Part shown: positions 1 through 40,547 of the stretch, piece by piece | Layout: each line of letters opens with the position of its first letter | How positions within the stretch are numbered: position 1 is the stretch's first letter | Assembly: GCA_035292425.1 (NCBI GenBank) | Contig: DATDQD010000096.1 | Span: 1-40,547, forward strand | Direction of reading: 5' to 3' | DNA from: Bacteroidota bacterium | GTDB lineage: Bacteria; Bacteroidota; Ignavibacteria; UBA10030; SZUA-254 | Length of the DNA stretch: 40,547 nt | Made by a program: the position numbers and the translations under genes | The notes under the pieces: generated by a model | Told to the model about the DNA's origin: nothing | The model's database searches: none | What the model saw: the letters and a program-made list of their open reading frames with translations, nothing else

Positions 1-1
1 G

Positions 2-1882
2 CCCGAACTGGAGACCATGAACAGGGTGTATCTGTATCCCCTCGAGAGCGGGAAATCCGTCGATGTGACGGATGCGTGGTACAACTCCGGCGACCCGGTC
101 TTCAGCCCCGACGGGAAGTACCTCTATTTCGTGTCGAGCAGGGACTTCAGCCCGACGTTCAGCCAGACGGAGTTCAATATTTCGTACGCCGACATGACGA
201 GGATCTACCTCGTCACCCTCACCAGGGCGGCCGAGTCGCCATTCAAGCCGAAGAGCGACGAGGTCGCGCCGAAAGAAGACAAGCCGAAGGACGGGGGCAA
301 GAAGGACGAGAAGAAGGACGACAAGAAAGACGAAAAAAAGGACGCGGCAGTGACGGTGAAGGTGGACGCCGACGGCATTAAAAACCGGATCGCCGTAGTT
401 CCGATCGATCCCTCGAACTACAGAAACCTCGTGGCGGTCGGCTCGAACCTCTATTATATACGCCAGGGGAGCAAGGACGAAAAACCGCAGTTCCAGATGT
501 ATGATTTCGATGAATTGAAGGAGACGAACCTCGGGGAAATCGGCGGCTTCGAAATCTCCGCCGACAGGAAGAAGATCCTCGTGAGCAAGGACCGCGCGTA
601 TTACATCCTCGACCTCCCGAAAGCCAAGATCGACCTGAAGGACAAGCTCGACCTCTCGGGGATGGAAGTGAAGCTGGACAAGAAGGCCGAGTGGACCCAG
701 ATGTACAACGAGTGCTGGCGCCAGATGAAGTATTTCTTTTACGCGCCGAACATGCACGGCGTGGACTGGGACGCGGTGAAAAAGAAGTACGAACCGCTCG
801 TTCCCCACGTCAACCACCGGGCGGACCTGACCTACATCATCGGCGAGATGATCGGCGAACTCTCCGCGGGCCACACGTACGTGGGCGGGGGCGAGTATCC
901 CAAGGCGATGCGGATGCAGACCGGTCTCCTCGGGGCGGAACTCGAACGCGAGGCGAACTCGAAGTACTATAAAATCGCGAAGATCCTGAAGGGCTACAAC
1001 TGGGAGAACGGGACGAAGAATCCGCTCACCGAGATCGGCGTCGACGCGAACGAGGGCGACTATATCGTCGCCGTCGACGGCAACCCCACCGATGCGATGG
1101 CCAACATATACGAGGCGCTGGTCAACACCGTCGGCAAGCAGGTGAAGCTGACGCTGAACTCGAAACCGTCGAAGGAGGGATCCCGCGTCGTCACGGTCAT
1201 CCCGATCGACGACGAATCGAACCTCTATTACCAGACCTGGGTCGAGGGGAACATCGCGAAGGTCGACAAGGCGACGAACGGGAAGGCCGGCTACATCCAT
1301 CTCCCCGACATGGGCGTGGGCGGGCTGAACGAGTTCGTGCGCCGGTTCTACCCCCAGCTCCGCAAAAAAGCGCTCATCATCGACGTGCGCGGCAACGGCG
1401 GCGGCTTCGTCTCCCCGCTCGTGATCGAGCGGTTGCGCCGCGAGCTGGTGATGATCGACTTCTCCAGGAACACCGCGCCGGTGACGGATCCCCAGGAAAT
1501 GGTCTGGGGGCCGAAAGTCTGCCTCATCGACGAGTTCTCCGCCTCCGACGGCGACATCTTCCCGTACCGTTTCAAAAAAATGGGCCTCGGCAAGCTGATC
1601 GGCAAGCGGACGTGGGGCGGCGTTGTAGGCATCCGCGGCACCCTCCCGCTGCTCGACGGCGGTTTCATGAACAAGCCGGAGTTCTCGCGATACGACGAAC
1701 AGGGGAACTGGATCATGGAAGGCGTGGGCGTGGAACCCGATATCTTCGTGGACAACGACCCGGCGAAGGAGTTCGCGGGCGACGACCAGCAACTCACGAA
1801 GGGGATCGAAGTGATCATGGAAGAACTGAAGACGAAGGAGAAGACGATCCCGCCGATACCGGATTATCCCATCAAGAAGTAA
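2..1882 (+). CDS. Tricorn-type / S41-family serine peptidase, C-terminal part (5'-truncated at the window edge)
   Basis: The frame is open from nt 2, so the ATG at 17 is internal. S41/tricorn-like motifs are present: GELSAGHTYVGGG, a PDZ-like GDYIVAVDG stretch, DVRGNGGGFVSP and the Ser-nucleophile context EFSASDGDIFPYRFK. It contains a K/D/E low-complexity insert. Confidence 0.8.
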   Translation, partial: PELETMNRVYLYPLESGKSVDVTDAWYNSGDPVFSPDGKYLYFVSSRDFSPTFSQTEFNISYADMTRIYLVTLTRAAESPFKPKSDEVAPKEDKPKDGGKKDEKKDDKKDEKKDAAVTVKVDADGIKNRIAVVPIDPSNYRNLVAVGSNLYYIRQGSKDEKPQFQMYDFDELKETNLGEIGGFEISADRKKILVSKDRAYYILDLPKAKIDLKDKLDLSGMEVKLDKKAEWTQMYNECWRQMKYFFYAPNMHGVDWDAVKKKYEPLVPHVNHRADLTYIIGEMIGELSAGHTYVGGGEYPKAMRMQTGLLGAELEREANSKYYKIAKILKGYNWENGTKNPLTEIGVDANEGDYIVAVDGNPTDAMANIYEALVNTVGKQVKLTLNSKPSKEGSRVVTVIPIDDESNLYYQTWVEGNIAKVDKATNGKAGYIHLPDMGVGGLNEFVRRFYPQLRKKALIIDVRGNGGGFVSPLVIERLRRELVMIDFSRNTAPVTDPQEMVWGPKVCLIDEFSASDGDIFPYRFKKMGLGKLIGKRTWGGVVGIRGTLPLLDGGFMNKPEFSRYDEQGNWIMEGVGVEPDIFVDNDPAKEFAGDDQQLTKGIEVIMEELKTKEKTIPPIPDYPIKK

Positions 1883-1949
1883 TCCATGTACCTGGCGCAC
1901 GCAGAACGACAAGCGGCGGGAAGACCGACAGGACTGAAATCAACGAGAA

Positions 1950-1984
1950 GGGGCGGCCGGACTCGATCCGGTCACCCCTTTTTT
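1950..1984 (+). terminator. Rho-independent terminator candidate after the peptidase gene
   Basis: The hairpin is GGGGCGG-CCGGA-ctcga-TCCGG-TCA-CCCC, followed by a TTTTTT run, about 70 nt after the stop at 1882. Confidence 0.55.
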
Positions 1985-2060
1985 ATCCGATTAACGCGAA
2001 ATTCTCCTCCCGGCATCCCCCCCACGGGCGAATACCCCGGACTTGCCTTTGCCGAAAGAT

Positions 2061-2097
2061 ATGTGTATATATAAAATGATATTTTAATATTACACAT
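2061..2097. promoter_or_regulatory. AT-rich 37-nt near-palindrome (operator/promoter candidate) directly upstream of the ATPase gene
   Basis: ATGTGTA-TATA-TAAAAT-gat-ATTTTA-ATAT-TACACAT. The outer 7-nt and inner 6-nt arms are perfectly complementary. It ends 6 nt before the ATG at 2104 and is a sharp AT island in GC-rich DNA. Confidence 0.35.
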
Positions 2098-2103
2098 CTA
2101 CGC

Positions 2104-3249
2104 ATGACATATATCCCGCGGGTGCTCGAAAAGACGGTTTCTGCATGGCTCAAATCTTTTCCGGTCGTCGGAATCACCGGTCCCAGACAGTCGGGCAAAT
2201 CCACGATGTTGAAAAAATTGCTCGGCGACACGTACGAATACGTCACATTCGACGATTTCCGGATGATCGACCAGTTCCACAGCGATCCCGAAAAATTCAT
2301 GAGGATGCATGACGACCGGGTGATCTTCGACGAGGTCCAGCGCGTCCCGGAGATTTTTCAAGCGCTGAAATTGTCCGTTGACCGTGAGCGCGGAACCCGC
2401 GGAAAATTCATTCTGACGGGATCAGGCCAGTTTGCGTTCATGAAGAACGTGTCCGAGAGTCTGGCGGGACGGATCGGCCTCCTGACCCTCCTGCCCTTTC
2501 AGCACTCAGAGGTACCCGCCAGGCTGCGGGATGAGTCCCTCTATCTGGGTGGTTATCCGGAACTCGTCACCCGGGGCTACGACTCATCGGAGGGTTGGTT
2601 CTCATCATACCTCGAAACCTATCTCAATCGGGATCTCAGGGATTTATATAATATCGGCGACATGAGAGATTTCCGCCGCTGCGTCCAGATGCTGGCCTCA
2701 AGGACGGCGCAGATCCTCAACATGTCCGATCTCGCGCGCGACATCGGTATCACCGTGCCCACCGTGAAGAAATGGGTCTCCGTGCTGGAGGCCTCCCACA
2801 TCATTTTCCTCCTCCCCCCTTTCTATAAGAACATGGGTAAGCGGATATCCAAAAGTCCCAAAGTGTATTTTCACGATACCGGTATCGTCTCGTATCTGAC
2901 GGGAGTGCGAAACGCGGCTCTCTTCGAAACCGGCCCGATGTACGGGCAGCTCTTTGAAAATTATATTGTCGCGGATATCCTGAAACGGGAACTCCACACG
3001 AGTGCGGGTGGCGATCTGTATTACATCAGAACCAATCACGGCGTTGAGGTGGACCTTATCGTCGACAGGAAATCGGAGGCGGAATATATCGAAATCAAAA
3101 CATCCGAGACGTTCCGTTCGGGGATGGTCAGCTCAATCGAGAAAATCAAAGGCAAGAAAGAAAAAGGTTACCTCGTCTACCGGGGCAGATCGGCACCGTA
3201 CGACGGCAATATTTCCATCGTCAACTACGCCAAATTTCTGACTGGATAG
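2104..3249 (+). CDS. AAA+ ATPase of the AAA_14 + DUF4143 type (COG1373-like)
   Basis: Walker A GPRQSGKST near the N-terminus, a Walker B-like VIFDEVQ, and a C-terminal half resembling the DUF4143 region (YFHDTGI..., LFENYIV). The 381-aa length fits the family. Confidence 0.85.
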   Translation: MTYIPRVLEKTVSAWLKSFPVVGITGPRQSGKSTMLKKLLGDTYEYVTFDDFRMIDQFHSDPEKFMRMHDDRVIFDEVQRVPEIFQALKLSVDRERGTRGKFILTGSGQFAFMKNVSESLAGRIGLLTLLPFQHSEVPARLRDESLYLGGYPELVTRGYDSSEGWFSSYLETYLNRDLRDLYNIGDMRDFRRCVQMLASRTAQILNMSDLARDIGITVPTVKKWVSVLEASHIIFLLPPFYKNMGKRISKSPKVYFHDTGIVSYLTGVRNAALFETGPMYGQLFENYIVADILKRELHTSAGGDLYYIRTNHGVEVDLIVDRKSEAEYIEIKTSETFRSGMVSSIEKIKGKKEKGYLVYRGRSAPYDGNISIVNYAKFLTG

Positions 3250-3262
3250 CACCGGCAGGCGC

Positions 3263-3460
3263 CTACCGCAAGGCGATCCCTGCGGCGCAGGAAGATCTCA
3301 TCCTCTCCACCACCCTCTCTCCGATCTGACGCCCGACCGCGAGCCCCTGGTCGTCGTCGTGGTGGAAATGGATTCCGCCGTAGAATCTCGACAATGCCGC
3401 CTCGTATCGGCTGAGCTCGGGAACGTTCAGCGAAGTGAAGAAGGTGGTCCTGATGAAGTA
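3263..3460 (-). pseudogene. Remnant of a PAP2 / vanadium-haloperoxidase-like gene (C-terminal ~65 codons only)
   Basis: My own minus-strand translation gives YFIRTTFFTSLNVPELSRYEAALSRFYGGIHFHHDDDQGLAVGRQIGERVVERMRSSCAAGIALR*. It contains a perfect PAP2 motif 3 (SRxxxxxHxxxD = SRFYGGIHFHHD). There is no usable start codon, motifs 1 and 2 are absent, and upstream the frame runs into the 3' end of the YihY gene in another frame. Confidence 0.5.
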
Positions 3461-3473
3461 GGCCGACCCGGGA

Positions 3474-4325
3474 TCATATGCCCCGGCGTTCCCGGAATAA
3501 CTGCCCGATCTCCGCCCCGAGGATAAATACCACAGACGAGTAGTGTATCCAGAAGAAAACGACGATCCCCAGCACGTACGCGCCGTAGATTTTTTTGAAG
3601 TCCGCGACGTGGACGATGTACGCCCCGAAGAGTTGTTCCGCGATTACCCAGAGCACCGTCGTTGCCATGGCGCCCACGAGGGCGGCGCCCTTCGACGGAC
3701 GGGTGGTGGGCACGAGGAGGTGGGTCATGAAGAGAAAGAGGAACACCATCAGGATGGATGCGGCATCGAGGATGAAGGGTTTCACCTGCGCGTACCAGGG
3801 ACCGATCACGATCCCGGATTCTCCGGCGAGGTGTTCGACGATCTGCACAGCCGGCAGGAAAGCCGCGCCGAGGAGGAACAGCATCATGACGAGGAGGATC
3901 ATGCCGAGATCGTGCAGCTTGCCGGCGATCAACGACCGGCTCTTCGTCGATTTGTAGATCCTGTCGAAAATTCTGCGGACGGTGCTGAACAGCACGCTCG
4001 AAGCGAAGAGGAGACCGATGATGCCGGCCGCGCCCGCCAGGTTCTTATAGAGCCTGAACTCCCCCGCCTGGGCGGCGACGATCTCCTTCACGAACCGGGC
4101 CGTTTCGGCGTAGGGGATGACCACATCGATGAAGGCATCGATCTGCCGGATGAAGGCGGACTGCTCGAGGATCATCCCCCCGAGCGAAAAGACGATGAGC
4201 ACGAATGGCACGATGCAGACGAGGATCGAGAAGGAGAGCGCCCCGGCCATGAACATGATGTCGTGCTCGGCCAGACGTCGCCACAGCATCACCGCGTATT
4301 CTTTCAACGACCCCGCGATACCCAT
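3474..4325 (-). CDS. YihY/BrkB (virulence factor BrkB / RNase BN-like) family inner-membrane protein
   Basis: It is a 283-aa polytopic membrane protein with the family-typical N-terminus (WRRLAEHDIMFMAGALSFSILVCIVPFVLI) and about six hydrophobic helices. The start may instead be the internal Met at 4289. The 4325 start overlaps the upstream gene by 22 nt. Confidence 0.8.
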   Translation of the reverse strand: MGIAGSLKEYAVMLWRRLAEHDIMFMAGALSFSILVCIVPFVLIVFSLGGMILEQSAFIRQIDAFIDVVIPYAETARFVKEIVAAQAGEFRLYKNLAGAAGIIGLLFASSVLFSTVRRIFDRIYKSTKSRSLIAGKLHDLGMILLVMMLFLLGAAFLPAVQIVEHLAGESGIVIGPWYAQVKPFILDAASILMVFLFLFMTHLLVPTTRPSKGAALVGAMATTVLWVIAEQLFGAYIVHVADFKKIYGAYVLGIVVFFWIHYSSVVFILGAEIGQLFRERRGI

Positions 4326-6424
4326 GTACGCCAGATATTTTCATCGGAAATCATTTTAATGAATACCCCCCCGATCACCGGCCGGGCCTGGAACCCGACC
4401 TGCTTCGCCGTCTTCGTGTCGTACCAGTCCGAAAACGGAACGCGGTCGGGGGTTTCGTTCAGGAAATCGCACAGGGGCGAGATGAGAGCCTCGAACTCCG
4501 CTCTCGTCCCGGCGAGCGTCGCTGTCCAGACGAGCCAGTCCGACTTGGTGTAGTCCTTCCGGTTGTCGAGCGGGAGCCCGTACCGGTTCTGCTTCGATTT
4601 GTAAAACAGTATCTCTTTTTCGGCGACCCCGGCCGGGAAGAGGTCGAGGCCGAGGATGTCGTCCCACACCAGGTTGTATTTCTGGCTCCACGTCCCCGGT
4701 TTGTCGAAGGCCAGCCGGTAATGGTCCCCGTCATCCGCCATCTCCACCCACTTCGACGCGTACTCCCGCGCGACGCGGTGATATCTTTCCGCCTCGGATT
4801 TTTTCCCTGCCATGTCGCACAATTTCGAGTAAGAACCCAGCGCGAGGATGGCTTTCAGCGAGAGGTTGACGTTGTGCGCCAGGTGTCCCGCGAAGTCGTC
4901 CGTGCAGAGCTGGTTCTCGGGATCGAGGCCCTTGTTCCTCAGGTAGCGCGCCCATTTCTCCACGGACGGCCAGTATTTCAGCGCGTAGTCCGGCGAGCCG
5001 TCGATTCTCGCCGCCGCATACAACAGAATCAGCATGTTTCCCGATTCCTCCACCGGCATCTGGTTCTCCTCGGTCTCCTCTCCTCCTCCGTATACCTGAC
5101 CGTTCGCCTTCGGGTAGGTACCGAGATCGTGGGGAGCGAACGGGAATTTCCACCGCGGCATCATGGAATACTCGAGCACCGGCGTCAGCGACGCCTTGAA
5201 GAGTTCGGGGCTCAGGAGCATGAAGATCGGCGAAGCGGGATAGATGACGTCCACCGTCGCAATACAGCCGTTGCTGAAATTCTCCTTGGGAAAAAGGAGC
5301 GGTGTGCCGTCGATGTCCGCGGCGAGCTTGTGGGCGGCCATTGCCTGGCGGTAGGCCAGGGATGCAATCATCGCGTACTTATCGCCGCCGGCCTTCTCCA
5401 GGTCCTCCGTCAACTCCCCGTCGAAACGGGCGCAGTCGGCGGAAAGTGATGAATATTCCACTTCCGACCGGATCAGCAGATCGCCGACCTCCATCCCTCC
5501 AGCCCTCCAGTACGGCCGGATCTTCCGGTGAAAATACTCGATGGAGAACCGGTCATCGTAAGCCATGATCAGGTGCCTGCTCACTGGCGTCGCGCCGACG
5601 TTCCCCAGATTGAAAACGAGCGCGAGAACCGGCCAGTCATCGCGGGCGGGTCTCGGCATACGGGGATCATCCGACCCGGGAAGGGTGCCGTCGGCGGTGA
5701 AAGATCTCCGGGCGGTGAAGTGATCGGTGATGACGCTCGCTCCTCCCTGGGATTTGGGCGCTGCGAGATAAAAATACCCCCAGTCGATACGGAGGTCGTC
5801 CCCGCTCTTTGCCAGCACCTGCTGGTCCTTCGAGCCGATCGCCAGGACGTCAAGGCCTCCAGACCCTCCGGCTCCCCCGGCCCCGTCAGAGCCGCCGAGA
5901 TTGAAGCGCGACCACGTGACCTCCTGGTCCGTGGTGTTCACAACAAGCTCCGCCGAGTTGTCGAAATAGACGGATACCGCGTGGTCCTTCCCGTCCGCCG
6001 AGGCGGCTTCCCACGACACATACGTCACCGGCCGCGAGAATACCTCCAGGTCGTGCGGCAGGAGCGGCGTCGTGAACGTCAGCGTCATCCGGACACCGCC
6101 GTCGTTGAATTCGTACACCGTGCGTGTGGGGAACACTTTTGTCGAAACAAGCGACATCGCCGGTACCGCAGCGCCCATCGCGTTCCCCAGGGCGCGGTAC
6201 GTCTTCCCGTCGATCCGGACGAAACTTGCGAGCGCATGGTTCTTCCCCGTCCAGTGTCTCGGCCAGTCCTTGCCGGGATGGTCTGCGAACGACCATATGC
6301 TGAAGTAGGGATCGCTCGTTGCCAGGGGAACCGCGGGCGGTCGAAAAACAGCCGGTTGGGCCCCCAGGATAGCGGGTATCCAGAGGAATACTAATAGAGA
6401 GAGAGCGAGCAGCGTCTTATTCAT
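4304..6424 (-). CDS. Secreted glutaminase-A-like protein (DUF4964/DUF5127/DUF4965/DUF1793 architecture; likely a glycoside-hydrolase-like fold)
   Basis: It has a signal peptide (MNKTLLALSLLVFLWIPAILGAQP) and is 706 aa long. Stretches typical of the family are present (FFHRKIRPYW-like EYFHRKIRPYWR, MPVEESGNMLILLYAAARIDG, KYWPSVEKWARYL, LAHNVNLSLKAILAL). Confidence 0.75.
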   Translation of the reverse strand: MNKTLLALSLLVFLWIPAILGAQPAVFRPPAVPLATSDPYFSIWSFADHPGKDWPRHWTGKNHALASFVRIDGKTYRALGNAMGAAVPAMSLVSTKVFPTRTVYEFNDGGVRMTLTFTTPLLPHDLEVFSRPVTYVSWEAASADGKDHAVSVYFDNSAELVVNTTDQEVTWSRFNLGGSDGAGGAGGSGGLDVLAIGSKDQQVLAKSGDDLRIDWGYFYLAAPKSQGGASVITDHFTARRSFTADGTLPGSDDPRMPRPARDDWPVLALVFNLGNVGATPVSRHLIMAYDDRFSIEYFHRKIRPYWRAGGMEVGDLLIRSEVEYSSLSADCARFDGELTEDLEKAGGDKYAMIASLAYRQAMAAHKLAADIDGTPLLFPKENFSNGCIATVDVIYPASPIFMLLSPELFKASLTPVLEYSMMPRWKFPFAPHDLGTYPKANGQVYGGGEETEENQMPVEESGNMLILLYAAARIDGSPDYALKYWPSVEKWARYLRNKGLDPENQLCTDDFAGHLAHNVNLSLKAILALGSYSKLCDMAGKKSEAERYHRVAREYASKWVEMADDGDHYRLAFDKPGTWSQKYNLVWDDILGLDLFPAGVAEKEILFYKSKQNRYGLPLDNRKDYTKSDWLVWTATLAGTRAEFEALISPLCDFLNETPDRVPFSDWYDTKTAKQVGFQARPVIGGVFIKMISDENIWRTWVSRGR

Positions 6425-6511
6425 TCAATAACCTGCCTTTCGACCGAATATACGAATAATGGCGGTTTCCGACGGGAGAGGATCGGTCAGGACTGCGGTC
6501 AGAAACCGGAC

Positions 6512-7873
6512 CTACACCTTGACCTCCTTCCATTTCCCGCGCCGGAACAGCGCGATCGCCGCGAGGCCCGCCGTCGATTCGGCGATGACGATCGACCACC
6601 AGACGCCGGCCTGGGCGGCGCCGAGCCCGATCGCCAGCAGGTACGCAAGCGGAATTTCAAGGAGCCAGAAGCAGAAGAAATTGATCTTCGTCGGCGTGAT
6701 CGTGTCACCCGCGCCGTTGAAGGCCTGCGGCATCACCAGGCCCCAGGCGTAGACGAGGTACCCGTAGGAGACGATCCTGAGGCATTCCGCGCCGGCCGAG
6801 ACGACGCCGGGTTCAGAGGTGAAGATCCTGACGAGTTTTTCGTGAAAGAGGATATAGAACAGGGACACCGCCGCCATGAACGCCATGTTCGCCAGGCCCG
6901 TGATCCACACGGAGCGTTCGGCGCGCTCCGGCCGGCCGGCGCCGAGGTTCTGGCCGACCAGCGTCGACGCGGCGTTCGACAGGCCCCAGGCGGGCATCAT
7001 CGTAAAGATGATAATGCGCACGGCGATGGTGTAACCGGCGACGACCTCGCTCCCGAATTCCGATACTATCCGCACGAGACCGATCCAGGAAGACGTCGCG
7101 ATGATGAACTGCCCGATACCCCCAAGGGACGTGCGGATCAGCCGCCCCATCACCGCGGCGTTGACGCGCACCTGCGACGCCATGACGCGGATGTGCTTCG
7201 CCCCGTGGAAGAGCACCCAGAGCTGCATCGTCACCCCGAGCCCGCGCCCGATGTTGGTCGCCACCGCCGCGCCCCCGATCCCGAGCGCAGGAAACGGCCC
7301 CCACCCGAAGATGAGCGCCGGGTCGAGGACGATGTTGATGCCGTTCGACAGCCAGAGGACACGCATCGCCGTCGCCGCGTCCCCCGCGCCGCGGAAGATC
7401 GCGTTGATGATAAAGATCAGCATCACCACGACGTTGCCCCCCAGCATCCATACGGTATAACGGTACCCGTGTTCGATGCTCCAGGGATCCGCCCCCATCA
7501 GCGCGAGGATATCCCTGGCGAAGAATATCCCCGCGATCGAAAAGGGGATGGACGCGGCAAGGGCGACGATGACGGCCTGCACCGCCGCGTCCGCGGCTTC
7601 GCGCGGATGCTTCTCGCCGATCCGACGGGCCACCATCGCCGTCGTCCCCATCGAGAGCCCGATGGAGACCGCGTAGACAAGGGTCATGACCGATTCGGTG
7701 AGACCGACCGTCGCGACGGCCGAGGAACCGAGCGACGAGACGAAATAGACGTCGACGACCGCGAAGAGCGATTCCATCGACATCTCGAGCATCATTGGGA
7801 CGGATAATAGCAGGATGGCCCGCCCCATGCTTCCCTGCGTGTAGTCCATCGCGGTGCCGCGGATGGAATCCAC
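6512..7873 (-). CDS. MATE family efflux transporter
   Basis: It is 453 aa with 12 predicted hydrophobic helices and the typical N-terminus (ILLLSVPMMLEMSMESLFAVVDVYFVSSLG). Internal two-fold repeat features are visible (QNLGAGRPERA). Confidence 0.9.
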   Translation of the reverse strand: MDSIRGTAMDYTQGSMGRAILLLSVPMMLEMSMESLFAVVDVYFVSSLGSSAVATVGLTESVMTLVYAVSIGLSMGTTAMVARRIGEKHPREAADAAVQAVIVALAASIPFSIAGIFFARDILALMGADPWSIEHGYRYTVWMLGGNVVVMLIFIINAIFRGAGDAATAMRVLWLSNGINIVLDPALIFGWGPFPALGIGGAAVATNIGRGLGVTMQLWVLFHGAKHIRVMASQVRVNAAVMGRLIRTSLGGIGQFIIATSSWIGLVRIVSEFGSEVVAGYTIAVRIIIFTMMPAWGLSNAASTLVGQNLGAGRPERAERSVWITGLANMAFMAAVSLFYILFHEKLVRIFTSEPGVVSAGAECLRIVSYGYLVYAWGLVMPQAFNGAGDTITPTKINFFCFWLLEIPLAYLLAIGLGAAQAGVWWSIVIAESTAGLAAIALFRRGKWKEVKV

Positions 7874-7935
7874 GATGTCGCGCCAGAAGGATTCTGCGCG
7901 TTGAGCGTGACGGCTGCGGTGGAGGCGGGGAAGTT

Positions 7936-9882
7936 TCAGGGTTTCTTTACAATCGAGGCGACCGCCTTGTCCGCGAGAACGATTTTATCCACAAAACCGC
8001 GGTATTCATCGTATCGCTCCGGCGGTAACTCCAGCGCGGAGAGCTCCATGCGTCGGGTGAACAGGAGTGTCGAATCGTCCGGAGCCGTGACCTCCGATCT
8101 GTAGTGACCGAAATCGGTCCGCAGTTCGACCGGTTTCGCGTACGCCTCTACGACGTACCCCGGCGGATACGAGAATCGGACGGTGTCCACGTCCGCGTAC
8201 CGGTAGCTGAACCGTATGGGGGATTTTCTCTTCTCCAGGGATTTTGGAACGTAACTTCGTCGTTCCATGAGGTTGGGACTGAATACCAGTCGTTTCCCCG
8301 GCGCAGAGGCGTAACGCGGAATCTCGATATCGAACCGCAGGGCGACCTCCGATACCCGGGGCCGTATCCCCGAATAATCCGCCGACCGGAGCGAGAACGC
8401 GGGGAGGTCGACGTTTTCCCGGAGCCATTGGTCCCGTTCCGCGGGAGTGGCGTTCAGGAGCGCACCCCTCACGTAATCCTGCTGATTCCCGGAATACGAC
8501 GTTGTCACGCTGGCAACGGCGTTCCCGCTGCGGTCCAGCGTCACTTTCGTGTTCCGGACCTGAGTGTTCTCGCCGGCTTCGCTCACCGGAGTCGGGACCG
8601 GGTATCCGCCGTCGGGTTGGATGAGAAGCGCGAACCGGTTCTCGTTGTCGCTCCCGAGGTGGTCGAACGGCGACTCCTGGCTTGTGCACTCGAGCCAGAT
8701 GCTGTCCGGACCGAGGGGGACGCAGAGCACGACATGATTGAATTGCTGCGACGGGAAATCCCTCAGCTCGTTCAGGGCCAGGCGGCCGCTTGAGATCAGC
8801 GCGAAGCGGGAAGAAACGCCCGCCGATTCAAGCAGGGCCTTCATGTAATTCGCCAGGGCCTTGCAGTCTCCGTACCTGCGCTGGTGGACGTAGCGGGCAT
8901 CGAACGGCTGCCAGCCCCCGATGCCCAGCTGGATGCTGACGTACCGCGTGTGAGACTGCAGATACTCGTAGAGAACCCGGACCGTATCACGCCTGTCCGC
9001 AGCGCCCTTCAAGAGTCCGGCGACTTCCCCGAGCGCCTCCGCGGGCAGTTCCTGTTTCCCGCCGGCCAGCTCGCCGAACCACTGACCGAAGGCCTTCCAC
9101 GATGTCAGGTCCCCCGGGTGCCCGTCGATGTCGAATTTCCCCGGGGCGATGACGACCCGGACCGGCCGGTCGGCTTCCGGCGAACTGAGGGGTTCCTCCT
9201 CGAAGGGAAGCATCGATCGGGCCTCCCATGTGTACGCCCTCCTGTCCCCATCGGAAGAAGCCTGCGGCTCCCCGATCCCTTTCGTCCAGAATCTCAGGTT
9301 CATCCCCTCCGGGAGCGTCACGGTAAATACCGACCGTTCGACGGATGCGTGCTCTTCATGGGGGTACCATGCCGGCCACCCGAGGTACCCGTCATACCGG
9401 AGGGTGTAGGAATAGTCGACCGTATAGGGAACGGCGCCATGATACATGGCGGCGGTTTTCACGCGATTGTCATCATACAGGGAATACTCCGACGTGGCGG
9501 GATAATCCTCAATATCGCTCTCCTCCAGTCTGCGGAGTTTCTTCCCTTCTCCGTCATAGAGGACCCCCTCCATCTCGGCAATGCTCTGGAACCTGTCGTA
9601 CGGGAGGAAGAGCTCCGTGAAACCCCTGCCTTCCGGCTTGAGGACCGTGACGATACGGCGCACCCTGAACTCGGCCCGTTTGACGCTGAACACTTCAAGG
9701 GAGAATTCTTCATGGCGGATGACGGCATGGGCGTCGACGGTCAGCTCCTTCGGGATGGCGGAGGCGAGGTACACGGACTCCGGGACTCCGCCGCCCTGAA
9801 GACCCGGAGACGCTGACAGCATCGTCAAGAACACCCACTGCATCACCAACACGAACGCCATGAGCCGGTTCCCCATATTCAT
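7936..9882 (-). CDS. DUF3857 / transglutaminase-like / DUF3858 secreted protein with an apparently intact Cys-His core
   Basis: It has a signal peptide. The transglutaminase-core motifs are RRYGDCKALANYMKALLESAG (Cys) and QFNHVVLCV (His), followed by IWLECTS. Its start overlaps the upstream stop in an ATGA (9879-9882). Confidence 0.75.
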   Translation of the reverse strand: MNMGNRLMAFVLVMQWVFLTMLSASPGLQGGGVPESVYLASAIPKELTVDAHAVIRHEEFSLEVFSVKRAEFRVRRIVTVLKPEGRGFTELFLPYDRFQSIAEMEGVLYDGEGKKLRRLEESDIEDYPATSEYSLYDDNRVKTAAMYHGAVPYTVDYSYTLRYDGYLGWPAWYPHEEHASVERSVFTVTLPEGMNLRFWTKGIGEPQASSDGDRRAYTWEARSMLPFEEEPLSSPEADRPVRVVIAPGKFDIDGHPGDLTSWKAFGQWFGELAGGKQELPAEALGEVAGLLKGAADRRDTVRVLYEYLQSHTRYVSIQLGIGGWQPFDARYVHQRRYGDCKALANYMKALLESAGVSSRFALISSGRLALNELRDFPSQQFNHVVLCVPLGPDSIWLECTSQESPFDHLGSDNENRFALLIQPDGGYPVPTPVSEAGENTQVRNTKVTLDRSGNAVASVTTSYSGNQQDYVRGALLNATPAERDQWLRENVDLPAFSLRSADYSGIRPRVSEVALRFDIEIPRYASAPGKRLVFSPNLMERRSYVPKSLEKRKSPIRFSYRYADVDTVRFSYPPGYVVEAYAKPVELRTDFGHYRSEVTAPDDSTLLFTRRMELSALELPPERYDEYRGFVDKIVLADKAVASIVKKP

Positions 9883-11918
9883 TTTCCTCCGGATCCCGTT
9901 TCGCCCCGGCGCCGGAGCACCATCGGCTCCGTTCCCGAGGTCACGATCCTGTCGTACATTGCGCGCAGGGACGCGTATTCATTGGGATTGAACATGAGCT
10001 GCCGGATGGCGGTTCTGGTCTGATACTGCACCTGGGGATGGGCGGCCTGGATCCGCCGGGTGAAGGATCCGCCGTTATTCGTCAGGGCGGCGTTGATGTC
10101 GGGCGGACGTTCGACCACCTCATAGTGTTCGGGCAGGGTGAAATTGACGACGGACGACCTGGAGATACCGTATCCGTAATCAACGGGATACCGCCGCTGT
10201 TCCCTCTTGAACGGATTCTCCCCTACGGTAAAAATGTTCGGGTTGAGATACATGAACGAATCGAGGACCTGAACGTGGGAATTCATGGTGATGGCTGCGC
10301 GCACACTGAGGGGAAGATCGATGCTGTCCAGGTTTTCCACGACGATGGAATCCGCCGTGAATCCGGATTGGGAACTTTCAAAATACGATTTGACAAAATC
10401 GGGATGCTTCGTCTCACCGAGCGACTTCCTCGCCTCGTACGCCGCATACTCCTTGAAATTCAACACGAGCGTCCCCTCGATCACCCCGTCGTCCCGGAGA
10501 GTCATCGTCGCCATTTTCTCGATTTCACTCTTCCCCGGAGGCTCGATGTTCACCCAGACGGGGGTCTCGTTCCTGATGAGAAGACCGGAATGATTGAGCG
10601 CCTGGGGGGGGAGGAGATGGTACGGACGCAGCCGGTCGGTCGCGTCCATCATGATCCACTTCCCGCCCGCCATCGCCGCGCAGATGACATCGTTGAACTG
10701 ATCCGCCATGGGATAAATCCGCTGGATTCTCCCGTGGCCGCGGGTGCTGATGAGGACCGGGGCTGCTTCAATTCCGGCCGAGCGCAGCAACGCGATCAGG
10801 AGCAGGTTGATATCGCCCGTTCCTCCCTTCCTGACTTTCAGGACGTCATCCAGGTCGCCCGAACCGAACACGGAATACCTCCCGTCCCACACGATTGTCG
10901 AACTCACGTAACGATGCAACGCGGCAAGTTTCCCGAGGGTATCCGGGATCCCCGAACAGAGCGACTGCGCCAGCCGGGTGATGTCCCCCGAACCCTCCAG
11001 GGCGCCTCCGAAGAGCTTGTGATCCATGAGTTCCTCGACGAGTTTCTCCCACGATTGGAGCACCTTCACCGGCATCTCGCCCGGCCACTGGACCTGGCTC
11101 AGTTGAAACGTCACATTGGCCGTGTAGTCCCGGGCAGTCGTCATGTACTCTTCCTCCCGAACGGCCGGCATATCCTTCATCACCCACCGCGAGGCCGCGA
11201 CATCCACAATTTGCATGCCATAGGCGGTTTTGAACGCCTGTTTCCGGGTTCCCGACGTCTCGACATAAAATTTCTGGAACCCCGGGAAACTGACGAACGC
11301 ATAACCGAAGACACCGGGGATCTGCACCTCAAACTCGCTCCAGAGTGTCGGTTCGGAGTCCTGGAAGTACCAGTTCGGGAAATAATAGGCGTTCGTCGAT
11401 CGTTTCTTATAACGATATTCAACGATACACCCGGGCGCGAGCGATGGGAGCGTAAACTTGATCCGCTTCACGGACTCTCCGATGTTCTCCTCGAAGATGT
11501 CGTCACTGTTCAGTTTATTCCTGACGATATTTCCGTCCGGCCCGAGGACCATGGTCAGACCTTCGAGATCATCGATCTCCTGCACCTCGTCGTAGAAGGA
11601 AAGGGATACCGTGCCGAAACCGAATCCCGCGGCATTCAGTATTTTGATCCGGCGATGAAGGGTGAAGATGAGATTGAACTCTTCGTCGAAGGTCGCATAG
11701 CCGCGCTCGTAGAGGACGACGGCCGTGGCATTTTCGTCCCCGGGATATGTCGTGTCGCGCAGCTCCGCGACGGACACTTGCCCCCAGGTGACTTTCATGT
11801 CCTCGGGTTGTTGCCGCGGAATTCCGGCGCCGGACTCCGCGACAAACACCGGTACAACGATGGCCGCCAGGCATATGAAGAGGAAAGGGGACTTCGGGGA
11901 CACGGGACGGGAGAGCAT
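9879..11918 (-). CDS. DUF3857 / degenerate transglutaminase-like / DUF3858 secreted protein (catalytic Cys and His replaced)
   Basis: It has a signal peptide (FLFICLAAIVVPVFVAES) and the same overall architecture as its neighbour. The Cys position reads KGGTGDINLLLIALLRSAG and the His position reads QFNDVICAA, while MMDATD is retained. Confidence 0.7.
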   Translation of the reverse strand: MLSRPVSPKSPFLFICLAAIVVPVFVAESGAGIPRQQPEDMKVTWGQVSVAELRDTTYPGDENATAVVLYERGYATFDEEFNLIFTLHRRIKILNAAGFGFGTVSLSFYDEVQEIDDLEGLTMVLGPDGNIVRNKLNSDDIFEENIGESVKRIKFTLPSLAPGCIVEYRYKKRSTNAYYFPNWYFQDSEPTLWSEFEVQIPGVFGYAFVSFPGFQKFYVETSGTRKQAFKTAYGMQIVDVAASRWVMKDMPAVREEEYMTTARDYTANVTFQLSQVQWPGEMPVKVLQSWEKLVEELMDHKLFGGALEGSGDITRLAQSLCSGIPDTLGKLAALHRYVSSTIVWDGRYSVFGSGDLDDVLKVRKGGTGDINLLLIALLRSAGIEAAPVLISTRGHGRIQRIYPMADQFNDVICAAMAGGKWIMMDATDRLRPYHLLPPQALNHSGLLIRNETPVWVNIEPPGKSEIEKMATMTLRDDGVIEGTLVLNFKEYAAYEARKSLGETKHPDFVKSYFESSQSGFTADSIVVENLDSIDLPLSVRAAITMNSHVQVLDSFMYLNPNIFTVGENPFKREQRRYPVDYGYGISRSSVVNFTLPEHYEVVERPPDINAALTNNGGSFTRRIQAAHPQVQYQTRTAIRQLMFNPNEYASLRAMYDRIVTSGTEPMVLRRRGETGSGGK

Positions 11919-12123
11919 ATTCTGTGTTCCTTCGCTGTGAGACGATGGCCCTTCGATTGGCCATAGTATATATCTTTCCCTGCAAAATCAACAAATTTCC
12001 TAAAATTAGGATACCGACGGCAAGGGTGTTACATTGTATCAGGATGGCACGGAAACAGGCTCGAAATCGCTGTCCCGGGCAATACAACTGCAACTCACCG
12101 TTCGATATCACAGAGGAAACCGA

Positions 12124-12357
12124 TTGAAGATCATCGCACGCAATTTATCGAGGGAAATCACGGAAAAGGACCTGCGCACCGAATTCGGGGCATTCGGGGA
12201 GGTTTCGTTCATCAATCTCGTATGGGACCGTTTCGACAGGACTTCCGCGGGATTCGGCATTATCGAGATGCCGGCACCGGCTGAGGCAACATCGGCCATC
12301 GCCGGTCTGGACGGGAAGAAATTAAAAGGACGCAGCGTAACCGTCAACGCGGCGTAA
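12124..12357 (+). CDS. Small RNA-recognition-motif (RRM) RNA-binding protein
   Basis: RNP2-like KIIARNL and RNP1-like AGFGIIEM, with an ending typical of bacterial Rbp proteins (GKKLKGRSVTVNAA). I place the start at TTG 12124, which follows GAGGAAA with about 6-nt spacing. The track ORF begins at another TTG (12034) and adds a non-RRM, low-quality N-terminus. Confidence 0.75.
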   Translation: MKIIARNLSREITEKDLRTEFGAFGEVSFINLVWDRFDRTSAGFGIIEMPAPAEATSAIAGLDGKKLKGRSVTVNAA

Positions 12358-12435
12358 ACCCCGTCAGGGCGGGCTTCCGGCGAATGCCGGGCGCAGACGA
12401 AACAACCGTTCATCCTGAAGCACTGGAGGTACCCG

Positions 12436-12618
12436 TTGAAATTACAGATTGACCCCAAGCTCCCGCCGGACAGGTGGGAATTCTACAAAGACCGGACGGA
12501 ACAGTGGCAGTGGAGGAAATTCGCGGAGAAGAAAGTCGTTGCCGTCTCGGGCGACGGGTTCTACTCGAAGCGGGCCTGCGTGACCGATGCGCGGGGAAGG
12601 GGATACCCGGGATCCTGA
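12436..12618 (+). CDS. DUF1508 / YegP-like small protein
   Basis: WEFYKDRTEQWQWRKFAEKKVVAVSGDGFYSKRACVTDA matches the YegP repeat pattern (F.iYKD..g.wrWr....g.iiA.s.egY.sk..c). The TTG start is preceded by GGAGG at 6-nt spacing. Confidence 0.55.
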   Translation: MKLQIDPKLPPDRWEFYKDRTEQWQWRKFAEKKVVAVSGDGFYSKRACVTDARGRGYPGS

Positions 12619-12637
12619 TTCCCGGATCCCCGATCCC

Positions 12638-12883
12638 CTATTTCATCACCACCATCTTCATGGTCTCCGAAAACCCCCTCGTCATAATCCTATAGAAATA
12701 TATTCCGCTCGGGACACCCCGGGCATTCCATTCAACGGTGTGCTTCCCGGCTTCTCTCCACTCATGAACAAGCGCGGCAATCTCCCGACCGAATATATCG
12801 AAAATCCTCACACTGACCGTGCCGGACGTCGGCAATGAGTAAGTGACCGATGTCGATGGATTGAAGGGATTGGGGTAGTTTTG
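12638..12883 (-). repeat. T9SS CTD-coding segment, copy 1 of a dispersed paralogous repeat
   Basis: The 81-codon CTD aligns without gaps to the CTD of the adjacent gene. I counted 58 of 81 identical residues by hand, and there are long near-identical DNA runs such as ccgggcattccattcaac.gtgtgcttcccg. Confidence 0.6.
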
Positions 12884-14536
12884 ACAGAGTGAGAATGCCG
12901 GCGGCAGGCTGGAATTGTTCTCTCCAACATCTGTCAGCGCAGTACCAAAAGTTTTATCCGTCCCGTAGAAGACACCATTGATATTCCCGGCGGCTATCCT
13001 GTAATGATACGTCGTATTGGGCGACAATCCGGTTATAATACCAAGAATGTTTCCAAAGAGGGTGGCGGCATAGACCGACTCGACATCGGTACTCGATCCG
13101 TACGAGTCGGTCGTCCCGTATTCAAACCAGGCTGCTGAATTATTGCCGTTCGGACTCACGGTGCCCGACAAATGCGCCGAAGCGACCGATGGAAAGCGAA
13201 CCGCATCCACATCAGCCATCGGTAGCGGGGAATTGTTCGGAGCTTGGGTGATGATTAAAAAAGTGTTGAGTGCGGGATTATCGAGGACGAATGAAGTCTC
13301 TGTTTTCATGTCGATATTTACTACCATCCCCCCGAATCCATCCGTGAGAACCGCACTTCCATCGTACAGAGCCCCGATATCGGGCCACTCGAATGTCACG
13401 GGCAGACCGATTGAGCCGGGTTGGACCTTCACCATGAACGTGTCGGTCTGATTGGAATCGATCAGGGGGCGAAAATCCCTGTACAGCCCCTGGTCAAAAC
13501 AGCCCGGATTAAATCCGCGAGGATCCACAAATCTTACCTCAAAGACCCCGGAGGGGGGGAGAGGCGGAAGGTTCGATTCGCCCAAGGTATCGTCAACACA
13601 ATACGTCGCGCCGTCATAGACTCCCAACCAGAGTCTCCGGCCGTAGGGTGAGTTATTGTGAACAGAAAGACTGAACACAGATCCCCTGCCGCTGCCGGCA
13701 TTCAGATTGATCGTTCGGAAGGAATCAATCCCCGTGTAGGATGCCCCAAATCCATTCTGCGCCGCGAGCCGGAAGTAATAAACCGTTCCGGGTGACAGAC
13801 CCGATACCTGATCGTACGCGGGGAGGAAGTCGTTCCACGGCCCTATTGATTGAGCTGCAGTTGCCTCCCCAAGAAGAGGAGAATCTCCCCACTCGACCCA
13901 GAATGTGGTTTCAGATCCATGCGGGTTGACAAAAGCGGAGAAATCTGCGGAGACATGGCTAATGTTATATGCCTCCGATGCACTCCAGAAGTCCGGCACA
14001 TCGGATACGTTTGGAAACGATCGAATCATGATTTCAGCTGTCACTGGGGCGGGGAAATATACGCTGGATGTCCGCTTCATATCAAAGTTTTGTCCCGTAC
14101 TCACCGTAATGACATAAAACCGGATCTGGTCGGGAAAATATTGACCCAGGTCGGGCCAGGAGAGGGTCGATGGAAAAAGCGAACTGTCCACCGCGAACGA
14201 AATCTTCCACTCATTTCCGCCGTCCGATGACGGATGCGGCCGGATATCGCGCCTGGTCGCACCCCAGCCACATGCCGAATCGACAAATCCCGGGTTCATA
14301 AACCTGAAATGAAACCGACCGTTCAGCGTATCCCCCTGCATGTCGATTTCCCCGAGGTAATCATCTATGCAGTTCGTTGCTGAATGGTCTCTCCCGAACC
14401 AGATCGTATCCGACTGCCCGAGGGGATCGGCAATAACGAGCGGAACAACGAAATCGGATTGCCGGGCGGGTGAACGGAGAGGAAGGGCGAGGCTGCCAAT
14501 CGCCAGGATGAATATCAATATCTTGTAGTTTTTCAT
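12638..14536 (-). CDS. T9SS-sorted secreted protein with Fn3-like repeats
   Basis: The C-terminal type-A T9SS sorting domain reads QNYPNPFNPSTSVTYSL...GIYFYRIMT...MKMVVMK. Fn3-like signatures are TVYYFRLAAQNGFGASYTG and TTYHYRIAAGNINGVFYGTD. I prefer the start at 14536 (MKNYKILIFILAIGSLALP signal peptide, GAGGAGA Shine-Dalgarno) over the track start at 14572. Confidence 0.75.
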   Translation of the reverse strand: MKNYKILIFILAIGSLALPLRSPARQSDFVVPLVIADPLGQSDTIWFGRDHSATNCIDDYLGEIDMQGDTLNGRFHFRFMNPGFVDSACGWGATRRDIRPHPSSDGGNEWKISFAVDSSLFPSTLSWPDLGQYFPDQIRFYVITVSTGQNFDMKRTSSVYFPAPVTAEIMIRSFPNVSDVPDFWSASEAYNISHVSADFSAFVNPHGSETTFWVEWGDSPLLGEATAAQSIGPWNDFLPAYDQVSGLSPGTVYYFRLAAQNGFGASYTGIDSFRTINLNAGSGRGSVFSLSVHNNSPYGRRLWLGVYDGATYCVDDTLGESNLPPLPPSGVFEVRFVDPRGFNPGCFDQGLYRDFRPLIDSNQTDTFMVKVQPGSIGLPVTFEWPDIGALYDGSAVLTDGFGGMVVNIDMKTETSFVLDNPALNTFLIITQAPNNSPLPMADVDAVRFPSVASAHLSGTVSPNGNNSAAWFEYGTTDSYGSSTDVESVYAATLFGNILGIITGLSPNTTYHYRIAAGNINGVFYGTDKTFGTALTDVGENNSSLPPAFSLCQNYPNPFNPSTSVTYSLPTSGTVSVRIFDIFGREIAALVHEWREAGKHTVEWNARGVPSGIYFYRIMTRGFSETMKMVVMK

Positions 14537-14568
14537 AAAATCGTCTCCTCTGCCAATTTGGATGCGAT

Positions 14569-14814
14569 TCACTTCACCAACACCATTTTCTTGGTATCAG
14601 AAAATCGTTCAGTGGTAATTCGGTAGAGATATATCCCACTCGGGATACTCCGGGCATTCCATTCAACCGTGTGCTTCCCGACTTCTTTCCTCTCATGAAT
14701 GAGGGTGGCCACCTCACGGCCGAGTATGTCGAATATTCTCACACTGACCAGACCAGCCATTGACAATGAATACGTGATTGACGTTGACGGATTGAAGGGA
14801 TTCGGGTTGTTTTG
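14569..14814 (-). repeat. T9SS CTD-coding segment, copy 2 of a dispersed paralogous repeat
   Basis: See copy 1 (12638-12883). Both copies are on the same strand, 1.9 kb apart, at the 3' ends of adjacent genes. Confidence 0.6.
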
Positions 14815-16764
14815 ATATAACGTATATGATTGAGGCGCCGGATCATCACCAGGGTCTTCGACTGATACTACCCCGGAGATGGCGCGACGCCATACACCTC
14901 CGCGGGTTCCCGCAAATATATAGTCATCCTGTACTGAGAGGGAATACACGGGCAACGTGCTGCCTCCGAGATCATCACTGATCGATTCCCAGTTCATGCC
15001 CATATCAGATGAATGATAGACCCCCCTATTTGTTCCCATGAATAAATGATCCAGGTAGGATATCATTGAATAAATGTTGGTTGTGTGCGTGCTGTCAAAG
15101 GGTAAACCGTTATTCCGTGCCGACCAGGAACTTCCCATGTCCGTAGAAAGATAGATTCCGAGGTCAGTCCCCGCAATGAGCGTATCCCCAACCGTAAGAA
15201 GAGAGCGGGTGAATACATCTTCAGGTACACCTGAATCGCATCGAGTCCATGAGGTTCCATCATCATCAGATCGATAGATCGATCTTTGGCCGCCTGCGAA
15301 AATGGTATCCTGCATTGTCGCAAGAGAGGTGATCATCGTGTCTTTGAGGCCGATCAACGTCCATGATCGAGCACCATCCGTGGATTTGAATACCCCACCC
15401 CATTCACCAAATTGCCACCAATCGCCTCCTGTTCCGGCAAGGATGTTATCTTCCCTTATGACGATCGAATTGACCGGTGAAATGGCCGGGCTCGAATCTG
15501 CTTCCGTCCAATGAATTCCATCATCGGCCGATCGATAGATTTGATCCGTACCCGCAAGGAGCATACTATCGCCAAATGCAAAACAATTGAACCACCGAAC
15601 CGGCGAGAGGGAGTCAATCTCATGCCACGTATCCCCTCCATCGGGTGAATAGAACACGTTTTCAATAGATCCATTCCAATAATTGCTCCATCCCGATGCG
15701 ATGAGGTTCTGGTTGCCGATTGCCATTTTATACGCAATGAAATATCTTGGGTACCGAGTCAAGAGCGGATTCCAATGTGTGTCAATACCATTTGATTGAA
15801 ATAGGCCATCCAAGGTTGCCGCGAAGATTTTATTTTCGCTCACTGCAAAATCAAAAATGTAGGCGTAAGCCGACAGCCGGTCGATAAGTCGATCCCAATT
15901 GGTTCCAGAGTCGGTTGATATATAAATACTACCTCCATCGAGACCGGCCATGACTGTATTTTGATAAAGCCCCAGAGACCTGACGGACATGTAGAATCCG
16001 GGATTATACCCGGGCGGTAATCCCGTATTGACAGAATCCCAACTCAGCCCATGATTTATAGAGCGGTAGATACCGTAGCCATCTGTGCCAGCAAAAATAT
16101 TATTACCGTCTACCAAAAGTGTATTTACACGGGCGGGGCACCCATAAAAGCCAATAGGCAAACCCGAGTTAGATTGGACCCAATTCGTTCCATAATTTGT
16201 CGATCGGTAAATTCCACCAGAAGTCCCGATAATCATTGTTGTGTTCAGGGCGGTAATTGAAAAGATAGTGCTACAGAGTCCTTCCGGTAATCCGGAATTG
16301 ACTGAAATCCAACGATTACCTCCATCGCCTGATCTAACGACGCCGTAGTCAGAAGCGGCGAAGAGATATTCATTTAAGATTGTCAGTGAATTTATCTCCG
16401 CTCGTTCGGGTAATGTTGTATCATTTTTTATCCAATGGTCCCCATAATCAGTGGAGTGATATACTCCGGAATAATTGCCTGCATAAACGATCTTATCACT
16501 CATGAGGAGTGCATTCATATGAGAGTACGCATCACCGGCGGCAACTTCGGTCCAGTTTACACCGCCATCAAAAGAGCGGTAGATGCCGCCGCCTTGATAA
16601 GCACCTGTAAAAATAGTGTCGCCGGTAACAGCGACAGAAAGCAGTGCCACAGGGTTTAATGAAATCGGACCTGACGTCTGAATCCATTGTGCATCACTCA
16701 CGGGGGGTGATATGAACAGCGTGAATCCAACGAAAGTGAAGCATGCCTGAGGAGTCGCATTCAT
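14569..16764 (-). CDS. T9SS-sorted BNR/Asp-box (sortilin/Ycf48-like) beta-propeller repeat protein
   Basis: About 13 S-x-D-x-G-x-x-W-type Asp boxes are present (IYRSFDGGVNW, VYHSTDYGDHW, IYRSTNYGTNW, IYRSDDDGTSW, VYHSSDMGMNW and others). A C-terminal T9SS CTD follows (QNNPNPFNPSTSITYSL...). A GAGGTGA Shine-Dalgarno lies upstream of the ATG at 16764. Confidence 0.8.
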   Translation of the reverse strand: MNATPQACFTFVGFTLFISPPVSDAQWIQTSGPISLNPVALLSVAVTGDTIFTGAYQGGGIYRSFDGGVNWTEVAAGDAYSHMNALLMSDKIVYAGNYSGVYHSTDYGDHWIKNDTTLPERAEINSLTILNEYLFAASDYGVVRSGDGGNRWISVNSGLPEGLCSTIFSITALNTTMIIGTSGGIYRSTNYGTNWVQSNSGLPIGFYGCPARVNTLLVDGNNIFAGTDGYGIYRSINHGLSWDSVNTGLPPGYNPGFYMSVRSLGLYQNTVMAGLDGGSIYISTDSGTNWDRLIDRLSAYAYIFDFAVSENKIFAATLDGLFQSNGIDTHWNPLLTRYPRYFIAYKMAIGNQNLIASGWSNYWNGSIENVFYSPDGGDTWHEIDSLSPVRWFNCFAFGDSMLLAGTDQIYRSADDGIHWTEADSSPAISPVNSIVIREDNILAGTGGDWWQFGEWGGVFKSTDGARSWTLIGLKDTMITSLATMQDTIFAGGQRSIYRSDDDGTSWTRCDSGVPEDVFTRSLLTVGDTLIAGTDLGIYLSTDMGSSWSARNNGLPFDSTHTTNIYSMISYLDHLFMGTNRGVYHSSDMGMNWESISDDLGGSTLPVYSLSVQDDYIFAGTRGGVWRRAISGVVSVEDPGDDPAPQSYTLYQNNPNPFNPSTSITYSLSMAGLVSVRIFDILGREVATLIHERKEVGKHTVEWNARSIPSGIYLYRITTERFSDTKKMVLVK

Positions 16765-16786
16765 TTCATCACCTCATATTCGATGT

Positions 16787-19348
16787 CTACCTGAGGAGGA
16801 TCAGTTTTTTCATCTCCACGAAACTTCCCACCCGAAGTTTGTACACATACACCCCGCTGGTTGCCGGCAGATTCCTGTTATTTATACCATCCCACCGTGA
16901 GACATAATTACCTTCCGGCAGGTTAGCGGAAACCAGCGTAGCGACTGTACGGCCAAGAAGATCCAATACCGTCAGTGTGACATCCCCGTTCGCGTATTCG
17001 GGTGGTATGGTGTAGGCAATGATCGTCGACGGATTAAATGGATTCGGATAATTCTGCATGAGTACCGGTCGGGACGGATACGATCCGTTCCCCGGTTCCT
17101 GAAAACCGGTCAGGAGGGTATGTCCCTCTCCGAGAGAATTACCGCTGTCCCCGGCGAGATACAGGTTGACGAAATCGGGACGAAACGACGGCGGCCGGGA
17201 GTACAGCGTCTCCCATGTTTCATCGGTCAACCTGCGGAAGTTCGTACTCACGTGCTCGTAATAACTCATGACGGGTCCGACGTACGCACAAGCGCCCCCA
17301 TCCGGTTTCTCCGCAATCCACGCCCCGAGGTTTACCGGGCCGGTTCCGCCGTGGAGCACCCATCCCACGATATTCCCCGCGGGATCCGTCGGTGCGGTGT
17401 GAACGTCTGCAACGGTAAAGTCCTCCTCCCTCATGGCATTTTCGTGATCCTGGTAGAATAACCGCGGATACCAGCCGTCATACTCAAGTCCGCAGATAAA
17501 AACACATCGCAGCATGGTCCTGAGGAACGATTTCTCGGCCGCGTCGAGGGGAGTATGCAGGAGTTCCTTCTCAGAGATGGCTCCGAGCGTATCGGCAACA
17601 CCCCGGAGATGCTCGAAATACCCGACAATCATTTCGATTTGAAAACCGGAAAAACGATCTTCACTGAATTTCGCGGCACCAAGTTCAGCGTACGATTTTA
17701 CCGCCCGGTAGAAGGACGGTATCGGCTCAACGTAACTTTCCGGGAAGGAACAAACGATCCCGCCGGAGTATGATTGTTTCGCGTAGAGCAGATTGTCGTG
17801 TCTGAGCTGTGACCACGACGCCAGCTGCGTATTCATTTTTTCCTGCCACCATGACGCGGTCCTCATAAAGGCCGGAAGCGCGGAACGCTCCGCCGGCGGG
17901 CCGAGCTGACGGATCGCGTTGAGCCACGCGTTGTAGAAGGTGCTCCTCCAGAATTCCGGCTCATAGGAGTCGACGAGATAACGGACTGCCGCAAGGTTCG
18001 GGCTGTAATGGTATTGTTCCAGTTCATCTTTCAAGAGCTGGGCGGCAGCGTCGTTTCCCAGGGCAAAAAGGATATCGAGAGTTTTGGGAAGCATGCGCGG
18101 GACCTTCGCACCCTGATACCGGATTTTATCGTACACCACCGCACCGGTGGTGTATGAATCGATGACAAATCTCTGACCGAGGAGAAGAAATGAAGCGGCG
18201 GGTTCGATGCCGTCGGGAGAAATCCCATCCGACATCAGGATCTGTGAATTGATGCGTTGGATCGCATACGAACGCTTCCGGAGTGTATCCTGAAACGCCC
18301 TGAACGTGGTCACATCAAGAAGGTCGCTTGCCGAATCGATCCCGCCCGCTTCAGTGAGCATGTTGATATTCGGAAGGGTCACGTTGTCGGATTCGCCGAC
18401 AAAGAAACGTATAATATTGTCGATCTCTGCGACTCTCTCCTCTCCGCCATCGAGTTCAGCCAGCTCCGAAATCAAAACCGCGTCGATTGCCTGCCGTTGT
18501 ATTTCGGCCTCGCTCTGCGCGGGCGTGATGTTTGCGGGTGCGATCAGATACATTTCCGTTCTCCCGAGCCACATCATCGACCTGAAATACCGCGCGAGCT
18601 GGGGAAAGTTTTCGCTCGTGTAATGGCCCCTGACCGTAAACTGGCTGAAATCCACATATCTCTCTGTCCCGGAGAAGAGGGGGTACGTCGCCATCTGTTC
18701 CGCGTCGATGAGATCCAGCAACCTGTCAACTTCGGCGGCATTATCGATGAACACCGGGTGCACCTCCGGGTCGAGAAGTTTCAAGGCGACCGTAAGATAA
18801 ACATCGACATCACGGAGCGACGCCCTCATCGCCGGGAGGTGAGAGTACTTCTCCGCGATGTCATTGACACGCCCGTGGAACTGCCTGAGAAGAGTGTCGA
18901 TTTTATTATAGAGAAAATAGACTTCCGCCGTCTGGAGGATCTTATCGTACGATCTGTGGATTGCATGGAGGATCGCGTCGGTGGATACAAAGACAGGAAG
19001 ATCGGCTTTGTAGATATCAATGAGGGCATCACCGAAAGATTCCCTGCTCAGCCGTTCGGTGACGACGAAGCCGTGCTGCCCGAGGAGCTGCAACTCATAC
19101 GGGGTGAAGTTATAATGTGCATCGATGGAATCGAAGTATTCCGCAGTAGAGTACGATACGTCCACTGCCCGCTGGAATTTCCCTGCATCGTGCAGAGCGA
19201 GTAACCCCTCCGCCGTAAGGTTTTTCGTGCGTTCGAGGAAATCCCTGAAGGCCGGCTCCGAGAAAGGCTCTTCGCCCTGGCCTGCGGTGATGGTGGGGAG
19301 GAGAGTCGAGAACGCGATGAACATGATCAGATTTTTCATCTTTTTCAT
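16787..19348 (-). CDS. T9SS-sorted large secreted protein, probably of the DUF3160 family
   Basis: The T9SS CTD is at the C-terminus (QNYPNPFNPSTIIAYTI...VYVYKLRVGSFVEMKKLILLR). The central FTVRGHYTSENFPQLARYFRSMMWLGRTE stretch is recalled as DUF3160-like. I set the start at 19348 (MKKMKNLIMFIAFSTLLPTITAG signal peptide, GGGAGA Shine-Dalgarno) rather than the track start at 19420. Confidence 0.6.
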   Translation of the reverse strand: MKKMKNLIMFIAFSTLLPTITAGQGEEPFSEPAFRDFLERTKNLTAEGLLALHDAGKFQRAVDVSYSTAEYFDSIDAHYNFTPYELQLLGQHGFVVTERLSRESFGDALIDIYKADLPVFVSTDAILHAIHRSYDKILQTAEVYFLYNKIDTLLRQFHGRVNDIAEKYSHLPAMRASLRDVDVYLTVALKLLDPEVHPVFIDNAAEVDRLLDLIDAEQMATYPLFSGTERYVDFSQFTVRGHYTSENFPQLARYFRSMMWLGRTEMYLIAPANITPAQSEAEIQRQAIDAVLISELAELDGGEERVAEIDNIIRFFVGESDNVTLPNINMLTEAGGIDSASDLLDVTTFRAFQDTLRKRSYAIQRINSQILMSDGISPDGIEPAASFLLLGQRFVIDSYTTGAVVYDKIRYQGAKVPRMLPKTLDILFALGNDAAAQLLKDELEQYHYSPNLAAVRYLVDSYEPEFWRSTFYNAWLNAIRQLGPPAERSALPAFMRTASWWQEKMNTQLASWSQLRHDNLLYAKQSYSGGIVCSFPESYVEPIPSFYRAVKSYAELGAAKFSEDRFSGFQIEMIVGYFEHLRGVADTLGAISEKELLHTPLDAAEKSFLRTMLRCVFICGLEYDGWYPRLFYQDHENAMREEDFTVADVHTAPTDPAGNIVGWVLHGGTGPVNLGAWIAEKPDGGACAYVGPVMSYYEHVSTNFRRLTDETWETLYSRPPSFRPDFVNLYLAGDSGNSLGEGHTLLTGFQEPGNGSYPSRPVLMQNYPNPFNPSTIIAYTIPPEYANGDVTLTVLDLLGRTVATLVSANLPEGNYVSRWDGINNRNLPATSGVYVYKLRVGSFVEMKKLILLR

Positions 19349-19548
19349 GTCGGTCTCCCTATGTCGTCGTACAACTGAGGTGGGTATGAACAAGGTAATG
19401 GAATTATTCCGCAAGGTCAAGAATCATCACAATCCATTTCTTAATTTTGGATTTTTGGGGGGGCGGACAAATCACCAGGATTGATGTAAAATGGGACAAT
19501 AACGTGGTATGAATTTTCGTCCGGAAACTCCCGGATGGACTCGCCCTA

Positions 19549-19576
19549 TTGACCCCAAATTATTTCTTTATATATT
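19549..19576 (+). promoter_or_regulatory. Sigma-70-like promoter candidate for the giant gene
   Basis: TTGACC (19549-19554), a 16-nt spacer, then TATATT (19571-19576), about 55 nt upstream of the ATG at 19631, inside a 282-bp divergent intergenic region. Confidence 0.3.
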
Positions 19577-19630
19577 GCCGGAGATCCCATCAGATCAGCG
19601 ACGCCCATCACGAACGAAAGGTCAACCCCC

Positions 19631-22600
19631 ATGCGGAAGACTTTGTTCTTTGCACTCCTCCTCGCCTGTATCCTGAACCAACCGACCGTTGCGCAACAAG
19701 GCCGGGAAGCGGTCTCTCCCCCGGATCAACCGGGCCCCGACAGATTCGAAATGCACGAAGTGGACGGGGTTTTCGCAATTGTACGTTCCGCGGCGGGTCC
19801 GTACCGTTCGATCGACGATCTGCCCCCCCTTGTTCGATCACGATTGAAGGATACCGCTGCGCCCCCGATCGATCGGACGACGATAAATTCCATCGCAACG
19901 ACATTCCTCGTCTCCGACGCGAGCGATGCTCCCGACCCGGACCTCAATGACGGACTCTACGCTCCGCCCACACTCCGCTCCGCGATCGATAACGCCAATC
20001 ACCTGGGAGGAGCCCACGCCATCGTGTTCGCGCCGGGCCTGACCGTCATCCAGCCGTTATTGCAGCTGTCGGCCATTCAGGGTCCGGTGAACATCGATGG
20101 AACGGTCGCGGCGGGAAAAATCATCCTGGATGGGTCGCTCGGGCCGGTCAATAGTTTCGGCCTCCTGCTCGGGGGAACATCGACGGTCCGGAACATGCAC
20201 TTCAGGAGCTGGTCCAACCTGGGGCTGGCTCTCAGCGGGGGAGCTGCAAATTCCATCATCCAGAAAAATGTATTCTCCCTCAACAATATCGGTCTGAACG
20301 TAAATTCGGCCAACACGTTGATCGGAGGAGAAAATCCGGACGACCGGAACCTCGCCTACGGGAACATGCAGGACGGCATCGACGTCGTCTTTGCCGACGA
20401 CAATACCGTCCAGCACAATTTCTGCGGGACCCCGGACGGCCTCACGGCAAATCCCAACGCCTCCTCCGGGGTCTACGTGATGGGCCAGCGCACGCGCGTC
20501 CTGGGAAACCTTCTCTCCGGAAATAACGACCTGGGTCTTGAGATCAGTCAGTATTCCGTCAACACCCTCGTGCGCGACAACATCATCGGCGCGGATTCCT
20601 CGCGCCGGGGAAGGTTGCCGAACAACGGCGACGGCATCAAGACCTTTGCCTTCAGGGATTCCATCATTAATAACGTTATCACCGGGAATGCGTACGGGAT
20701 CACCATGCTGGGCCAGGCCGCCGAAACTTTCATCCACGGGAACATCATCGGTCCGAACGGAACCCTCGACAGCCTGTTCGGGAACCTGTACGACGGCTTG
20801 CAGATCCTCGGAGCCAACGCCGTCATCGACAGCAATATCGTCAGCGGCAACAAATACAACGGCATAAAGATCACCGGACACGGCGGGGCGGTCGTCCGGC
20901 GCAACATGATCGGCACCGACCCCACCGGAACGCTCGATTGGGGCAATACCATCGCGGGCATCTTTATCCTGACGGACACCAATACCATCGGCGGACCGTC
21001 GCCCGGCGATCGCAATGTCCTGTCCGGCAATGACGGCGCCGGGATCGAAATGTACGGCGGCATTCAAATCGTCATCGGCGATACATCGACCCGAAACTAT
21101 GTGCGGGGAAACGTCATCCAAAATAATCTGATCGGCACGGATATCACGGGGACCCTCAGTCTGCCGAATTATACCGGTCTGTTCATGAACGGATATATCG
21201 ACAGCAACTTCGTACGGAACAATCTCATCTCCGGCAACCGTAATCACGGCGTCTGGACGCGGCGGACTCCCTCCGCCCCCTCCCGCAATCTCTTTCAGGG
21301 TAATCGTATCGGCACGCAGGTCGACGGCATCTCGCCGCTCCCGAACGACAGCGCGGGCGTGATGATCGACAGCGCCGACGTCAATCTCATCGGCGGAGCG
21401 GACGAGGCCGATGCCAACATCATCGCGTTCCATCAATTGCCGGGCATCGCGATCAAGGCTGGACGGGGAATCGCGGTCATGCGAAACTCCATTTTCGGCA
21501 ATAGAGGCCTCGGCATTGACCTTGGCAACGACGGCCCGACGCTCAACGACTCCGCCGATGTTGACAGCGGGGCGAACGGCCTCCAGAACTTCCCGCGGAT
21601 TACCTGGCTCGACCCGGCCGGCGGTTCGACGACCGTGAAAGGACACCTCCGCTCCCTGCCGGAAACGGATTACCGTCTCGATTTCTACACGAACGACGAA
21701 GCGGACACGACGGGCTTCGGCGAAGGGCAGACCTTTCAGTACACCGTCGACATCCACACCGATACGGGCGGGATGGCCACCTTTGAAGTGATCATCCCGG
21801 GTGCTCATGGCCGTGTGGTCGCCACGGCGACCCATCCGGACCTCGGGACTTCCGAGTTCTCAAAATCGCTGCTGGTCGTTAATTCCGTCGCCGACCGGCC
21901 GGCCGTAAACCCCACCGGCGGCACCGCCGCCACATCGGGACCGCAGGTCAACGGTGTCCCGGAAGTGACGCTTCGGTCCGCGATCCAGGCGTCGAACCAC
22001 ATCGACGGCGAGGACGACATCGTGTTCAATATTCCGGGCCCGGACCCGTATTTCATCCAACCGCAGAGTCCCTACCCGGCCGTCTCGGGTGATATCGTCG
22101 TCGACGGCTCTACTCAGCCGAATTACGATTCCACCGCAGTTCCCGTGATCCGACTGCTGGGATCCGCCGCCGGGCCGACGGCCGACGGCCTTCACCTGAT
22201 GGGAGAGCTCTCGTCGGTCCGTGCGCTCCACATTTCGGGCTTCCCCGGGGACGGGATCCGGATGGACGGCGGCCACCTGAGGCTGACCTGGATGACGACC
22301 AGCGGCAACAAGGGTTGCGGCGTCCGGGCGGCGAAGGATGTCACGCTCGCGGGCGCGTGCATCTTCAGCTCCAACGGCCCGTCGACCGACCTGGGCTCGA
22401 TCGAATGTACGGCGCCCGACCTGGCCGGGCTTTGGCTGGCAGGGCGGCTGAGAGGGAGTGGACGGGTGACCGCCTCGGGCAATTGCGGTTCGGGAATCCA
22501 CAACGACGGATTGGCGGACACCGCGGAGAGCTGGATCGACCTCGAAGCCGACGTCACGACGGACGACAACGGTTTGCACGGGATCTTTTCAAGCAACGAC

Positions 22601-25279
22601 GTCACGCTGAAGGGTGATAAATTCGAGTTTCTCTCCAACGGTTCGCCCGCCTGGCTCGGCGCGGGAATATATCTCGCCGGCGGCCAATTAATCATCGATG
22701 CCACGGGGACGGCGGATACACTTCCGATCCGGGCGAACGGCAATTCCCTCCACGGAATTTCCTCCTACGTCGGACCCGTAACGCTCAAAGGGCGGTCCCA
22801 GTTCAACAACAACGGGGCGGGTGTTTCCGAGGTACGCTGTTTCAACAACGTCATCACCGGGCTGGTCGCGGAAGGGAGCATACACGCGAACACCATCGAG
22901 GCGATCGGCAACGGGTACGACGGGATCAGGGCCGGCCGATCGCTCTTCGTGGACGGCGACCTGACCGTGAAAAACCAACCCGGCCGGGGAGTCTGGGCGA
23001 TCGACAATATTCAGCTCGATGGCGCACAACACCTGCTGGAAAACAACCGGGACCAGGCCATGTGGGCGGCAAACGGCTGGATCGACGTGAAGGGCGTCCT
23101 GACGGTCAGGGACAACAAGATCGGCGGACGGCACGGAAGGGAGAGCGGGCCGCCTGACCTGGCCGACGCGGTCGTGGGTGCGGTGCTTGCCTACCGGGAT
23201 TTCAGGGGGGAGGACGTGATCATCGAGAACAACGAACCCGCGGGACTTTCCGCCTGGCGGGATCTTCTGATACGCGGAAACGCGACCGTCCGCCACAACG
23301 CCCTTCGCGGCATTTTCGCCATGGGTACGGCGATCCTCGAAGGGGAGTCGCACATCATATCTGACAACGGCGGCGACGGTTTCTCCGTCAACAACGGGAC
23401 GATCCAGGTGACCGGCCGCCTGGTCGTCGAGAGAAACGGGGCCGATCCCGGGCTCGTCCCGGCCGGCGAAGGTTACGGAATCAACGCGCAGATCGTCGAG
23501 ATCCGGGACGCCACGATCCGCGACAATGCGCTCCACGGCGTCGTGGGATACACGAAGATTCTCATTCAAGGCCGGGGTATCATCACCGGGAACGGCGGCT
23601 CCGGCCTGGCATCAAATCATTTCGTATCGATAGCGGGGGGACGCGTCTGCGACAACGCGGGATATGGCATCCTTTCACCGGTAGTCCGAATGAGTGGAAC
23701 GCAGGTCTGCAACAATGGGGTGGGAGGGATATCCGGGAGGGTTGCCGGTCCCGCTCCCGGCCTGTCTGCTGCGTTCGCTCCGTCTGGGGCGGCATCGGCC
23801 GCCCTCTCCGGCAGTATCGTGGGGGGCAGTTCCATCGACGCCAACACCGGAGACGGCATCGCGGTCGATAATCTCCTGCCGTTTCAGATCTCGGGGTCGA
23901 ACATCTTCGGCAATACCGGTTTCGGGGTGAACAACGAGGGCCCCGGGCCGGTCATCGCCGACGGAAACTGGTGGGGTTCGCCATCGGGTCCCGGGGGAGC
24001 GATAGGAGGATCGGTCCAGGCTTCGACCTGGTTATCAACACCGGTCGCGATCTACGCCGGCACTGCGGTCGATTCCGTCTTCGTCCTGCCGGGCGAAGTG
24101 GATTCTCTCCATCTCGCCGTCGCCAATTGGTCGAATCCGGAAGATTCCCTCTCGGTGAGCATCGCCGACGACAATGGATGGATTACGCCGGTGGTCTCGC
24201 AGACCGTCTTTCTGCAAGACTCGACCCCGGCTGTGATATCCTCCCCGTTCAATATTCCGCCTGCGGCGAGCATTGGAGAGGTGTCGCGCGTGGTTATTAC
24301 GGCCGGATCGCTCTCCAATCCGGGTCAAACTGCTGCAGATACGTTCCACTTCGTGGTCTACCAACCGGCGCTTTCGGAAGTGACAATCCTCCGCGATACA
24401 TCGGTCGCTTATCCGGGCGACACACTGCATCTCGCCGCCATCGGCTTCGATCAGACAGGGCGCGAGTGGCCCCTCATCCCGCAATGGAGCGCCGCTGGGG
24501 GCACGATTACGACCGAAGGCGTCTACATCGCGGGCCCCGACACCGGCATGTTCATCGTCGCCGTGAGCGATTCGGTCACGACACTGGCCGACTCCGCTGT
24601 TATCCGGATTCTGCAGCCGGCAGAGAGTTTTACGCCTCCCGTGCTCGGCCTGAGCACTTCCTCGGTGGCGATGGGAGATGTCCCTGTCGGGACGCGGGAT
24701 TCGGTGCCGGTTTCGATGACCAACACGTCCGGCGATATCCTCCGGATCGATTCGATCCGTACCCGCACCGCCCACTTCAGCGCGATCTATTACCCGGACG
24801 TGACGCAGCTTCGCCTCGGCGATACACTGGAGCTGTTGATCGAATTCGCCCCGGATTCGATCCGGTCGTACGAGGACACCCTATTCATCTTCAGCAACGC
24901 AACGGTCTCCCCCGCAATCGTGTCGATAAACGGCAACGGCGCCGTTACCGGCGTGGCCGCGGAGGACCGGGGCATCCCGGCGACATACACTCTGGAGCAA
25001 AACTACCCGAATCCCTTCAATCCGGCCACAACGCTTGCCTACGGAATACCGACCCGCAGCAGGGTGACGCTGAGAATCTACGACGTCCTGGGACGGGAGG
25101 TCATCACGTTGGTCGACGACGTTCTGGACGCAGGGTATGGATCTGTCCTCTGGAACTCCGTCAACGGACACGGGCTCCCGATATCCAGCGGCATCTATTT
25201 CTATCGTCTCGATGCCGCGGGCACGACAGACGTTCACACGTCGTTCACGCAGGTGAGGAAGATGCTGTTGTTGCGATAG
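19631..25279 (+). CDS. Giant (1882 aa) T9SS-sorted protein with two CSLREA-type plus right-handed parallel beta-helix modules, Ig-like/choice-of-anchor-D-like domains and a CTD
   Basis: Signal peptide MRKTLFFALLLACILNQPTVAQQ. There are two TLRSAI(D/Q)..N motifs (PPTLRSAIDNANHLGG and VTLRSAIQASNHIDGEDDIVFNIPGP). Many PbH1-like NxxxGNxxxGI repeats are present, plus QNFP...GEG...ATATHPDLGTSEFS and a NWWGSPSGPGG cap. The C-terminus reads QNYPNPFNPATTLAYGI...GIYFYRL...KMLLLR. Confidence 0.85.
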   Translation: MRKTLFFALLLACILNQPTVAQQGREAVSPPDQPGPDRFEMHEVDGVFAIVRSAAGPYRSIDDLPPLVRSRLKDTAAPPIDRTTINSIATTFLVSDASDAPDPDLNDGLYAPPTLRSAIDNANHLGGAHAIVFAPGLTVIQPLLQLSAIQGPVNIDGTVAAGKIILDGSLGPVNSFGLLLGGTSTVRNMHFRSWSNLGLALSGGAANSIIQKNVFSLNNIGLNVNSANTLIGGENPDDRNLAYGNMQDGIDVVFADDNTVQHNFCGTPDGLTANPNASSGVYVMGQRTRVLGNLLSGNNDLGLEISQYSVNTLVRDNIIGADSSRRGRLPNNGDGIKTFAFRDSIINNVITGNAYGITMLGQAAETFIHGNIIGPNGTLDSLFGNLYDGLQILGANAVIDSNIVSGNKYNGIKITGHGGAVVRRNMIGTDPTGTLDWGNTIAGIFILTDTNTIGGPSPGDRNVLSGNDGAGIEMYGGIQIVIGDTSTRNYVRGNVIQNNLIGTDITGTLSLPNYTGLFMNGYIDSNFVRNNLISGNRNHGVWTRRTPSAPSRNLFQGNRIGTQVDGISPLPNDSAGVMIDSADVNLIGGADEADANIIAFHQLPGIAIKAGRGIAVMRNSIFGNRGLGIDLGNDGPTLNDSADVDSGANGLQNFPRITWLDPAGGSTTVKGHLRSLPETDYRLDFYTNDEADTTGFGEGQTFQYTVDIHTDTGGMATFEVIIPGAHGRVVATATHPDLGTSEFSKSLLVVNSVADRPAVNPTGGTAATSGPQVNGVPEVTLRSAIQASNHIDGEDDIVFNIPGPDPYFIQPQSPYPAVSGDIVVDGSTQPNYDSTAVPVIRLLGSAAGPTADGLHLMGELSSVRALHISGFPGDGIRMDGGHLRLTWMTTSGNKGCGVRAAKDVTLAGACIFSSNGPSTDLGSIECTAPDLAGLWLAGRLRGSGRVTASGNCGSGIHNDGLADTAESWIDLEADVTTDDNGLHGIFSSNDVTLKGDKFEFLSNGSPAWLGAGIYLAGGQLIIDATGTADTLPIRANGNSLHGISSYVGPVTLKGRSQFNNNGAGVSEVRCFNNVITGLVAEGSIHANTIEAIGNGYDGIRAGRSLFVDGDLTVKNQPGRGVWAIDNIQLDGAQHLLENNRDQAMWAANGWIDVKGVLTVRDNKIGGRHGRESGPPDLADAVVGAVLAYRDFRGEDVIIENNEPAGLSAWRDLLIRGNATVRHNALRGIFAMGTAILEGESHIISDNGGDGFSVNNGTIQVTGRLVVERNGADPGLVPAGEGYGINAQIVEIRDATIRDNALHGVVGYTKILIQGRGIITGNGGSGLASNHFVSIAGGRVCDNAGYGILSPVVRMSGTQVCNNGVGGISGRVAGPAPGLSAAFAPSGAASAALSGSIVGGSSIDANTGDGIAVDNLLPFQISGSNIFGNTGFGVNNEGPGPVIADGNWWGSPSGPGGAIGGSVQASTWLSTPVAIYAGTAVDSVFVLPGEVDSLHLAVANWSNPEDSLSVSIADDNGWITPVVSQTVFLQDSTPAVISSPFNIPPAASIGEVSRVVITAGSLSNPGQTAADTFHFVVYQPALSEVTILRDTSVAYPGDTLHLAAIGFDQTGREWPLIPQWSAAGGTITTEGVYIAGPDTGMFIVAVSDSVTTLADSAVIRILQPAESFTPPVLGLSTSSVAMGDVPVGTRDSVPVSMTNTSGDILRIDSIRTRTAHFSAIYYPDVTQLRLGDTLELLIEFAPDSIRSYEDTLFIFSNATVSPAIVSINGNGAVTGVAAEDRGIPATYTLEQNYPNPFNPATTLAYGIPTRSRVTLRIYDVLGREVITLVDDVLDAGYGSVLWNSVNGHGLPISSGIYFYRLDAAGTTDVHTSFTQVRKMLLLR

Positions 25280-25437
25280 TATCAGGCAGCCTGCCGGGGA
25301 GTGGTCGATCGGCAATACCCGGAGGGACCCCGGATGGGGTTGGCCGAAGATCTCGCCCGGGGCGAGAATATGAAGTCCATCCGAGGGCAAATCCACCCTC
25401 TTGAATATCGCCTGTCCCCGGCTTATATTAGGTCACC

Positions 25438-25659
25438 ATGTCCACAGACCCGAAACCCCACCCCAATCACAAGGAGTACATTCGAATTCTACGCCGGATG
25501 ACATCGGAGCAGCGACTGCTCAAAGCATTTGAGTTGACGGACCTTGGGAGACGCCTTTTCATGGATGGCCTCCGCCGCCGGCATCCCCGGCTCGCCGGTC
25601 AGCAGTTACGAGCCCTCTACCTGGAACGCCTCTCCCTATGTCACAACAGGAATTATTGA
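25438..25659 (+). CDS. Small (73 aa) helical protein, partner of the downstream nucleotidyltransferase-fold gene
   Basis: An ATG-initiated ORF whose last 22 nt overlap the next gene. It is basic and predicted helical (EQRLLKAFELTDLGRRLFMDGLRRRHP). No family was recognised with confidence. Confidence 0.5.
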   Translation: MSTDPKPHPNHKEYIRILRRMTSEQRLLKAFELTDLGRRLFMDGLRRRHPRLAGQQLRALYLERLSLCHNRNY

Positions 25660-26201
25660 AACGGGTCATCCGCGCGCTCGAGGATTCCGGGTGTGAGTAC
25701 ATGATCACCGGTTCCTTCGCATCCAGCCTGCAGGGCGAACCACGTCTCACGCATGATATCGACCTCGTCGTCCTCATTCCGCCGGAGGCCATCGACAAAC
25801 TGACCGGCCACTTCCCGGCCCCGGATTATTATCTTGAGGGAGATCAGATGAAAGCGGCGATCAGGGAGAGGACCATGTTCAGTGTCCTGCACATCGCCGA
25901 GGGAGACAAGGTGGATTTTTGGATGATGACCCCGGATCCCTTCGACACATCGCGATTCAACAGAAAAATACGAGAGAGTGTCCTCGGGGGGAATCTCGTC
26001 GTCTCGGCACCCGAGGACACCATTCTCGCGAAACTCCGATGGGCCAAACTCTCGGGCGGCAGCGAGAAACAGTATCGCGATGCATTGAGGGTGTATGAAG
26101 TTCAGCGCGACCTGCTGGATCTTGTTTACATACAGGAGTGGGCGACAACGCTCGGCGTGGAGGCCGACTGGGAACGGATCCGCCGGGAGGCGGATGTATG
26201 A
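25638..26201 (+). CDS. Nucleotidyltransferase-fold (MNT/AbiEii-like) protein
   Basis: The N-terminal minimal-NTase signature is ITGSFASSLQGEPRLTHDIDLVV (G-S ... D-x-D). The C-terminal helical region is EDTILAKLRWAKLSGGSEKQYRDAL. Its ATG lies inside the 3' end of the 73-aa ORF. Confidence 0.6.
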   Translation: MSQQELLKRVIRALEDSGCEYMITGSFASSLQGEPRLTHDIDLVVLIPPEAIDKLTGHFPAPDYYLEGDQMKAAIRERTMFSVLHIAEGDKVDFWMMTPDPFDTSRFNRKIRESVLGGNLVVSAPEDTILAKLRWAKLSGGSEKQYRDALRVYEVQRDLLDLVYIQEWATTLGVEADWERIRREADV

Positions 26202-26234
26202 GAAGAAGTCAAATGGCAGAACTGCCGGATAACG

Positions 26235-26262
26235 AAATGGCCCGGATATCCCGGGCCATTTT
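26235..26262 (+). terminator. Rho-independent terminator candidate
   Basis: A perfect 11-bp stem AAATGGCCCGG / CCGGGCCATTT (26235-26245 and 26251-26261) with a 5-nt loop atatc, ending in a short T run, 34 nt after the stop at 26201. Confidence 0.6.
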
Positions 26263-26583
26263 CGCTTGGTAGCGGGGGCAGGCTTCATCCTGCACCTACA
26301 GACTGCCATTCGGATATAGTATGTACAGAATATTTTGGAATTTGAGTGCATTCTGCTCTATTGATACTCTTTATACGTTTATTGTGCACCACCGTTAAAA
26401 TGATTACTTTCACTCATTCACTGTTCCTACTGCCACGCTGTGAAAGGAAGGGCTCTCCGCAGTGTCGAACCTTCATTTCTGCCCCGCCATCGGTCTCTCC
26501 GATGATATTTTATTCCTAAACTGCTTACCCTCTCACCCATCGGATCCATCTTGTCATTTCCCCCCTGAGCGCAGAACAGGCCG

Positions 26584-29037
26584 ATGCTAAAATCCACGCT
26601 CAAGAACATATTACCCTGGCTTTCTATCCGGAGTAAGCTCATCATTGCTTTCGTCGGACTTTCCATTGTTCCGCTTGCCCTGGTCGGTTTATACAGTATT
26701 TATTTGAATGTCCGGACAATGGAGAAAACCGCCCTTGAGAATCTCACGCACGATGTTCATACCATCCGGGAAAATACTGCAAATTTTCTTGGCAGCATCG
26801 AAAGCGACCTCAGGGTTCTGCGAAATTCGTCGCCGCTTGATCGTCTCATCACGGTCCTCGAGCGGAAATCCCCCGCCCAGACCAAAGTGATTCTCGACAA
26901 TCTCCAATCTGAAGTATTATCCTTTGCGCAAACGAAGCAGATTTATTACCAAATCAGAGTTGTGGACGATGACGGAGACGAACTGTTCCGTATCGAAACA
27001 GTGGACGTTACGGACACGGCATCGATCTACCGGATGGCTGGATCGACTGAGCTGCGGCATGCACGCGAATCATTTTATTTCCTCCTTATCGATCGTCTCA
27101 GAAAAGACCAAATTGCATTTGCACCGGGAGAGCTTGTGGATGACCAGAATCGAAGGATCCCGGTCATCAGTTTTGCGATGCCGCTTATCGGATCACGGAC
27201 CAGGGTCGGCACTCTCATCGCCAATGTATTTGCAAAAAATCTTTTCCGCGTCATCGAAGCAAACCGCCATCTCGAAGTCCAGGGAAAGATCGTTCTCGTA
27301 AACAGCGATGGCCATTATCTCTATCATTCCGAGAAGAAAAAGGACTGGAACAGACTCCTGGCATCACGCGAAGAAGATAATCTCCAGCATGATTACCCGG
27401 GTTCTACTGTTGCGGCGATTCTTTCAGGGAACGAGGGTACTGTCGCAGAAGGGGTCGATGAGATAGTCTCCTATGGTCCACTGTTCTCTACGACCGTTGG
27501 TGATAAAGTTACGCCCGGTTTTACGATGCCTTATTTCGCCTTTGAAAGTGTTCCCAAAGAATTTGTCCTGGGACCGGTACGTTCTTTCGCCTGGACATTT
27601 GCAAGTTTTCTCGGGGTGTTTCTCCTTCTGGCGATCGGGTTGGGATTGTTGGCGACCAGACAATTTACCAGACCTATCGCCGAGTTACACCATGGGGCTG
27701 CCATCATCTCGAATGGGAACTACGGCCAGCGACTTCGCGTGGATACACACGACGAAATCGAAAAACTTGCGGAGCAATTCAATGCCATGGCAGCGTCACT
27801 TGAATCGCATGAACATGAGATCCAGCATCACCGGACGAAGCTCGAAGAGATGGTGAGGAAGCGAACCTTCGAGTTGAATGAAGAGAAGACGAAACTCCAG
27901 GCGATACTCGATCATGTGCCAAGCGCCATCGTTTTATTGGATAAGGATTTTCGAATCCGGAGCGCCAGTGCCGCCTTCTCAACGATCACGGGACGTCGAT
28001 TCGAGGAAGTGGGCGGCAAGGACTGTGAGGCGGTGTTTTTCAATAACAGCTTTTGTCTGGAGTGTGTGTGCAGAAAGGCGATGGCGACCGGCAAGATCGA
28101 AGGCCATGTGGATCAGACGTATGATCATAAATTGGGTGAACGGTTCATTGAACACATTGCGATTCCGATGCATGACAATGGAGAGGTTGATTCTATCCTC
28201 GAGATCATCACCGATATCACAGAGCGCAAGAGATTCGAAAAAAACCTTCTCCAGGCCGAGCGGCTTGCGGCCGCAGGCGAGATGTCGGCAATTATTGCAC
28301 ACGAGTTCCGCAACTCGCTCACTTCGATCAAGATGATCCTGCAGCTTCATGCCGAGTCGAAGAATCTGAATCGCTCGGAGAGGAAGTCGCTCGACGTAGC
28401 GCTGGATTCAATCGACCAGATGGAGAACATCGTCGCAGAGTTGCTTAACTTTGCCCGTCCGAAGCCGATGGAGGTCCACGTCAAATCATTGAACACCATC
28501 GTTGTGGAGAGTTTGGCCTTCGCTCACCAACGGATATCGAAACAGAATATCTCCGTTAAGAAAATCCTGGATGCAGAGTTACCCCCATTCCCTCTCGACG
28601 AACCGTTGATGAAAGAATCGATCATGAACGTATTGATTAATGCCGCACACGCCATCGACAACGATGTTCGGAAGACGAACCTGGGAGTAATCCAAATCCT
28701 CACCAGGCGGGAATGTCTCCGAAAGACGCTGCGAGACTTTGGCATCGACAAAAGCTGGAGGAGGGACGCCTCAAATCCGGTAGGAGCGGAAATTATCCTG
28801 CCGAAAGGCACTGATTGTGCCGTAATTGAAATCCACGATAACGGCTCCGGCATCGAACGTCAATTTCTCCCTCGAATCTTTGATCCGTTCTTCACGACGA
28901 AAACCAACGGTACGGGACTCGGCCTGCCCATGGTGAAGCGGACCGTAAACGCCCACGGCGGGATCGTCGCGGTGAGCAGCACGGTACACAAAGGAACTAC
29001 GGTGAAGTTATATTTGCCCCTTCACCATGAAGCGTGA
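26584..29037 (+). CDS. Membrane sensor histidine kinase (large periplasmic Cache-like domain, HAMP, PAS, HisKA, HATPase_c)
   Basis: Two TM helices (residues ~19-40 and ~335-358) flank a ~295-aa extracytoplasmic domain. The HAMP region is RPIAELHHGAAIISNGNYGQRLRV...EIEKLAEQFNAM. The PAS domain carries a 4-Cys cluster. The H-box is IAHEFRNSLTSI, the N box NVLINAAHAI, and the G boxes are DNGSGI and TNGTGLGL. Confidence 0.9.
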   Translation: MLKSTLKNILPWLSIRSKLIIAFVGLSIVPLALVGLYSIYLNVRTMEKTALENLTHDVHTIRENTANFLGSIESDLRVLRNSSPLDRLITVLERKSPAQTKVILDNLQSEVLSFAQTKQIYYQIRVVDDDGDELFRIETVDVTDTASIYRMAGSTELRHARESFYFLLIDRLRKDQIAFAPGELVDDQNRRIPVISFAMPLIGSRTRVGTLIANVFAKNLFRVIEANRHLEVQGKIVLVNSDGHYLYHSEKKKDWNRLLASREEDNLQHDYPGSTVAAILSGNEGTVAEGVDEIVSYGPLFSTTVGDKVTPGFTMPYFAFESVPKEFVLGPVRSFAWTFASFLGVFLLLAIGLGLLATRQFTRPIAELHHGAAIISNGNYGQRLRVDTHDEIEKLAEQFNAMAASLESHEHEIQHHRTKLEEMVRKRTFELNEEKTKLQAILDHVPSAIVLLDKDFRIRSASAAFSTITGRRFEEVGGKDCEAVFFNNSFCLECVCRKAMATGKIEGHVDQTYDHKLGERFIEHIAIPMHDNGEVDSILEIITDITERKRFEKNLLQAERLAAAGEMSAIIAHEFRNSLTSIKMILQLHAESKNLNRSERKSLDVALDSIDQMENIVAELLNFARPKPMEVHVKSLNTIVVESLAFAHQRISKQNISVKKILDAELPPFPLDEPLMKESIMNVLINAAHAIDNDVRKTNLGVIQILTRRECLRKTLRDFGIDKSWRRDASNPVGAEIILPKGTDCAVIEIHDNGSGIERQFLPRIFDPFFTTKTNGTGLGLPMVKRTVNAHGGIVAVSSTVHKGTTVKLYLPLHHEA

Positions 29038-30442
29038 CGACAAGATCGGAGCCAGCGTCCTGGTCGTCGACGACGACGAGAAAATTCTCTTCGCCTTTCA
29101 GGAAGTACTGAGGAAAGACGGTCACAGGTGCATCGTGGCCAGGAACGGCGAAGAGGCGCTGGGTCAGCTGCTCAAGGAGTCTCCCGATCTGGTGTTCATG
29201 GATATTACGATGCCGAAGCTCGATGGCATCGAGACCCTGAAGCGGATCAAGCAGCACGGGAGTCTCCTTCCGGTGATCATTATCACCGGCTACGGAACGA
29301 TGCAGACGGCGATCAGGGCGGTGCAGAGCGGGGCGTTTGAGTATCTCACCAAGCCGCTGGATGTCGAGAAAATCCGGGAGGTGACAAACAGGGCGATTTA
29401 TGCTCTCAATACCAGAGCGGCGGGGTTGAAGGAAGTTGATGTATACAGGGCGGATGTCGTGGACCGATATGACCTTGTGGGTCGAAGCGACAAGATGCAG
29501 GAAGTCTACAAGCTGATCGGCTCCATCTCGACGACGCCAAATCATACGTCGGTCTTGATTACGGGTGAGAGCGGGACAGGGAAAGAGCTCGTGGCCAGAG
29601 CCATTCATGCCAACGGCACGAATTTCGATGAGCCTTTCATCGGCATCAATTGCACTACCTTGCCGGAATCGTTGCTGGAATCAGAACTGTTCGGATACGA
29701 AAAGGGGGCGTTTACCGGCGCAACCGACCGTAAACTGGGTAAATTCGAGTTTGCAGGGAAAGGTACCATTTTCCTCGACGAAATTATAAACCTCTCGCCC
29801 AACCTCCAACAAAAACTGCTTCGGGTACTCCAGGAGAGAGAATTCGAACGACTGGGCGGAAACACCGCCATACACGCAGAGGGTCGATTCATCGCCGCCA
29901 CGAATCGTGACATCGACCACGAAGTGAAAAAGGGATTTTTCAGGGAAGACCTGTTCTATCGACTGAATATTGTCACGATCCACCTTCCTCCTTTGCGCGA
30001 ACGGAAGGAGGACATACCGATGCTCGCAAGCTATTTCCTGATGAAGTACAACGGCCATCTGAAACGGTCGGTAAAGGGATTTTCGGACGACGCCATGAGC
30101 CTTCTCCTGTCCTACAGGTATCCGGGGAATGTCCGGGAGCTCGAAAATCTCATCGAACGCGCGGTGATGCTGACGAAGGGAGATGTCGTCCTCCCGGAAA
30201 TGATCGAAGATAAACTCGCAACGTCGGTGAAAGGATCCGACACACTTCCAATCATCAGCCCGCTGTTCAGCCAATCCCGCGAACATATCCTGATGCTGTT
30301 TGAAAAACAGTTCCTGATCGGGCAGCTGATAAAGCATCACGGCAACGTAACCGCCGCCGCGAAAGCATCCGGGATGACCAGACAGAATTATCAGCGACTG
30401 ATGAAGAAGTACGACCTCAGCGCAGATCCTTATCGAACGTAA
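29027..30442 (+). CDS. Sigma-54-dependent NtrC/Fis-family response regulator (REC - AAA+ - HTH)
   Basis: REC features are VLVVDDDE, DLVFMDITMP and KP. AAA+ features are Walker A GESGTGKE, the sigma-54 contact loop GAFTGA, and GTIFLDEI. A C-terminal Fis-type HTH is present (GNVTAAAKASGMTRQNYQRLMKKY). The gene overlaps the kinase gene by 11 nt. Confidence 0.92.
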   Translation: MKRDDKIGASVLVVDDDEKILFAFQEVLRKDGHRCIVARNGEEALGQLLKESPDLVFMDITMPKLDGIETLKRIKQHGSLLPVIIITGYGTMQTAIRAVQSGAFEYLTKPLDVEKIREVTNRAIYALNTRAAGLKEVDVYRADVVDRYDLVGRSDKMQEVYKLIGSISTTPNHTSVLITGESGTGKELVARAIHANGTNFDEPFIGINCTTLPESLLESELFGYEKGAFTGATDRKLGKFEFAGKGTIFLDEIINLSPNLQQKLLRVLQEREFERLGGNTAIHAEGRFIAATNRDIDHEVKKGFFREDLFYRLNIVTIHLPPLRERKEDIPMLASYFLMKYNGHLKRSVKGFSDDAMSLLLSYRYPGNVRELENLIERAVMLTKGDVVLPEMIEDKLATSVKGSDTLPIISPLFSQSREHILMLFEKQFLIGQLIKHHGNVTAAAKASGMTRQNYQRLMKKYDLSADPYRT

Positions 30443-30487
30443 CGATGCCGGTCTGAACAAACCTCTTTTCTCCTCCCTGCTTTTCTG

Positions 30488-30542
30488 AATTTACACGCGG
30501 ATTTTCCGCCGGGCCGCCAATTTACACTGGCCACGGTGTAAA
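30488..30542. promoter_or_regulatory. Candidate enhancer (UAS) for the NtrC-type activator
   Basis: A perfect inverted repeat TTTACAC-N8-GTGTAAA (30521-30527 and 30536-30542), plus an extra direct AATTTACAC copy at 30488-30496, 31 nt upstream of the copy at 30519-30527. The palindrome centre lies about 107 nt upstream of the sigma-54 -24 element. Confidence 0.4.
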
Positions 30543-30636
30543 CTCTTTCTTGGCACTATCCGATCCGGCCTCTACCGGCTCTTCGCCAATTCCTCCAATC
30601 CGGCACGTTTCAACGCTTCATTTTTATCCGACGATC

Positions 30637-30651
30637 TGGCACGGTCCTTGT
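30637..30651 (+). promoter_or_regulatory. Sigma-54 (-24/-12) promoter candidate
   Basis: TGGCACGgtccTTGT compared with the consensus TGGCACG-N4-TTGC(A/T). The spacing is exact and there is one mismatch in the -12 element (GT for GC). It lies 38 nt upstream of the ATG at 30689 and directly downstream of a sigma-54 activator gene. Confidence 0.5.
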
Positions 30652-30688
30652 CTTTCCAGAGACACATCGGAACGAGCCGGAGTCAGGA

Positions 30689-31081
30689 ATGAGGAAACCG
30701 ACGGTTTTGGTCGTCGATGACGACGAGAATATTCTCTCCGCGTTCAACGATTTTCTGAAAAAAGAGCGCTGTGAGATGATCGCCGCCTCGAGTATGGATG
30801 AGGCAATGGGGATGCTTGAGCGGCGTCGCGTGGATGTTCTCATTGCCGACGTCAGGCTCAAGGCACAGTCGGGCGTCAAGCTCACCCTGGAGGTAAAACG
30901 CAGGCATCCCGGGATTTCAATCATTCTCATCACGGGATATCCGGAGCTCGTCAGCGAATGCGACGCTAAATCGTCCGGCGCGGATTATTTCTTCCTGAAA
31001 CCTCTGAACATTGACAAGCTCCGGGAAGCCGTGTCAATATGTTTGACGCATCGGAATACAGAACCTAAAATGCCGGTATAA
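30689..31081 (+). CDS. Stand-alone CheY-like receiver-domain protein
   Basis: It is 130 aa with the acidic pocket VVDDDE, the phospho-acceptor context VLIADVRL, the conserved T (ILITGY) and the conserved K (FLKPL). No output domain is present. Confidence 0.85.
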   Translation: MRKPTVLVVDDDENILSAFNDFLKKERCEMIAASSMDEAMGMLERRRVDVLIADVRLKAQSGVKLTLEVKRRHPGISIILITGYPELVSECDAKSSGADYFFLKPLNIDKLREAVSICLTHRNTEPKMPV

Positions 31082-31117
31082 TTAAACTCATGTATAACTC
31101 CTGGGAAGGACAACACC

Positions 31118-32365
31118 ATGAAGACCTTTGTGATCTGCGTTCTGGCGGCCGCCTGCCTGCTCGTGCTCTTCGTCGAAGACGGATGGGGCATCCCATCGTT
31201 TTCGCGAAAGTACAAGACCAGCTGCAGCACCTGCCACTACGCCTTTCCGATGCTCAATGCATTCGGTAAAGCGTTTAAAAATAACGGCTACCGTTATCCC
31301 GGTGGCGATGAGAATTATCGGAAGGAAGAACCGGTCAGTCTTGGAGCGGAAGGCTACAAGAAAGTATGGCCTGATGCCGTCTGGCCGGGTGATATGCCCG
31401 GCACCTCGCCGCTCTCGGTGCTTGCAGTCGGCCGGATCAATTACAGCGCACTGAGCAGCGTGAAGTGGGAATTCGAATTCCCGCATGAACTCGAAGTGCT
31501 TTATGCCGGCACGATAGGGGAAGACTTTTCGTTTTTTGGCGAGGTTGAGGTCGAGAATGAAGGCAATGAAACGGAAATCGCGTTCCCGTTTGCGCTGCAA
31601 TTCGATCCCGACCCCGGTTTTCATGTGCGGGTAGGTATGGTCAATGCCGATCCGACGCCTACACATCTCCGGCTTACCAGGAATCATTACAACATGGCGA
31701 GTTTAAGAACCCGGAACGGATGGCGGTTCCGCGATGAACAGATCGGACTGGAAGTGTGGGGTGCCGCCAATGGCGCCGGGGACCGGGGCGGTTTCACCTA
31801 TCGGGCAGGTGTGGTCAACGGACAGGGGATCAGCGATTTGAACCCGCAAAAGGATGTCTATGGGAAACTGACCTATAAGATCGGAGGGTTGGGTGAGATT
31901 GGGGGTACGGAGGGCGCGGAGAGCGAGGCATCGGAATTTTACGTTGACAACTCGATAACCCTCGGCGGTTTTTTTTACAGGGGGATTGCATCAAAAGAGG
32001 GGGCAGACGATGAAGACTTTACGGTGTTTGGCGGCGATGTTGATCTCTGGTACGGCCGCTTCATCGCCAACGCTTCGGTGATGTCGATGAACTCCGACAT
32101 TCCGAATACCGCTGAGCGCAAATCACTGGTGTATTATGCCCAGGGTAACTATGTCCTTTATCCGTGGCTCATCGGTCTCGTGCGGTATGAGTGGGAGGAC
32201 AAAGACACCGACAATGATGCCGTCAAGCCCGTGAATGCAGTTATCCCCGGCGTGACGGTCGTCGCCCGGGCAAACGTAAAATTCATGCTGGAGTTTAAAA
32301 AGTTTCTGGACGACGTGAACGAGAATAACGATACTTTCGTCCTGCAAATGAATTTTGGCATCTAA
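31118..32365 (+). CDS. Cyc2-like fused monohaem cytochrome c - outer-membrane beta-barrel porin (candidate)
   Basis: A signal peptide (MKTFVICVLAAACLLVLFVEDGWG) is followed immediately by IPSFSRKYKTSCSTCHYAFPMLNAFGKAFKNNGYRYPG, which carries a single CXXCH. About 370 aa of alternating hydrophobic/polar beta-strand-like sequence follow (EFEFPHELEVLYAG, FSFFGEVEVENEG, EIAFPFALQFD, FMLEFKKF, FVLQMNFGI). The Cyc2 assignment comes from recalled family features and is not verified. Confidence 0.55.
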   Translation: MKTFVICVLAAACLLVLFVEDGWGIPSFSRKYKTSCSTCHYAFPMLNAFGKAFKNNGYRYPGGDENYRKEEPVSLGAEGYKKVWPDAVWPGDMPGTSPLSVLAVGRINYSALSSVKWEFEFPHELEVLYAGTIGEDFSFFGEVEVENEGNETEIAFPFALQFDPDPGFHVRVGMVNADPTPTHLRLTRNHYNMASLRTRNGWRFRDEQIGLEVWGAANGAGDRGGFTYRAGVVNGQGISDLNPQKDVYGKLTYKIGGLGEIGGTEGAESEASEFYVDNSITLGGFFYRGIASKEGADDEDFTVFGGDVDLWYGRFIANASVMSMNSDIPNTAERKSLVYYAQGNYVLYPWLIGLVRYEWEDKDTDNDAVKPVNAVIPGVTVVARANVKFMLEFKKFLDDVNENNDTFVLQMNFGI

Positions 32366-32462
32366 TGAATGCATGGTGAATGATAAATCCGGGGGAGCAG
32401 TGTCCTCCGCTCCCCCGGATCGTATTGTCAACATGTGAATGTCTTATTGAAAGGAAAACCTC

Positions 32463-33056
32463 ATGAAACACGCGATCATCGCATTGCTCGGTTTCTCTGT
32501 TTGTCTGGTGTGCGGTGCGTACGCCGGAGACATCAAAGGCAAGGTTAAGGCCAAAGGAGCCAGACACGGCGGCGACGCCGTCGTCTACATCGACTCGATC
32601 CCGGGGAAGAAATTCGACCCCCCGAAGGAACACGCCAAGATGGACCAAAAAAACCTGACGTTCATACCGCACGTTCTTCCGATCCTCGCGGGAACGGCAG
32701 TGGACTATCTCAATAGCGACGACGTACTCCACAATGTCTTCACCCCCGAAAAATGCGCCGAAAAGTTCAACCTTGGTACGTGGCCCAAAGGGCAGGTGCG
32801 GTCTTATACTTTTAAAGAGCCCGGATGTATTCCCGTGATGCTGTGCAACGTCCATCCCGAGATGGAAGCGTATATCCTTGTTCTTGGAACACCGTACTAC
32901 GCGGTCAGCGCAAAGGATGGAAGCTATGCCCTGAAGGATATTCCTCCCGGAAAATACACCTTAAAGATCTGGCATGAAAAACTCAAGGGTGACGCGAAAG
33001 AAATCACGGTGCCTGAATCGGGAGAGATGGAGATGAATTTTGAGATAACGAAGTAA
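32463..33056 (+). CDS. Periplasmic cupredoxin-like (type-1 Cu candidate) protein with a C-terminal CarboxypepD_reg-like beta-sandwich
   Basis: A signal peptide is present. The cupredoxin_1-like pattern is LTFIPHVLPILAGTAVDYLNSDDVLHNVF ... MLCNVHPEMEAYILV, giving candidate ligands His/Cys/His/Met with amicyanin-like C-x2-H-x2-M spacing. The tail SAKDGSYALKDIPPGKYTLKIWHEKL is typical of the carboxypeptidase-regulatory-like fold. Confidence 0.6.
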   Translation: MKHAIIALLGFSVCLVCGAYAGDIKGKVKAKGARHGGDAVVYIDSIPGKKFDPPKEHAKMDQKNLTFIPHVLPILAGTAVDYLNSDDVLHNVFTPEKCAEKFNLGTWPKGQVRSYTFKEPGCIPVMLCNVHPEMEAYILVLGTPYYAVSAKDGSYALKDIPPGKYTLKIWHEKLKGDAKEITVPESGEMEMNFEITK

Positions 33057-33101
33057 TTCCCCGGTCATTCGGAAGGATCAAGGGCGGCGTGATGTCGGGA
33101 G

Positions 33102-35006
33102 ATGCACATGTCTGATCATGTGAAATTCGTCAACCTCGAATGGCTTGATTCAAATTTTCCCTGCATGGCTGCCTGCCCCGTTCATACGGAAGCGGGCCGG
33201 TATGTAGCGCTGATCGAAGAAGGTCGGTACCGGGAAGCATATCACGTCGCCCGGCGTCCAAATCCGTTTGCTTCGATCTGCGGACGCATCTGCGCGGCGC
33301 CGTGTGAGCCCGCATGCCGGCGCGGCAAGGCTGATCAACCCATTGCCATCCGTGCGCTGAAACGCTTTGTGTGTGAACGCTTCGGAGTCGAAAGCATGAT
33401 CGACCTCGAAAAATTGAAAGAGGTCTTCGGCAAAACGGTGAGGAAGAATGGTATTAAAGTCGCCGTCCTGGGCGCCGGACCCGCAGGACTTTCCTGCGCT
33501 CATGATCTCGCCCTGTTGGGCTATGAGGTAACGGTATTTGAAGCCCAGTCGGTTGCCGGAGGAATGTTGAGACTCGGTGTTCCGGAGTACCGCCTCCCCC
33601 GGGAACTGATCCGGCTTGAGGTCAACGGTATTCTCAGTCTCGGAGTCGAACTTAAACTGAACTCTGCCATCGGCCGGAATTTTACACTATCCGACCTCGA
33701 AGAGCAGGGCTATCGCGCCATCTTTATCGCAATCGGCGCTCACAAGAGCCGTGACCTGCGAATTGAAGGTGTCGAGCTTGACGGTGTCCTCCGGGCCGTC
33801 GACTTTCTCCTTAATGTGAACCTTGGCTACCGTGTCGAATTGGGGAACAAGGTCATCGTGATCGGCGGCGGCAATGTGGCGATCGATGTCGCCCGGACGG
33901 CTGCCCGGCAGGATACAATCGAGGTCGGTCATGTAACGGAAGTGGCCGAGGCGCTGGATGTTGCCCGCTCGGCTGTTCGCTTCGGCGCGAAGGAAGTGCA
34001 CATGGTTTGCCTCGAAGACTGGCGGGAGATGCCTTCTTCACGGGAGGAAATCACCGAAGCATTGGAAGAACGGATTCAGATCCATCCGCGCAAAGGTCCG
34101 GGCAAAATCATCGGACACAACGGCCGCGTTGTGGGATTTGAAACGATCGATTGTGTATCGGTCTTCGATGAACAGGGCCGCTTCAATCCGAAGTTCGCTC
34201 CGGGCACGGAGAAGTTCATGGAAGCCGATACGGTGATCATGGCGATCGGTCAGACATCCGACCTTTCATGGATTCGACCCGAAGATAAAATCGGGATCAC
34301 CCCACGGAACACCATCAAAGTCGATCCGCGCACCCTCGCCACTACAGCACCCGGCATCTTCGCGGGCGGCGATGTCTCGTTCGGTCCACGAAATGCCATC
34401 GATGCGGTCGCCAACGGAAAAAAAGCAGCTGAATCCATTCACCGGTATATCACGGGGAACGATGCTCAGCGAATCGCCCCGGAGTCCGGTGATCGTGATG
34501 TGGAAATCGTTGTCTACGACAAGGCACACTGTAACCGTGAGTGGGGCTATGAGAAGAAACACCGCATCCCCATTCCGTCACTGGCGATCGATCGGCGCAT
34601 CGGGGTTGCGCAGGTGGAGCTCGCGTACACCGAACACCAGGCCCGGGAGGAGGCGTCCCGCTGTCTCCACTGCTGGATCAATACTATTTTCGAGGCAGAG
34701 GGCGAGGGAACCGGAACGGAGTGCATTCTCTGCGGCGGATGTGTGGATATTTGCCCCGAGAACTGTATCGATCTCGTTGTGCTCGATCGGGTCGATGTTG
34801 ATCAATCGATGATCGTCGAACTTGAAAATGAATATGACGTCGTGCTTACAGGAGAAACCGAAACGTCGACGGGTTCGGTCATGATCAAAGATGAAGACAT
34901 TTGCATCCGTTGCGGACTCTGTGCGATGCGCTGTCCAGTCGGATGCATTACCATGGAAGGATACACCGTTTCGCTGACAAAACCCGAGGTAACGATTGGC
35001 CATTAG
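33102..35006 (+). CDS. GltD/NfnB-like NAD(P)H-dependent FAD oxidoreductase with an N-terminal FeS domain and a C-terminal 2x[4Fe-4S] ferredoxin domain
   Basis: Fer4_20-like Cys pattern (CMAACPVHTE...ICGRICAAPCEPACRRG). Two Rossmann motifs (VAVLGAGPAGLSCAHDLALLGYEVTVFE and VIVIGGGNVAIDVARTA) and AGGD are present. The C-terminal cluster motifs are CILCGGCVDICPENC and CIRCGLCAMRCPVGC. There is no signal peptide. The start may be the ATG at 33108 (GGGAGA Shine-Dalgarno). Confidence 0.85.
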   Translation: MHMSDHVKFVNLEWLDSNFPCMAACPVHTEAGRYVALIEEGRYREAYHVARRPNPFASICGRICAAPCEPACRRGKADQPIAIRALKRFVCERFGVESMIDLEKLKEVFGKTVRKNGIKVAVLGAGPAGLSCAHDLALLGYEVTVFEAQSVAGGMLRLGVPEYRLPRELIRLEVNGILSLGVELKLNSAIGRNFTLSDLEEQGYRAIFIAIGAHKSRDLRIEGVELDGVLRAVDFLLNVNLGYRVELGNKVIVIGGGNVAIDVARTAARQDTIEVGHVTEVAEALDVARSAVRFGAKEVHMVCLEDWREMPSSREEITEALEERIQIHPRKGPGKIIGHNGRVVGFETIDCVSVFDEQGRFNPKFAPGTEKFMEADTVIMAIGQTSDLSWIRPEDKIGITPRNTIKVDPRTLATTAPGIFAGGDVSFGPRNAIDAVANGKKAAESIHRYITGNDAQRIAPESGDRDVEIVVYDKAHCNREWGYEKKHRIPIPSLAIDRRIGVAQVELAYTEHQAREEASRCLHCWINTIFEAEGEGTGTECILCGGCVDICPENCIDLVVLDRVDVDQSMIVELENEYDVVLTGETETSTGSVMIKDEDICIRCGLCAMRCPVGCITMEGYTVSLTKPEVTIGH

Positions 35007-35012
35007 GAAGGA

Positions 35013-35510
35013 ATGATCATGAACGAAGAGCATGCCCGCGGAAAGCATACCACCGGACTTACCACGCGCCGCTATTTTCTCGAAGTCGTCGGGGGCGGCG
35101 CCATCGGCATTGCCGCCGCCGGCAGTGTTGTCCTGACCGCACAATTTCTCTCCCCCAATGTTTTGCTCGAACCTTCATTGAAATTCAAGGCCGGTTCTCC
35201 GGAGAATTATGCACCAGCATCCGTCACGTTGCTGAAAGAGCAGAAGGTCTTCATCGTCCGGGCACGAGAAGGCTATTTCTATGCTCTGTCCGCGATCTGC
35301 ACGCATCTCGGCTGTATTGCGAACTGGAAGCCGGAAGACGGCATCATCGCCTGTCCTTGTCACGGCAGCAAGTTCGGACAGGATGGAAAAGTTCTCGACG
35401 GGCCTGCGCCGGGACCATTGCCGAGGTTTTCCATGACCCTGGATGAACAGGGGCGACTGGTTATTGACAAAGGTGTCCCGGGAGGTGAAGAAGAAATTTT
35501 AAAGGTGTAA
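35013..35510 (+). CDS. Rieske [2Fe-2S] subunit with a Tat signal
   Basis: A twin-arginine leader ([21 protein letters not shown]) and cluster boxes CTHLGC and CPCHGSKF. The gene lies only 6 nt after the flavoprotein stop. The ATG at 35019 has better spacing from the AGGAAGGA Shine-Dalgarno. Confidence 0.9.
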
Positions 35511-35520
35511 GGGATTGACG

Positions 35521-36231
35521 ATGAAAAAAATGTTTGAACGGATCTTCCGAACCCAGGTGTGGCGCTCGATGTTCCGTCACGGTGTGCCGGACTCCAACCG
35601 CACACGCGCCGAAATGATATTCTATAATTTCTTCCTGCATGTCCACCCGACGAAGGTACGAAAGCGATCCGTGAGATTCGCCTACACGTGGGGACTCGGC
35701 GGAATATCAATGGGCTTGTTCATCGTTCTCACGCTCACCGGGGCGCTGCTGATGCTCTACTATCGTCCATCGGTACCGCAAGCGTATATGGACATGAAGG
35801 ACTTGGAATTCGTGGTTTCTTCCGGTCAATTCTTAAGGAACATGCACCGCTGGGCCGCGCATGCCATGGTAGCGGTTGTTTTTCTCCACATGCTTCGGGT
35901 CTTTTACACGGGTTCGTACCGCCCCCCGAAAGAATTCAATTGGGTCATCGGCGTTCTTCTTCTGGTCTCGACGATCCTCCTGAGCTACACCGGATACCTC
36001 TTACCGTGGGATCAACTATCGTTCTGGGGAATCTCCGTCGGAACCAACATGGTGAGAGCGATGCCGTTCGGGCTGGGGGAAAAGATTTCGTTTCTCCTGC
36101 TGGGCGGGAATGTCGTGGGTGAAAATGCGCTCGTAAGGTTTTACGTCCTGCACTGTTTCATCATCCCCCTGATAGCGGTGATACTGATGGGAATCCATTT
36201 TTGGAGAGTGCGGAAGGACGGCGGGGTATGA
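35521..36231 (+). CDS. Cytochrome b6-type (N-terminal, four-helix) cytochrome b subunit
   Basis: The helix B pair is H-x13-H ([15 protein letters not shown]) and the helix D pair is H-x14-H ([16 protein letters not shown]), which is the b6f/Bacillus-type spacing. [15 protein letters not shown] is also present. I chose the ATG at 35521 (AAGGG Shine-Dalgarno). The track ORF starts at TTG 35515. Confidence 0.88.
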
Positions 36232-36281
36232 CAGGATTATCACAAGCCGATCCCCGACGGTGGATCATCGAATGAGCGATC

Positions 36282-36980
36282 ATGGACAAAGATTTTACCA
36301 TCGACACGAGCCCCGACAGTAAAAAAACACCCAGGCGGATAGCGTTCGTCAAAAGTCGAACCGCAGCCCGGGTGAACATTGATGACGAAGAGATGGTGAT
36401 GACATTCCCCAATCTCGTCATCAAGGAGGTCATCGCCTTTCAAATCATGGTTATCATTCTTGCCGTCATATCGTTACTGGTGGATGCACCCCTGGAGTGG
36501 ATTGCAAATCCCGAACATACGCCGAACCCGGCAAAGGCACCATGGTATTTTCTCGGACTGCAGGAGCTGTTGCATTATTTCCCCCCCGTGGTAGGCGGTG
36601 TGATCCTCCCCGCGCTCGCAATCATCGCGTTGATCGTGATCCCATACTTTCGGATCAATATCAAACGCGAAGGTCTCTGGAAAAAACATAGGAAACGAAT
36701 GTTCATCGGCGTCATCGTAGTTGTTGGAATTTTATCGCTTGTCCTCGTCGCGTTCAAAGTGTTTTCCCTGCTGATCCCGACGCTGGCAGTTACCGCCATG
36801 ATGCTCATCCCGTATTTTTCCAGGAAAGAAGCCGGTCTCGTCGGCTGGCTTGGTTCCCGTCCCCTTTCATGGTGGATCATGACGTGGTTCATCATCATCG
36901 CCGTCGTTCTTACGACAATCGGTACACTGTTCCGGGGCCCGGAGTGGAGCTGGACGGTCCCCTGGGAAGGAATATATTGA
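36282..36980 (+). CDS. Cytochrome b C-terminal domain / subunit IV-like membrane protein (extended)
   Basis: NPAKAPWYFLGLQELLHYFPP matches the P(E/D)WY-type Qo-site motif of subunit IV / cytochrome b C-terminal domains. A ~50-aa hydrophilic N-terminal extension precedes about 5 hydrophobic helices. Confidence 0.8.
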   Translation: MDKDFTIDTSPDSKKTPRRIAFVKSRTAARVNIDDEEMVMTFPNLVIKEVIAFQIMVIILAVISLLVDAPLEWIANPEHTPNPAKAPWYFLGLQELLHYFPPVVGGVILPALAIIALIVIPYFRINIKREGLWKKHRKRMFIGVIVVVGILSLVLVAFKVFSLLIPTLAVTAMMLIPYFSRKEAGLVGWLGSRPLSWWIMTWFIIIAVVLTTIGTLFRGPEWSWTVPWEGIY

Positions 36981-36981
36981 G

Positions 36982-38925
36982 GTGCCGGGCCTTATGAAAT
37001 ATTTTGCGGCTTCGAGTCTGACGTTTCTGATCGTCCTTGCCATTGTGCCGGTCAAAGATTATTTCCGTGAGTGGAAGCGGTATCAATACGAATACAACGA
37101 TCTCATCAAGACGCTGCCGCAGCGCGTCAAACCGGCAGACATCGGCATCAAACAGCTCTGGGTGAGAAACCTTGAGAAAATTGATCGCTGCGTCACTTGT
37201 CACCTCGGTTTAAAGGAGGAAGCCCTGCGCGCATCACGTCAACCGTTCCGGACGCACCCCCACATCTACCACGACATTGAAGAGTTCGGCTGCACGATTT
37301 GTCACGAGGGTCAGGGTCTCTCGACGACATTCAAAGAATCCGTCGGCAGAGTGAAGTACTGGGACAGGCCCATCTTTCCACGCGAATTCATGGAGGCCTC
37401 ATGCGCCAAGTGTCATAAAGAAAAGCGGGTCCCACAAGCACCGATCCTCACGTCGGGTCGAAAGCTCATTGAAGAGTCCAACTGTGCGGGCTGCCACACG
37501 ATCGACGGTTACCCTAAACATTGGATTCCCGCTCTTGACGGTATAGGATCGAAGGTGAACCGGACCTGGCTGGTGAATTGGCTGAAGAACCCGAAAGCGT
37601 ATTTCGCCGGGACGAAAATGCCAAATTTCATGTTGTCGAATGAGGAATCAAATCTCCTGGCCGACTTTCTGATGACATTCACCAAATTTCCCGGGGGGGT
37701 TGTATTACATCCAGTCCCGATTCAACTGGCGGTTTCGACTGATGCAGAGAGAGAGAAGTCGATCGATCTCGGCTCGACACGATTTCGGGAAGCCCGCTGT
37801 ATCAGTTGTCATCCTGTTAACGGGAAAGGAGGATCCGGGGCGACCGATCTTGGTAAGGTCGCCGATAAGGTCGACATGAAATGGCTGTTTAATTATGTTC
37901 AGAGCCCCAAACGGCTTCAGCCGGGCGTCGAAATGCCGAGATACCGTTTTAACGAAAATGAGCTTGCCGGAGTTGTCGCCTACATGCAGAGTGAGTTCAC
38001 GGAAGGGGAAACAGGGGAAAATACGTCTTACGCGCGCGACCCGGCATTTTATGAAAAAGGTCTTGCATTGTACAAGAAATACAACTGCAGCGGATGCCAC
38101 CAACTCGGGGGGATGCTGAAAGCGGAAGAGATGGCGCCGGAACTCACCTTTGTCGGCGACAAGAAAATCTACGAGATTGATTTCGGCGAGTCGACAATCG
38201 GGCAATCGCTTCCCGCGTATCTCTTCACAAAACTCAAAGCCCCCCGTTCTTTCTCGTCCTCCATGAAGATGCCCAGCTATGAATTCAGCGACGAGGAGGC
38301 GCAGGCTGTCACAACGGCCTTACTCGGCAACATCAGTGACCAGTTACCCGGGGAATTCATCGTCCGTCCGGCTCAGGTCAGATCCTACCAACCTCAGGGA
38401 GAATTTGGCAAGTTGGTGGATGATCTGGCGTGTTTTGGATGTCACACGATGTTCGGGCGGGGCAGATTGATCGCAACCGATCTGACACTCGAAGCGAGCC
38501 AGGCTCAGAGAAAATGGATAGAAGATTACTTCAAAGTGCCGTATTCACTCCGACCGGTCTTGACTGATAGGATGCCGAACTTGTTCCTGTCGGAGTCAGA
38601 AATCAGGGTGCTGGTCGACTATATGGAACAGGTATTCCTTGCAGATAGCCTGGAGCGTCACATCGAGATCGATGAGACCAAAATCGCAAAAGGGGAAATC
38701 CTGTATTTCGAAAAGTACGGCTGTCATGCATGTCACCAGCTCAGACAGAAAGGCGGATATGTCGGCCCCCCCCTGGACAAGATCGGTTCCAGACTGAAAC
38801 CAAATTGGATTTTCCACTGGCTGAAAAACCCCCGGGCCTTTAAGCCGGAATCGATCGAGCCCGACAATCATTTATCGGATGAAGAGGCTGAGGCGCTAAC
38901 GGCGTTTCTCATGACGGTTCAGTGA
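36982..38925 (+). CDS. Membrane-anchored octahaem c-type cytochrome (3 closely spaced haems plus 5 class-I-like cytochrome c modules)
   Basis: Eight CXXCH motifs: CVTCH, CTICH, CAKCH, CAGCH, CISCH, CSGCH, CFGCH and CHACH. An N-terminal TM helix is present (YFAASSLTFLIVLAIVPV). Five repeated modules follow the pattern CxxCH...L..(I/V)G.K......W......P........MP...L...E...L..(F/Y)(L/M). The GTG start lies 1 nt after the previous stop. An alternative ATG is at 36994. Confidence 0.85.
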   Translation: MPGLMKYFAASSLTFLIVLAIVPVKDYFREWKRYQYEYNDLIKTLPQRVKPADIGIKQLWVRNLEKIDRCVTCHLGLKEEALRASRQPFRTHPHIYHDIEEFGCTICHEGQGLSTTFKESVGRVKYWDRPIFPREFMEASCAKCHKEKRVPQAPILTSGRKLIEESNCAGCHTIDGYPKHWIPALDGIGSKVNRTWLVNWLKNPKAYFAGTKMPNFMLSNEESNLLADFLMTFTKFPGGVVLHPVPIQLAVSTDAEREKSIDLGSTRFREARCISCHPVNGKGGSGATDLGKVADKVDMKWLFNYVQSPKRLQPGVEMPRYRFNENELAGVVAYMQSEFTEGETGENTSYARDPAFYEKGLALYKKYNCSGCHQLGGMLKAEEMAPELTFVGDKKIYEIDFGESTIGQSLPAYLFTKLKAPRSFSSSMKMPSYEFSDEEAQAVTTALLGNISDQLPGEFIVRPAQVRSYQPQGEFGKLVDDLACFGCHTMFGRGRLIATDLTLEASQAQRKWIEDYFKVPYSLRPVLTDRMPNLFLSESEIRVLVDYMEQVFLADSLERHIEIDETKIAKGEILYFEKYGCHACHQLRQKGGYVGPPLDKIGSRLKPNWIFHWLKNPRAFKPESIEPDNHLSDEEAEALTAFLMTVQ

Positions 38926-39441
38926 ATGAACGCATTTGAAATGTACTCCACGCCAATCAAAGCGGAGATTACGGGAGGTGTGCGACGCGATGTGCATGCA
39001 CAATTCGGCGATATGAAAATCTATCGTGGAATAACCCGTCTCAGAATAGTGCCAGCGGTCTGTTTATCATTGAGCATCGTATGTTGTTCAGAGAACCGTT
39101 CACATTCAGAGGACAAGACATCCGTAAAGGACTTGCGAACGTTGCTCACCTACGAGGAGCGACAAGGCAAACAACTTTATACTAAGTATTGCGCCGTCTG
39201 CCACGGTCAGGAAGGGAAAGGCGATGGTTTCAATGCCTTCAATTTGGACACGAAACCAAGGGATTTTACCGATTCCATCTACATGAACGCGCTGAGCGAT
39301 GAGAGACTGATCGAGACAATCAATGAGGGTGGAAGAGGTGTTAATCGATCTTCCCTCATGCCGTCGTGGAATGGAAGCTTGAAGAGTGTGGAAATAGATT
39401 ATGTCGTATCGTACATCCGCCGGTTCAGGTATTCAGATTGA
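38926..39441 (+). CDS. Monohaem class-I c-type cytochrome (probable lipoprotein or periplasmic)
   Basis: LYTKYCAVCHGQEGKGDG ... SSLMPSWNG (CXXCH plus a distal Met context). The ATG abuts the previous stop (TGAATG). An internal ATG at 39013 gives a cleaner signal/lipobox-like N-terminus (MKIYRGITRLRIVPAVCLSLSIVCCSE). Confidence 0.85.
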   Translation: MNAFEMYSTPIKAEITGGVRRDVHAQFGDMKIYRGITRLRIVPAVCLSLSIVCCSENRSHSEDKTSVKDLRTLLTYEERQGKQLYTKYCAVCHGQEGKGDGFNAFNLDTKPRDFTDSIYMNALSDERLIETINEGGRGVNRSSLMPSWNGSLKSVEIDYVVSYIRRFRYSD

Positions 39442-39535
39442 TGCATCATCACCCTCCCATATTCTCTGATAGTGATTGGTTCATCCACTTCATATATCGG
39501 CAGAAAATCATCGAAGGGTCATTAAACCTTACCGG

Positions 39536-39742
39536 TCATATTATTTCTCGTAGGACATTGAATCCGCGCGTGATCTGCCCCCGATCACCCTCCGCCCGGT
39601 AGCGTGCCGGCAACCGGTAGAGCTGACGGGTCCCCAGCCCCAGGGTGGTGGCAGCTTCGTCAACCGTGAGCCGACGGGCGTTCACCTGCCCGATCGACTT
39701 CAAGCGATCTCGTTCGTTGGCGCTCATCGTCAGTATGCGCAT
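39536..39742 (-). mobile_element. Remnant of an IS transposase gene (N-terminal HTH of ISNCY/rve-integrase-type transposases only)
   Basis: MSANERDRLKSIGQVNARRLTVDEAATTLGLGTRQLYRLPARYRAEGDRG resembles the conserved N-terminus (..E..RL.vi..v...rlt...AA..LGLS.RQv.RL..RYr.eG..GL) of about 450-aa transposases. Here the ORF stops after 68 codons and only about 95 nt remain before the next gene, so the catalytic domain is absent. Confidence 0.55.
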
Positions 39743-40083
39743 CTTTCCGGGTCTCCATCCTGTGGTGGAATGCCCGAAATTGCCACTTTATACGGACATT
39801 TCTATCGAGTCCAAAACCTGACATTTTTAAAGAGTTACGACACAGTTGGTATGCTTTCGGGGTCGCGGTATTGACTTTCTCAGGTATGGACCGTACCTTC
39901 CCAGTATCCGGTTTCTCATCGCTCATCATCCGGATATCGTAACTCCGAGCATTTCTCCTTCCCGGCCTGTGAGGCTGTGGAAATCCTGTCGGCACGCAGA
40001 TCTCCTTTCATGCGGGATCATCTTGTAACAGAGCTCATCCGGCCTCCCGGGACGGCGGACTGATCATCTCGAAAAAGTTCTTC

Positions 40084-40117
40084 TCATCATATATCATTTA
40101 TCATTCATCATATATCA
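40084..40117 (+). repeat. Two copies of a 13-nt direct repeat TCATCATATATCA, 21 nt apart, abutting the ribosome-binding site
   Basis: The copies are at 40084-40096 and 40105-40117. The second is immediately followed by an AGGAGG-type Shine-Dalgarno (GGAGG, 40118-40122), with the ATG at 40128. Confidence 0.6.
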
Positions 40118-40127
40118 GGAGGCTATC

Positions 40128-40547
40128 ATGAGAACATGCCTGTTGATTTTGTGTGTTCTACTCCCCTTCGCACCATCCTTCGCCCAGATGGATCCCGACT
40201 CCACCGAGCTCCTCTATACCGGCTATCTCATGGCCGACATGGAGACGCCCGTTGACCGGGACCTCACCGGACCGGAGCCCTATTTCTCACTCGTGGGCGA
40301 CACCGTCTATCCGGTCAGCGTGGTCCGAAACCACGCGTCGGCTCCACGGCTCGTCATCGTCCAATGCAATATCTTCAACGTCCTCGTCCCCTTCCCGCCT
40401 GTTTATACTGACAGCGACACGGTCATGATCGGGGCCATGACCGACCGGACCATCGTGCACGCCCCGTGGATCGATCCGCCCGGGCCGGGGATGGAGGGCG
40501 ACGCGCTCGAGTCGGGCACCTTCGGCGGTGAATGGCAAAAAGGAAAC
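40128..40547 (+). CDS. Secreted hypothetical protein, 3'-truncated at the window edge (absent from the supplied ORF track)
   Basis: My own translation of frame 3 gives MRTCLLILCVLLPFAPSFAQMDPDSTELLYTGYLMADMETPVDRDLTGPEPYFSLVGDTVYPVSVVRNHASAPRLVIVQCNIF..., open for 140 codons to the last base. It has a strong AGGAGG Shine-Dalgarno and a clear signal peptide. Confidence 0.6.
   Translation, partial: MRTCLLILCVLLPFAPSFAQMDPDSTELLYTGYLMADMETPVDRDLTGPEPYFSLVGDTVYPVSVVRNHASAPRLVIVQCNIFNVLVPFPPVYTDSDTVMIGAMTDRTIVHAPWIDPPGPGMEGDALESGTFGGEWQKGN

Follow-up and report, generated by a model that had tools for sequence, protein, structure and literature searches.

The best explanation for eleven adjacent genes in the window, the 40,547-nucleotide stretch of DNA analyzed here, is that they form a single conserved operon, built from known modules and probably controlled by a two-component system and sigma-54. 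We tentatively propose, with somewhat less than an even chance of being right, that the operon combines the entry of Fe(II) electrons via a Cyc2-type porin-cytochrome with a menaquinol-bifurcating, NAD(P)-linked Rieske/cytochrome b complex; in this proposal the substrate, the direction of flow, the association of the subunits, and the sensed signal are inferred. If right, it would offer uncultured bacteria of groundwater, sediment, and peat a concrete and testable way to exchange electrons with iron.

Arrangement and conservation of the gene cluster

The earlier note had described eleven co-directional genes together with their gaps and heme counts. When ORFs and motifs were re-derived from the sequence, this description held throughout: eleven ORFs were found on the plus strand between positions 26584 and 39441, with every coordinate in agreement (Table 1), intergenic spacings, in order, of -11, 246, 36, 97, 45, 6, 4, 50, 1, and 0 nt (0 to 97 nt among the structural genes), one CXXCH motif in the 415-aa protein (residue 36), eight in the 647-aa protein, and one in the 171-aa protein. 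The gene identities that had been proposed were all supported by Pfam/NCBIfam, profile searches, structure prediction, and Foldseek, as was the presence of one predicted component per cell compartment. The genes that neighbor the cluster within the window are those of an ordinary heterotroph.

Table 1. Features of the eleven-gene cluster, in window coordinates
Feature	Coordinates	Strand	Basis
Sensor histidine kinase	26584..29037	+	Pfam: HK sensor/dCache, HAMP, PAS, HisKA, HATPase
NtrC-type sigma-54 enhancer-binding response regulator	29027..30442	+	Receiver, AAA+ with GAFTGA, HTH_8
Inverted repeat TTTACAC-N8-GTGTAAA	30521..30542	.	Inside 246-bp gap; sequence reading and scan
Sigma-54 -24/-12-like element TGGCAC-N5-TTGTC	30637..30652	+	37 nt upstream of receiver gene
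Single-domain CheY-like receiver	30689..31081	+	Response_reg 3.5e-22
Cyc2-type fused monoheme cytochrome-porin (outer membrane), 415 aa	31118..32365	+	Signal peptide, CSTCH at residue 36
Periplasmic type-1 copper cupredoxin, 197 aa	32463..33056	+	Cu ligands, profile, AlphaFold2, Foldseek
Cytoplasmic NfnB/GltD-like FeS flavoprotein	33102..35006	+	Pfam Fer4_20, Pyr_redox_2, Fer4_7
Tat-exported, membrane-anchored Rieske [2Fe-2S] protein	35013..35510	+	TRRYFLE motif and anchor
Split cytochrome b6-type subunit	35515..36231	+	Cytochrome_B 3.3e-43
Enlarged subunit IV, 4-5 TM helices	36282..36980	+	Cytochrom_B_C; hydropathy
Membrane-anchored octaheme cytochrome c, 647 aa	36982..38925	+	Eight CXXCH; Pfam; N-terminal TM helix
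Monoheme class I cytochrome c, 171 aa	38926..39441	+	One CXXCH; Pfam Cytochrome_CBB3/Cytochrom_C

The loci compared all came from MAGs or metagenome contigs, and most of the genome loci came from neutral groundwater and sediments. The flavoprotein, Rieske, and cytochrome b genes were present in 34 of the 47 loci with enough downstream sequence, in at least eight phyla (FCB-group phyla, Acidobacteriota, and others). The earlier note had staked its proposal on this trio occurring in relatives together with the porin-cytochrome or the cupredoxin, and these 34 loci display that co-occurrence. A reverse-bait search recovered the same gene order on metagenome contigs that we take to come from peat and soil. 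Chance cannot plausibly account for an arrangement that recurs in the same order in dozens of species belonging to many phyla. It is hardly credible that the genes are chance neighbors or several unrelated transcription units, even though the 246-bp gap sets the regulator genes apart from the structural genes and the kinase-activator pair that matches best comes after the structural genes in one genome (L002/L057): the order is kept across the phyla, the structural genes are closely spaced, and in most loci that extend far enough downstream, the ORF following the monoheme cytochrome c gene is on the opposite strand. Synteny effectively refutes that reading.

In some variants of the cluster, the flavoprotein-bearing complex is swapped for a plain Rieske/b or an ACIII-like complex while the Cyc2-like and cupredoxin genes are kept. 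The constant core is therefore Cyc2, the cupredoxin, and a quinone-linked complex, a pattern of gene content suggesting that Cyc2 and the quinone pool exchange electrons. This pattern bears on a reading that we consider unlikely, according to which the complex is a general variant of complex III that has periplasmic carriers of its own and serves the respiration of oxygen or nitrogen oxides as well as NAD(P)H formation, and the Cyc2-like protein is an accessory for Fe(II) detoxification, sensing, or another small redox solute, iron not being an energy substrate. Related Rieske/b6/subunit IV/octaheme operons in Nitrospina, Kuenenia, and Methylomirabilis have no iron role, there are no Cyc2 or cupredoxin genes in remoter relatives whose order is flavoprotein-cytochrome b-subunit IV-Rieske, and the heterotroph-like neighbors in the window also fit such a variant. 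However, the Cyc2-cupredoxin pair stays beside the quinone-linked complex despite the swaps, which is hard to explain without electron exchange between the pair and the complex.

Regulators and promoter

The kinase has TM helices at residues 19-37 and 339-357 that flank a periplasmic Cache-like sensor domain of ~300 aa, and its PAS residues Cys481, Cys491, and Cys494 are conserved in about 90% of 32 orthologues. The activator was recognized by Pfam (Sigma54_activat, E value of 1.7e-65; Response_reg, 3.5e-31), and its best NCBIfam models were AtoC, NtrC, and ZraR, every score being under the respective cut-off. Among 58 loci, the Cyc2-like gene has the kinase gene upstream in 40 and the activator gene upstream in 43.

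Sigma-54 control, as suggested in the earlier note, is supported by the promoter-like element ahead of the receiver gene, the position of which is conserved: 35 of 48 loci have the motif TGGCAY-N5-TTG[C/A/T] in the stretch that separates the activator gene from the first structural gene, against a background rate of 0.17 per kb. The distance from the element to the Cyc2-like gene is ~450-480 nt where the receiver gene lies between them and 60-130 nt where it does not, the receiver gene being found chiefly in the Ignavibacteria/Bacteroidota versions of the cluster. The inverted repeat in the same gap could be an activator-binding site or the terminator stem of the regulator genes; it was not conserved in the other loci compared.

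The Cyc2-like porin-cytochrome and the cupredoxin

Curated families (Pfam/NCBIfam) gave no match past threshold for either the porin-cytochrome or the cupredoxin, and support for both was therefore taken from structure prediction and profile searches. Judged by the published definition of the Cyc2 family (PMC8406198), the 415-aa protein carries the Cyc2 signature, IPSFSRKY-x3-CSTCH-x3-PML. AlphaFold2 predicted a barrel of about 16 strands spanning residues 99-415 (block pLDDT mostly 70-90), and the top Foldseek matches of the model were 16-strand porins (E value of about 1e-11), in line with the heme-bearing beta-barrel proposed earlier. In remoter versions of the cluster, the gene at this position ahead of the cupredoxin gene encodes the canonical motif PSYARQTGxxCSGCH. 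Every member of the window's Cyc2 subfamily is annotated as "hypothetical."

In the 197-aa protein, His90, Cys128, His131, and Met134 are invariant, the cupredoxin domain profile matched with an E value of 3.4e-5, and the AlphaFold2 model (pLDDT 81) matched amicyanin, pseudoazurin, and plastocyanin in Foldseek. The cupredoxin is apparently inserted into a carboxypeptidase-regulatory-like beta-sandwich. Of 73 loci, 71 have the cupredoxin gene after the Cyc2-like one.

The Rieske/b complex, the flavoprotein, and the cytochromes

The flavoprotein has a 2x[4Fe-4S] domain at its N terminus and a 2x[4Fe-4S] ferredoxin domain at its C terminus, in addition to FAD and NAD(P) folds; its sequence contains the motifs GAGPAG and GGGNVA and two CxxCxxCxxxC motifs. 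Scanning of its sequence for a signal peptide or TM helix found neither. Its best PDB matches were 9bov/9bp5, followed by NfnI and NfnB (E values from 1e-89 to 1e-52). The Rieske protein best matched 9rk4 (Kuste4569; 3e-25) and 9rk3 (Kustd1480; 4e-22), with the cyanobacterial and plant b6f-complex Rieske subunits ranking behind at about 4e-15. Its Box II is CPCHGSxF, the Ser being present in 47 of 47 sequences and the Phe in 46. The four heme-ligand His residues of cytochrome b are invariant, as are His42 and His116; since His42 also occurs in the flavoprotein-free versions, it is not a specific flavoprotein adaptor. The position corresponding to the heme cn cysteine (b6 Cys35) is Gly in the window. 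The Qo motif of subunit IV is APWY in 38 of 38 orthologues, the APWY clade being taken as defined in PMC4122944. The octaheme cytochrome combines four c7/c3-like hemes with four class I domains, and the 171-aa cytochrome, which has an N-terminal anchor or lipoprotein-like signal, closes the conserved unit.

Proposed electron flow

We propose that dissolved Fe(II) would be oxidized at the outer-membrane Cyc2 and that its electrons would enter a high-potential periplasmic pool comprising the cupredoxin, the monoheme and octaheme cytochromes c, and the Rieske protein. The low-potential side of the Rieske/cytochrome b6/subunit IV complex would pass electrons to the cytoplasmic NfnB/GltD-like NAD(P) oxidoreductase, with which it is presumed to associate, so that the membrane complex would join the high-potential periplasmic, menaquinone, and NAD(P) pools. 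Bifurcation of menaquinol appears to be the only direction useful to the cell: at the quinol site, which would be the bifurcating site, one electron would fall to the Rieske/cytochrome/copper pool at ~+300 mV, and the other would be lifted via the b hemes and FeS clusters to NAD(P)+. Such a mechanism has already been proposed for Kuenenia (PMC12954380).

The earlier note suggested that the cluster might, on its own, carry electrons from Fe(II) to NAD(P)H. This part did not survive, since an electron on the Rieske protein at ~+300 mV needs quinol oxidized at Qo to reach NAD(P)+, and the complex alone cannot pass Fe(II) electrons to NAD(P)H. That requirement implies either a separate quinone-reducing step plus a strong oxidant or the NAD(P)H-consuming direction. 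In the first case, the operon would serve both as an entry for Fe(II) electrons and as a generator of reducing power, with the terminal oxidant and the quinone-reducing step supplied from outside it; the latter could come, for example, from a paralogous cluster that lacks the flavoprotein or from an ACIII-like complex operating in reverse. The second case amounts to confurcation, in which an Fe(II) electron via the Rieske protein and an NAD(P)H electron via the b hemes would meet on menaquinone at Qo and feed a menaquinol-dependent chain, for example, to nitrate reductase, as mixotrophic Fe(II) oxidation. No other mode would let Fe(II) electrons through this Rieske/b-flavoprotein complex, and mixotrophic, possibly nitrate-dependent Fe(II) oxidation has been proposed for the Zixibacteria conduit and PetAB cluster. 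We nevertheless regard it as quite improbable, because by our charge bookkeeping it would translocate fewer charges per NAD(P)H than a complex I route that ignores Fe(II) and would therefore cost rather than gain energy.

Some observations count against the proposal of Fe(II) entry combined with menaquinol bifurcation. The hosts are mostly regarded as organoheterotrophs, for which quinol-driven NAD(P)H synthesis is of little obvious use, and no terminal oxidase or carbon-fixation genes recurred beside the cluster across the loci.

Electrons might also flow outward, which we consider fairly unlikely. Menaquinol would then be oxidized by the Rieske/b complex, the high-potential electron passing via the octaheme cytochrome, then the monoheme cytochrome c or the cupredoxin, and then Cyc2 to a soluble high-potential acceptor (chelated Fe(III), acid-soluble Fe(III), Mn(III) complexes, or humic quinone moieties) and the other electron forming NAD(P)H. 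The nearest NCBIfam models for cytochrome b, subunit IV, and the multiheme cytochrome are ExtP, ExtQ, and ExtS of the Geobacter ext cluster, although all scored below their equivalog cut-offs (274 versus 290, 60 versus 150, and 93 versus 100 bits, respectively). The ext proteins are more abundant with Fe(III) in published proteomes, and a mutant in the extI porin gene implicates the cluster in selenite/tellurite reduction (PMC5877670). Cyc2 cluster 3, carried by iron reducers, is possibly reductive according to FeGenie, and Ignavibacteriaceae are among the relatives of Fe(III) reducers in which He et al. found genes resembling Cyc2. Many of the reverse-bait contigs bear JGI metagenome identifiers that we take to denote peat, bog, or soil samples, and under acidic conditions the potentials of Fe(III) couples are such that a +300 mV chain can reduce them. 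Most genome loci, however, are from the neutral settings noted above, and type-1 copper and a Ser-type Rieske protein near +300 mV are too high for ferrihydrite at neutral pH. Furthermore, a lone heme in a narrow 16-strand barrel is unable to reach solid oxides, and all Cyc2 proteins tested to date oxidize Fe(II), three family members being described as Fe(II) oxidases (PMC8406198).

Comparison with known systems

The earlier note was not aware of this gene combination having been described. We found no published description of the operon in the literature, but clusters joining a conduit to a Rieske/b complex are known from Geobacter (PMC5877670) and Zixibacteria RBG-1 (PMC3903129), and the novelty is limited accordingly. 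[quoted passage not shown] It differs in that the ExtI porin has no heme, the outer cytochromes are multiheme, there is no cupredoxin or flavoprotein, and its ties are to Fe(III), selenite, and tellurite reduction. In Zixibacteria RBG-1 (Castelle et al. 2013), MtrAB and PetAB also represent an FCB-superphylum conduit with mono- and multiheme cytochromes and a Rieske/b complex, interpreted as mixotrophic Fe(II) oxidation; there the conduit is a decaheme MtrA in a large MtrB porin instead of a monoheme Cyc2, and the authors described neither a cupredoxin or flavoprotein nor a sigma-54 system.

The window protein resembles the neutrophilic Cyc2 of Mariprofundus ferrooxydans PV-1 (PMC8406198) in its signal peptide, single N-terminal CXXCH, Cyc2-specific upstream motif, PxL after the heme site, length (>365 aa), and 16-strand porin. 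Its subfamily has FSRKY/FARKY-KTS-C rather than FARQTG-xx-C and a fixed cupredoxin partner not described in neutrophilic iron oxidizers. In FeGenie-based surveys, iron-oxidation genes were scored in Ignavibacteriales and Zixibacteria MAGs, and those of the surveyed communities were dominantly Cyc2 (PMC8478452).

In Acidithiobacillus ferrooxidans (PMC10654088), too, Cyc2, a cupredoxin, c cytochromes, and a Rieske/b complex link iron to quinone and NAD(P). These are encoded in separate operons (the rus operon and the petI bc1 operon) instead of one, the carriers function in acid at very high potentials, proton-motive force drives the canonical bc1 backward, and complex I reduces NAD+, whereas the window complex is b6-like with its own NAD(P) module. 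With NfnB, GltD, and the Bfu-type NfnABC, the flavoprotein shares the N-terminal 2x[4Fe-4S] domain and the FAD and NAD(P)H folds; it differs in its extra C-terminal ferredoxin domain and in residing in a Rieske/b operon without an NfnA or GltB partner gene.

The closest parallels, which bear out the anammox-type NAD(P)-bearing Rieske/b link drawn in the earlier note, are Kuste4569-4574 and Kustd1480-1485 of Kuenenia stuttgartiensis (PMC12954380). Common to both are a split b6-type cytochrome b, an enlarged subunit IV, a membrane-anchored multiheme cytochrome c replacing cytochrome f or c1, and a leaderless NfnB/GltD-type FeS flavoprotein, for which NfnABC (9bov/9bp5) is the best PDB homologue of both the window protein and Kuste4570. 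The two Kuenenia Rieske proteins are the nearest solved structures to that of the window, which has the Ser/Phe pattern of Kustd1480, with a measured potential of +335 mV. At the level of phyla, Planctomycetes are among those of the APWY clade (PMC4122944). The window lacks the HAO-like octaheme partner, and its cytochrome b lacks the heme cn cysteine that the anammox models keep, which counts against our proposal; its type of host has no anammoxosome. In contrast to Kuenenia, genes for a Cyc2-like protein, a cupredoxin, and a sigma-54 two-component system lie ahead of those for the window complex.

Gene content and conservation of the cluster

The window, a complete contig of 40,547 bp, comes from an NCBI MAG labelled Bacteroidota bacterium, whose nearest relatives are Ignavibacteria MAGs. 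Translation of the window reproduced exactly the eleven plus-strand ORFs that an earlier note had called from sequence alone, with intergenic gaps of -11, 246, 36, 97, 45, 6, 4, 50, 1 and 0 nt. In order they encode a kinase, an activator, a receiver, a 415-aa Cyc2-like protein, a 197-aa cupredoxin, a flavoprotein, a Rieske protein, cytochrome b6, subunit IV, an octahaem cytochrome c and a monohaem cytochrome c.

Most of these assignments were backed by Pfam and NCBIfam. The kinase has a Cache-like sensor domain followed by HAMP, PAS, HisKA and HATPase domains, and the activator is of the NtrC type, with a receiver, a sigma-54 AAA+ domain (Pfam Sigma54_activat, 1.7e-65) and HTH_8; the GAFTGA motif of the AAA+ domain can be read directly in its translation. 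The other calls were a lone receiver, a Rieske protein, a b6-like cytochrome b, subunit IV, a multihaem c and a class I c. One CXXCH motif was counted in the 415-aa protein, eight in the octahaem protein and one in the monohaem protein. By hydropathy, the Rieske protein carries a Tat motif (TRRYFLE) and an anchor and the octahaem protein an N-terminal anchor; the flavoprotein has neither leader nor helix by this simple measure. The features are located in the table below.

Coordinates of the features discussed (window positions unless a locus is named)
Feature	Position	Strand	Description
Eleven-gene cluster	26584-39441	+	kinase to monohaem c
Kinase gene	26584-29037	+	PAS Cys triad Cys481/Cys491/Cys494
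Inverted repeat	30521-30542		TTTACAC-N8-GTGTAAA, perfect; upstream of the sigma-54-like element
Sigma-54-like element	30637-30652		TGGCAC-N5-TTGTC; in the 246-bp gap, 37 nt 5' of the receiver gene
Cytochrome b6 gene	35515-36231	+	four haem-ligand His residues, His42, His116
Stretch compared for G+C	26000-40000		50-56% G+C
Probable T9SS cargo genes	12638-16764	-	
Probable T9SS cargo genes	19631-25279	+	
Overlapping small ORFs	25438-26201	+	73 aa and 187 aa
HTH or transposase-like fragment	39536-39742	-	near the contig end; judged by eye
Insertion in locus L006	15689-16339		216-aa cyclic-nucleotide-binding-domain protein, between the cytochrome b6 and subunit IV genes

Outside the cluster, the window encodes three probable T9SS cargo proteins, two with Por_Secre_tail matches and a third of 1,882 aa with beta-helix-like repeats and a C-terminal sorting-domain-like tail, judged by eye from the translation. 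Their genes adjoin peptidase, glutaminase and transglutaminase-like genes, an organoheterotroph context. The second of the two small ORFs upstream of the kinase gene looks nucleotidyltransferase-like by eye, and the two may form a toxin-antitoxin pair.

One genome per GTDB species was searched with an alignment of Cyc2-like proteins, and the 79 loci obtained were mapped by tblastn with all eleven window proteins. The cupredoxin gene lay directly after the Cyc2-like gene in 71 of 73 loci, and the activator and kinase genes were upstream of the Cyc2-like gene in 43 and 40 of 58 loci, respectively. Among the 47 loci with at least 6 kb of downstream sequence, 34 had the flavoprotein, Rieske and cytochrome b genes, 5 had Rieske and cytochrome b without the flavoprotein, and 8 had neither. 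The next ORF after the monohaem gene was on the opposite strand in the majority of loci with enough downstream sequence. Full clusters were found in MAGs labelled Ignavibacteria/Bacteroidota, Calditrichota, Zixibacteria, Fidelibacterota, Glassbacteria, Gemmatimonadales, Thermoanaerobaculia, other Acidobacteriota and Deferrimicrobium, and at least 34 species-level genomes, belonging to at least eight phyla, have the operon. The G+C content of the cluster is lower than that of the neighbouring stretch at 20000-25000 (59-64%), which, with the patchy spread among phyla, hints at horizontal transfer.

The reverse search took cytochrome b6 as the query against metagenome contigs. The order cupredoxin-flavoprotein-Rieske-b6-subunit IV-octahaem-monohaem was recovered on many JGI soil-type contigs, and the ORF upstream of the cupredoxin gene carried a Cyc2 motif in 11 of 18 testable cases; these included the canonical PSYARQTGxxCSGCH, which aligns with the 415-aa protein over the cytochrome domain. 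More distant relatives, in the order flavoprotein-b6-subunit IV-Rieske, had no Cyc2-like or cupredoxin genes. One reading is that the complex is a general respiratory enzyme to which Cyc2 is an accessory; we consider this unlikely. The earlier note had made its idea depend on the flavoprotein, Rieske and cytochrome b6 genes occurring together with a porin-cytochrome and a cupredoxin in related genomes, and both searches bore this out. The cluster it described is real and conserved, and was well annotated in the note.

Variant clusters

We refer to clusters with the flavoprotein, as in the window, as type A and to a paralogous form without it as type B. In type B the order is receiver, Cyc2-like protein (about 35% identical), cupredoxin, Rieske, cytochrome b, DoxX, subunit IV, multihaem c and monohaem c, the DoxX gene lying between cytochrome b and subunit IV. 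Both types were seen as paralogues within single MAGs in four pairs of loci (L002/L057, L013/L025, L015/L073 and L052/L056; L numbers denote loci of Cyc2-like relatives in other genomes), and on JACQVI010000070.1, which holds L002 and L057, they stand in tandem with two kinase-activator pairs in between. In some Calditrichaceae and other loci (L020, L021, L031 and L034), the Rieske/b genes after the Cyc2-cupredoxin pair are replaced by an ACIII-like set comprising a c7-type cytochrome, a molybdopterin-like subunit, an FeS protein and NrfD, plus a homologue of the octahaem protein. Comparison of these variants leaves Cyc2, cupredoxin, a quinone-linked complex and c-type cytochromes as the constant core, with the NAD(P) module as a specialisation that occurs frequently.

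Smaller variations were also observed. In three loci (L017, L019 and L033), about 4 kb of additional sequence separates the cupredoxin gene from the flavoprotein gene. It encodes more cupredoxins, a membrane protein of 496 aa that bears a Fer4_5 motif, and a COX2-like cupredoxin joined to a cytochrome c; this fusion was found in eight loci. In the Acidobacteriota and Deferrimicrobium versions (L041, L043-L046 and L052), a single fusion protein of 415-440 aa takes the place of separate cytochrome b6 and subunit IV. The cyclic-nucleotide-binding insertion of L006 was seen in five loci; it lies inside the complex genes of some Ignavibacteriales.

The porin-cytochrome and the cupredoxin

The 415-aa protein had no match in Pfam or NCBIfam, and structure prediction was therefore used instead. 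Cyc2 was defined by Keffer et al. (2021; PMC8406198) by a signal peptide, one CXXCH with AxPxFAR[Q/K][T/Y] just upstream and PxL four residues downstream, and a length above 365 residues including a 16-strand porin. Residues 1-19 of the 415-aa protein are hydrophobic by hydropathy, and AlphaFold2 placed a helix at 2-18 ahead of the mature domain, consistent with a signal peptide. A single CSTCH was found at residue 36, in the context IPSFSRKY-KTS-CSTCH-YAF-PML; exactly one CXXCH was likewise present in 77 of the 79 relatives, the remaining two being truncated. The upstream motif, GIPSFSRKY, has Ser for Ala and so misses the strict published string by one residue. The strict motif occurred in 43 of the 79 relatives, the others having S for A or W for F, and distant syntenic versions read PSYARQTG. 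Downstream, PML supplies the PxL, with Pro44 and Leu46 invariant in the Cyc2-like alignment; type B paralogues have PKR in its place.

The AlphaFold2 model showed a barrel of about 16 strands over residues 99-415 (block pLDDT mostly 70-90), the best PDB matches of which by Foldseek were 16-strand general porins (E from 4e-11, target-normalised TM 0.58-0.66). The haem domain (residues 19-97) was modelled with low confidence, as expected since haem is absent from the prediction. Taken together, sequence and model predict a protein that satisfies the Cyc2 definition except for the conservative Ala-to-Ser change in the specific motif. The family is large and conserved: one search returned 636 relatives, and an exhaustive profile search of a library clustered at 50% identity returned 3,529 representatives at E <= 1e-3. 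The representatives came without protein names, and the cluster members of ten remote matches were all annotated as "hypothetical protein"; the link to Cyc2 was made through the published motif definition, together with syntenic genes that carry the canonical motif.

For the 197-aa protein, no NCBIfam family was found and Pfam gave a weak C-terminal CarboxypepD_reg match and an fn3_3 match just above cut-off. As curated families were lacking, structure prediction was again used. A type-1 copper ligand set (His90, Cys128, His131 and Met134) was invariant, a profile match to a cupredoxin domain was obtained at 3.4e-5 (amicyanins at about 0.01), and Foldseek matched the AlphaFold2 model (pLDDT 81) to amicyanin, pseudoazurin and plastocyanin with E values of 1e-5 to 1e-4. 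The protein is a predicted type-1 (blue) copper cupredoxin, whose copper domain appears, from secondary structure, to sit within a carboxypeptidase-regulatory-like sandwich.

The predicted Rieske/cytochrome b6 complex and the flavoprotein

Among all solved structures, the best matches of the Rieske protein were 9rk4 (3e-25) and 9rk3 (4e-22), which are Kuste4569 and Kustd1480 of the NAD(P)-linked Rieske/cytochrome b complexes of the anammox bacterium Kuenenia stuttgartiensis (PMC12954380); cyanobacterial and plant b6f Rieske subunits ranked lower (about 4e-15). Box II reads CPCHGSxF in essentially all orthologues, and the Ser119/Phe121 pattern is that of Kustd1480, for which a potential of +335 mV was measured. 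The sequence places the window protein in the same lineage as the Kuenenia Rieske proteins and predicts the high-potential type. The flavoprotein is NfnB/GltD-like with an additional C-terminal 2x[4Fe-4S] domain (Pfam and PDB search), and its best PDB match, 9bov/9bp5, is also the best match reported for Kuste4570 (PMC12954380).

Further features are shared with the anammox type: a leaderless FeS flavoprotein encoded in the cluster, a split b6-like cytochrome b with an enlarged subunit IV, and, in place of cytochrome f/c1, a multihaem protein (hexahaem or octahaem in the anammox type; here an octahaem with eight CXXCH and an N-terminal transmembrane helix). Subunit IV, which has five transmembrane helices in the anammox type, is of 232 aa here, with four helices by hydropathy and a fifth at about 163-179 by eye. 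The four haem-ligand residues of the cytochrome b (His111, His125, His213 and His228) are invariant, and the protein aligns with b6. The window differs at haem cn, the covalent n-side haem that belongs to b6f and to the published anammox models (PMC12954380): the cysteine that binds it (b6 Cys35) is Gly60 here, and the only cysteine of the protein is Cys214. Cys214, which adjoins His213, is retained in 86% of sequences.

His42 in the N-terminal extension and His116 in helix B were also invariant in 44 sequences. His42, close in numbering to His43 of Kuste4571, recalls Kuenenia His43 and His62, which were modelled as ligands of an extra, inter-monomer haem b (PMC12954380). A role for His42 as a flavoprotein-specific adaptor was considered and rejected, as the residue is retained in flavoprotein-free versions. 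In 38 of 38 orthologues the Qo motif of subunit IV is APWY (KAPWYFLGLQE in the window) and not PEWY, and the complex therefore belongs to the uncharacterised APWY clade of cytochrome b defined by Kao and Hunte in 2014 (PMC4122944).

Regulation

Of 48 loci, 35 have a counterpart of the window's sigma-54-like element, at a conserved position after the activator gene and before the first structural gene; the background rate of such elements was 0.17 per kb. In the window its -12 dinucleotide is GT, not GC, and other loci often have TTGA or TTGT instead of TTGC. With a GAFTGA activator and a -24/-12 element upstream, the sequence fits an operon of the sigma-54-dependent type activated by an enhancer-binding protein, and the genes of the chain are probably co-regulated.

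The perfect inverted repeat, which is preceded about 30 nt upstream by an extra TTTACAC, was considered as a conserved activator site and rejected, being absent from every other locus examined. A sigma-70 promoter and terminator scan of the window was uninformative, with terminator counts at shuffle level, and an Rfam search of the window returned zero RNA families. In the cytoplasmic PAS domain of the kinase, a C-x9-C-x2-C triad was conserved in about 90% of 32 orthologues; it is a candidate redox, metal or FeS sensing site that may govern when the operon switches on.

Electron flow

The predicted redox chain has members in the outer membrane, the periplasm, the inner membrane and the cytoplasm, and it is co-conserved. 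We infer that the complex joins a high-potential periplasmic pool, menaquinone and NAD(P). The earlier note had proposed a self-contained route from an extracellular donor such as Fe(II) to NAD(P)H. This is plausible but not self-contained, since an Fe(II) electron that has come to the Rieske centre has no way on to NAD(P)+ alone; only with b haems reduced by NAD(P)H could it help to reduce quinone (confurcation). Confurcation was ranked low as the main mechanism, because by our charge bookkeeping, which is inferential, it would yield less than passing NAD(P)H through complex I. With the direct route barred and confurcation poor, the bifurcation reading was favoured.

The arrangement we favour, tentatively and at somewhat less than an even chance, combines Fe(II) entry through Cyc2 and the cupredoxin with quinol-bifurcating NAD(P)H formation. 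Cyc2 and the cupredoxin would feed Fe(II) electrons into the periplasmic pool, and the flavoprotein-bearing complex would form NAD(P)H through quinol bifurcation: one electron passing from menaquinol (about -70 mV) to the Rieske centre (about +300 mV) would release about 370 mV, which would pay for raising the other by about 250 mV to NAD(P)+. Quinone reduction would take place outside the operon, possibly by type B or ACIII-like versions running in reverse, and the terminal oxidant would also be supplied from elsewhere. Oxidase and carbon-fixation genes were absent from the recurrent flanking genes, which comprised only extra cytochromes c, the COX2-like cupredoxin-cytochrome c fusion, ACIII-like subunits and more kinases.

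The main rival is outward flow to a soluble high-potential acceptor, which we hold to be rather unlikely. Similarity to the Geobacter ext module speaks for it: ExtP, ExtQ and ExtS are the nearest models to window proteins, though in a test for ExtOPQS membership against the NCBIfam equivalogs the scores fell below the cut-offs (273.8 against 290, 60.2 against 150 and 92.7 against 100, respectively), so that the window proteins are not members. The FeGenie caveat concerning Cyc2 cluster 3 points the same way, as do the soil-type JGI contigs of the reverse search, whose samples presumably include acidic peat. Were flow outward, the operon would encode an extracellular reductase of a new kind, one that works at high potential and is coupled to the formation of NAD(P)H.

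Beyond the favoured combination of Fe(II) entry and quinol bifurcation lies a bolder and doubtful extension, in which the cluster and its flavoprotein-free paralogue, often in the same genome, would together be the "uphill" machinery of neutrophilic iron oxidation. Cyc2 and the cupredoxin would admit Fe(II) electrons, one Rieske/b complex working in reverse would drive them into menaquinone, and the flavoprotein-bearing complex would raise them to NAD(P)H by quinol bifurcation, without complex I. Were this so, cryptic iron lithotrophy or mixotrophy would extend to many supposedly heterotrophic Ignavibacteria, Calditrichota, Zixibacteria, Gemmatimonadota and Acidobacteriota, and bifurcating Rieske/b complexes of the anammox type would be in widespread use as bioenergetic devices.

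Significance and relation to known systems

Two problems meet in this one, probably co-regulated unit: the means by which neutrophilic iron oxidisers lift electrons from about +0.2 V to the level of NAD(P)H, and the function of the anammox NAD(P)-linked Rieske/b complexes, which has so far only been proposed. It supplies defined proteins for expression and measurement (the Cyc2-like protein, the cupredoxin and the Rieske protein), and its natural variants, with or without the flavoprotein or with an ACIII-like complex, enable comparative tests. The gene set is also a more specific marker than Cyc2 alone for "iron-oxidation genes" in MAGs of supposed heterotrophs, of relevance to those from aquifers, deep mines, sediments and peat.

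In the literature within our scope, which excluded key subscription papers, we met with no account of Cyc2, cupredoxin, flavoprotein and Rieske/b6 in combination, of the sigma-54 control of this set or of its spread across phyla, and the genome papers on Caldithrix abyssi and MBNT15 do not describe the cluster. The operon is known only from uncultured bacteria. Its modules are all of known kinds: Cyc2, type-1 cupredoxins, NAD(P)-linked Rieske/b complexes of the anammox type and sigma-54 two-component control. Clusters joining an outer-membrane conduit to Rieske/b genes have already been described in Geobacter (PMC5877670) and in Zixibacteria RBG-1 (PMC3903129), and MAGs of Ignavibacteriales and Zixibacteria have been marked in surveys as carrying genes for iron oxidation, dominantly Cyc2 (PMC8478452). 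The energetic argument that would apply to the window complex is, by analogy, the one made for Kuenenia.

What the first reader, a model, noticed from the sequence alone, without database searches (positions are those of the whole stretch)
31118..32365. Candidate Cyc2-type fused cytochrome-porin
Seen in sequence: a cleavable signal peptide is followed within about 12 residues by the only CXXCH in the protein (SFSRKYKTSCSTCHYAFPMLNAFGKAFKNNGYRYPG). About 370 residues follow with the amphipathic alternating pattern and Gly/aromatic-rich turns of an outer-membrane beta-barrel. Established knowledge: Cyc2 iron oxidases (Acidithiobacillus, Zetaproteobacteria, Gallionellaceae, some Chlorobi) are 400-500-aa proteins with exactly this layout. 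The adjacent cupredoxin and cytochromes fit a periplasmic acceptor chain. Inference: this is an outer-membrane electron entry or exit point for the operon.
Basis: partly seen in the sequence, partly recalled or inferred. Interest (0 to 1): 0.7.

Follow-up and report, generated by a model that had tools for sequence, protein, structure and literature searches.

The report
Cyc2-like haem-porin heading a redox operon
This gene encodes an outer-membrane pore with a single haem fused to it, of the kind iron-oxidising bacteria use to move electrons across the outer membrane. In many uncultured bacterial phyla it sits in one conserved operon with a copper protein and an unusual NAD(P)-linked respiratory complex.

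Summary
ORF 31118-32365(+) encodes a 415-aa protein with a signal peptide and one invariant CXXCH 12 residues into the mature chain. AlphaFold predicts a confident 16-strand porin-fold barrel.

It carries a one-residue variant (GxPxFSRKY-x3-CxxCH-x3-PxL) of the published Cyc2 signature. Profile searches link it full-length, through a superfamily of 3,524 clusters, to proteobacterial Cyc2-type proteins.

The new result is the context.
- In 69 of 72 related loci, from about ten phyla, the gene is followed by a type-1 copper cupredoxin.
- In 41 of 52 loci a Rieske/cytochrome b complex with an octahaem cytochrome follows; 40 of those also carry a cytoplasmic NfnB/GltD-like NAD(P) oxidoreductase. 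Its closest known relatives are the anammox NAD(P)H-generating complexes.
- In 6 of 52 loci an ACIII/Qrc-like module takes that place.
- A conserved sigma-54 promoter and two-component system lie upstream.

The protein is best read as the outer-membrane end of an electron path to the quinone/NAD(P) pools. Iron(II) uptake is the most likely direction, but direction is unresolved. I rate it a new variant of a known kind, with moderately high interest.

The parts
26584..29037 (+). Sensor histidine kinase (dCache, HAMP, PAS, HisKA, HATPase), first gene of the conserved regulatory pair
   Evidence: Pfam domains. The regulatory pair is collinear upstream of the Cyc2-like gene in most related loci; its NtrC partner was counted in 50 of 67 loci with enough upstream sequence.
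29027..30442 (+). NtrC-type sigma-54-dependent response regulator (REC, AAA+ sigma-54 interaction domain, HTH_8)
   Evidence: Pfam Sigma54_activat E=1.7e-65. Found upstream of the Cyc2-like gene in 50 of 67 loci that have enough upstream sequence.
30637..30651 (+). Sigma-54 (-24/-12) promoter-like site, TGGCAC-GGTCC-TTGT, 37 nt upstream of the REC start codon
   Evidence: Found; on its own it is not above chance across the window. A site with at most one mismatch occurs in the same intergenic region in 29 of 52 orthologous loci, against 3.6% of random segments of the same length.
30689..31081 (+). Single-domain response-regulator receiver protein, first gene after the sigma-54 promoter
   Evidence: Pfam Response_reg E=3.5e-22. 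Present in the Ignavibacteria-type loci.
31118..32365 (+). Cyc2-like fused monohaem cytochrome c and 16-strand porin, 415 aa (the finding)
31118..31189 (+). Signal peptide, residues 1-24
   Evidence: Sequence features and the ortholog alignment showing an AxA|IP cleavage context. It is the least conserved region, with a majority fraction of 0.34.
31187..31255 (+). Cytochrome signature G24-I-P-S-F-S-R-K-Y-(KTS)-C36-S-T-C-H40-(YAF)-P44-M-L46
   Evidence: The published Cyc2 motif is AXPXFAR[Q/K][T/Y] followed by CXXCH and then PXL (PMC8406198). The motif census and 3-residue spacing are, and the same spacing is seen in the Ralstonia protein.
31412..32362 (+). Beta-barrel, residues 99-415: 16 strands, with a long internal-loop candidate at residues 176-207 between strands 5 and 6
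   Evidence: AlphaFold2 secondary structure and pLDDT. Foldseek matches 16-strand porins: PorB, OmpF, Omp32 and OprP 2O4V. The Ralstonia Cyc2-type control model has the same topology.
32463..33056 (+). Secreted type-1 copper cupredoxin domain (ligands H90, C128, H131, M134; amicyanin-like C-x2-H-x2-M loop) fused to a C-terminal CarboxypepD_reg-type beta-sandwich
   Evidence: The ligands are invariant in 23 orthologs. Profile against PDB: NirK cupredoxin domain 1e-8, blue copper protein 5FC9 2.5e-7, amicyanins about 2e-5. It lies immediately downstream in 69 of 72 loci.
33102..35006 (+). Cytoplasmic NfnB/GltD-type FAD and NAD(P)-binding iron-sulfur flavoprotein with an extra C-terminal 2x[4Fe-4S] domain
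   Evidence: Pfam Fer4_20, Pyr_redox_2 and Fer4_7. It has no signal peptide or TM segment, a GxGxxG motif and two CxxCxxCxxxC motifs. The best PDB match is NfnABC 9BOV/9BP5, E=3.4e-89; 9BP5 is the entry reported as the structural homolog of the anammox NAD(P) reductase subunit.
35013..35510 (+). Rieske [2Fe-2S] subunit with an RR-containing N-terminal anchor
   Evidence: Pfam Rieske and a CTH...CPCH motif. The best PDB hits are the Kuenenia Rieske proteins 9RK4 (3e-25) and 9RK3 (4e-22), ahead of b6f Rieske proteins at about 1e-15.
35515..36231 (+). b6-type (split) cytochrome b
   Evidence: Pfam Cytochrome_B 3e-43. The nearest NCBIfam model is ExtP at 274 bits, below its 290-bit cut-off.
36282..36980 (+). 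Subunit-IV-like (PetD/ExtQ-like) membrane subunit
   Evidence: Pfam Cytochrom_B_C and NCBIfam ExtQ, below cut-off.
36982..38925 (+). Membrane-anchored octahaem c-type cytochrome (8 CXXCH)
   Evidence: Collinear in related loci.
38926..39441 (+). Monohaem c-type cytochrome, last gene of the operon
   Evidence: Its start codon directly follows the preceding stop codon.

Best explanation
The gene encodes a Cyc2-superfamily protein: a Sec-exported monohaem c-type cytochrome of about 40-70 residues fused to a 16-stranded porin-fold outer-membrane barrel. It is the outer-membrane end of a conserved, sigma-54-controlled electron-transfer operon.

Proposed path; each step is inferred from homology and synteny, and none is shown biochemically:
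1. A dissolved extracellular reductant, most likely Fe2+, enters the pore and gives one electron to the haem, as proposed for Cyc2.
2. The haem passes the electron to the periplasmic type-1 copper cupredoxin encoded next door, which plays the role rusticyanin plays in Acidithiobacillus.
3. The cupredoxin delivers it to the monohaem and octahaem c-type cytochromes of an inner-membrane Rieske/cytochrome b complex.
4. That complex connects the high-potential periplasmic chain to the menaquinone pool and, through its cytoplasmic iron-sulfur flavoprotein, to NAD(P)(H).

The upstream dCache/PAS kinase and NtrC-type activator switch the operon on from a -24/-12 promoter.

My confidence by sub-claim: identity as a Cyc2-type cytochrome-porin, about 0.9. 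Role as the outer-membrane terminus of this chain, about 0.8. Inward direction (Fe(II) or electron uptake), about 0.5; this is the number given below.
For: Anatomy:
- Signal peptide, single CXXCH, and no cysteines in the mature protein outside the motif.
- Motif P-x-F-[SA]-R-K-Y-x3-CxxCH-x3-P-x-L with the same spacing as the Ralstonia Cyc2-type protein, matching the published Cyc2 signature (PMC8406198).
- The cytochrome domain is more conserved than the barrel, 0.85 against 0.66, as published for Cyc2.

Fold:
- AlphaFold barrel with 16 strands.
- Foldseek top hits are 16-strand porins, including OprP 2O4V, the template used for Cyc2.
- A control model of a Ralstonia Cyc2-type protein shows the same 16 strands and the same long loop between strands 5 and 6.

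Homology:
- hhalign of the window family against proteobacterial Cyc2-type proteins gives 98% probability, E about 1e-12, over the cytochrome domain.
- Through the wider superfamily the match is full-length: E=3e-128, then 99.6% probability with E=1.2e-24 over 366 columns.

Coupling to partners:
- Cupredoxin downstream in 69 of 72 loci.
- Rieske/cytochrome b complex in 41 of 52 loci, 40 of them with the flavoprotein.
- ACIII/Qrc-like quinone-interacting module in 6 of 52 loci.
- Genes are separated by 0-97 nt.
- Conserved sigma-54 promoter in 29 of 52 loci against 3.6% background.

Direction:
- All biochemically characterised Cyc2 proteins are Fe(II) oxidases, and Cyc2 from strain PV-1 has a midpoint potential of +208 mV.
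- Cupredoxins feature in electron-uptake systems, and rusticyanin does so in Acidithiobacillus (established knowledge).
- ACIII and bc1 are the proposed uphill routes in neutrophilic iron oxidisers.
- FeGenie-based surveys report Cyc2 genes in Ignavibacteriales and Zixibacteria MAGs.
Against: - No experiment exists on any member of this clade.
- FeGenie HMMs and characterised Cyc2 sequences (A. ferrooxidans, Leptospirillum, strain PV-1) could not be obtained. The link to 'true' Cyc2 therefore rests on the published motif definition and on Ralstonia/Burkholderia-type homologs, genera that Keffer et al. say carry Cyc2 homologs.
- The window protein has Ser for Ala in the FAR motif and Gly for the leading Ala, so it would fail the literal published filter.
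- The haem domain is modelled at low confidence, so whether it plugs the barrel is unknown.
- No conserved distal haem ligand was identified.
- Direction is not constrained by the data. The host lineages are mostly known as organoheterotrophs and Fe(III) reducers. The closest analogue of the inner-membrane complex is proposed to send electrons outward, from quinol to a high-potential acceptor, while making NAD(P)H. The operon encodes no terminal oxidase.
Confidence: 0.5

Rival explanations
1. The hardware is the same but runs outward. The Rieske/cytochrome b complex oxidises menaquinol and splits the two electrons. One electron goes uphill through the b haems, iron-sulfur clusters and FAD to NAD(P)+. 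The other goes downhill through Rieske, octahaem c, monohaem c, cupredoxin and the Cyc2-like protein to a high-potential extracellular acceptor such as chelated Fe(III), Mn(III/IV) oxides or oxidised humics. On this reading the cytochrome-porin is an electron exit.
For: The inner-membrane complex has the architecture of the Kuenenia Kustd1480-85 and Kuste4569-74 complexes, and its Rieske subunit is closest to theirs in the PDB. Those complexes are proposed to work this way and need a high-potential sink. The operon encodes no other exit for the high-potential electron. Cyc2 homologs occur in Fe(III)-reducing taxa, including Ignavibacteriaceae. The Geobacter ext cluster pairs a porin-like outer-membrane protein with a Rieske/cytochrome b module and is up-regulated on Fe(III) oxide.
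Against: No Cyc2-family protein has been shown to reduce an extracellular acceptor. At about +200 mV for Cyc2, and typically higher for cupredoxins, reduction of common ferric oxides (about 0 mV) would be uphill, so only high-potential acceptors would work. I know of no outward extracellular electron transfer pathway that uses a cupredoxin (my own knowledge, not tested here).
Confidence: 0.3
2. It is a redox-active cytochrome-porin whose physiological substrate is not iron. Candidates are Mn(II), reduced humic or quinone compounds, a sulfur or arsenic species, or a partner cell or electrode. Alternatively it acts mainly as a periplasm-facing redox sensor or gated channel for the operon.
For: The barrel diverges strongly while the cytochrome domain is almost invariant: 33-38% identity against 55-86% for the neighbouring genes. 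Some loci carry two copies. Both points are compatible with substrate or surface diversification. Cyc2 homologs are widespread in organisms not known to oxidise iron. A Cyc2-type protein has been discussed for Mn(II) oxidisers (PMC9040806 was listed but not read).
Against: The only demonstrated activity in the family is Fe(II) oxidation. The relatives come from iron-rich groundwater, deep-mine and fen MAGs. Nothing in the operon points to another substrate.
Confidence: 0.15
3. It is an ordinary haem-free diffusion porin of the OmpF/OprP type with an incidental CXXCH, unrelated to the neighbouring genes.
For: The Foldseek hits are all ordinary porins, and no Pfam or NCBIfam cytochrome-porin family matches.
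Against: The CXXCH and its flanks are the most conserved part of the protein and are invariant across hundreds of homologs. The motif is the published Cyc2 signature. No porin sequence family matches either. Synteny with redox partners is near-universal.
Confidence: 0.02

Closest known systems
Cyc2 fused cytochrome-porins (A. ferrooxidans Cyc2, Leptospirillum Cyt572, Mariprofundus Cyc2 from strain PV-1; Keffer et al. 2021, McAllister et al. 2020)
   Same: Signal peptide, a single N-terminal CXXCH inside the PxF[A/S]R[K/Q][Y/T]-x3-CxxCH-x3-PxL signature, a length of 400-500 aa, and a predicted 16-strand OprP-like barrel. The cytochrome domain is far better conserved than the barrel. Profile homology reaches proteobacterial Cyc2-type proteins.
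   Different: It belongs to a large clade from the FCB group and allied phyla that is only distantly related; a direct profile alignment covers the cytochrome domain only. Its motif is FSRKY rather than FAR[QK][TY]. Placement in Cyc2 clusters 1-3 is untested. The gene context differs: there is no adjacent Cyc1-type dihaem cytochrome or cytochrome oxidase. Instead there is a cupredoxin and an NAD(P)-oxidoreductase-bearing Rieske/cytochrome b complex under sigma-54 control.
Acidithiobacillus ferrooxidans rus and petI systems (Cyc2, rusticyanin, c4 cytochromes, then aa3 oxidase downhill or bc1 uphill)
   Same: The logic is the same: an outer-membrane Cyc2, then a periplasmic cupredoxin, then c-type cytochromes, then a Rieske/cytochrome b complex that leads to the quinone and NAD(P) pools.
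   Different: Here all parts lie in one operon. The cupredoxin has an amicyanin-like loop and is fused to a beta-sandwich domain, and it is not a rusticyanin homolog by any test done here. The b-type complex is b6-like with an octahaem cytochrome and its own NAD(P) oxidoreductase. The hosts live at neutral pH and are mostly heterotrophic lineages.
Anammox Rieske/cytochrome b complexes Kustd1480-85 and Kuste4569-74 (Kartal et al. 2013; Hauser et al. 2025)
   Same: A b6-type cytochrome b, a SUIV-like subunit, a multihaem c in place of cytochrome f, and a cytoplasmic NfnB-like FAD/iron-sulfur NAD(P) oxidoreductase. The window's Rieske subunit has these two proteins as its best PDB matches.
   Different: The operon is coupled to an outer-membrane cytochrome-porin and a cupredoxin rather than to an HAO-like octahaem enzyme or nitrite. 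It is found in Ignavibacteria, Calditrichota, Zixibacteria, Eisenbacteria, Acidobacteriota and others, not in an anammoxosome. The Rieske potential is unknown.
Geobacter sulfurreducens extHIJKLMNOPQS cluster
   Same: An outer-membrane, phosphate-porin-like protein and c-type cytochromes are clustered with a Rieske, cytochrome b, membrane-subunit and cytochrome c module. ExtP, ExtQ and ExtS are the nearest NCBIfam models for the window's subunits.
   Different: ExtI has no fused haem. There is no cupredoxin and no flavoprotein. The scores fall below the NCBIfam cut-offs (ExtP 274 bits against 290).
Porin-cytochrome complexes MtrCAB, MtoAB and PioAB
   Same: They carry electrons across the outer membrane using a beta-barrel plus c-type haem.
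   Different: Those are 26-strand barrels that sheathe a separate decahaem protein. This is a 16-strand barrel with one covalently fused monohaem domain.

Membership tests
Cyc2 (criteria of Keffer et al. 2021, PMC8406198) | N-terminal signal peptide | tested here: met
   Residues 1-24 comprise MK, a hydrophobic core, and G at positions -3 and -1. Orthologs show AxA|IP. No dedicated signal-peptide predictor was available.
Cyc2 (criteria of Keffer et al. 2021, PMC8406198) | Single CXXCH haem-binding motif near the N-terminus | tested here: met
   The one CXXCH is at residues 36-40. It is invariant in the family.
Cyc2 (criteria of Keffer et al. 2021, PMC8406198) | Literal upstream motif (A)XPXFAR[Q/K][T/Y] | tested here: not met
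   The window protein reads G-I-P-S-F-S-R-K-Y. P, F, R, K and Y match with the same 3-residue spacing to the Cys as in the Ralstonia protein, but Ser replaces the Ala of FAR and Gly replaces the leading Ala. In its subfamily 70 of 117 members have FSRKY and 32 of 117 have FARKY. In the wider superfamily 100 of 136 pass the literal motif. This is a conservative drift within a homologous motif, but the literal filter would exclude this protein.
Cyc2 (criteria of Keffer et al. 2021, PMC8406198) | PXL motif with the Pro four residues after the CXXCH | tested here: met
   H40-Y-A-F-P44-M-L46. P44 and L46 are invariant.
Cyc2 (criteria of Keffer et al. 2021, PMC8406198) | Length of at least 365 aa | tested here: met
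   415 aa.
Cyc2 (criteria of Keffer et al. 2021, PMC8406198) | C-terminal 16-strand porin with structural similarity to OprO/OprP | tested here: met
   AlphaFold gives 17 DSSP elements, which is 16 strands if 151-155 and 158-165 form one kinked strand. Foldseek matches PorB, OmpF and Omp32, plus OprP 2O4V at E=1e-8 with TM-score 0.54. The Ralstonia Cyc2-type control model has 16 strands and the same long loop between strands 5 and 6.
Cyc2 (criteria of Keffer et al. 2021, PMC8406198) | Sequence homology to accepted Cyc2 proteins, FeGenie HMM score, and placement in cluster 1, 2 or 3 | tested here: inconclusive
As a surrogate, hhalign against Ralstonia/Burkholderia-type proteins gave 98% probability over the cytochrome domain directly, and a full-length match through the superfamily profile at 99.6% probability, E=1.2e-24, over 366 columns. 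Keffer et al. name those genera as carrying Cyc2 homologs. Cluster assignment was not possible.
Cyc2 (criteria of Keffer et al. 2021, PMC8406198) | Covalent haem, outer-membrane location and Fe(II) oxidase activity | not testable with these tools
   This needs expression, a haem stain, fractionation and Fe(II) oxidation kinetics.
Haem-free general or phosphate porins (OmpF, OprP) | 16-strand barrel with no redox cofactor; sequence match to porin families | tested here: not met
   The fold matches, but no porin Pfam or PDB sequence match was found, and a conserved haem-binding domain is fused to the barrel.
MtrB/PioB-type porin-cytochrome complexes | Barrel of about 26 strands with a separate periplasmic decahaem partner | tested here: not met
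   The barrel has 16 strands, the haem is fused, and no MtrA-like decahaem gene lies adjacent.
Anammox-type NAD(P)-oxidoreductase-bearing Rieske/cytochrome b complex (downstream genes 33102-39441) | Split b6-type cytochrome b with a SUIV-like subunit, a multihaem c instead of cytochrome f, and a cytoplasmic FAD/iron-sulfur NAD(P) oxidoreductase subunit | tested here: met
   Pfam and NCBIfam domain content. There are eight CXXCH motifs, and the flavoprotein has no signal peptide or TM segment. The Rieske subunit's best PDB hits are 9RK4 and 9RK3 from Kuenenia. The flavoprotein's best PDB hit is NfnABC 9BOV/9BP5.
Anammox-type NAD(P)-oxidoreductase-bearing Rieske/cytochrome b complex (downstream genes 33102-39441) | High-potential Rieske cluster (above +300 mV) and physical assembly of the flavoprotein with the membrane complex | not testable with these tools
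   This needs electrochemistry and purification, or modelling of the complex with cofactors.
Geobacter Ext (ExtOPQS) module | Scores above the NCBIfam equivalog cut-offs | tested here: not met
   ExtP 273.8 bits against a cut-off of 290; ExtQ 60 against 150; ExtS 93 against 100. These are the nearest curated models, but the proteins are not members.

The most novel reading that the evidence does not exclude
The operon is a self-contained converter between extracellular electrons and NAD(P)H. It would be an anammox-type, electron-bifurcating or confurcating Rieske/cytochrome b complex whose high-potential branch is wired, through a dedicated cupredoxin and a Cyc2-like cytochrome-porin, to the outside of the cell.

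Running one way, it would let organisms make NAD(P)H from quinol by dumping the second electron on an extracellular oxidant. Running the other way, it would merge Fe(II)-derived and NAD(P)H-derived electrons into the menaquinone pool. That could explain why many nitrate-dependent Fe(II) oxidisers need an organic co-substrate.

If true, it would be the first such NAD(P)-linked Rieske/cytochrome b complex recognised outside anammox bacteria, spread over roughly ten phyla. It would also supply the missing high-potential partner reaction for this class of complex.
Probability: 0.3. Interest if true: 0.85.

Novelty: new variant of a known kind. Interest (0 to 1): 0.6.

Why it matters
Cyc2 is the main marker gene for microbial iron oxidation. 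What happens to its electrons in the periplasm, and how they reach NAD(P)H, is still hypothetical in neutrophiles.

Here the Cyc2-like gene sits in one tight, widely conserved operon with a specific periplasmic carrier (a cupredoxin) and a specific inner-membrane complex that has its own NAD(P) oxidoreductase. That turns the question into a defined set of 8-9 proteins that can be expressed, modelled and measured.

It also extends the enigmatic anammox-type NAD(P)-linked Rieske/cytochrome b complexes to abundant subsurface and sediment lineages: Ignavibacteria, Calditrichota, Zixibacteria, Eisenbacteria, Latescibacterota and Acidobacteriota.

It carries a practical warning as well. In these lineages a Cyc2 hit cannot yet be read as 'iron oxidiser', because the direction of flow is open.

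Tried and rejected
- Pfam and NCBIfam scans of the protein gave nothing above threshold. The only hits were Cytochrom_C at E=0.25 and a spurious HflK match.
- PDB sequence searches found nothing relevant, whether with the single sequence or with the 93-sequence profile, which returned only chance equinatoxin hits.
- I tried three ways to obtain authentic Cyc2 sequences. The Keffer supplements hold identity tables and logos but no sequences. A full-text search for the peptide 'FARQT' returned OCR noise. The listing of cluster members on ten bridging superfamily members returned no names or organisms. FeGenie scoring and cluster placement therefore could not be done.
- The DeMMO FeGenie supplement tabulates calls per site and per MAG, not per gene. 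It could not show that the 80%-identical ortholog in L001 is the gene called Cyc2.
- The look-up of encoding contigs with the exact window protein found nothing. The nearest record (P0001, 414 of 415 identical) is an ENA assembly with no environment information.
- The TTTACAC...GTGTAAA palindrome at 30491-30542 looked like an enhancer-binding site, but it is not conserved: at least two half-sites occur in only 3 of 52 loci. I dropped it.
- The four-Cys motif in the kinase PAS region (28024-28071) looked like a possible redox or metal sensor, but all four Cys are present in only 5 of 41 orthologs. I dropped it.
- The sigma-54 pattern alone is not above chance across the window. It is retained only because of its position and its conservation in orthologs.
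- The idea that this is an incidental CXXCH in a plain porin was rejected on the conservation evidence.
Full report
OBSERVATION

The ORF at 31118-32365(+) is real and encodes 415 aa with the quoted N-terminus. Residues 1-24 look like a Sec signal peptide. The single CXXCH (C36-H40, nt 31223-31237) begins at residue 12 of the predicted mature protein, and its two cysteines are the only ones in the mature chain.

Curated libraries do not recognise the protein. Pfam gives only a sub-threshold Cytochrom_C match (E=0.25), NCBIfam gives nothing meaningful, and PDB sequence searches are empty.

FAMILY AND CONSERVATION

A word-indexed search found 636 homologs, all 'hypothetical'. The closest (70-99% identity) are in Ignavibacteria and Ignavibacteriales MAGs. 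More distant ones (about 50-60%) are in Calditrichaeota, Latescibacteria and Eisenbacteria.

An exhaustive profile search against 1.84 billion cluster representatives found 3,524 representatives at E<=1e-3 and 327 at E<=1e-30.

In alignments of 19 and 93 sequences, the CXXCH and its flanks are invariant or nearly so: P26, R30, Y32, T34, C36, C39, P44, L46, G50, N56, G57. Conservation is highest in the cytochrome domain (0.85) and linker (0.80), lower in the barrel strands (0.66), and lowest in the signal peptide (0.34). The CXXCH is therefore the core of the protein, not a chance motif.

COMPARISON WITH THE PUBLISHED DEFINITION OF CYC2

Keffer et al. 2021 (PMC8406198) define Cyc2 by these features:
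- a signal peptide
- one CXXCH
- an AXPXFAR[Q/K][T/Y] motif upstream, described as unique to Cyc2
- PXL with the Pro four residues downstream
- a length of at least 365 aa
- a 16-strand porin structurally like OprO/OprP

They also report that the cytochrome part is much better conserved than the porin.

The window protein reads G-I-P-S-F-S-R-K-Y-KTS-CSTCH-YAF-PML. Every element and the spacing match, except Ser for the Ala of FAR and Gly for the first Ala.

In its own subfamily, 70 of 117 members have FSRKY, 32 have FARKY and 7 have WARKY. In the wider superfamily, 100 of 136 representatives carry the literal PxFAR[QK][TY]. A strict regular-expression filter would therefore drop this protein while keeping many of its orthologs.

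FOLD

AlphaFold2 on the 93-sequence alignment (pLDDT 81, pTM 0.79) gives a confident barrel from residue 99 to 415. There are 17 DSSP strand elements, which is 16 strands if 151-155 and 158-165 form one kinked strand. A 32-residue loop lies between strands 5 and 6, the position of the constriction loop L3 in classical porins. The haem domain is modelled at low confidence, as expected without the cofactor.

Foldseek against the PDB returns 226 hits at E<=1e-3. The top hits listed are all 16-strand porins: PorB, OmpF, Omp32, OmpU and also OprP 2O4V, the template used for Cyc2.

As a control I modelled a named proteobacterial Cyc2-type protein (Ralstonia 'cytochrome C', P0272). It has 16 strands and the same long loop between strands 5 and 6.

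HOMOLOGY TO CYC2-TYPE PROTEINS

FeGenie HMMs and characterised Cyc2 sequences were not obtainable.

A tblastn search of plasmids and megaplasmids recovered Ralstonia, Caballeronia and Methylocystis proteins. They carry the canonical AVPAFARQTGxxCxxCHxxFPEL motif and are followed by c-type cytochrome genes. Keffer et al. name Ralstonia and Burkholderia among the genera that carry Cyc2 homologs.

The profile comparisons gave:
- Window family against these proteins: 98% probability, E=2.8e-13, but over the signal peptide and cytochrome domain only.
- With deeper alignments built locally, window family (W) against wider superfamily (R): full length, E=3e-128.
- R against 116 proteobacterial Cyc2-type proteins (B): 99.6% probability, E=1.2e-24, over 366 columns that include the barrel.
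- W against B directly: still only the cytochrome domain.

I conclude that the protein belongs to a large, divergent clade of the Cyc2 superfamily centred on the FCB group. Assignment to Cyc2 clusters 1-3 remains untested.

Literature supports the general picture. Cyc2-like genes have been reported in Ignavibacteriaceae MAGs. FeGenie finds iron-oxidation genes, mostly Cyc2, in Ignavibacteriales and Zixibacteria MAGs at the DeMMO site, which is also the source of the 80%-identical ortholog in L001.

CONTEXT IN THE WINDOW

All genes lie on the + strand, separated by 0-97 nt:
- a dCache/HAMP/PAS histidine kinase
- an NtrC-type sigma-54 activator
- a single REC protein
- the Cyc2-like gene
- a 197-aa secreted protein
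- a 634-aa GltD/NfnB-like FAD and NAD(P) iron-sulfur flavoprotein, with no signal peptide or TM segment
- a Rieske protein
- a b6-type cytochrome b
- a subunit-IV-like protein
- a membrane-anchored octahaem cytochrome c
- a monohaem cytochrome c

The 197-aa protein is a genuine type-1 copper cupredoxin fused to a beta-sandwich. H90, C128, H131 and M134 (an amicyanin-like C-x2-H-x2-M loop) are invariant in 23 orthologs. The ortholog profile hits NirK cupredoxin domains (1e-8), a blue copper protein (2.5e-7) and amicyanins (2e-5).

SYNTENY

A scan of one genome per GTDB species found 161 relatives, and 80 loci were fetched. All are MAGs, labelled as Ignavibacteria/Bacteroidota, Calditrichota, Zixibacteria, Latescibacterota, Eisenbacteria, Fidelibacterota, Acidobacteriota, Deferrimicrobium and Brocadiales, among other labels.
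- The cupredoxin follows the Cyc2-like gene in 69 of 72 loci with enough sequence.
- A Rieske/cytochrome b complex follows in 41 of 52 loci, and 40 of those include the flavoprotein.
- In 6 of 52 loci it is replaced by a module of multihaem c, a molybdopterin-like protein, a 4Fe-4S protein, NrfD and cytochrome c. This is the ACIII/Qrc type.
- 5 of 52 loci have neither.
- The NtrC-type gene is upstream in 50 of 67 loci.

The constant elements are therefore the cytochrome-porin, the cupredoxin and a quinone-interacting membrane complex with periplasmic c-type cytochromes. That is what one expects of a conduit between the cell surface and the quinone pool.

A -24/-12 site (TGGCAC-N5-TTGT, 30637-30651) lies 37 nt upstream of the REC gene. 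Similar sites with at most one mismatch occur in the same intergenic region in 29 of 52 loci, against 3.6% of random segments. The operon is thus very probably under the control of the adjacent sigma-54 activator.

THE INNER-MEMBRANE COMPLEX

Its architecture matches the unusual Kuenenia stuttgartiensis complexes Kustd1480-85 and Kuste4569-74. Those have a b6-like cytochrome b, a SUIV-like subunit, a hexa- or octahaem c, and a cytoplasmic NAD(P) oxidoreductase with an iron-sulfur chain. They are proposed to bifurcate quinol electrons to NAD(P)+ and to a high-potential acceptor, and their Rieske potentials are above +300 mV (PMC12954380).

The window's Rieske protein has those two Kuenenia Rieske structures (9RK4 and 9RK3) as its best PDB matches, at 3e-25 and 4e-22, ahead of b6f Rieske proteins at about 1e-15. 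The flavoprotein's best PDB match is NfnABC 9BOV/9BP5 (3e-89). 9BP5 is the entry Hauser et al. found as the structural homolog of the anammox reductase subunit.

The nearest curated NCBIfam models for the b-type subunits are ExtP, ExtQ and ExtS from the Geobacter ext cluster, all below cut-off. That cluster also pairs a porin-like outer-membrane protein with a Rieske/cytochrome b module.

MECHANISM AND DIRECTION

Shown computationally: the domain organisation, conservation, fold, homology, operon structure, and the conserved promoter and partners.

Inferred: haem attachment, outer-membrane insertion, and electron transfer from haem to cupredoxin to cytochromes c to the Rieske/cytochrome b complex and on to MK and NAD(P).

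I favour electron uptake from dissolved Fe(II), at about 0.5, for four reasons:
- Every characterised Cyc2 is an Fe(II) oxidase, and Cyc2 from strain PV-1 has a midpoint potential of +208 mV.
- Cupredoxins are typical of uptake and oxidation chains (and established knowledge of rusticyanin).
- ACIII and bc1 are the proposed uphill routes in neutrophilic iron oxidisers.
- The relatives come from iron-rich subsurface sites.

The outward model, at about 0.3, is a serious rival. It is how the closest analogue of the inner-membrane complex is thought to work, the operon offers no other sink for the high-potential electron, and the host lineages are better known as heterotrophs and Fe(III) reducers. 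A non-iron substrate (about 0.15) cannot be excluded.

NOVELTY

A Cyc2-like gene in Ignavibacteria is not new in itself. Four full-text searches found no paper describing the operon, that is, Cyc2-like gene, cupredoxin and NAD(P)-oxidoreductase-bearing Rieske/cytochrome b complex under sigma-54 control, conserved across many phyla. That library is incomplete, so this is absence of evidence only.

I rate it a new variant of a known kind, with interest 0.6.

Noticed in passing
L049-L051, L055, L057, L062, L064, L069, L073, L076, L078 (Cyc2-like gene at about 10001-11280 in each): In these loci the neighbouring genes are 55-86% identical to the window's, but the Cyc2-like protein is only 33-38% identical. 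Its cytochrome domain is almost unchanged (IPAFARKYKTSCATCH..FPKLNAFG) while its barrel has diverged strongly. Two barrel subtypes therefore occupy the same operon slot, which suggests fast surface evolution or substrate diversification.
   Followed up: partly
L065 6053-8557; L024 1-1164 and 10049-11221; L054 10001-11206 and 18505-19755; L017 1374-2498(-) and 10058-11245: Some genomes carry two Cyc2-like genes in or next to the cluster. They are in tandem in L065. In L024 and L054 the second copy has its own cupredoxin.
   Followed up: no
L001 12142-19790; L025 12053-18615 (also L026, L037, L041, L063, L044): In variant clusters the Rieske/cytochrome b complex and flavoprotein are replaced by a module of multihaem c, a molybdopterin-like protein, a 4Fe-4S protein, NrfD and cytochrome c (ACIII/Qrc-like). 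This module lies directly after the Cyc2-like gene and cupredoxin.
   Followed up: partly
window 30491-30542: A TTTACAC-N8-GTGTAAA palindrome plus an extra TTTACAC half-site lies about 100-150 nt upstream of the sigma-54 promoter, laid out like an enhancer-binding site. At least two half-sites occur in only 3 of 52 orthologous loci: the window, L030 (Zixibacteria) and L037.
   Followed up: yes
window 28024-28071 (kinase residues 481-496): The PAS region of the sensor kinase carries a four-Cys motif, C-x9-C-x2-C-x-C (CEAVFFNNSFCLECVC), which suggests a metal or redox cofactor. All four Cys are present in only 5 of 41 orthologs.
   Followed up: yes
window 19631-25279 (+): A giant 1,882-aa ORF with a right-handed beta-helix and an Ig-like domain, probably a surface protein, lies in a stretch of clearly higher G+C (0.60-0.64, against 0.49-0.54 in flanking regions). 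A second high-GC stretch lies at about 4-10 kb. Long antisense ORFs in this region have no family matches and are probably artefacts of the high G+C.
   Followed up: partly
window 12638-14572 (-) and 14569-16764 (-): Two secreted proteins end in a type IX secretion (Por_Secre_tail) sorting domain. This fits a Bacteroidota or Ignavibacteria origin for the window.
   Followed up: no
window 39536-39742 (-): A short ORF with a helix-turn-helix-like sequence (…RRLTVDEAATTLGLGTRQLYRL…) lies just after the operon and resembles the N-terminus of a transposase or regulator. The last roughly 1.1 kb of the window has no convincing gene.
   Followed up: no
L074 1103-2413 (Brocadiales MAG): A Cyc2-like homolog (35% identity) occurs in an anammox-order MAG, the lineage in which the NAD(P)-linked Rieske/cytochrome b complexes were first described. 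The contig is only 3.1 kb, so its context is unknown.
   Followed up: no

Follow-up and report, generated by a model that had tools for sequence, protein, structure and literature searches.

An NfnB-like flavoprotein gene in a Rieske/cytochrome b operon of Ignavibacteria: a probable electron-transfer system linking the outer membrane, the quinone pool and NAD(H)

Introduction

Why should the gene of a cytoplasmic FAD/NAD(H) flavoprotein directly precede the genes of a Rieske/cytochrome b complex, and what would the encoded proteins do together? This question is raised by a stretch of DNA of 40,547 nt (the window), for which a preliminary description had suggested electron exchange between low-potential b haems and NAD(P), comparable to that discussed for anammox bacteria. 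Here we consider gene organization, conservation, cofactor-binding sites and structural relatives, and weigh the possible directions and routes of electron flow.

Gene Content and Operon Structure

All open reading frames of the preliminary description were recovered at their coordinates; the genes of interest, all on the forward strand, are as follows.

26584..29037, +: sensor histidine kinase, upstream of the operon, with periplasmic sensor/dCache, HAMP, PAS, HisKA and HATPase domains (Pfam; synteny in Ignavibacteria loci)
29027..30442, +: NtrC-type sigma-54-dependent response regulator (Pfam Response_reg and Sigma54_activat)
30637..30651, +: putative sigma-54 type -24/-12 promoter TGGCACGGTCCTTGT, about 38 nt 5' of the first operon gene
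30689..31081, +: single-domain response regulator, first gene of the putative sigma-54 operon (Pfam Response_reg; synteny)
31118..32365, +: Cyc2-family fused monohaem cytochrome-porin of the outer membrane (signal peptide, motifs, AF2 model, Foldseek)
32463..33056, +: periplasmic cupredoxin with a C-terminal CarboxypepD_reg beta-sandwich (weak, consistent sequence matches; ligand motif)
33102..35006, +: cytoplasmic NfnB-like FAD/NAD(H) flavoprotein, 634 aa (Pfam, NCBIfam, PDB sequence search, AF2, Foldseek)
35013..35510, +: Rieske [2Fe-2S] protein with a Tat-type signal anchor (Pfam; PDB matches; Kuenenia orthologue)
35515..36231, +: b6-type cytochrome b with four helices and the four canonical haem histidines (Pfam; NCBIfam; alignment to b6)
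36282..36980, +: extended subunit IV-like protein (Pfam Cytochrom_B_C; hydropathy; homologue alignment)
36982..38925, +: membrane-anchored octahaem cytochrome c (eight CxxCH; N-terminal transmembrane helix; Pfam)
38926..39441, +: membrane- or lipid-anchored monohaem class-I cytochrome c (Pfam Cytochrome_CBB3; one CxxCH; hydrophobic N-terminal segment; synteny), for which the actual start codon may lie about 87 nt 3' of the one given

The flavoprotein gene ends with a TAG codon at 35004-35006, followed by the spacer GAAGGA and the Rieske ATG at 35013; an alternative in-frame ATG at 35019 would widen the gap from 6 to 12 nt. The successive downstream genes are separated by 4, 50, 1 and 0 nt, and this close packing from the flavoprotein to the cytochrome c gene would argue for a single electron-transfer system. 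The data support the assignment of the flavoprotein gene to the Rieske/cytochrome b operon. Pfam searches of the large open reading frames of the window found no glutamate synthase large-subunit domain, as had already been remarked, and GltB, NfnA or Fdh catalytic genes were likewise absent from the window.

The Flavoprotein and Its Relatives

The flavoprotein comprises Fer4_20 (residues 19-93), Pyr_redox_2 (119-439) and Fer4_7/Fer4 (541-617) domains. Two of its [4Fe-4S] sites are of the N-terminal type, and a 2x[4Fe-4S] ferredoxin module, recognized from the outset, is C-terminal. Sixteen cysteines are invariant or nearly so, sufficient for four FeS clusters, and neither a transmembrane segment nor a signal peptide was found, in line with the earlier view that the protein is not exported. 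The layout, earlier ascribed to GltD, is better called NfnB-like, the protein being closer to NfnB-like modules than to GltD: NfnA of NfnABC (9bov) reached 303 bits in the PDB sequence search vs. 186 bits for GltD (6s6s), and Foldseek placed NfnA of NfnABC (9bov), StnA (8oh5) and NfnI-L before GltD and DPD when queried with the AF2 model (pLDDT 84.5). The NCBIfam GltD score of 220 falls short of the curated cut-off of 447.7, and the protein is also far below the cut-off for every other equivalog. Public annotations name it glutamate synthase beta-like or formate dehydrogenase beta. The nucleotide domain carries a 22-aa insertion (residues about 272-293, modelled with low confidence), and the residues after its beta-2 strand read VCLED, where Kuenenia has VYRRT, which suggests NADH rather than NADPH as the predicted partner.

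Conservation of the gene neighborhood was examined in 45 Ignavibacteria/Bacteroidota genomes with flavoproteins 67-88% identical to that of the window, and the gene order is kept in all 45 as far as each contig extends, the longest loci reading histidine kinase, sigma-54-dependent regulator, single-domain regulator, Cyc2, cupredoxin, flavoprotein, Rieske, cytochrome b, subunit IV, octahaem c and cytochrome c. More distant members of the flavoprotein clade, 12 of which were examined from seven named phyla or classes (with MAG labels including Nitrospinota, Nitrospirota, Myxococcota, Desulfomonilaceae, Actinomycetes and Thermincola, together with six further contigs), all have Rieske and/or cytochrome b genes in the flavoprotein cluster, and in several of them stop and start codons overlap at the flavoprotein gene. 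Outside the clade, none of 53 loci with GltD/NfnB-like genes and at least 2.5 kb of flank has such neighbors. The adjacency is thus beyond chance and specific to one flavoprotein clade, which was monophyletic in 190 of 200 neighbor-joining bootstraps (95%). Given this linkage and the NCBIfam score, a role as GltD partner was rejected. The Nitrospirota cluster deserves separate mention: about 4 kb separate its flavoprotein gene from a cytochrome b of more canonical type (PEWY motif, haem cN cysteine present), and this flavoprotein may have another partner. Periplasmic partners encoded in other lineages, namely NosZ, type II molybdoenzymes with EB_dh, Nar/Nxr-like enzymes and a HAO-like protein, are high-potential systems.

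The Membrane Core

The Rieske protein begins with the Tat-type sequence T-R-R-Y-F-L followed by a single transmembrane helix (residues 23-41), bearing out the leader assigned to it previously. Its best PDB matches are 9rk4 (Kuste4569, 3e-25) and 9rk3 (Kustd1480, 4e-22), and its cluster box, CTHLGC...CPCHGSKF, resembles that of Kustd1480 in having the Ser characteristic of high potentials together with Phe at the Tyr position. The measured potential of Kustd1480 being +335 mV, a high potential is suggested here as well. Cytochrome b keeps all four canonical haem histidines in alignment with b6 and has a Gly at the haem cN cysteine position, which makes covalent binding of haem cN impossible; it scores 273.8 bits against NCBIfam ExtP (cut-off 290). 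The conserved motif RHG..R..N.FLH(42)VHP of its N-terminal extension is common to cytochromes b encoded beside the flavoprotein gene and missing from that of the Nitrospirota cluster. His42 aligns with Kuenenia His43, the proposed ligand of an extra bridging haem b (Hauser et al., 2025).

Subunit IV has the Qo motif APWY, typical of a cytochrome b clade described by Kao and Hunte (2014). Four clear peaks stand out in its hydropathy profile, of which the third could accommodate two helices, giving about five transmembrane helices, and its C-terminus bears the motif FRGPEWSWxVPW, conserved in alignment with homologues from Kuenenia, Myxococcota and locus L060. The hydrophilic N-terminus, in which the preliminary description saw a possible cytoplasmic docking site, is real, with the first helix beginning near residue 49, and exceeds that of canonical PetD by only about 10-15 residues. 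A docking role is unsupported, however, since the contact residues named in the anammox AF3 models are on cytochrome b (His43, Arg247) and the flavoprotein (Arg511) (Hauser et al., 2025), and since the stretch is much shorter, indeed largely absent, in the Kuenenia homologue; the C-terminal extension with its extra helices is the more distinctive feature. The octahaem cytochrome c, in which four c7/c3-like haems precede four class-I domains, stands in for cytochrome f or c1.

Upstream Genes and Regulation

The Cyc2 protein combines a signal peptide with IPSFSRKY-x3-CSTCH-x3-PML, matching the consensus motifs of Keffer et al. (2021), and its AF2 model (pLDDT 77) forms a beta-barrel over residues 99-414 that Foldseek matches to the 16-strand porins OmpF and PorB (E about 1e-10). 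The cupredoxin has the type-1 copper ligands H..C-x2-H-x2-M; its matches are weak but consistent (Pfam Copper-bind, E 0.018; NirK C-terminal domain, E 0.0013; amicyanin, E 0.08), the NirK and amicyanin alignments put the copper ligands in register, and HNV..CNVHPEM occurs in every related locus where the gene was recovered. The promoter candidate is the only match in the window with one mismatch or fewer, which alone is not significant (1 found, 1.67 expected); by-eye reading places TGGYAY-N5-TTGN at the same upstream position in about 25 of 26 related loci, pointing to a conserved putative sigma-54 promoter. In the Nitrospinota, Desulfomonilaceae and L064 clusters, too, the flavoprotein gene is preceded by that of a sigma-54 activator.

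Proposed Mechanism and Its Alternatives

We consider it probable that the operon encodes one electron-transfer system reaching from the outer membrane to the cytoplasm and working by quinol-based bifurcation (reversibly, confurcation). The function we infer as most likely is that quinol electrons are divided at the Qo site, one going to a high-potential periplasmic chain and the other to NAD+, or that this reaction runs backwards. The flavoprotein, with FAD and four FeS clusters, would dock at the cytoplasmic face of the Rieske/cytochrome b core, and menaquinol would be oxidized at Qo. The high-potential electron would travel via Rieske and the octahaem c to the monohaem c and/or cupredoxin and on to Cyc2 in the outer membrane, while the low-potential electron would pass through haems bL and bH, then probably through an additional haem b that His42 would hold between the two cytochrome b monomers, and through the four FeS clusters to FAD and NAD+. 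The complex would thereby connect NAD(H) with the quinone pool and with a periplasmic/extracellular redox chain, and would take the place of the quinone-reducing Qi/Qn half of the normal Q cycle. The b haem-NAD(P) exchange postulated in the preliminary description agrees in this respect with the anammox model, proposed by Kartal et al. and modelled by Hauser et al. (2025), and with the conserved extra-haem histidine, but NADH would be the more likely nucleotide.

Pushing one electron up to NAD+ requires a high-potential partner, and the partners encoded in other lineages fit. Menaquinol lies at about -70 mV and NAD+ at -320 mV, and we estimate that forward bifurcation calls for an acceptor well above +170 mV. 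The only measured Cyc2 (from PV-1) has +208 mV (Keffer et al., 2021), by our estimate a marginal value once the membrane potential is counted.

The same machine might operate physiologically in the opposite direction, which we regard as rather unlikely. Fe(II) would be oxidized outside by Cyc2, its electrons reaching the Rieske cluster via cupredoxin and c-cytochromes and joining at Qo a low-potential NADH electron delivered by the flavoprotein and b haems, so that menaquinone is reduced; Fe(II) electrons would enter the low-potential menaquinone pool, e.g., for respiration with nitrate or a bd oxidase, and no Qi site would be needed. The upstream gene does meet the Cyc2 definition, biochemically tested Cyc2 proteins being Fe(II) oxidases, and a cupredoxin adjoining Cyc2 recalls the Cyc2-rusticyanin chain of Acidithiobacillus, which feeds a reversed bc1 complex. 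APWY-motif cytochromes b have been proposed to work in reverse (Kao and Hunte, 2014), and the Nar/Nxr-like or EB_dh genes adjoining some relatives might supply donors in nitrite oxidizers. However, NADH would be spent on quinol formation, which complex I achieves while conserving energy; for the NosZ-linked relative the chain can serve only as an electron sink; Cyc2 homologues are also reported from Fe(III)-reducing Ignavibacteriaceae; and the Geobacter ExtOPQ cluster, with its porin and multihaem cytochromes, is upregulated on Fe(III).

Less probable still is a transmembrane wire that disposes of reducing equivalents without Q-cycle chemistry, leading from NADH through the flavoprotein, FeS clusters and b haems to Rieske, cytochromes c, Cyc2 and extracellular Fe(III) or humics, with a Qo-bound quinone as mediator between the b haems and Rieske/cytochromes c. 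The cofactor chain from cytoplasm to outer membrane is indeed unbroken, haem cN is not possible and no obvious Qi-type site was identified, Ignavibacteriaceae are treated as Fe(III)/humic-reducing taxa, and the Geobacter Ext cluster provides a precedent for a Rieske/cytochrome b core encoded beside an outer-membrane conduit. Such a route would nevertheless be the bL-to-Rieske short circuit that Rieske/cytochrome b complexes are built to suppress, and would dissipate membrane potential instead of building it; moreover, strict conservation of the Rieske box, the PWY motif and the bL/bH ligands, all elements of the Qo site, speaks for genuine quinol chemistry.

Least probable is a soluble stand-alone enzyme merely co-transcribed with respiratory genes (a GltD whose large subunit is encoded elsewhere, or else an NAD(P)H:ferredoxin or polysulfide reductase of the Nfn/SudA kind), for although the closest solved relatives (NfnABC, StnABC, NfnI, GltD, DPD) are soluble, no membrane segment is present and public annotations point this way, the missed equivalog cut-offs, the lack of catalytic partner genes in the window, the clade-wide linkage with overlapping junctions never seen in out-clade relatives, and a cytochrome b His motif that accompanies the adjoining flavoprotein gene and is lacking where that gene lies about 4 kb off all speak against it.

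Comparison With the Anammox Complexes and Geobacter Ext

Anammox clusters prove to be the right comparison, as the preliminary description had supposed. The four core subunits are all homologous to Kuenenia kuste4569-73, with identities of 53% for cytochrome b and 38% for the flavoprotein (both full length), 46% for Rieske and 36% for subunit IV, and the N-terminal part of the octahaem c shares 30% identity with the hexahaem subunit of Kuenenia; as a Rieske/cytochrome b complex, the core is of one kind with R/b-2 and R/b-3 of anammox bacteria. For those complexes the formation of NAD(P)H has been proposed, with support from subunit co-migration and AF3 models (Kartal et al.; Hauser et al., 2025). 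In common with the anammox AF3 model are the aligned extra-haem histidine, the conserved cytochrome b tail WRVRKDGG, an extended subunit IV and four FeS sites, and the structural relatives are also the same (NfnABC, 9bov/9bp5; FwdF, 5t5i). In contrast, the haem cN cysteine is absent here, whereas haem cN lies on the modelled anammox electron path, the nucleotide-specificity position reads NADH-like, the gene order differs from that of Kuenenia, Cyc2 and cupredoxin genes lie upstream, and a conserved putative sigma-54 promoter stands before the operon. The flavoprotein also belongs to a separate clade and was sister to the Kuenenia protein in none of the 200 bootstraps; together with the differing gene order, this means that part of the anammox analogy may be convergent.

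The nearest flavoprotein-less relative of the membrane core is Geobacter ExtOPQ, whose cluster holds a putative outer-membrane porin and multihaem cytochromes, its genes being upregulated during growth on Fe(III). Hitherto discussed only for anammox bacteria, the joining of an NAD(H)-flavoprotein to Rieske/cytochrome b, in the Ignavibacteria operon combined with Cyc2, thus extends to many phyla and could be tested in bacteria other than these.

Gene Organization and Regulation

All genes between positions 30689 and 39441 are co-directional on the forward strand, and the assignments of this run, which combine an ORF table with Pfam searches and counts of CxxCH motifs, are as follows.

Genes of the operon (coordinates, strand, product, source of the assignment)
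30689–31081, +, single-domain response regulator (ORF table)
31118–32365, +, 415-aa protein, putatively of the Cyc2 family (ORF table)
32463–33056, +, 197-aa protein with a cupredoxin domain (ORF table)
33102–35006, +, 634-aa flavoprotein (ORF table)
35013–35510, +, Rieske protein (ORF table, Pfam)
35515–36231, +, cytochrome b6 (ORF table, Pfam)
36282–36980, +, subunit IV-like protein (ORF table, Pfam)
36982–38925, +, 647-aa membrane-anchored octahaem cytochrome c (eight CxxCH motifs, N-terminal transmembrane helix)
38926–39441, +, 171-aa monohaem cytochrome c (CxxCH count)

The gap of 6 nt between the flavoprotein and Rieske genes that was noted in the preliminary description is confirmed by the sequence, in which the TAG stop codon at 35004–35006 is followed by the spacer GAAGGA and the ATG of the Rieske gene, and the remaining junctions after the Rieske gene measure 4, 50, 1 and 0 nt. 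The Rieske protein carries the motif TRRYFL followed by a single transmembrane helix, as judged from hydropathy. When gaps were calculated from ORFs beginning at the first start codon, they came out spuriously negative in 12 loci, since in-frame start codons further upstream fall within the flavoprotein gene; a gap of 9–36 nt was found in 19 of the other 23 loci.

A −24/−12 promoter-like site is located at 30637–30651 (+), 38 nt 5′ of the first gene of the operon, and by motif count within the window this site is not significant by itself. A strict regular expression for sigma-54 sites matched just 7 of 24 loci; reading the upstream sequences by eye gave instead TGGYAY-N5-TTGN, present at the same relative position in approximately 25 of 26 related loci, some 35–50 nt 5′ of the operon-opening response-regulator gene (flavoprotein loci L001–L056). 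It is this conserved position in relatives, and not the motif count, that leads us to retain the sigma-54 promoter. Genes for a histidine kinase and an NtrC-type activator (Pfam) lie directly upstream of it, and sigma-54 activator genes also precede the flavoprotein gene in the Nitrospinota, Desulfomonilaceae and L064 clusters. The PAS region of the histidine kinase contains a cysteine-rich stretch, CEAVFFNNSFCLECVC. Scanning for sigma-70 promoters and terminators returned nothing decisive within the operon.

Outside the operon, a 68-aa ORF just downstream (39536–39742, −), which presumably resembles the helix-turn-helix N-terminus of a transposase, is possibly the remnant of a mobile element. 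Two proteins with Por_Secre_tail sorting domains of type IX secretion are encoded at 12638–16764 (−) and 19631–25279 (+), which fits a Bacteroidota/Ignavibacteria host, and the window also encodes an 1882-aa beta-helix/Ig-like surface protein.

Nature of the Flavoprotein

The flavoprotein comprises a Fer4_20 domain (residues 19–93), a Pyr_redox_2 domain (119–439) and a 4Fe-4S dicluster domain (541–617). Sixteen cysteines (C21, 25, 60, 64, 68, 72, 521, 524, 541, 544, 547, 551, 601, 604, 607 and 611) are invariant or nearly so across 43 family members, and would be enough for four [4Fe-4S]-type sites. Neither a hydrophobic segment nor an export signal was found in its sequence or hydropathy profile. 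The best sequence match in the PDB is the NfnB-like module of NfnABC (9bov/9bp5, 303 bits), followed by T. sibiricus NfnA, StnA (8oh5) and NfnI-L, and only then by GltD (186 bits) and dihydropyrimidine dehydrogenase; the C-terminal region also matches the polyferredoxin FwdF. An AlphaFold2 model with a mean pLDDT of 84.5 ranks the same proteins by fold in the order given by sequence (Foldseek), with NfnA of 9bov aligned over 660 columns at an E-value of 2e-47. All curated NCBIfam equivalog cut-offs were missed by a wide margin, including those of the GltD models TIGR01317 (220.5 against 447.7) and TIGR01318 (235.4 against 482.95). Because of this ranking by sequence and fold, together with the missed cut-offs, the protein is predicted to be an NfnB-like NAD(P)(H):FeS oxidoreductase module and not a glutamate synthase subunit.

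The preliminary description had assigned a GltD layout to this protein. The FAD and NAD(P) domains, the N-terminal FeS domain and the extra C-terminal 2x[4Fe-4S] module that it listed all stand, but the closest family is NfnB-like rather than GltD. It was right that no gene for the glutamate synthase large subunit lies nearby, since Pfam detected no GltB domain in any large ORF of the window. We rejected a role as the GltD partner of a distant GltB because of the curated scores, the lack of GltB in the window and the clade-specific synteny described below. Pfam likewise detected in the window no genes for the NfnA (FNR-like) or Bfu (NuoE/F-like) partners.

The nucleotide domain carries a 22-aa insertion after GGGNVAIDVARTAAR in which a helix motif is repeated (AIDVARTAAR / ALDVARSAVR); the insertion, at residues 272–293, is modelled by AlphaFold2 with low confidence, and it is lineage-specific, ranging from 22 to 50 aa at residues ~270–305. 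The end of strand beta-2 reads VCLED in the window versus VYRRT in Kuenenia (locus L062), and VCLE[DS] stands in place of the YRR of Kuenenia and a few other family members. In Rossmann folds, an acidic residue at the end of beta-2 generally favours NADH, and YRR generally favours NADPH. The motif VCLE[DS] thus suggests specificity for NADH rather than NADPH.

Conservation of the Linkage

The best 120 homologues from a collection of 5.8 billion proteins are 76–96% identical to the flavoprotein and ~627 aa long, and the named ones come from Ignavibacteria/Bacteroidota MAGs. Among GTDB representative genomes the gene occurs in 45 Ignavibacteria/Bacteroidota species, and gene order is kept in all 45 loci as far as each contig reaches; the longest hold, in this order, the histidine kinase, the sigma-54 activator, the response regulator, the 415-aa and 197-aa proteins, the flavoprotein, Rieske protein, cytochrome b, subunit IV, octahaem cytochrome c and cytochrome c. 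More distant full-length relatives show 40–58% identity, and 12 of these were looked up, from Nitrospinota, Nitrospirota, locus L060, Myxococcota, Desulfomonilaceae, L064 (from a protein cluster of 336 members), L065–L068 (four metagenome contigs), an Actinomycetes MAG and Thermincola sp. Rieske and/or cytochrome b genes are present in the same cluster in every one of the 12, and in 11 a Rieske or cytochrome b gene directly adjoins the flavoprotein gene, several with overlapping stop and start codons.

As controls we used 10 genome loci at 31–34% identity and the remaining metagenome loci, scored where the flanking sequence was at least 2.5 kb. Since the metagenome scan relied on a pattern made of the generic FAD-binding motif only, its loci amount in effect to a random draw from the GltD/NfnB superfamily and could be reused as negative controls. 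Rieske or cytochrome b genes occurred in 0 of the 53 control loci with flanks of at least 2.5 kb. A neighbour-joining (NJ) analysis of 98 sequences united the flavoproteins with Rieske/cytochrome b linkage in one clade, which was recovered in 190 of 200 bootstraps. The preliminary description had allowed that the protein might cluster with bona fide GltD and the adjacency be absent from relatives; the clade and the conserved linkage speak otherwise, and chance adjacency is ruled out, as the linkage is kept in every relative with enough flanking sequence. The architecture forms a well-defined clade, present in Ignavibacteria as well as in MAGs labelled Nitrospinota, Nitrospirota, Myxococcota, Desulfomonilaceae, Actinomycetes and Thermincola.

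Some loci deserve separate mention. In the Nitrospirota (L057/L058) the flavoprotein gene lies ~4 kb from a more canonical Rieske/cytochrome b set, whose cytochrome b has a PEWY motif and the haem cN cysteine and is devoid of the N-terminal histidine motif discussed below; the flavoprotein is directly followed by three small membrane proteins (181, 199 and 145 aa) that lack Pfam domains and could be a different membrane partner for it. The 90%-identity protein cluster of P0144 contains both flavoproteins of 607 aa and cytochrome b entries of 244 aa. A fusion of flavoprotein and cytochrome b was considered and, for the one locus looked up, that of the Actinomycetes (L145), rejected, as it shows separate genes overlapping by 4 nt (7821–7824).

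A Membrane Core Homologous to That of Kuenenia

An NAD(P)-linked function of the anammox complexes R/b-2 and R/b-3 of Kuenenia (kustd1480–85 and kuste4569–74) was proposed by Kartal et al. (2013), and models have been published by Hauser et al. (2025, PMC12954380). The best solved relatives of the Rieske protein of the window are Kuste4569 (9rk4) and Kustd1480 (9rk3) of Kuenenia stuttgartiensis. The Kuenenia cluster, recovered via a fragment of Kuste4569, encodes the Rieske protein, a 581-aa flavoprotein, cytochrome b, a subunit IV-like protein, a 363-aa multihaem cytochrome c and an HAO-like protein.

BLASTP identity between proteins of the window and of Kuenenia
Cytochrome b: 53%, full length
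Rieske protein: 46%, residues 18–155 of 165
Flavoprotein: 38%, full length, E 1e-112, identical domain order
Subunit IV: 36%, residues 23–229 of 232
Octahaem cytochrome c: 30%, N-terminal part only

In both systems a Rieske protein, a b6-type cytochrome b and an extended subunit IV are found with a multihaem cytochrome c replacing cytochrome f/c1 and a cytoplasmic FAD/FeS NAD(P) oxidoreductase. In the window, the genes for the Rieske protein, split b6-type cytochrome b and subunit IV-like protein form one cluster (Pfam and homology to Kuenenia), and the place of cytochrome f/c1 is taken by the membrane-anchored cytochrome c with its eight haems. An N-terminal extension of cytochrome b contains the motif RHG..R..N.FLH.HP, in which His42 corresponds, in the alignment, to His43 of Kuenenia. 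In Kuste4571, His43 from both monomers was proposed to ligate an additional haem b bridging to the flavoprotein (Hauser et al., PMC12954380). The N.FLH.HP part is found in nearly all recovered Ignavibacteria cytochrome b genes, and by analogy His42 is probably a ligand of such an extra inter-monomer haem b. The two cytochromes b also share the tail WRVRKDGG, and the two complexes share the Qo motif APWY, which corresponds to an uncharacterised clade taking in Planctomycetes, Nitrospirales and delta-proteobacteria (Kao and Hunte). At its C-terminus, subunit IV is extended by what appear to be additional helices and finishes with FRGPEWSWxVPW, a motif common with Kuenenia. Complexes of the anammox type have five transmembrane helices in subunit IV in place of three; in the window its hydropathy profile has four clear peaks, of which the third covers ~46 residues (136–183), long enough for two helices. 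The Rieske box, CPCHGSKF, is of the Ser/Phe type, as in Kustd1480, for which +335 mV was measured (Hauser et al., 2025, PMC12954380); the serine of this box and the four FeS sites are common to the window and the Kuenenia complexes. The templates used for Kuste4570 (9bp5 and 5t5i; Hauser et al., PMC12954380) are the same PDB relatives as those of the window flavoprotein. On sequence grounds, the membrane core is clearly homologous to that of Kuenenia.

Several differences should nevertheless be pointed out. At the haem cN position the cytochrome b of the window reads YTW-G-LGG versus FTW-C-MGG in Kuenenia and FY-C-LGG in b6; the cysteine is replaced by Gly in the window and by Tyr in other non-anammox members, and is absent from the recovered Ignavibacteria cytochromes b. 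Gene order is flavoprotein-Rieske-cytochrome b in the window and Rieske-flavoprotein-cytochrome b in Kuenenia. The Kuenenia flavoprotein has YRR and is devoid of the nucleotide-domain insertion, whereas that of the window has both the insertion and VCLED. The periplasmic partners are Cyc2 and a cupredoxin in the window and an HAO-like octahaem protein in Kuenenia, and the host of the window belongs to a non-anammox, heterotrophic lineage without an anammoxosome.

The Kuenenia flavoprotein was sister to the window clade in 0 of 200 NJ bootstraps and groups among multi-domain NfnA/NfnB-like proteins, so that in these trees the window flavoprotein does not come out as an orthologue of Kuste4570/Kustd1483. 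This suggests that an NfnB-like module was recruited twice, unless the tree topology is an artefact. The flavoprotein may thus have been recruited separately or have diverged long ago, a point that is provisional because the NJ method is rough. The suggestion in the preliminary description that subunit IV offers a cytoplasmic docking site through its N-terminal extension found no support: a hydrophilic extension does exist, but Kuenenia largely lacks it, and in the anammox models the interface is placed on cytochrome b.

Outer-Membrane and Periplasmic Partners

The 415-aa protein has a signal peptide and a single haem-binding motif, CSTCH. The Cyc2 signature of Keffer et al. consists of PXFAR[Q/K][T/Y] upstream of a single N-terminal CXXCH, with PXL downstream. 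We applied as criteria a signal peptide, the signature motifs, a 16-strand porin and a minimum length of 365 aa; the protein reads IPSFSRKY (Ser at the Ala position)-KTS-CSTCH-YAF-PML, and its AlphaFold2 model contains a confident beta-barrel at residues 99–414 that Foldseek matches to the 16-strand porins OmpF and PorB. Sequence and model together thus identify it as a predicted fused monohaem cytochrome-porin of the Cyc2 family, encoded two genes 5′ of the flavoprotein. The gene is annotated everywhere as hypothetical. Two subtypes of Cyc2 can be distinguished in Ignavibacteria, one with CH-YAFPML, 66–81% identical to the window protein, and one with CH-NGFPKL, 33–39% identical.

In the 197-aa periplasmic protein, a cupredoxin domain is fused to a CarboxypepD_reg-like beta-sandwich. 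Its copper domain is missed at Pfam default thresholds; in alignments with amicyanin and with the C-terminal cupredoxin domain of a NirK, all four type-1 copper ligands (HNV...CNVHPEM) are matched, and they are present in every related locus where the gene was recovered. In other lineages, a Cyc2-like gene precedes the flavoprotein gene in L064 and L067, a Cyc2-like match follows the cytochrome b gene in L065, and the truncated contig of L098 contains only Cyc2, the cupredoxin and the beginning of the flavoprotein gene. Other lineages encode different partners next to the flavoprotein, as listed here.

Modules adjoining the flavoprotein genes in other lineages
Desulfomonilaceae (L063): NosZ and NosD
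Thermincola sp. (L146): type II molybdoenzyme set (Mo subunit, Fer4_11, EB_dh, NarJ-like chaperone)
Actinomycetes MAG (L145): NarG/NarH-like genes
Myxococcota (L061): 1159-aa molybdoenzyme
Nitrospinota (L059): EB_dh protein
Kuenenia (L062): HAO-like octahaem protein

All these partners are high-potential redox systems, and NosZ can act only as an electron sink.

Possible Electron Transfer and Energetics

By analogy, the best-supported model for the complex of the window is the one proposed for anammox bacteria. Quinol would be oxidised at the Qo site; its high-potential electron would pass via the Rieske protein to the octahaem cytochrome c, then to the monohaem cytochrome c and/or the cupredoxin, and on to Cyc2, and its low-potential electron would pass via haems bL and bH, and probably the extra haem at His42, to the four FeS clusters, FAD and finally NAD+. 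According to our own estimate from standard potentials (~−70 mV for menaquinone and −320 mV for NAD(P)+), the acceptor must exceed ~+170 mV, and this value is higher when the membrane potential is counted. N2O fits this demand, and nitrate, selenate or chlorate, the presumed substrates of the molybdoenzymes, should fit it as well. The one redox potential that has been measured for a Cyc2, ~+208 mV, would be marginal for forward bifurcation, and for this reason either direction is possible in the Ignavibacteria: forward bifurcation would deliver electrons to a high-potential extracellular or periplasmic acceptor, and in the opposite sense, confurcation, electrons derived from Fe(II) and from NADH would together reduce menaquinone.

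In the comparison with anammox bacteria, the extra-haem histidine, the APWY Qo site, the extension of subunit IV and the set of four FeS clusters are conserved; haem cN, the residues governing nucleotide specificity and the identity of the periplasmic partner vary. Two simpler schemes appear less likely to us. The first is a plain wire from NADH to the outside. The second is a soluble, stand-alone flavoprotein, a scheme with which its hydrophilic sequence is compatible and which has to be set against the conserved gene linkage; in anammox bacteria, membership of the flavoprotein in the complex rests on co-migration and AF3 models (Hauser et al., 2025, PMC12954380).

Proceeding from the bifurcation model, we tentatively propose, with rather less than even confidence, that Rieske/cytochrome b complexes bearing a flavoprotein constitute a widespread, modular quinol-bifurcating class, in which NAD+ reduction would replace the Qi half and which would use whichever high-potential periplasmic module the host provides (Cyc2/cupredoxin, NosZ, type II molybdoenzymes, Nar/Nxr-like enzymes or HAO). 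The sigma-54 operon of the Ignavibacteria would, within the same proposal, encode a full path from the outer membrane to the cytoplasm, by which iron outside the cell, or some other extracellular redox partner, would be coupled to NAD(H) without a detour.

Implications

This type of system is already known as a hypothesis for anammox bacteria. In the literature searched we found no description of ignavibacterial or other non-anammox versions, although earlier mention elsewhere is possible; the genome paper of Ignavibacterium album reports for the type strain no cytochrome b-Rieske complex, only alternative complex III. The finding generalises a puzzling anammox feature, shows which of its elements are conserved and connects it with iron cycling, and it points to further lineages where quinol-based bifurcation to NAD+ can be tested. 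Anammox bacteria grow slowly and no genetic tools are known for them. Because the architecture is widespread, the hypothesis becomes testable beyond them, provided that cultured carriers are found.

If the bifurcation model is true, it would add a quinol-based route to NADH and alter energy-yield estimates for high-potential respiration. Since the operon also encodes Cyc2 and the cupredoxin, the model would have consequences for the way in which iron-cycling bacteria couple iron outside the cell to reductant in the cytoplasm, and, should the reading as a widespread class hold, neutrophilic, menaquinone-based iron-cycling bacteria would have a new answer to the question of how Fe redox reactions are linked to NADH. 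Cyc2 serves as a metagenome marker of iron oxidation, and the linkage therefore affects how Cyc2 hits from Ignavibacteria are read.

Comparison With Known Systems

The cytochrome b6f complex has in common with the window the split cytochrome b/subunit IV and the four histidines that bind haem b; among solved structures, b6 is also the closest to the cytochrome b of the window (E 5e-42). A canonical b6f complex is nevertheless ruled out by the missing cytochrome f gene, by Gly at the position of the cN cysteine and by APWY instead of PEWY; the window differs further in its extended subunit IV, octahaem cytochrome c and NAD(H) flavoprotein.

The best-scoring named family for the cytochrome b is ExtP of Geobacter sulfurreducens (NCBIfam; 273.8 bits against a cut-off of 290), and subunit IV reaches 60.2 bits against a cut-off of 150 for the short ExtQ (16.8 kDa). 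The module is not an ExtOPQ equivalog, as both cut-offs are missed. In the extHIJKLMNOPQS cluster (Jahan et al., 2018, PMC5877670), ExtOPQ(S) is encoded with an outer-membrane porin/cytochrome conduit, so that Rieske protein, cytochrome b, small membrane subunit and c-type cytochromes accompany such a conduit as in the window. Differently from the window, however, the Ext cluster has no flavoprotein, and its outer-membrane module consists of separate porin and multihaem proteins instead of a fused Cyc2.

The flavoprotein shares its FAD/NAD(P) domains and two [4Fe-4S] clusters of the N-terminal type with NfnABC/StnABC (9bov/9bp5, 8oh5, 9n5u) and NfnI (5jca), and the alignment with NfnA also covers its ferredoxin-like region. 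These are soluble, flavin-based bifurcating enzymes with NfnA/Bfu partners, neither of which is encoded in the window; identification as the NfnB of an NfnAB or the NfnA of an NfnABC, the closest match in fold and sequence, was rejected on this ground. The site of bifurcation, a flavin in Nfn/Stn, would be the quinol Qo site in the window.

The 'uphill' branch of Acidithiobacillus ferrooxidans resembles the window in its functional linkage of an outer-membrane Cyc2, a periplasmic cupredoxin (rusticyanin), c-type cytochromes and a Rieske/cytochrome b complex (bc1). In that organism a separate complex I reduces NAD+ after reverse flow through a canonical bc1 complex with a Qi site, whereas in the window the NAD(H) module is encoded with the Rieske protein and cytochrome b, and all parts belong to one sigma-54 operon.

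The anammox complexes remain the closest counterpart. As judged from sequence comparisons, what appears to be new relative to them is the distinct flavoprotein clade, the absence of haem cN, the Cyc2/cupredoxin partner, sigma-54 control, the distribution across many phyla and, probably, the NADH site, all of these being combined with the same membrane core.
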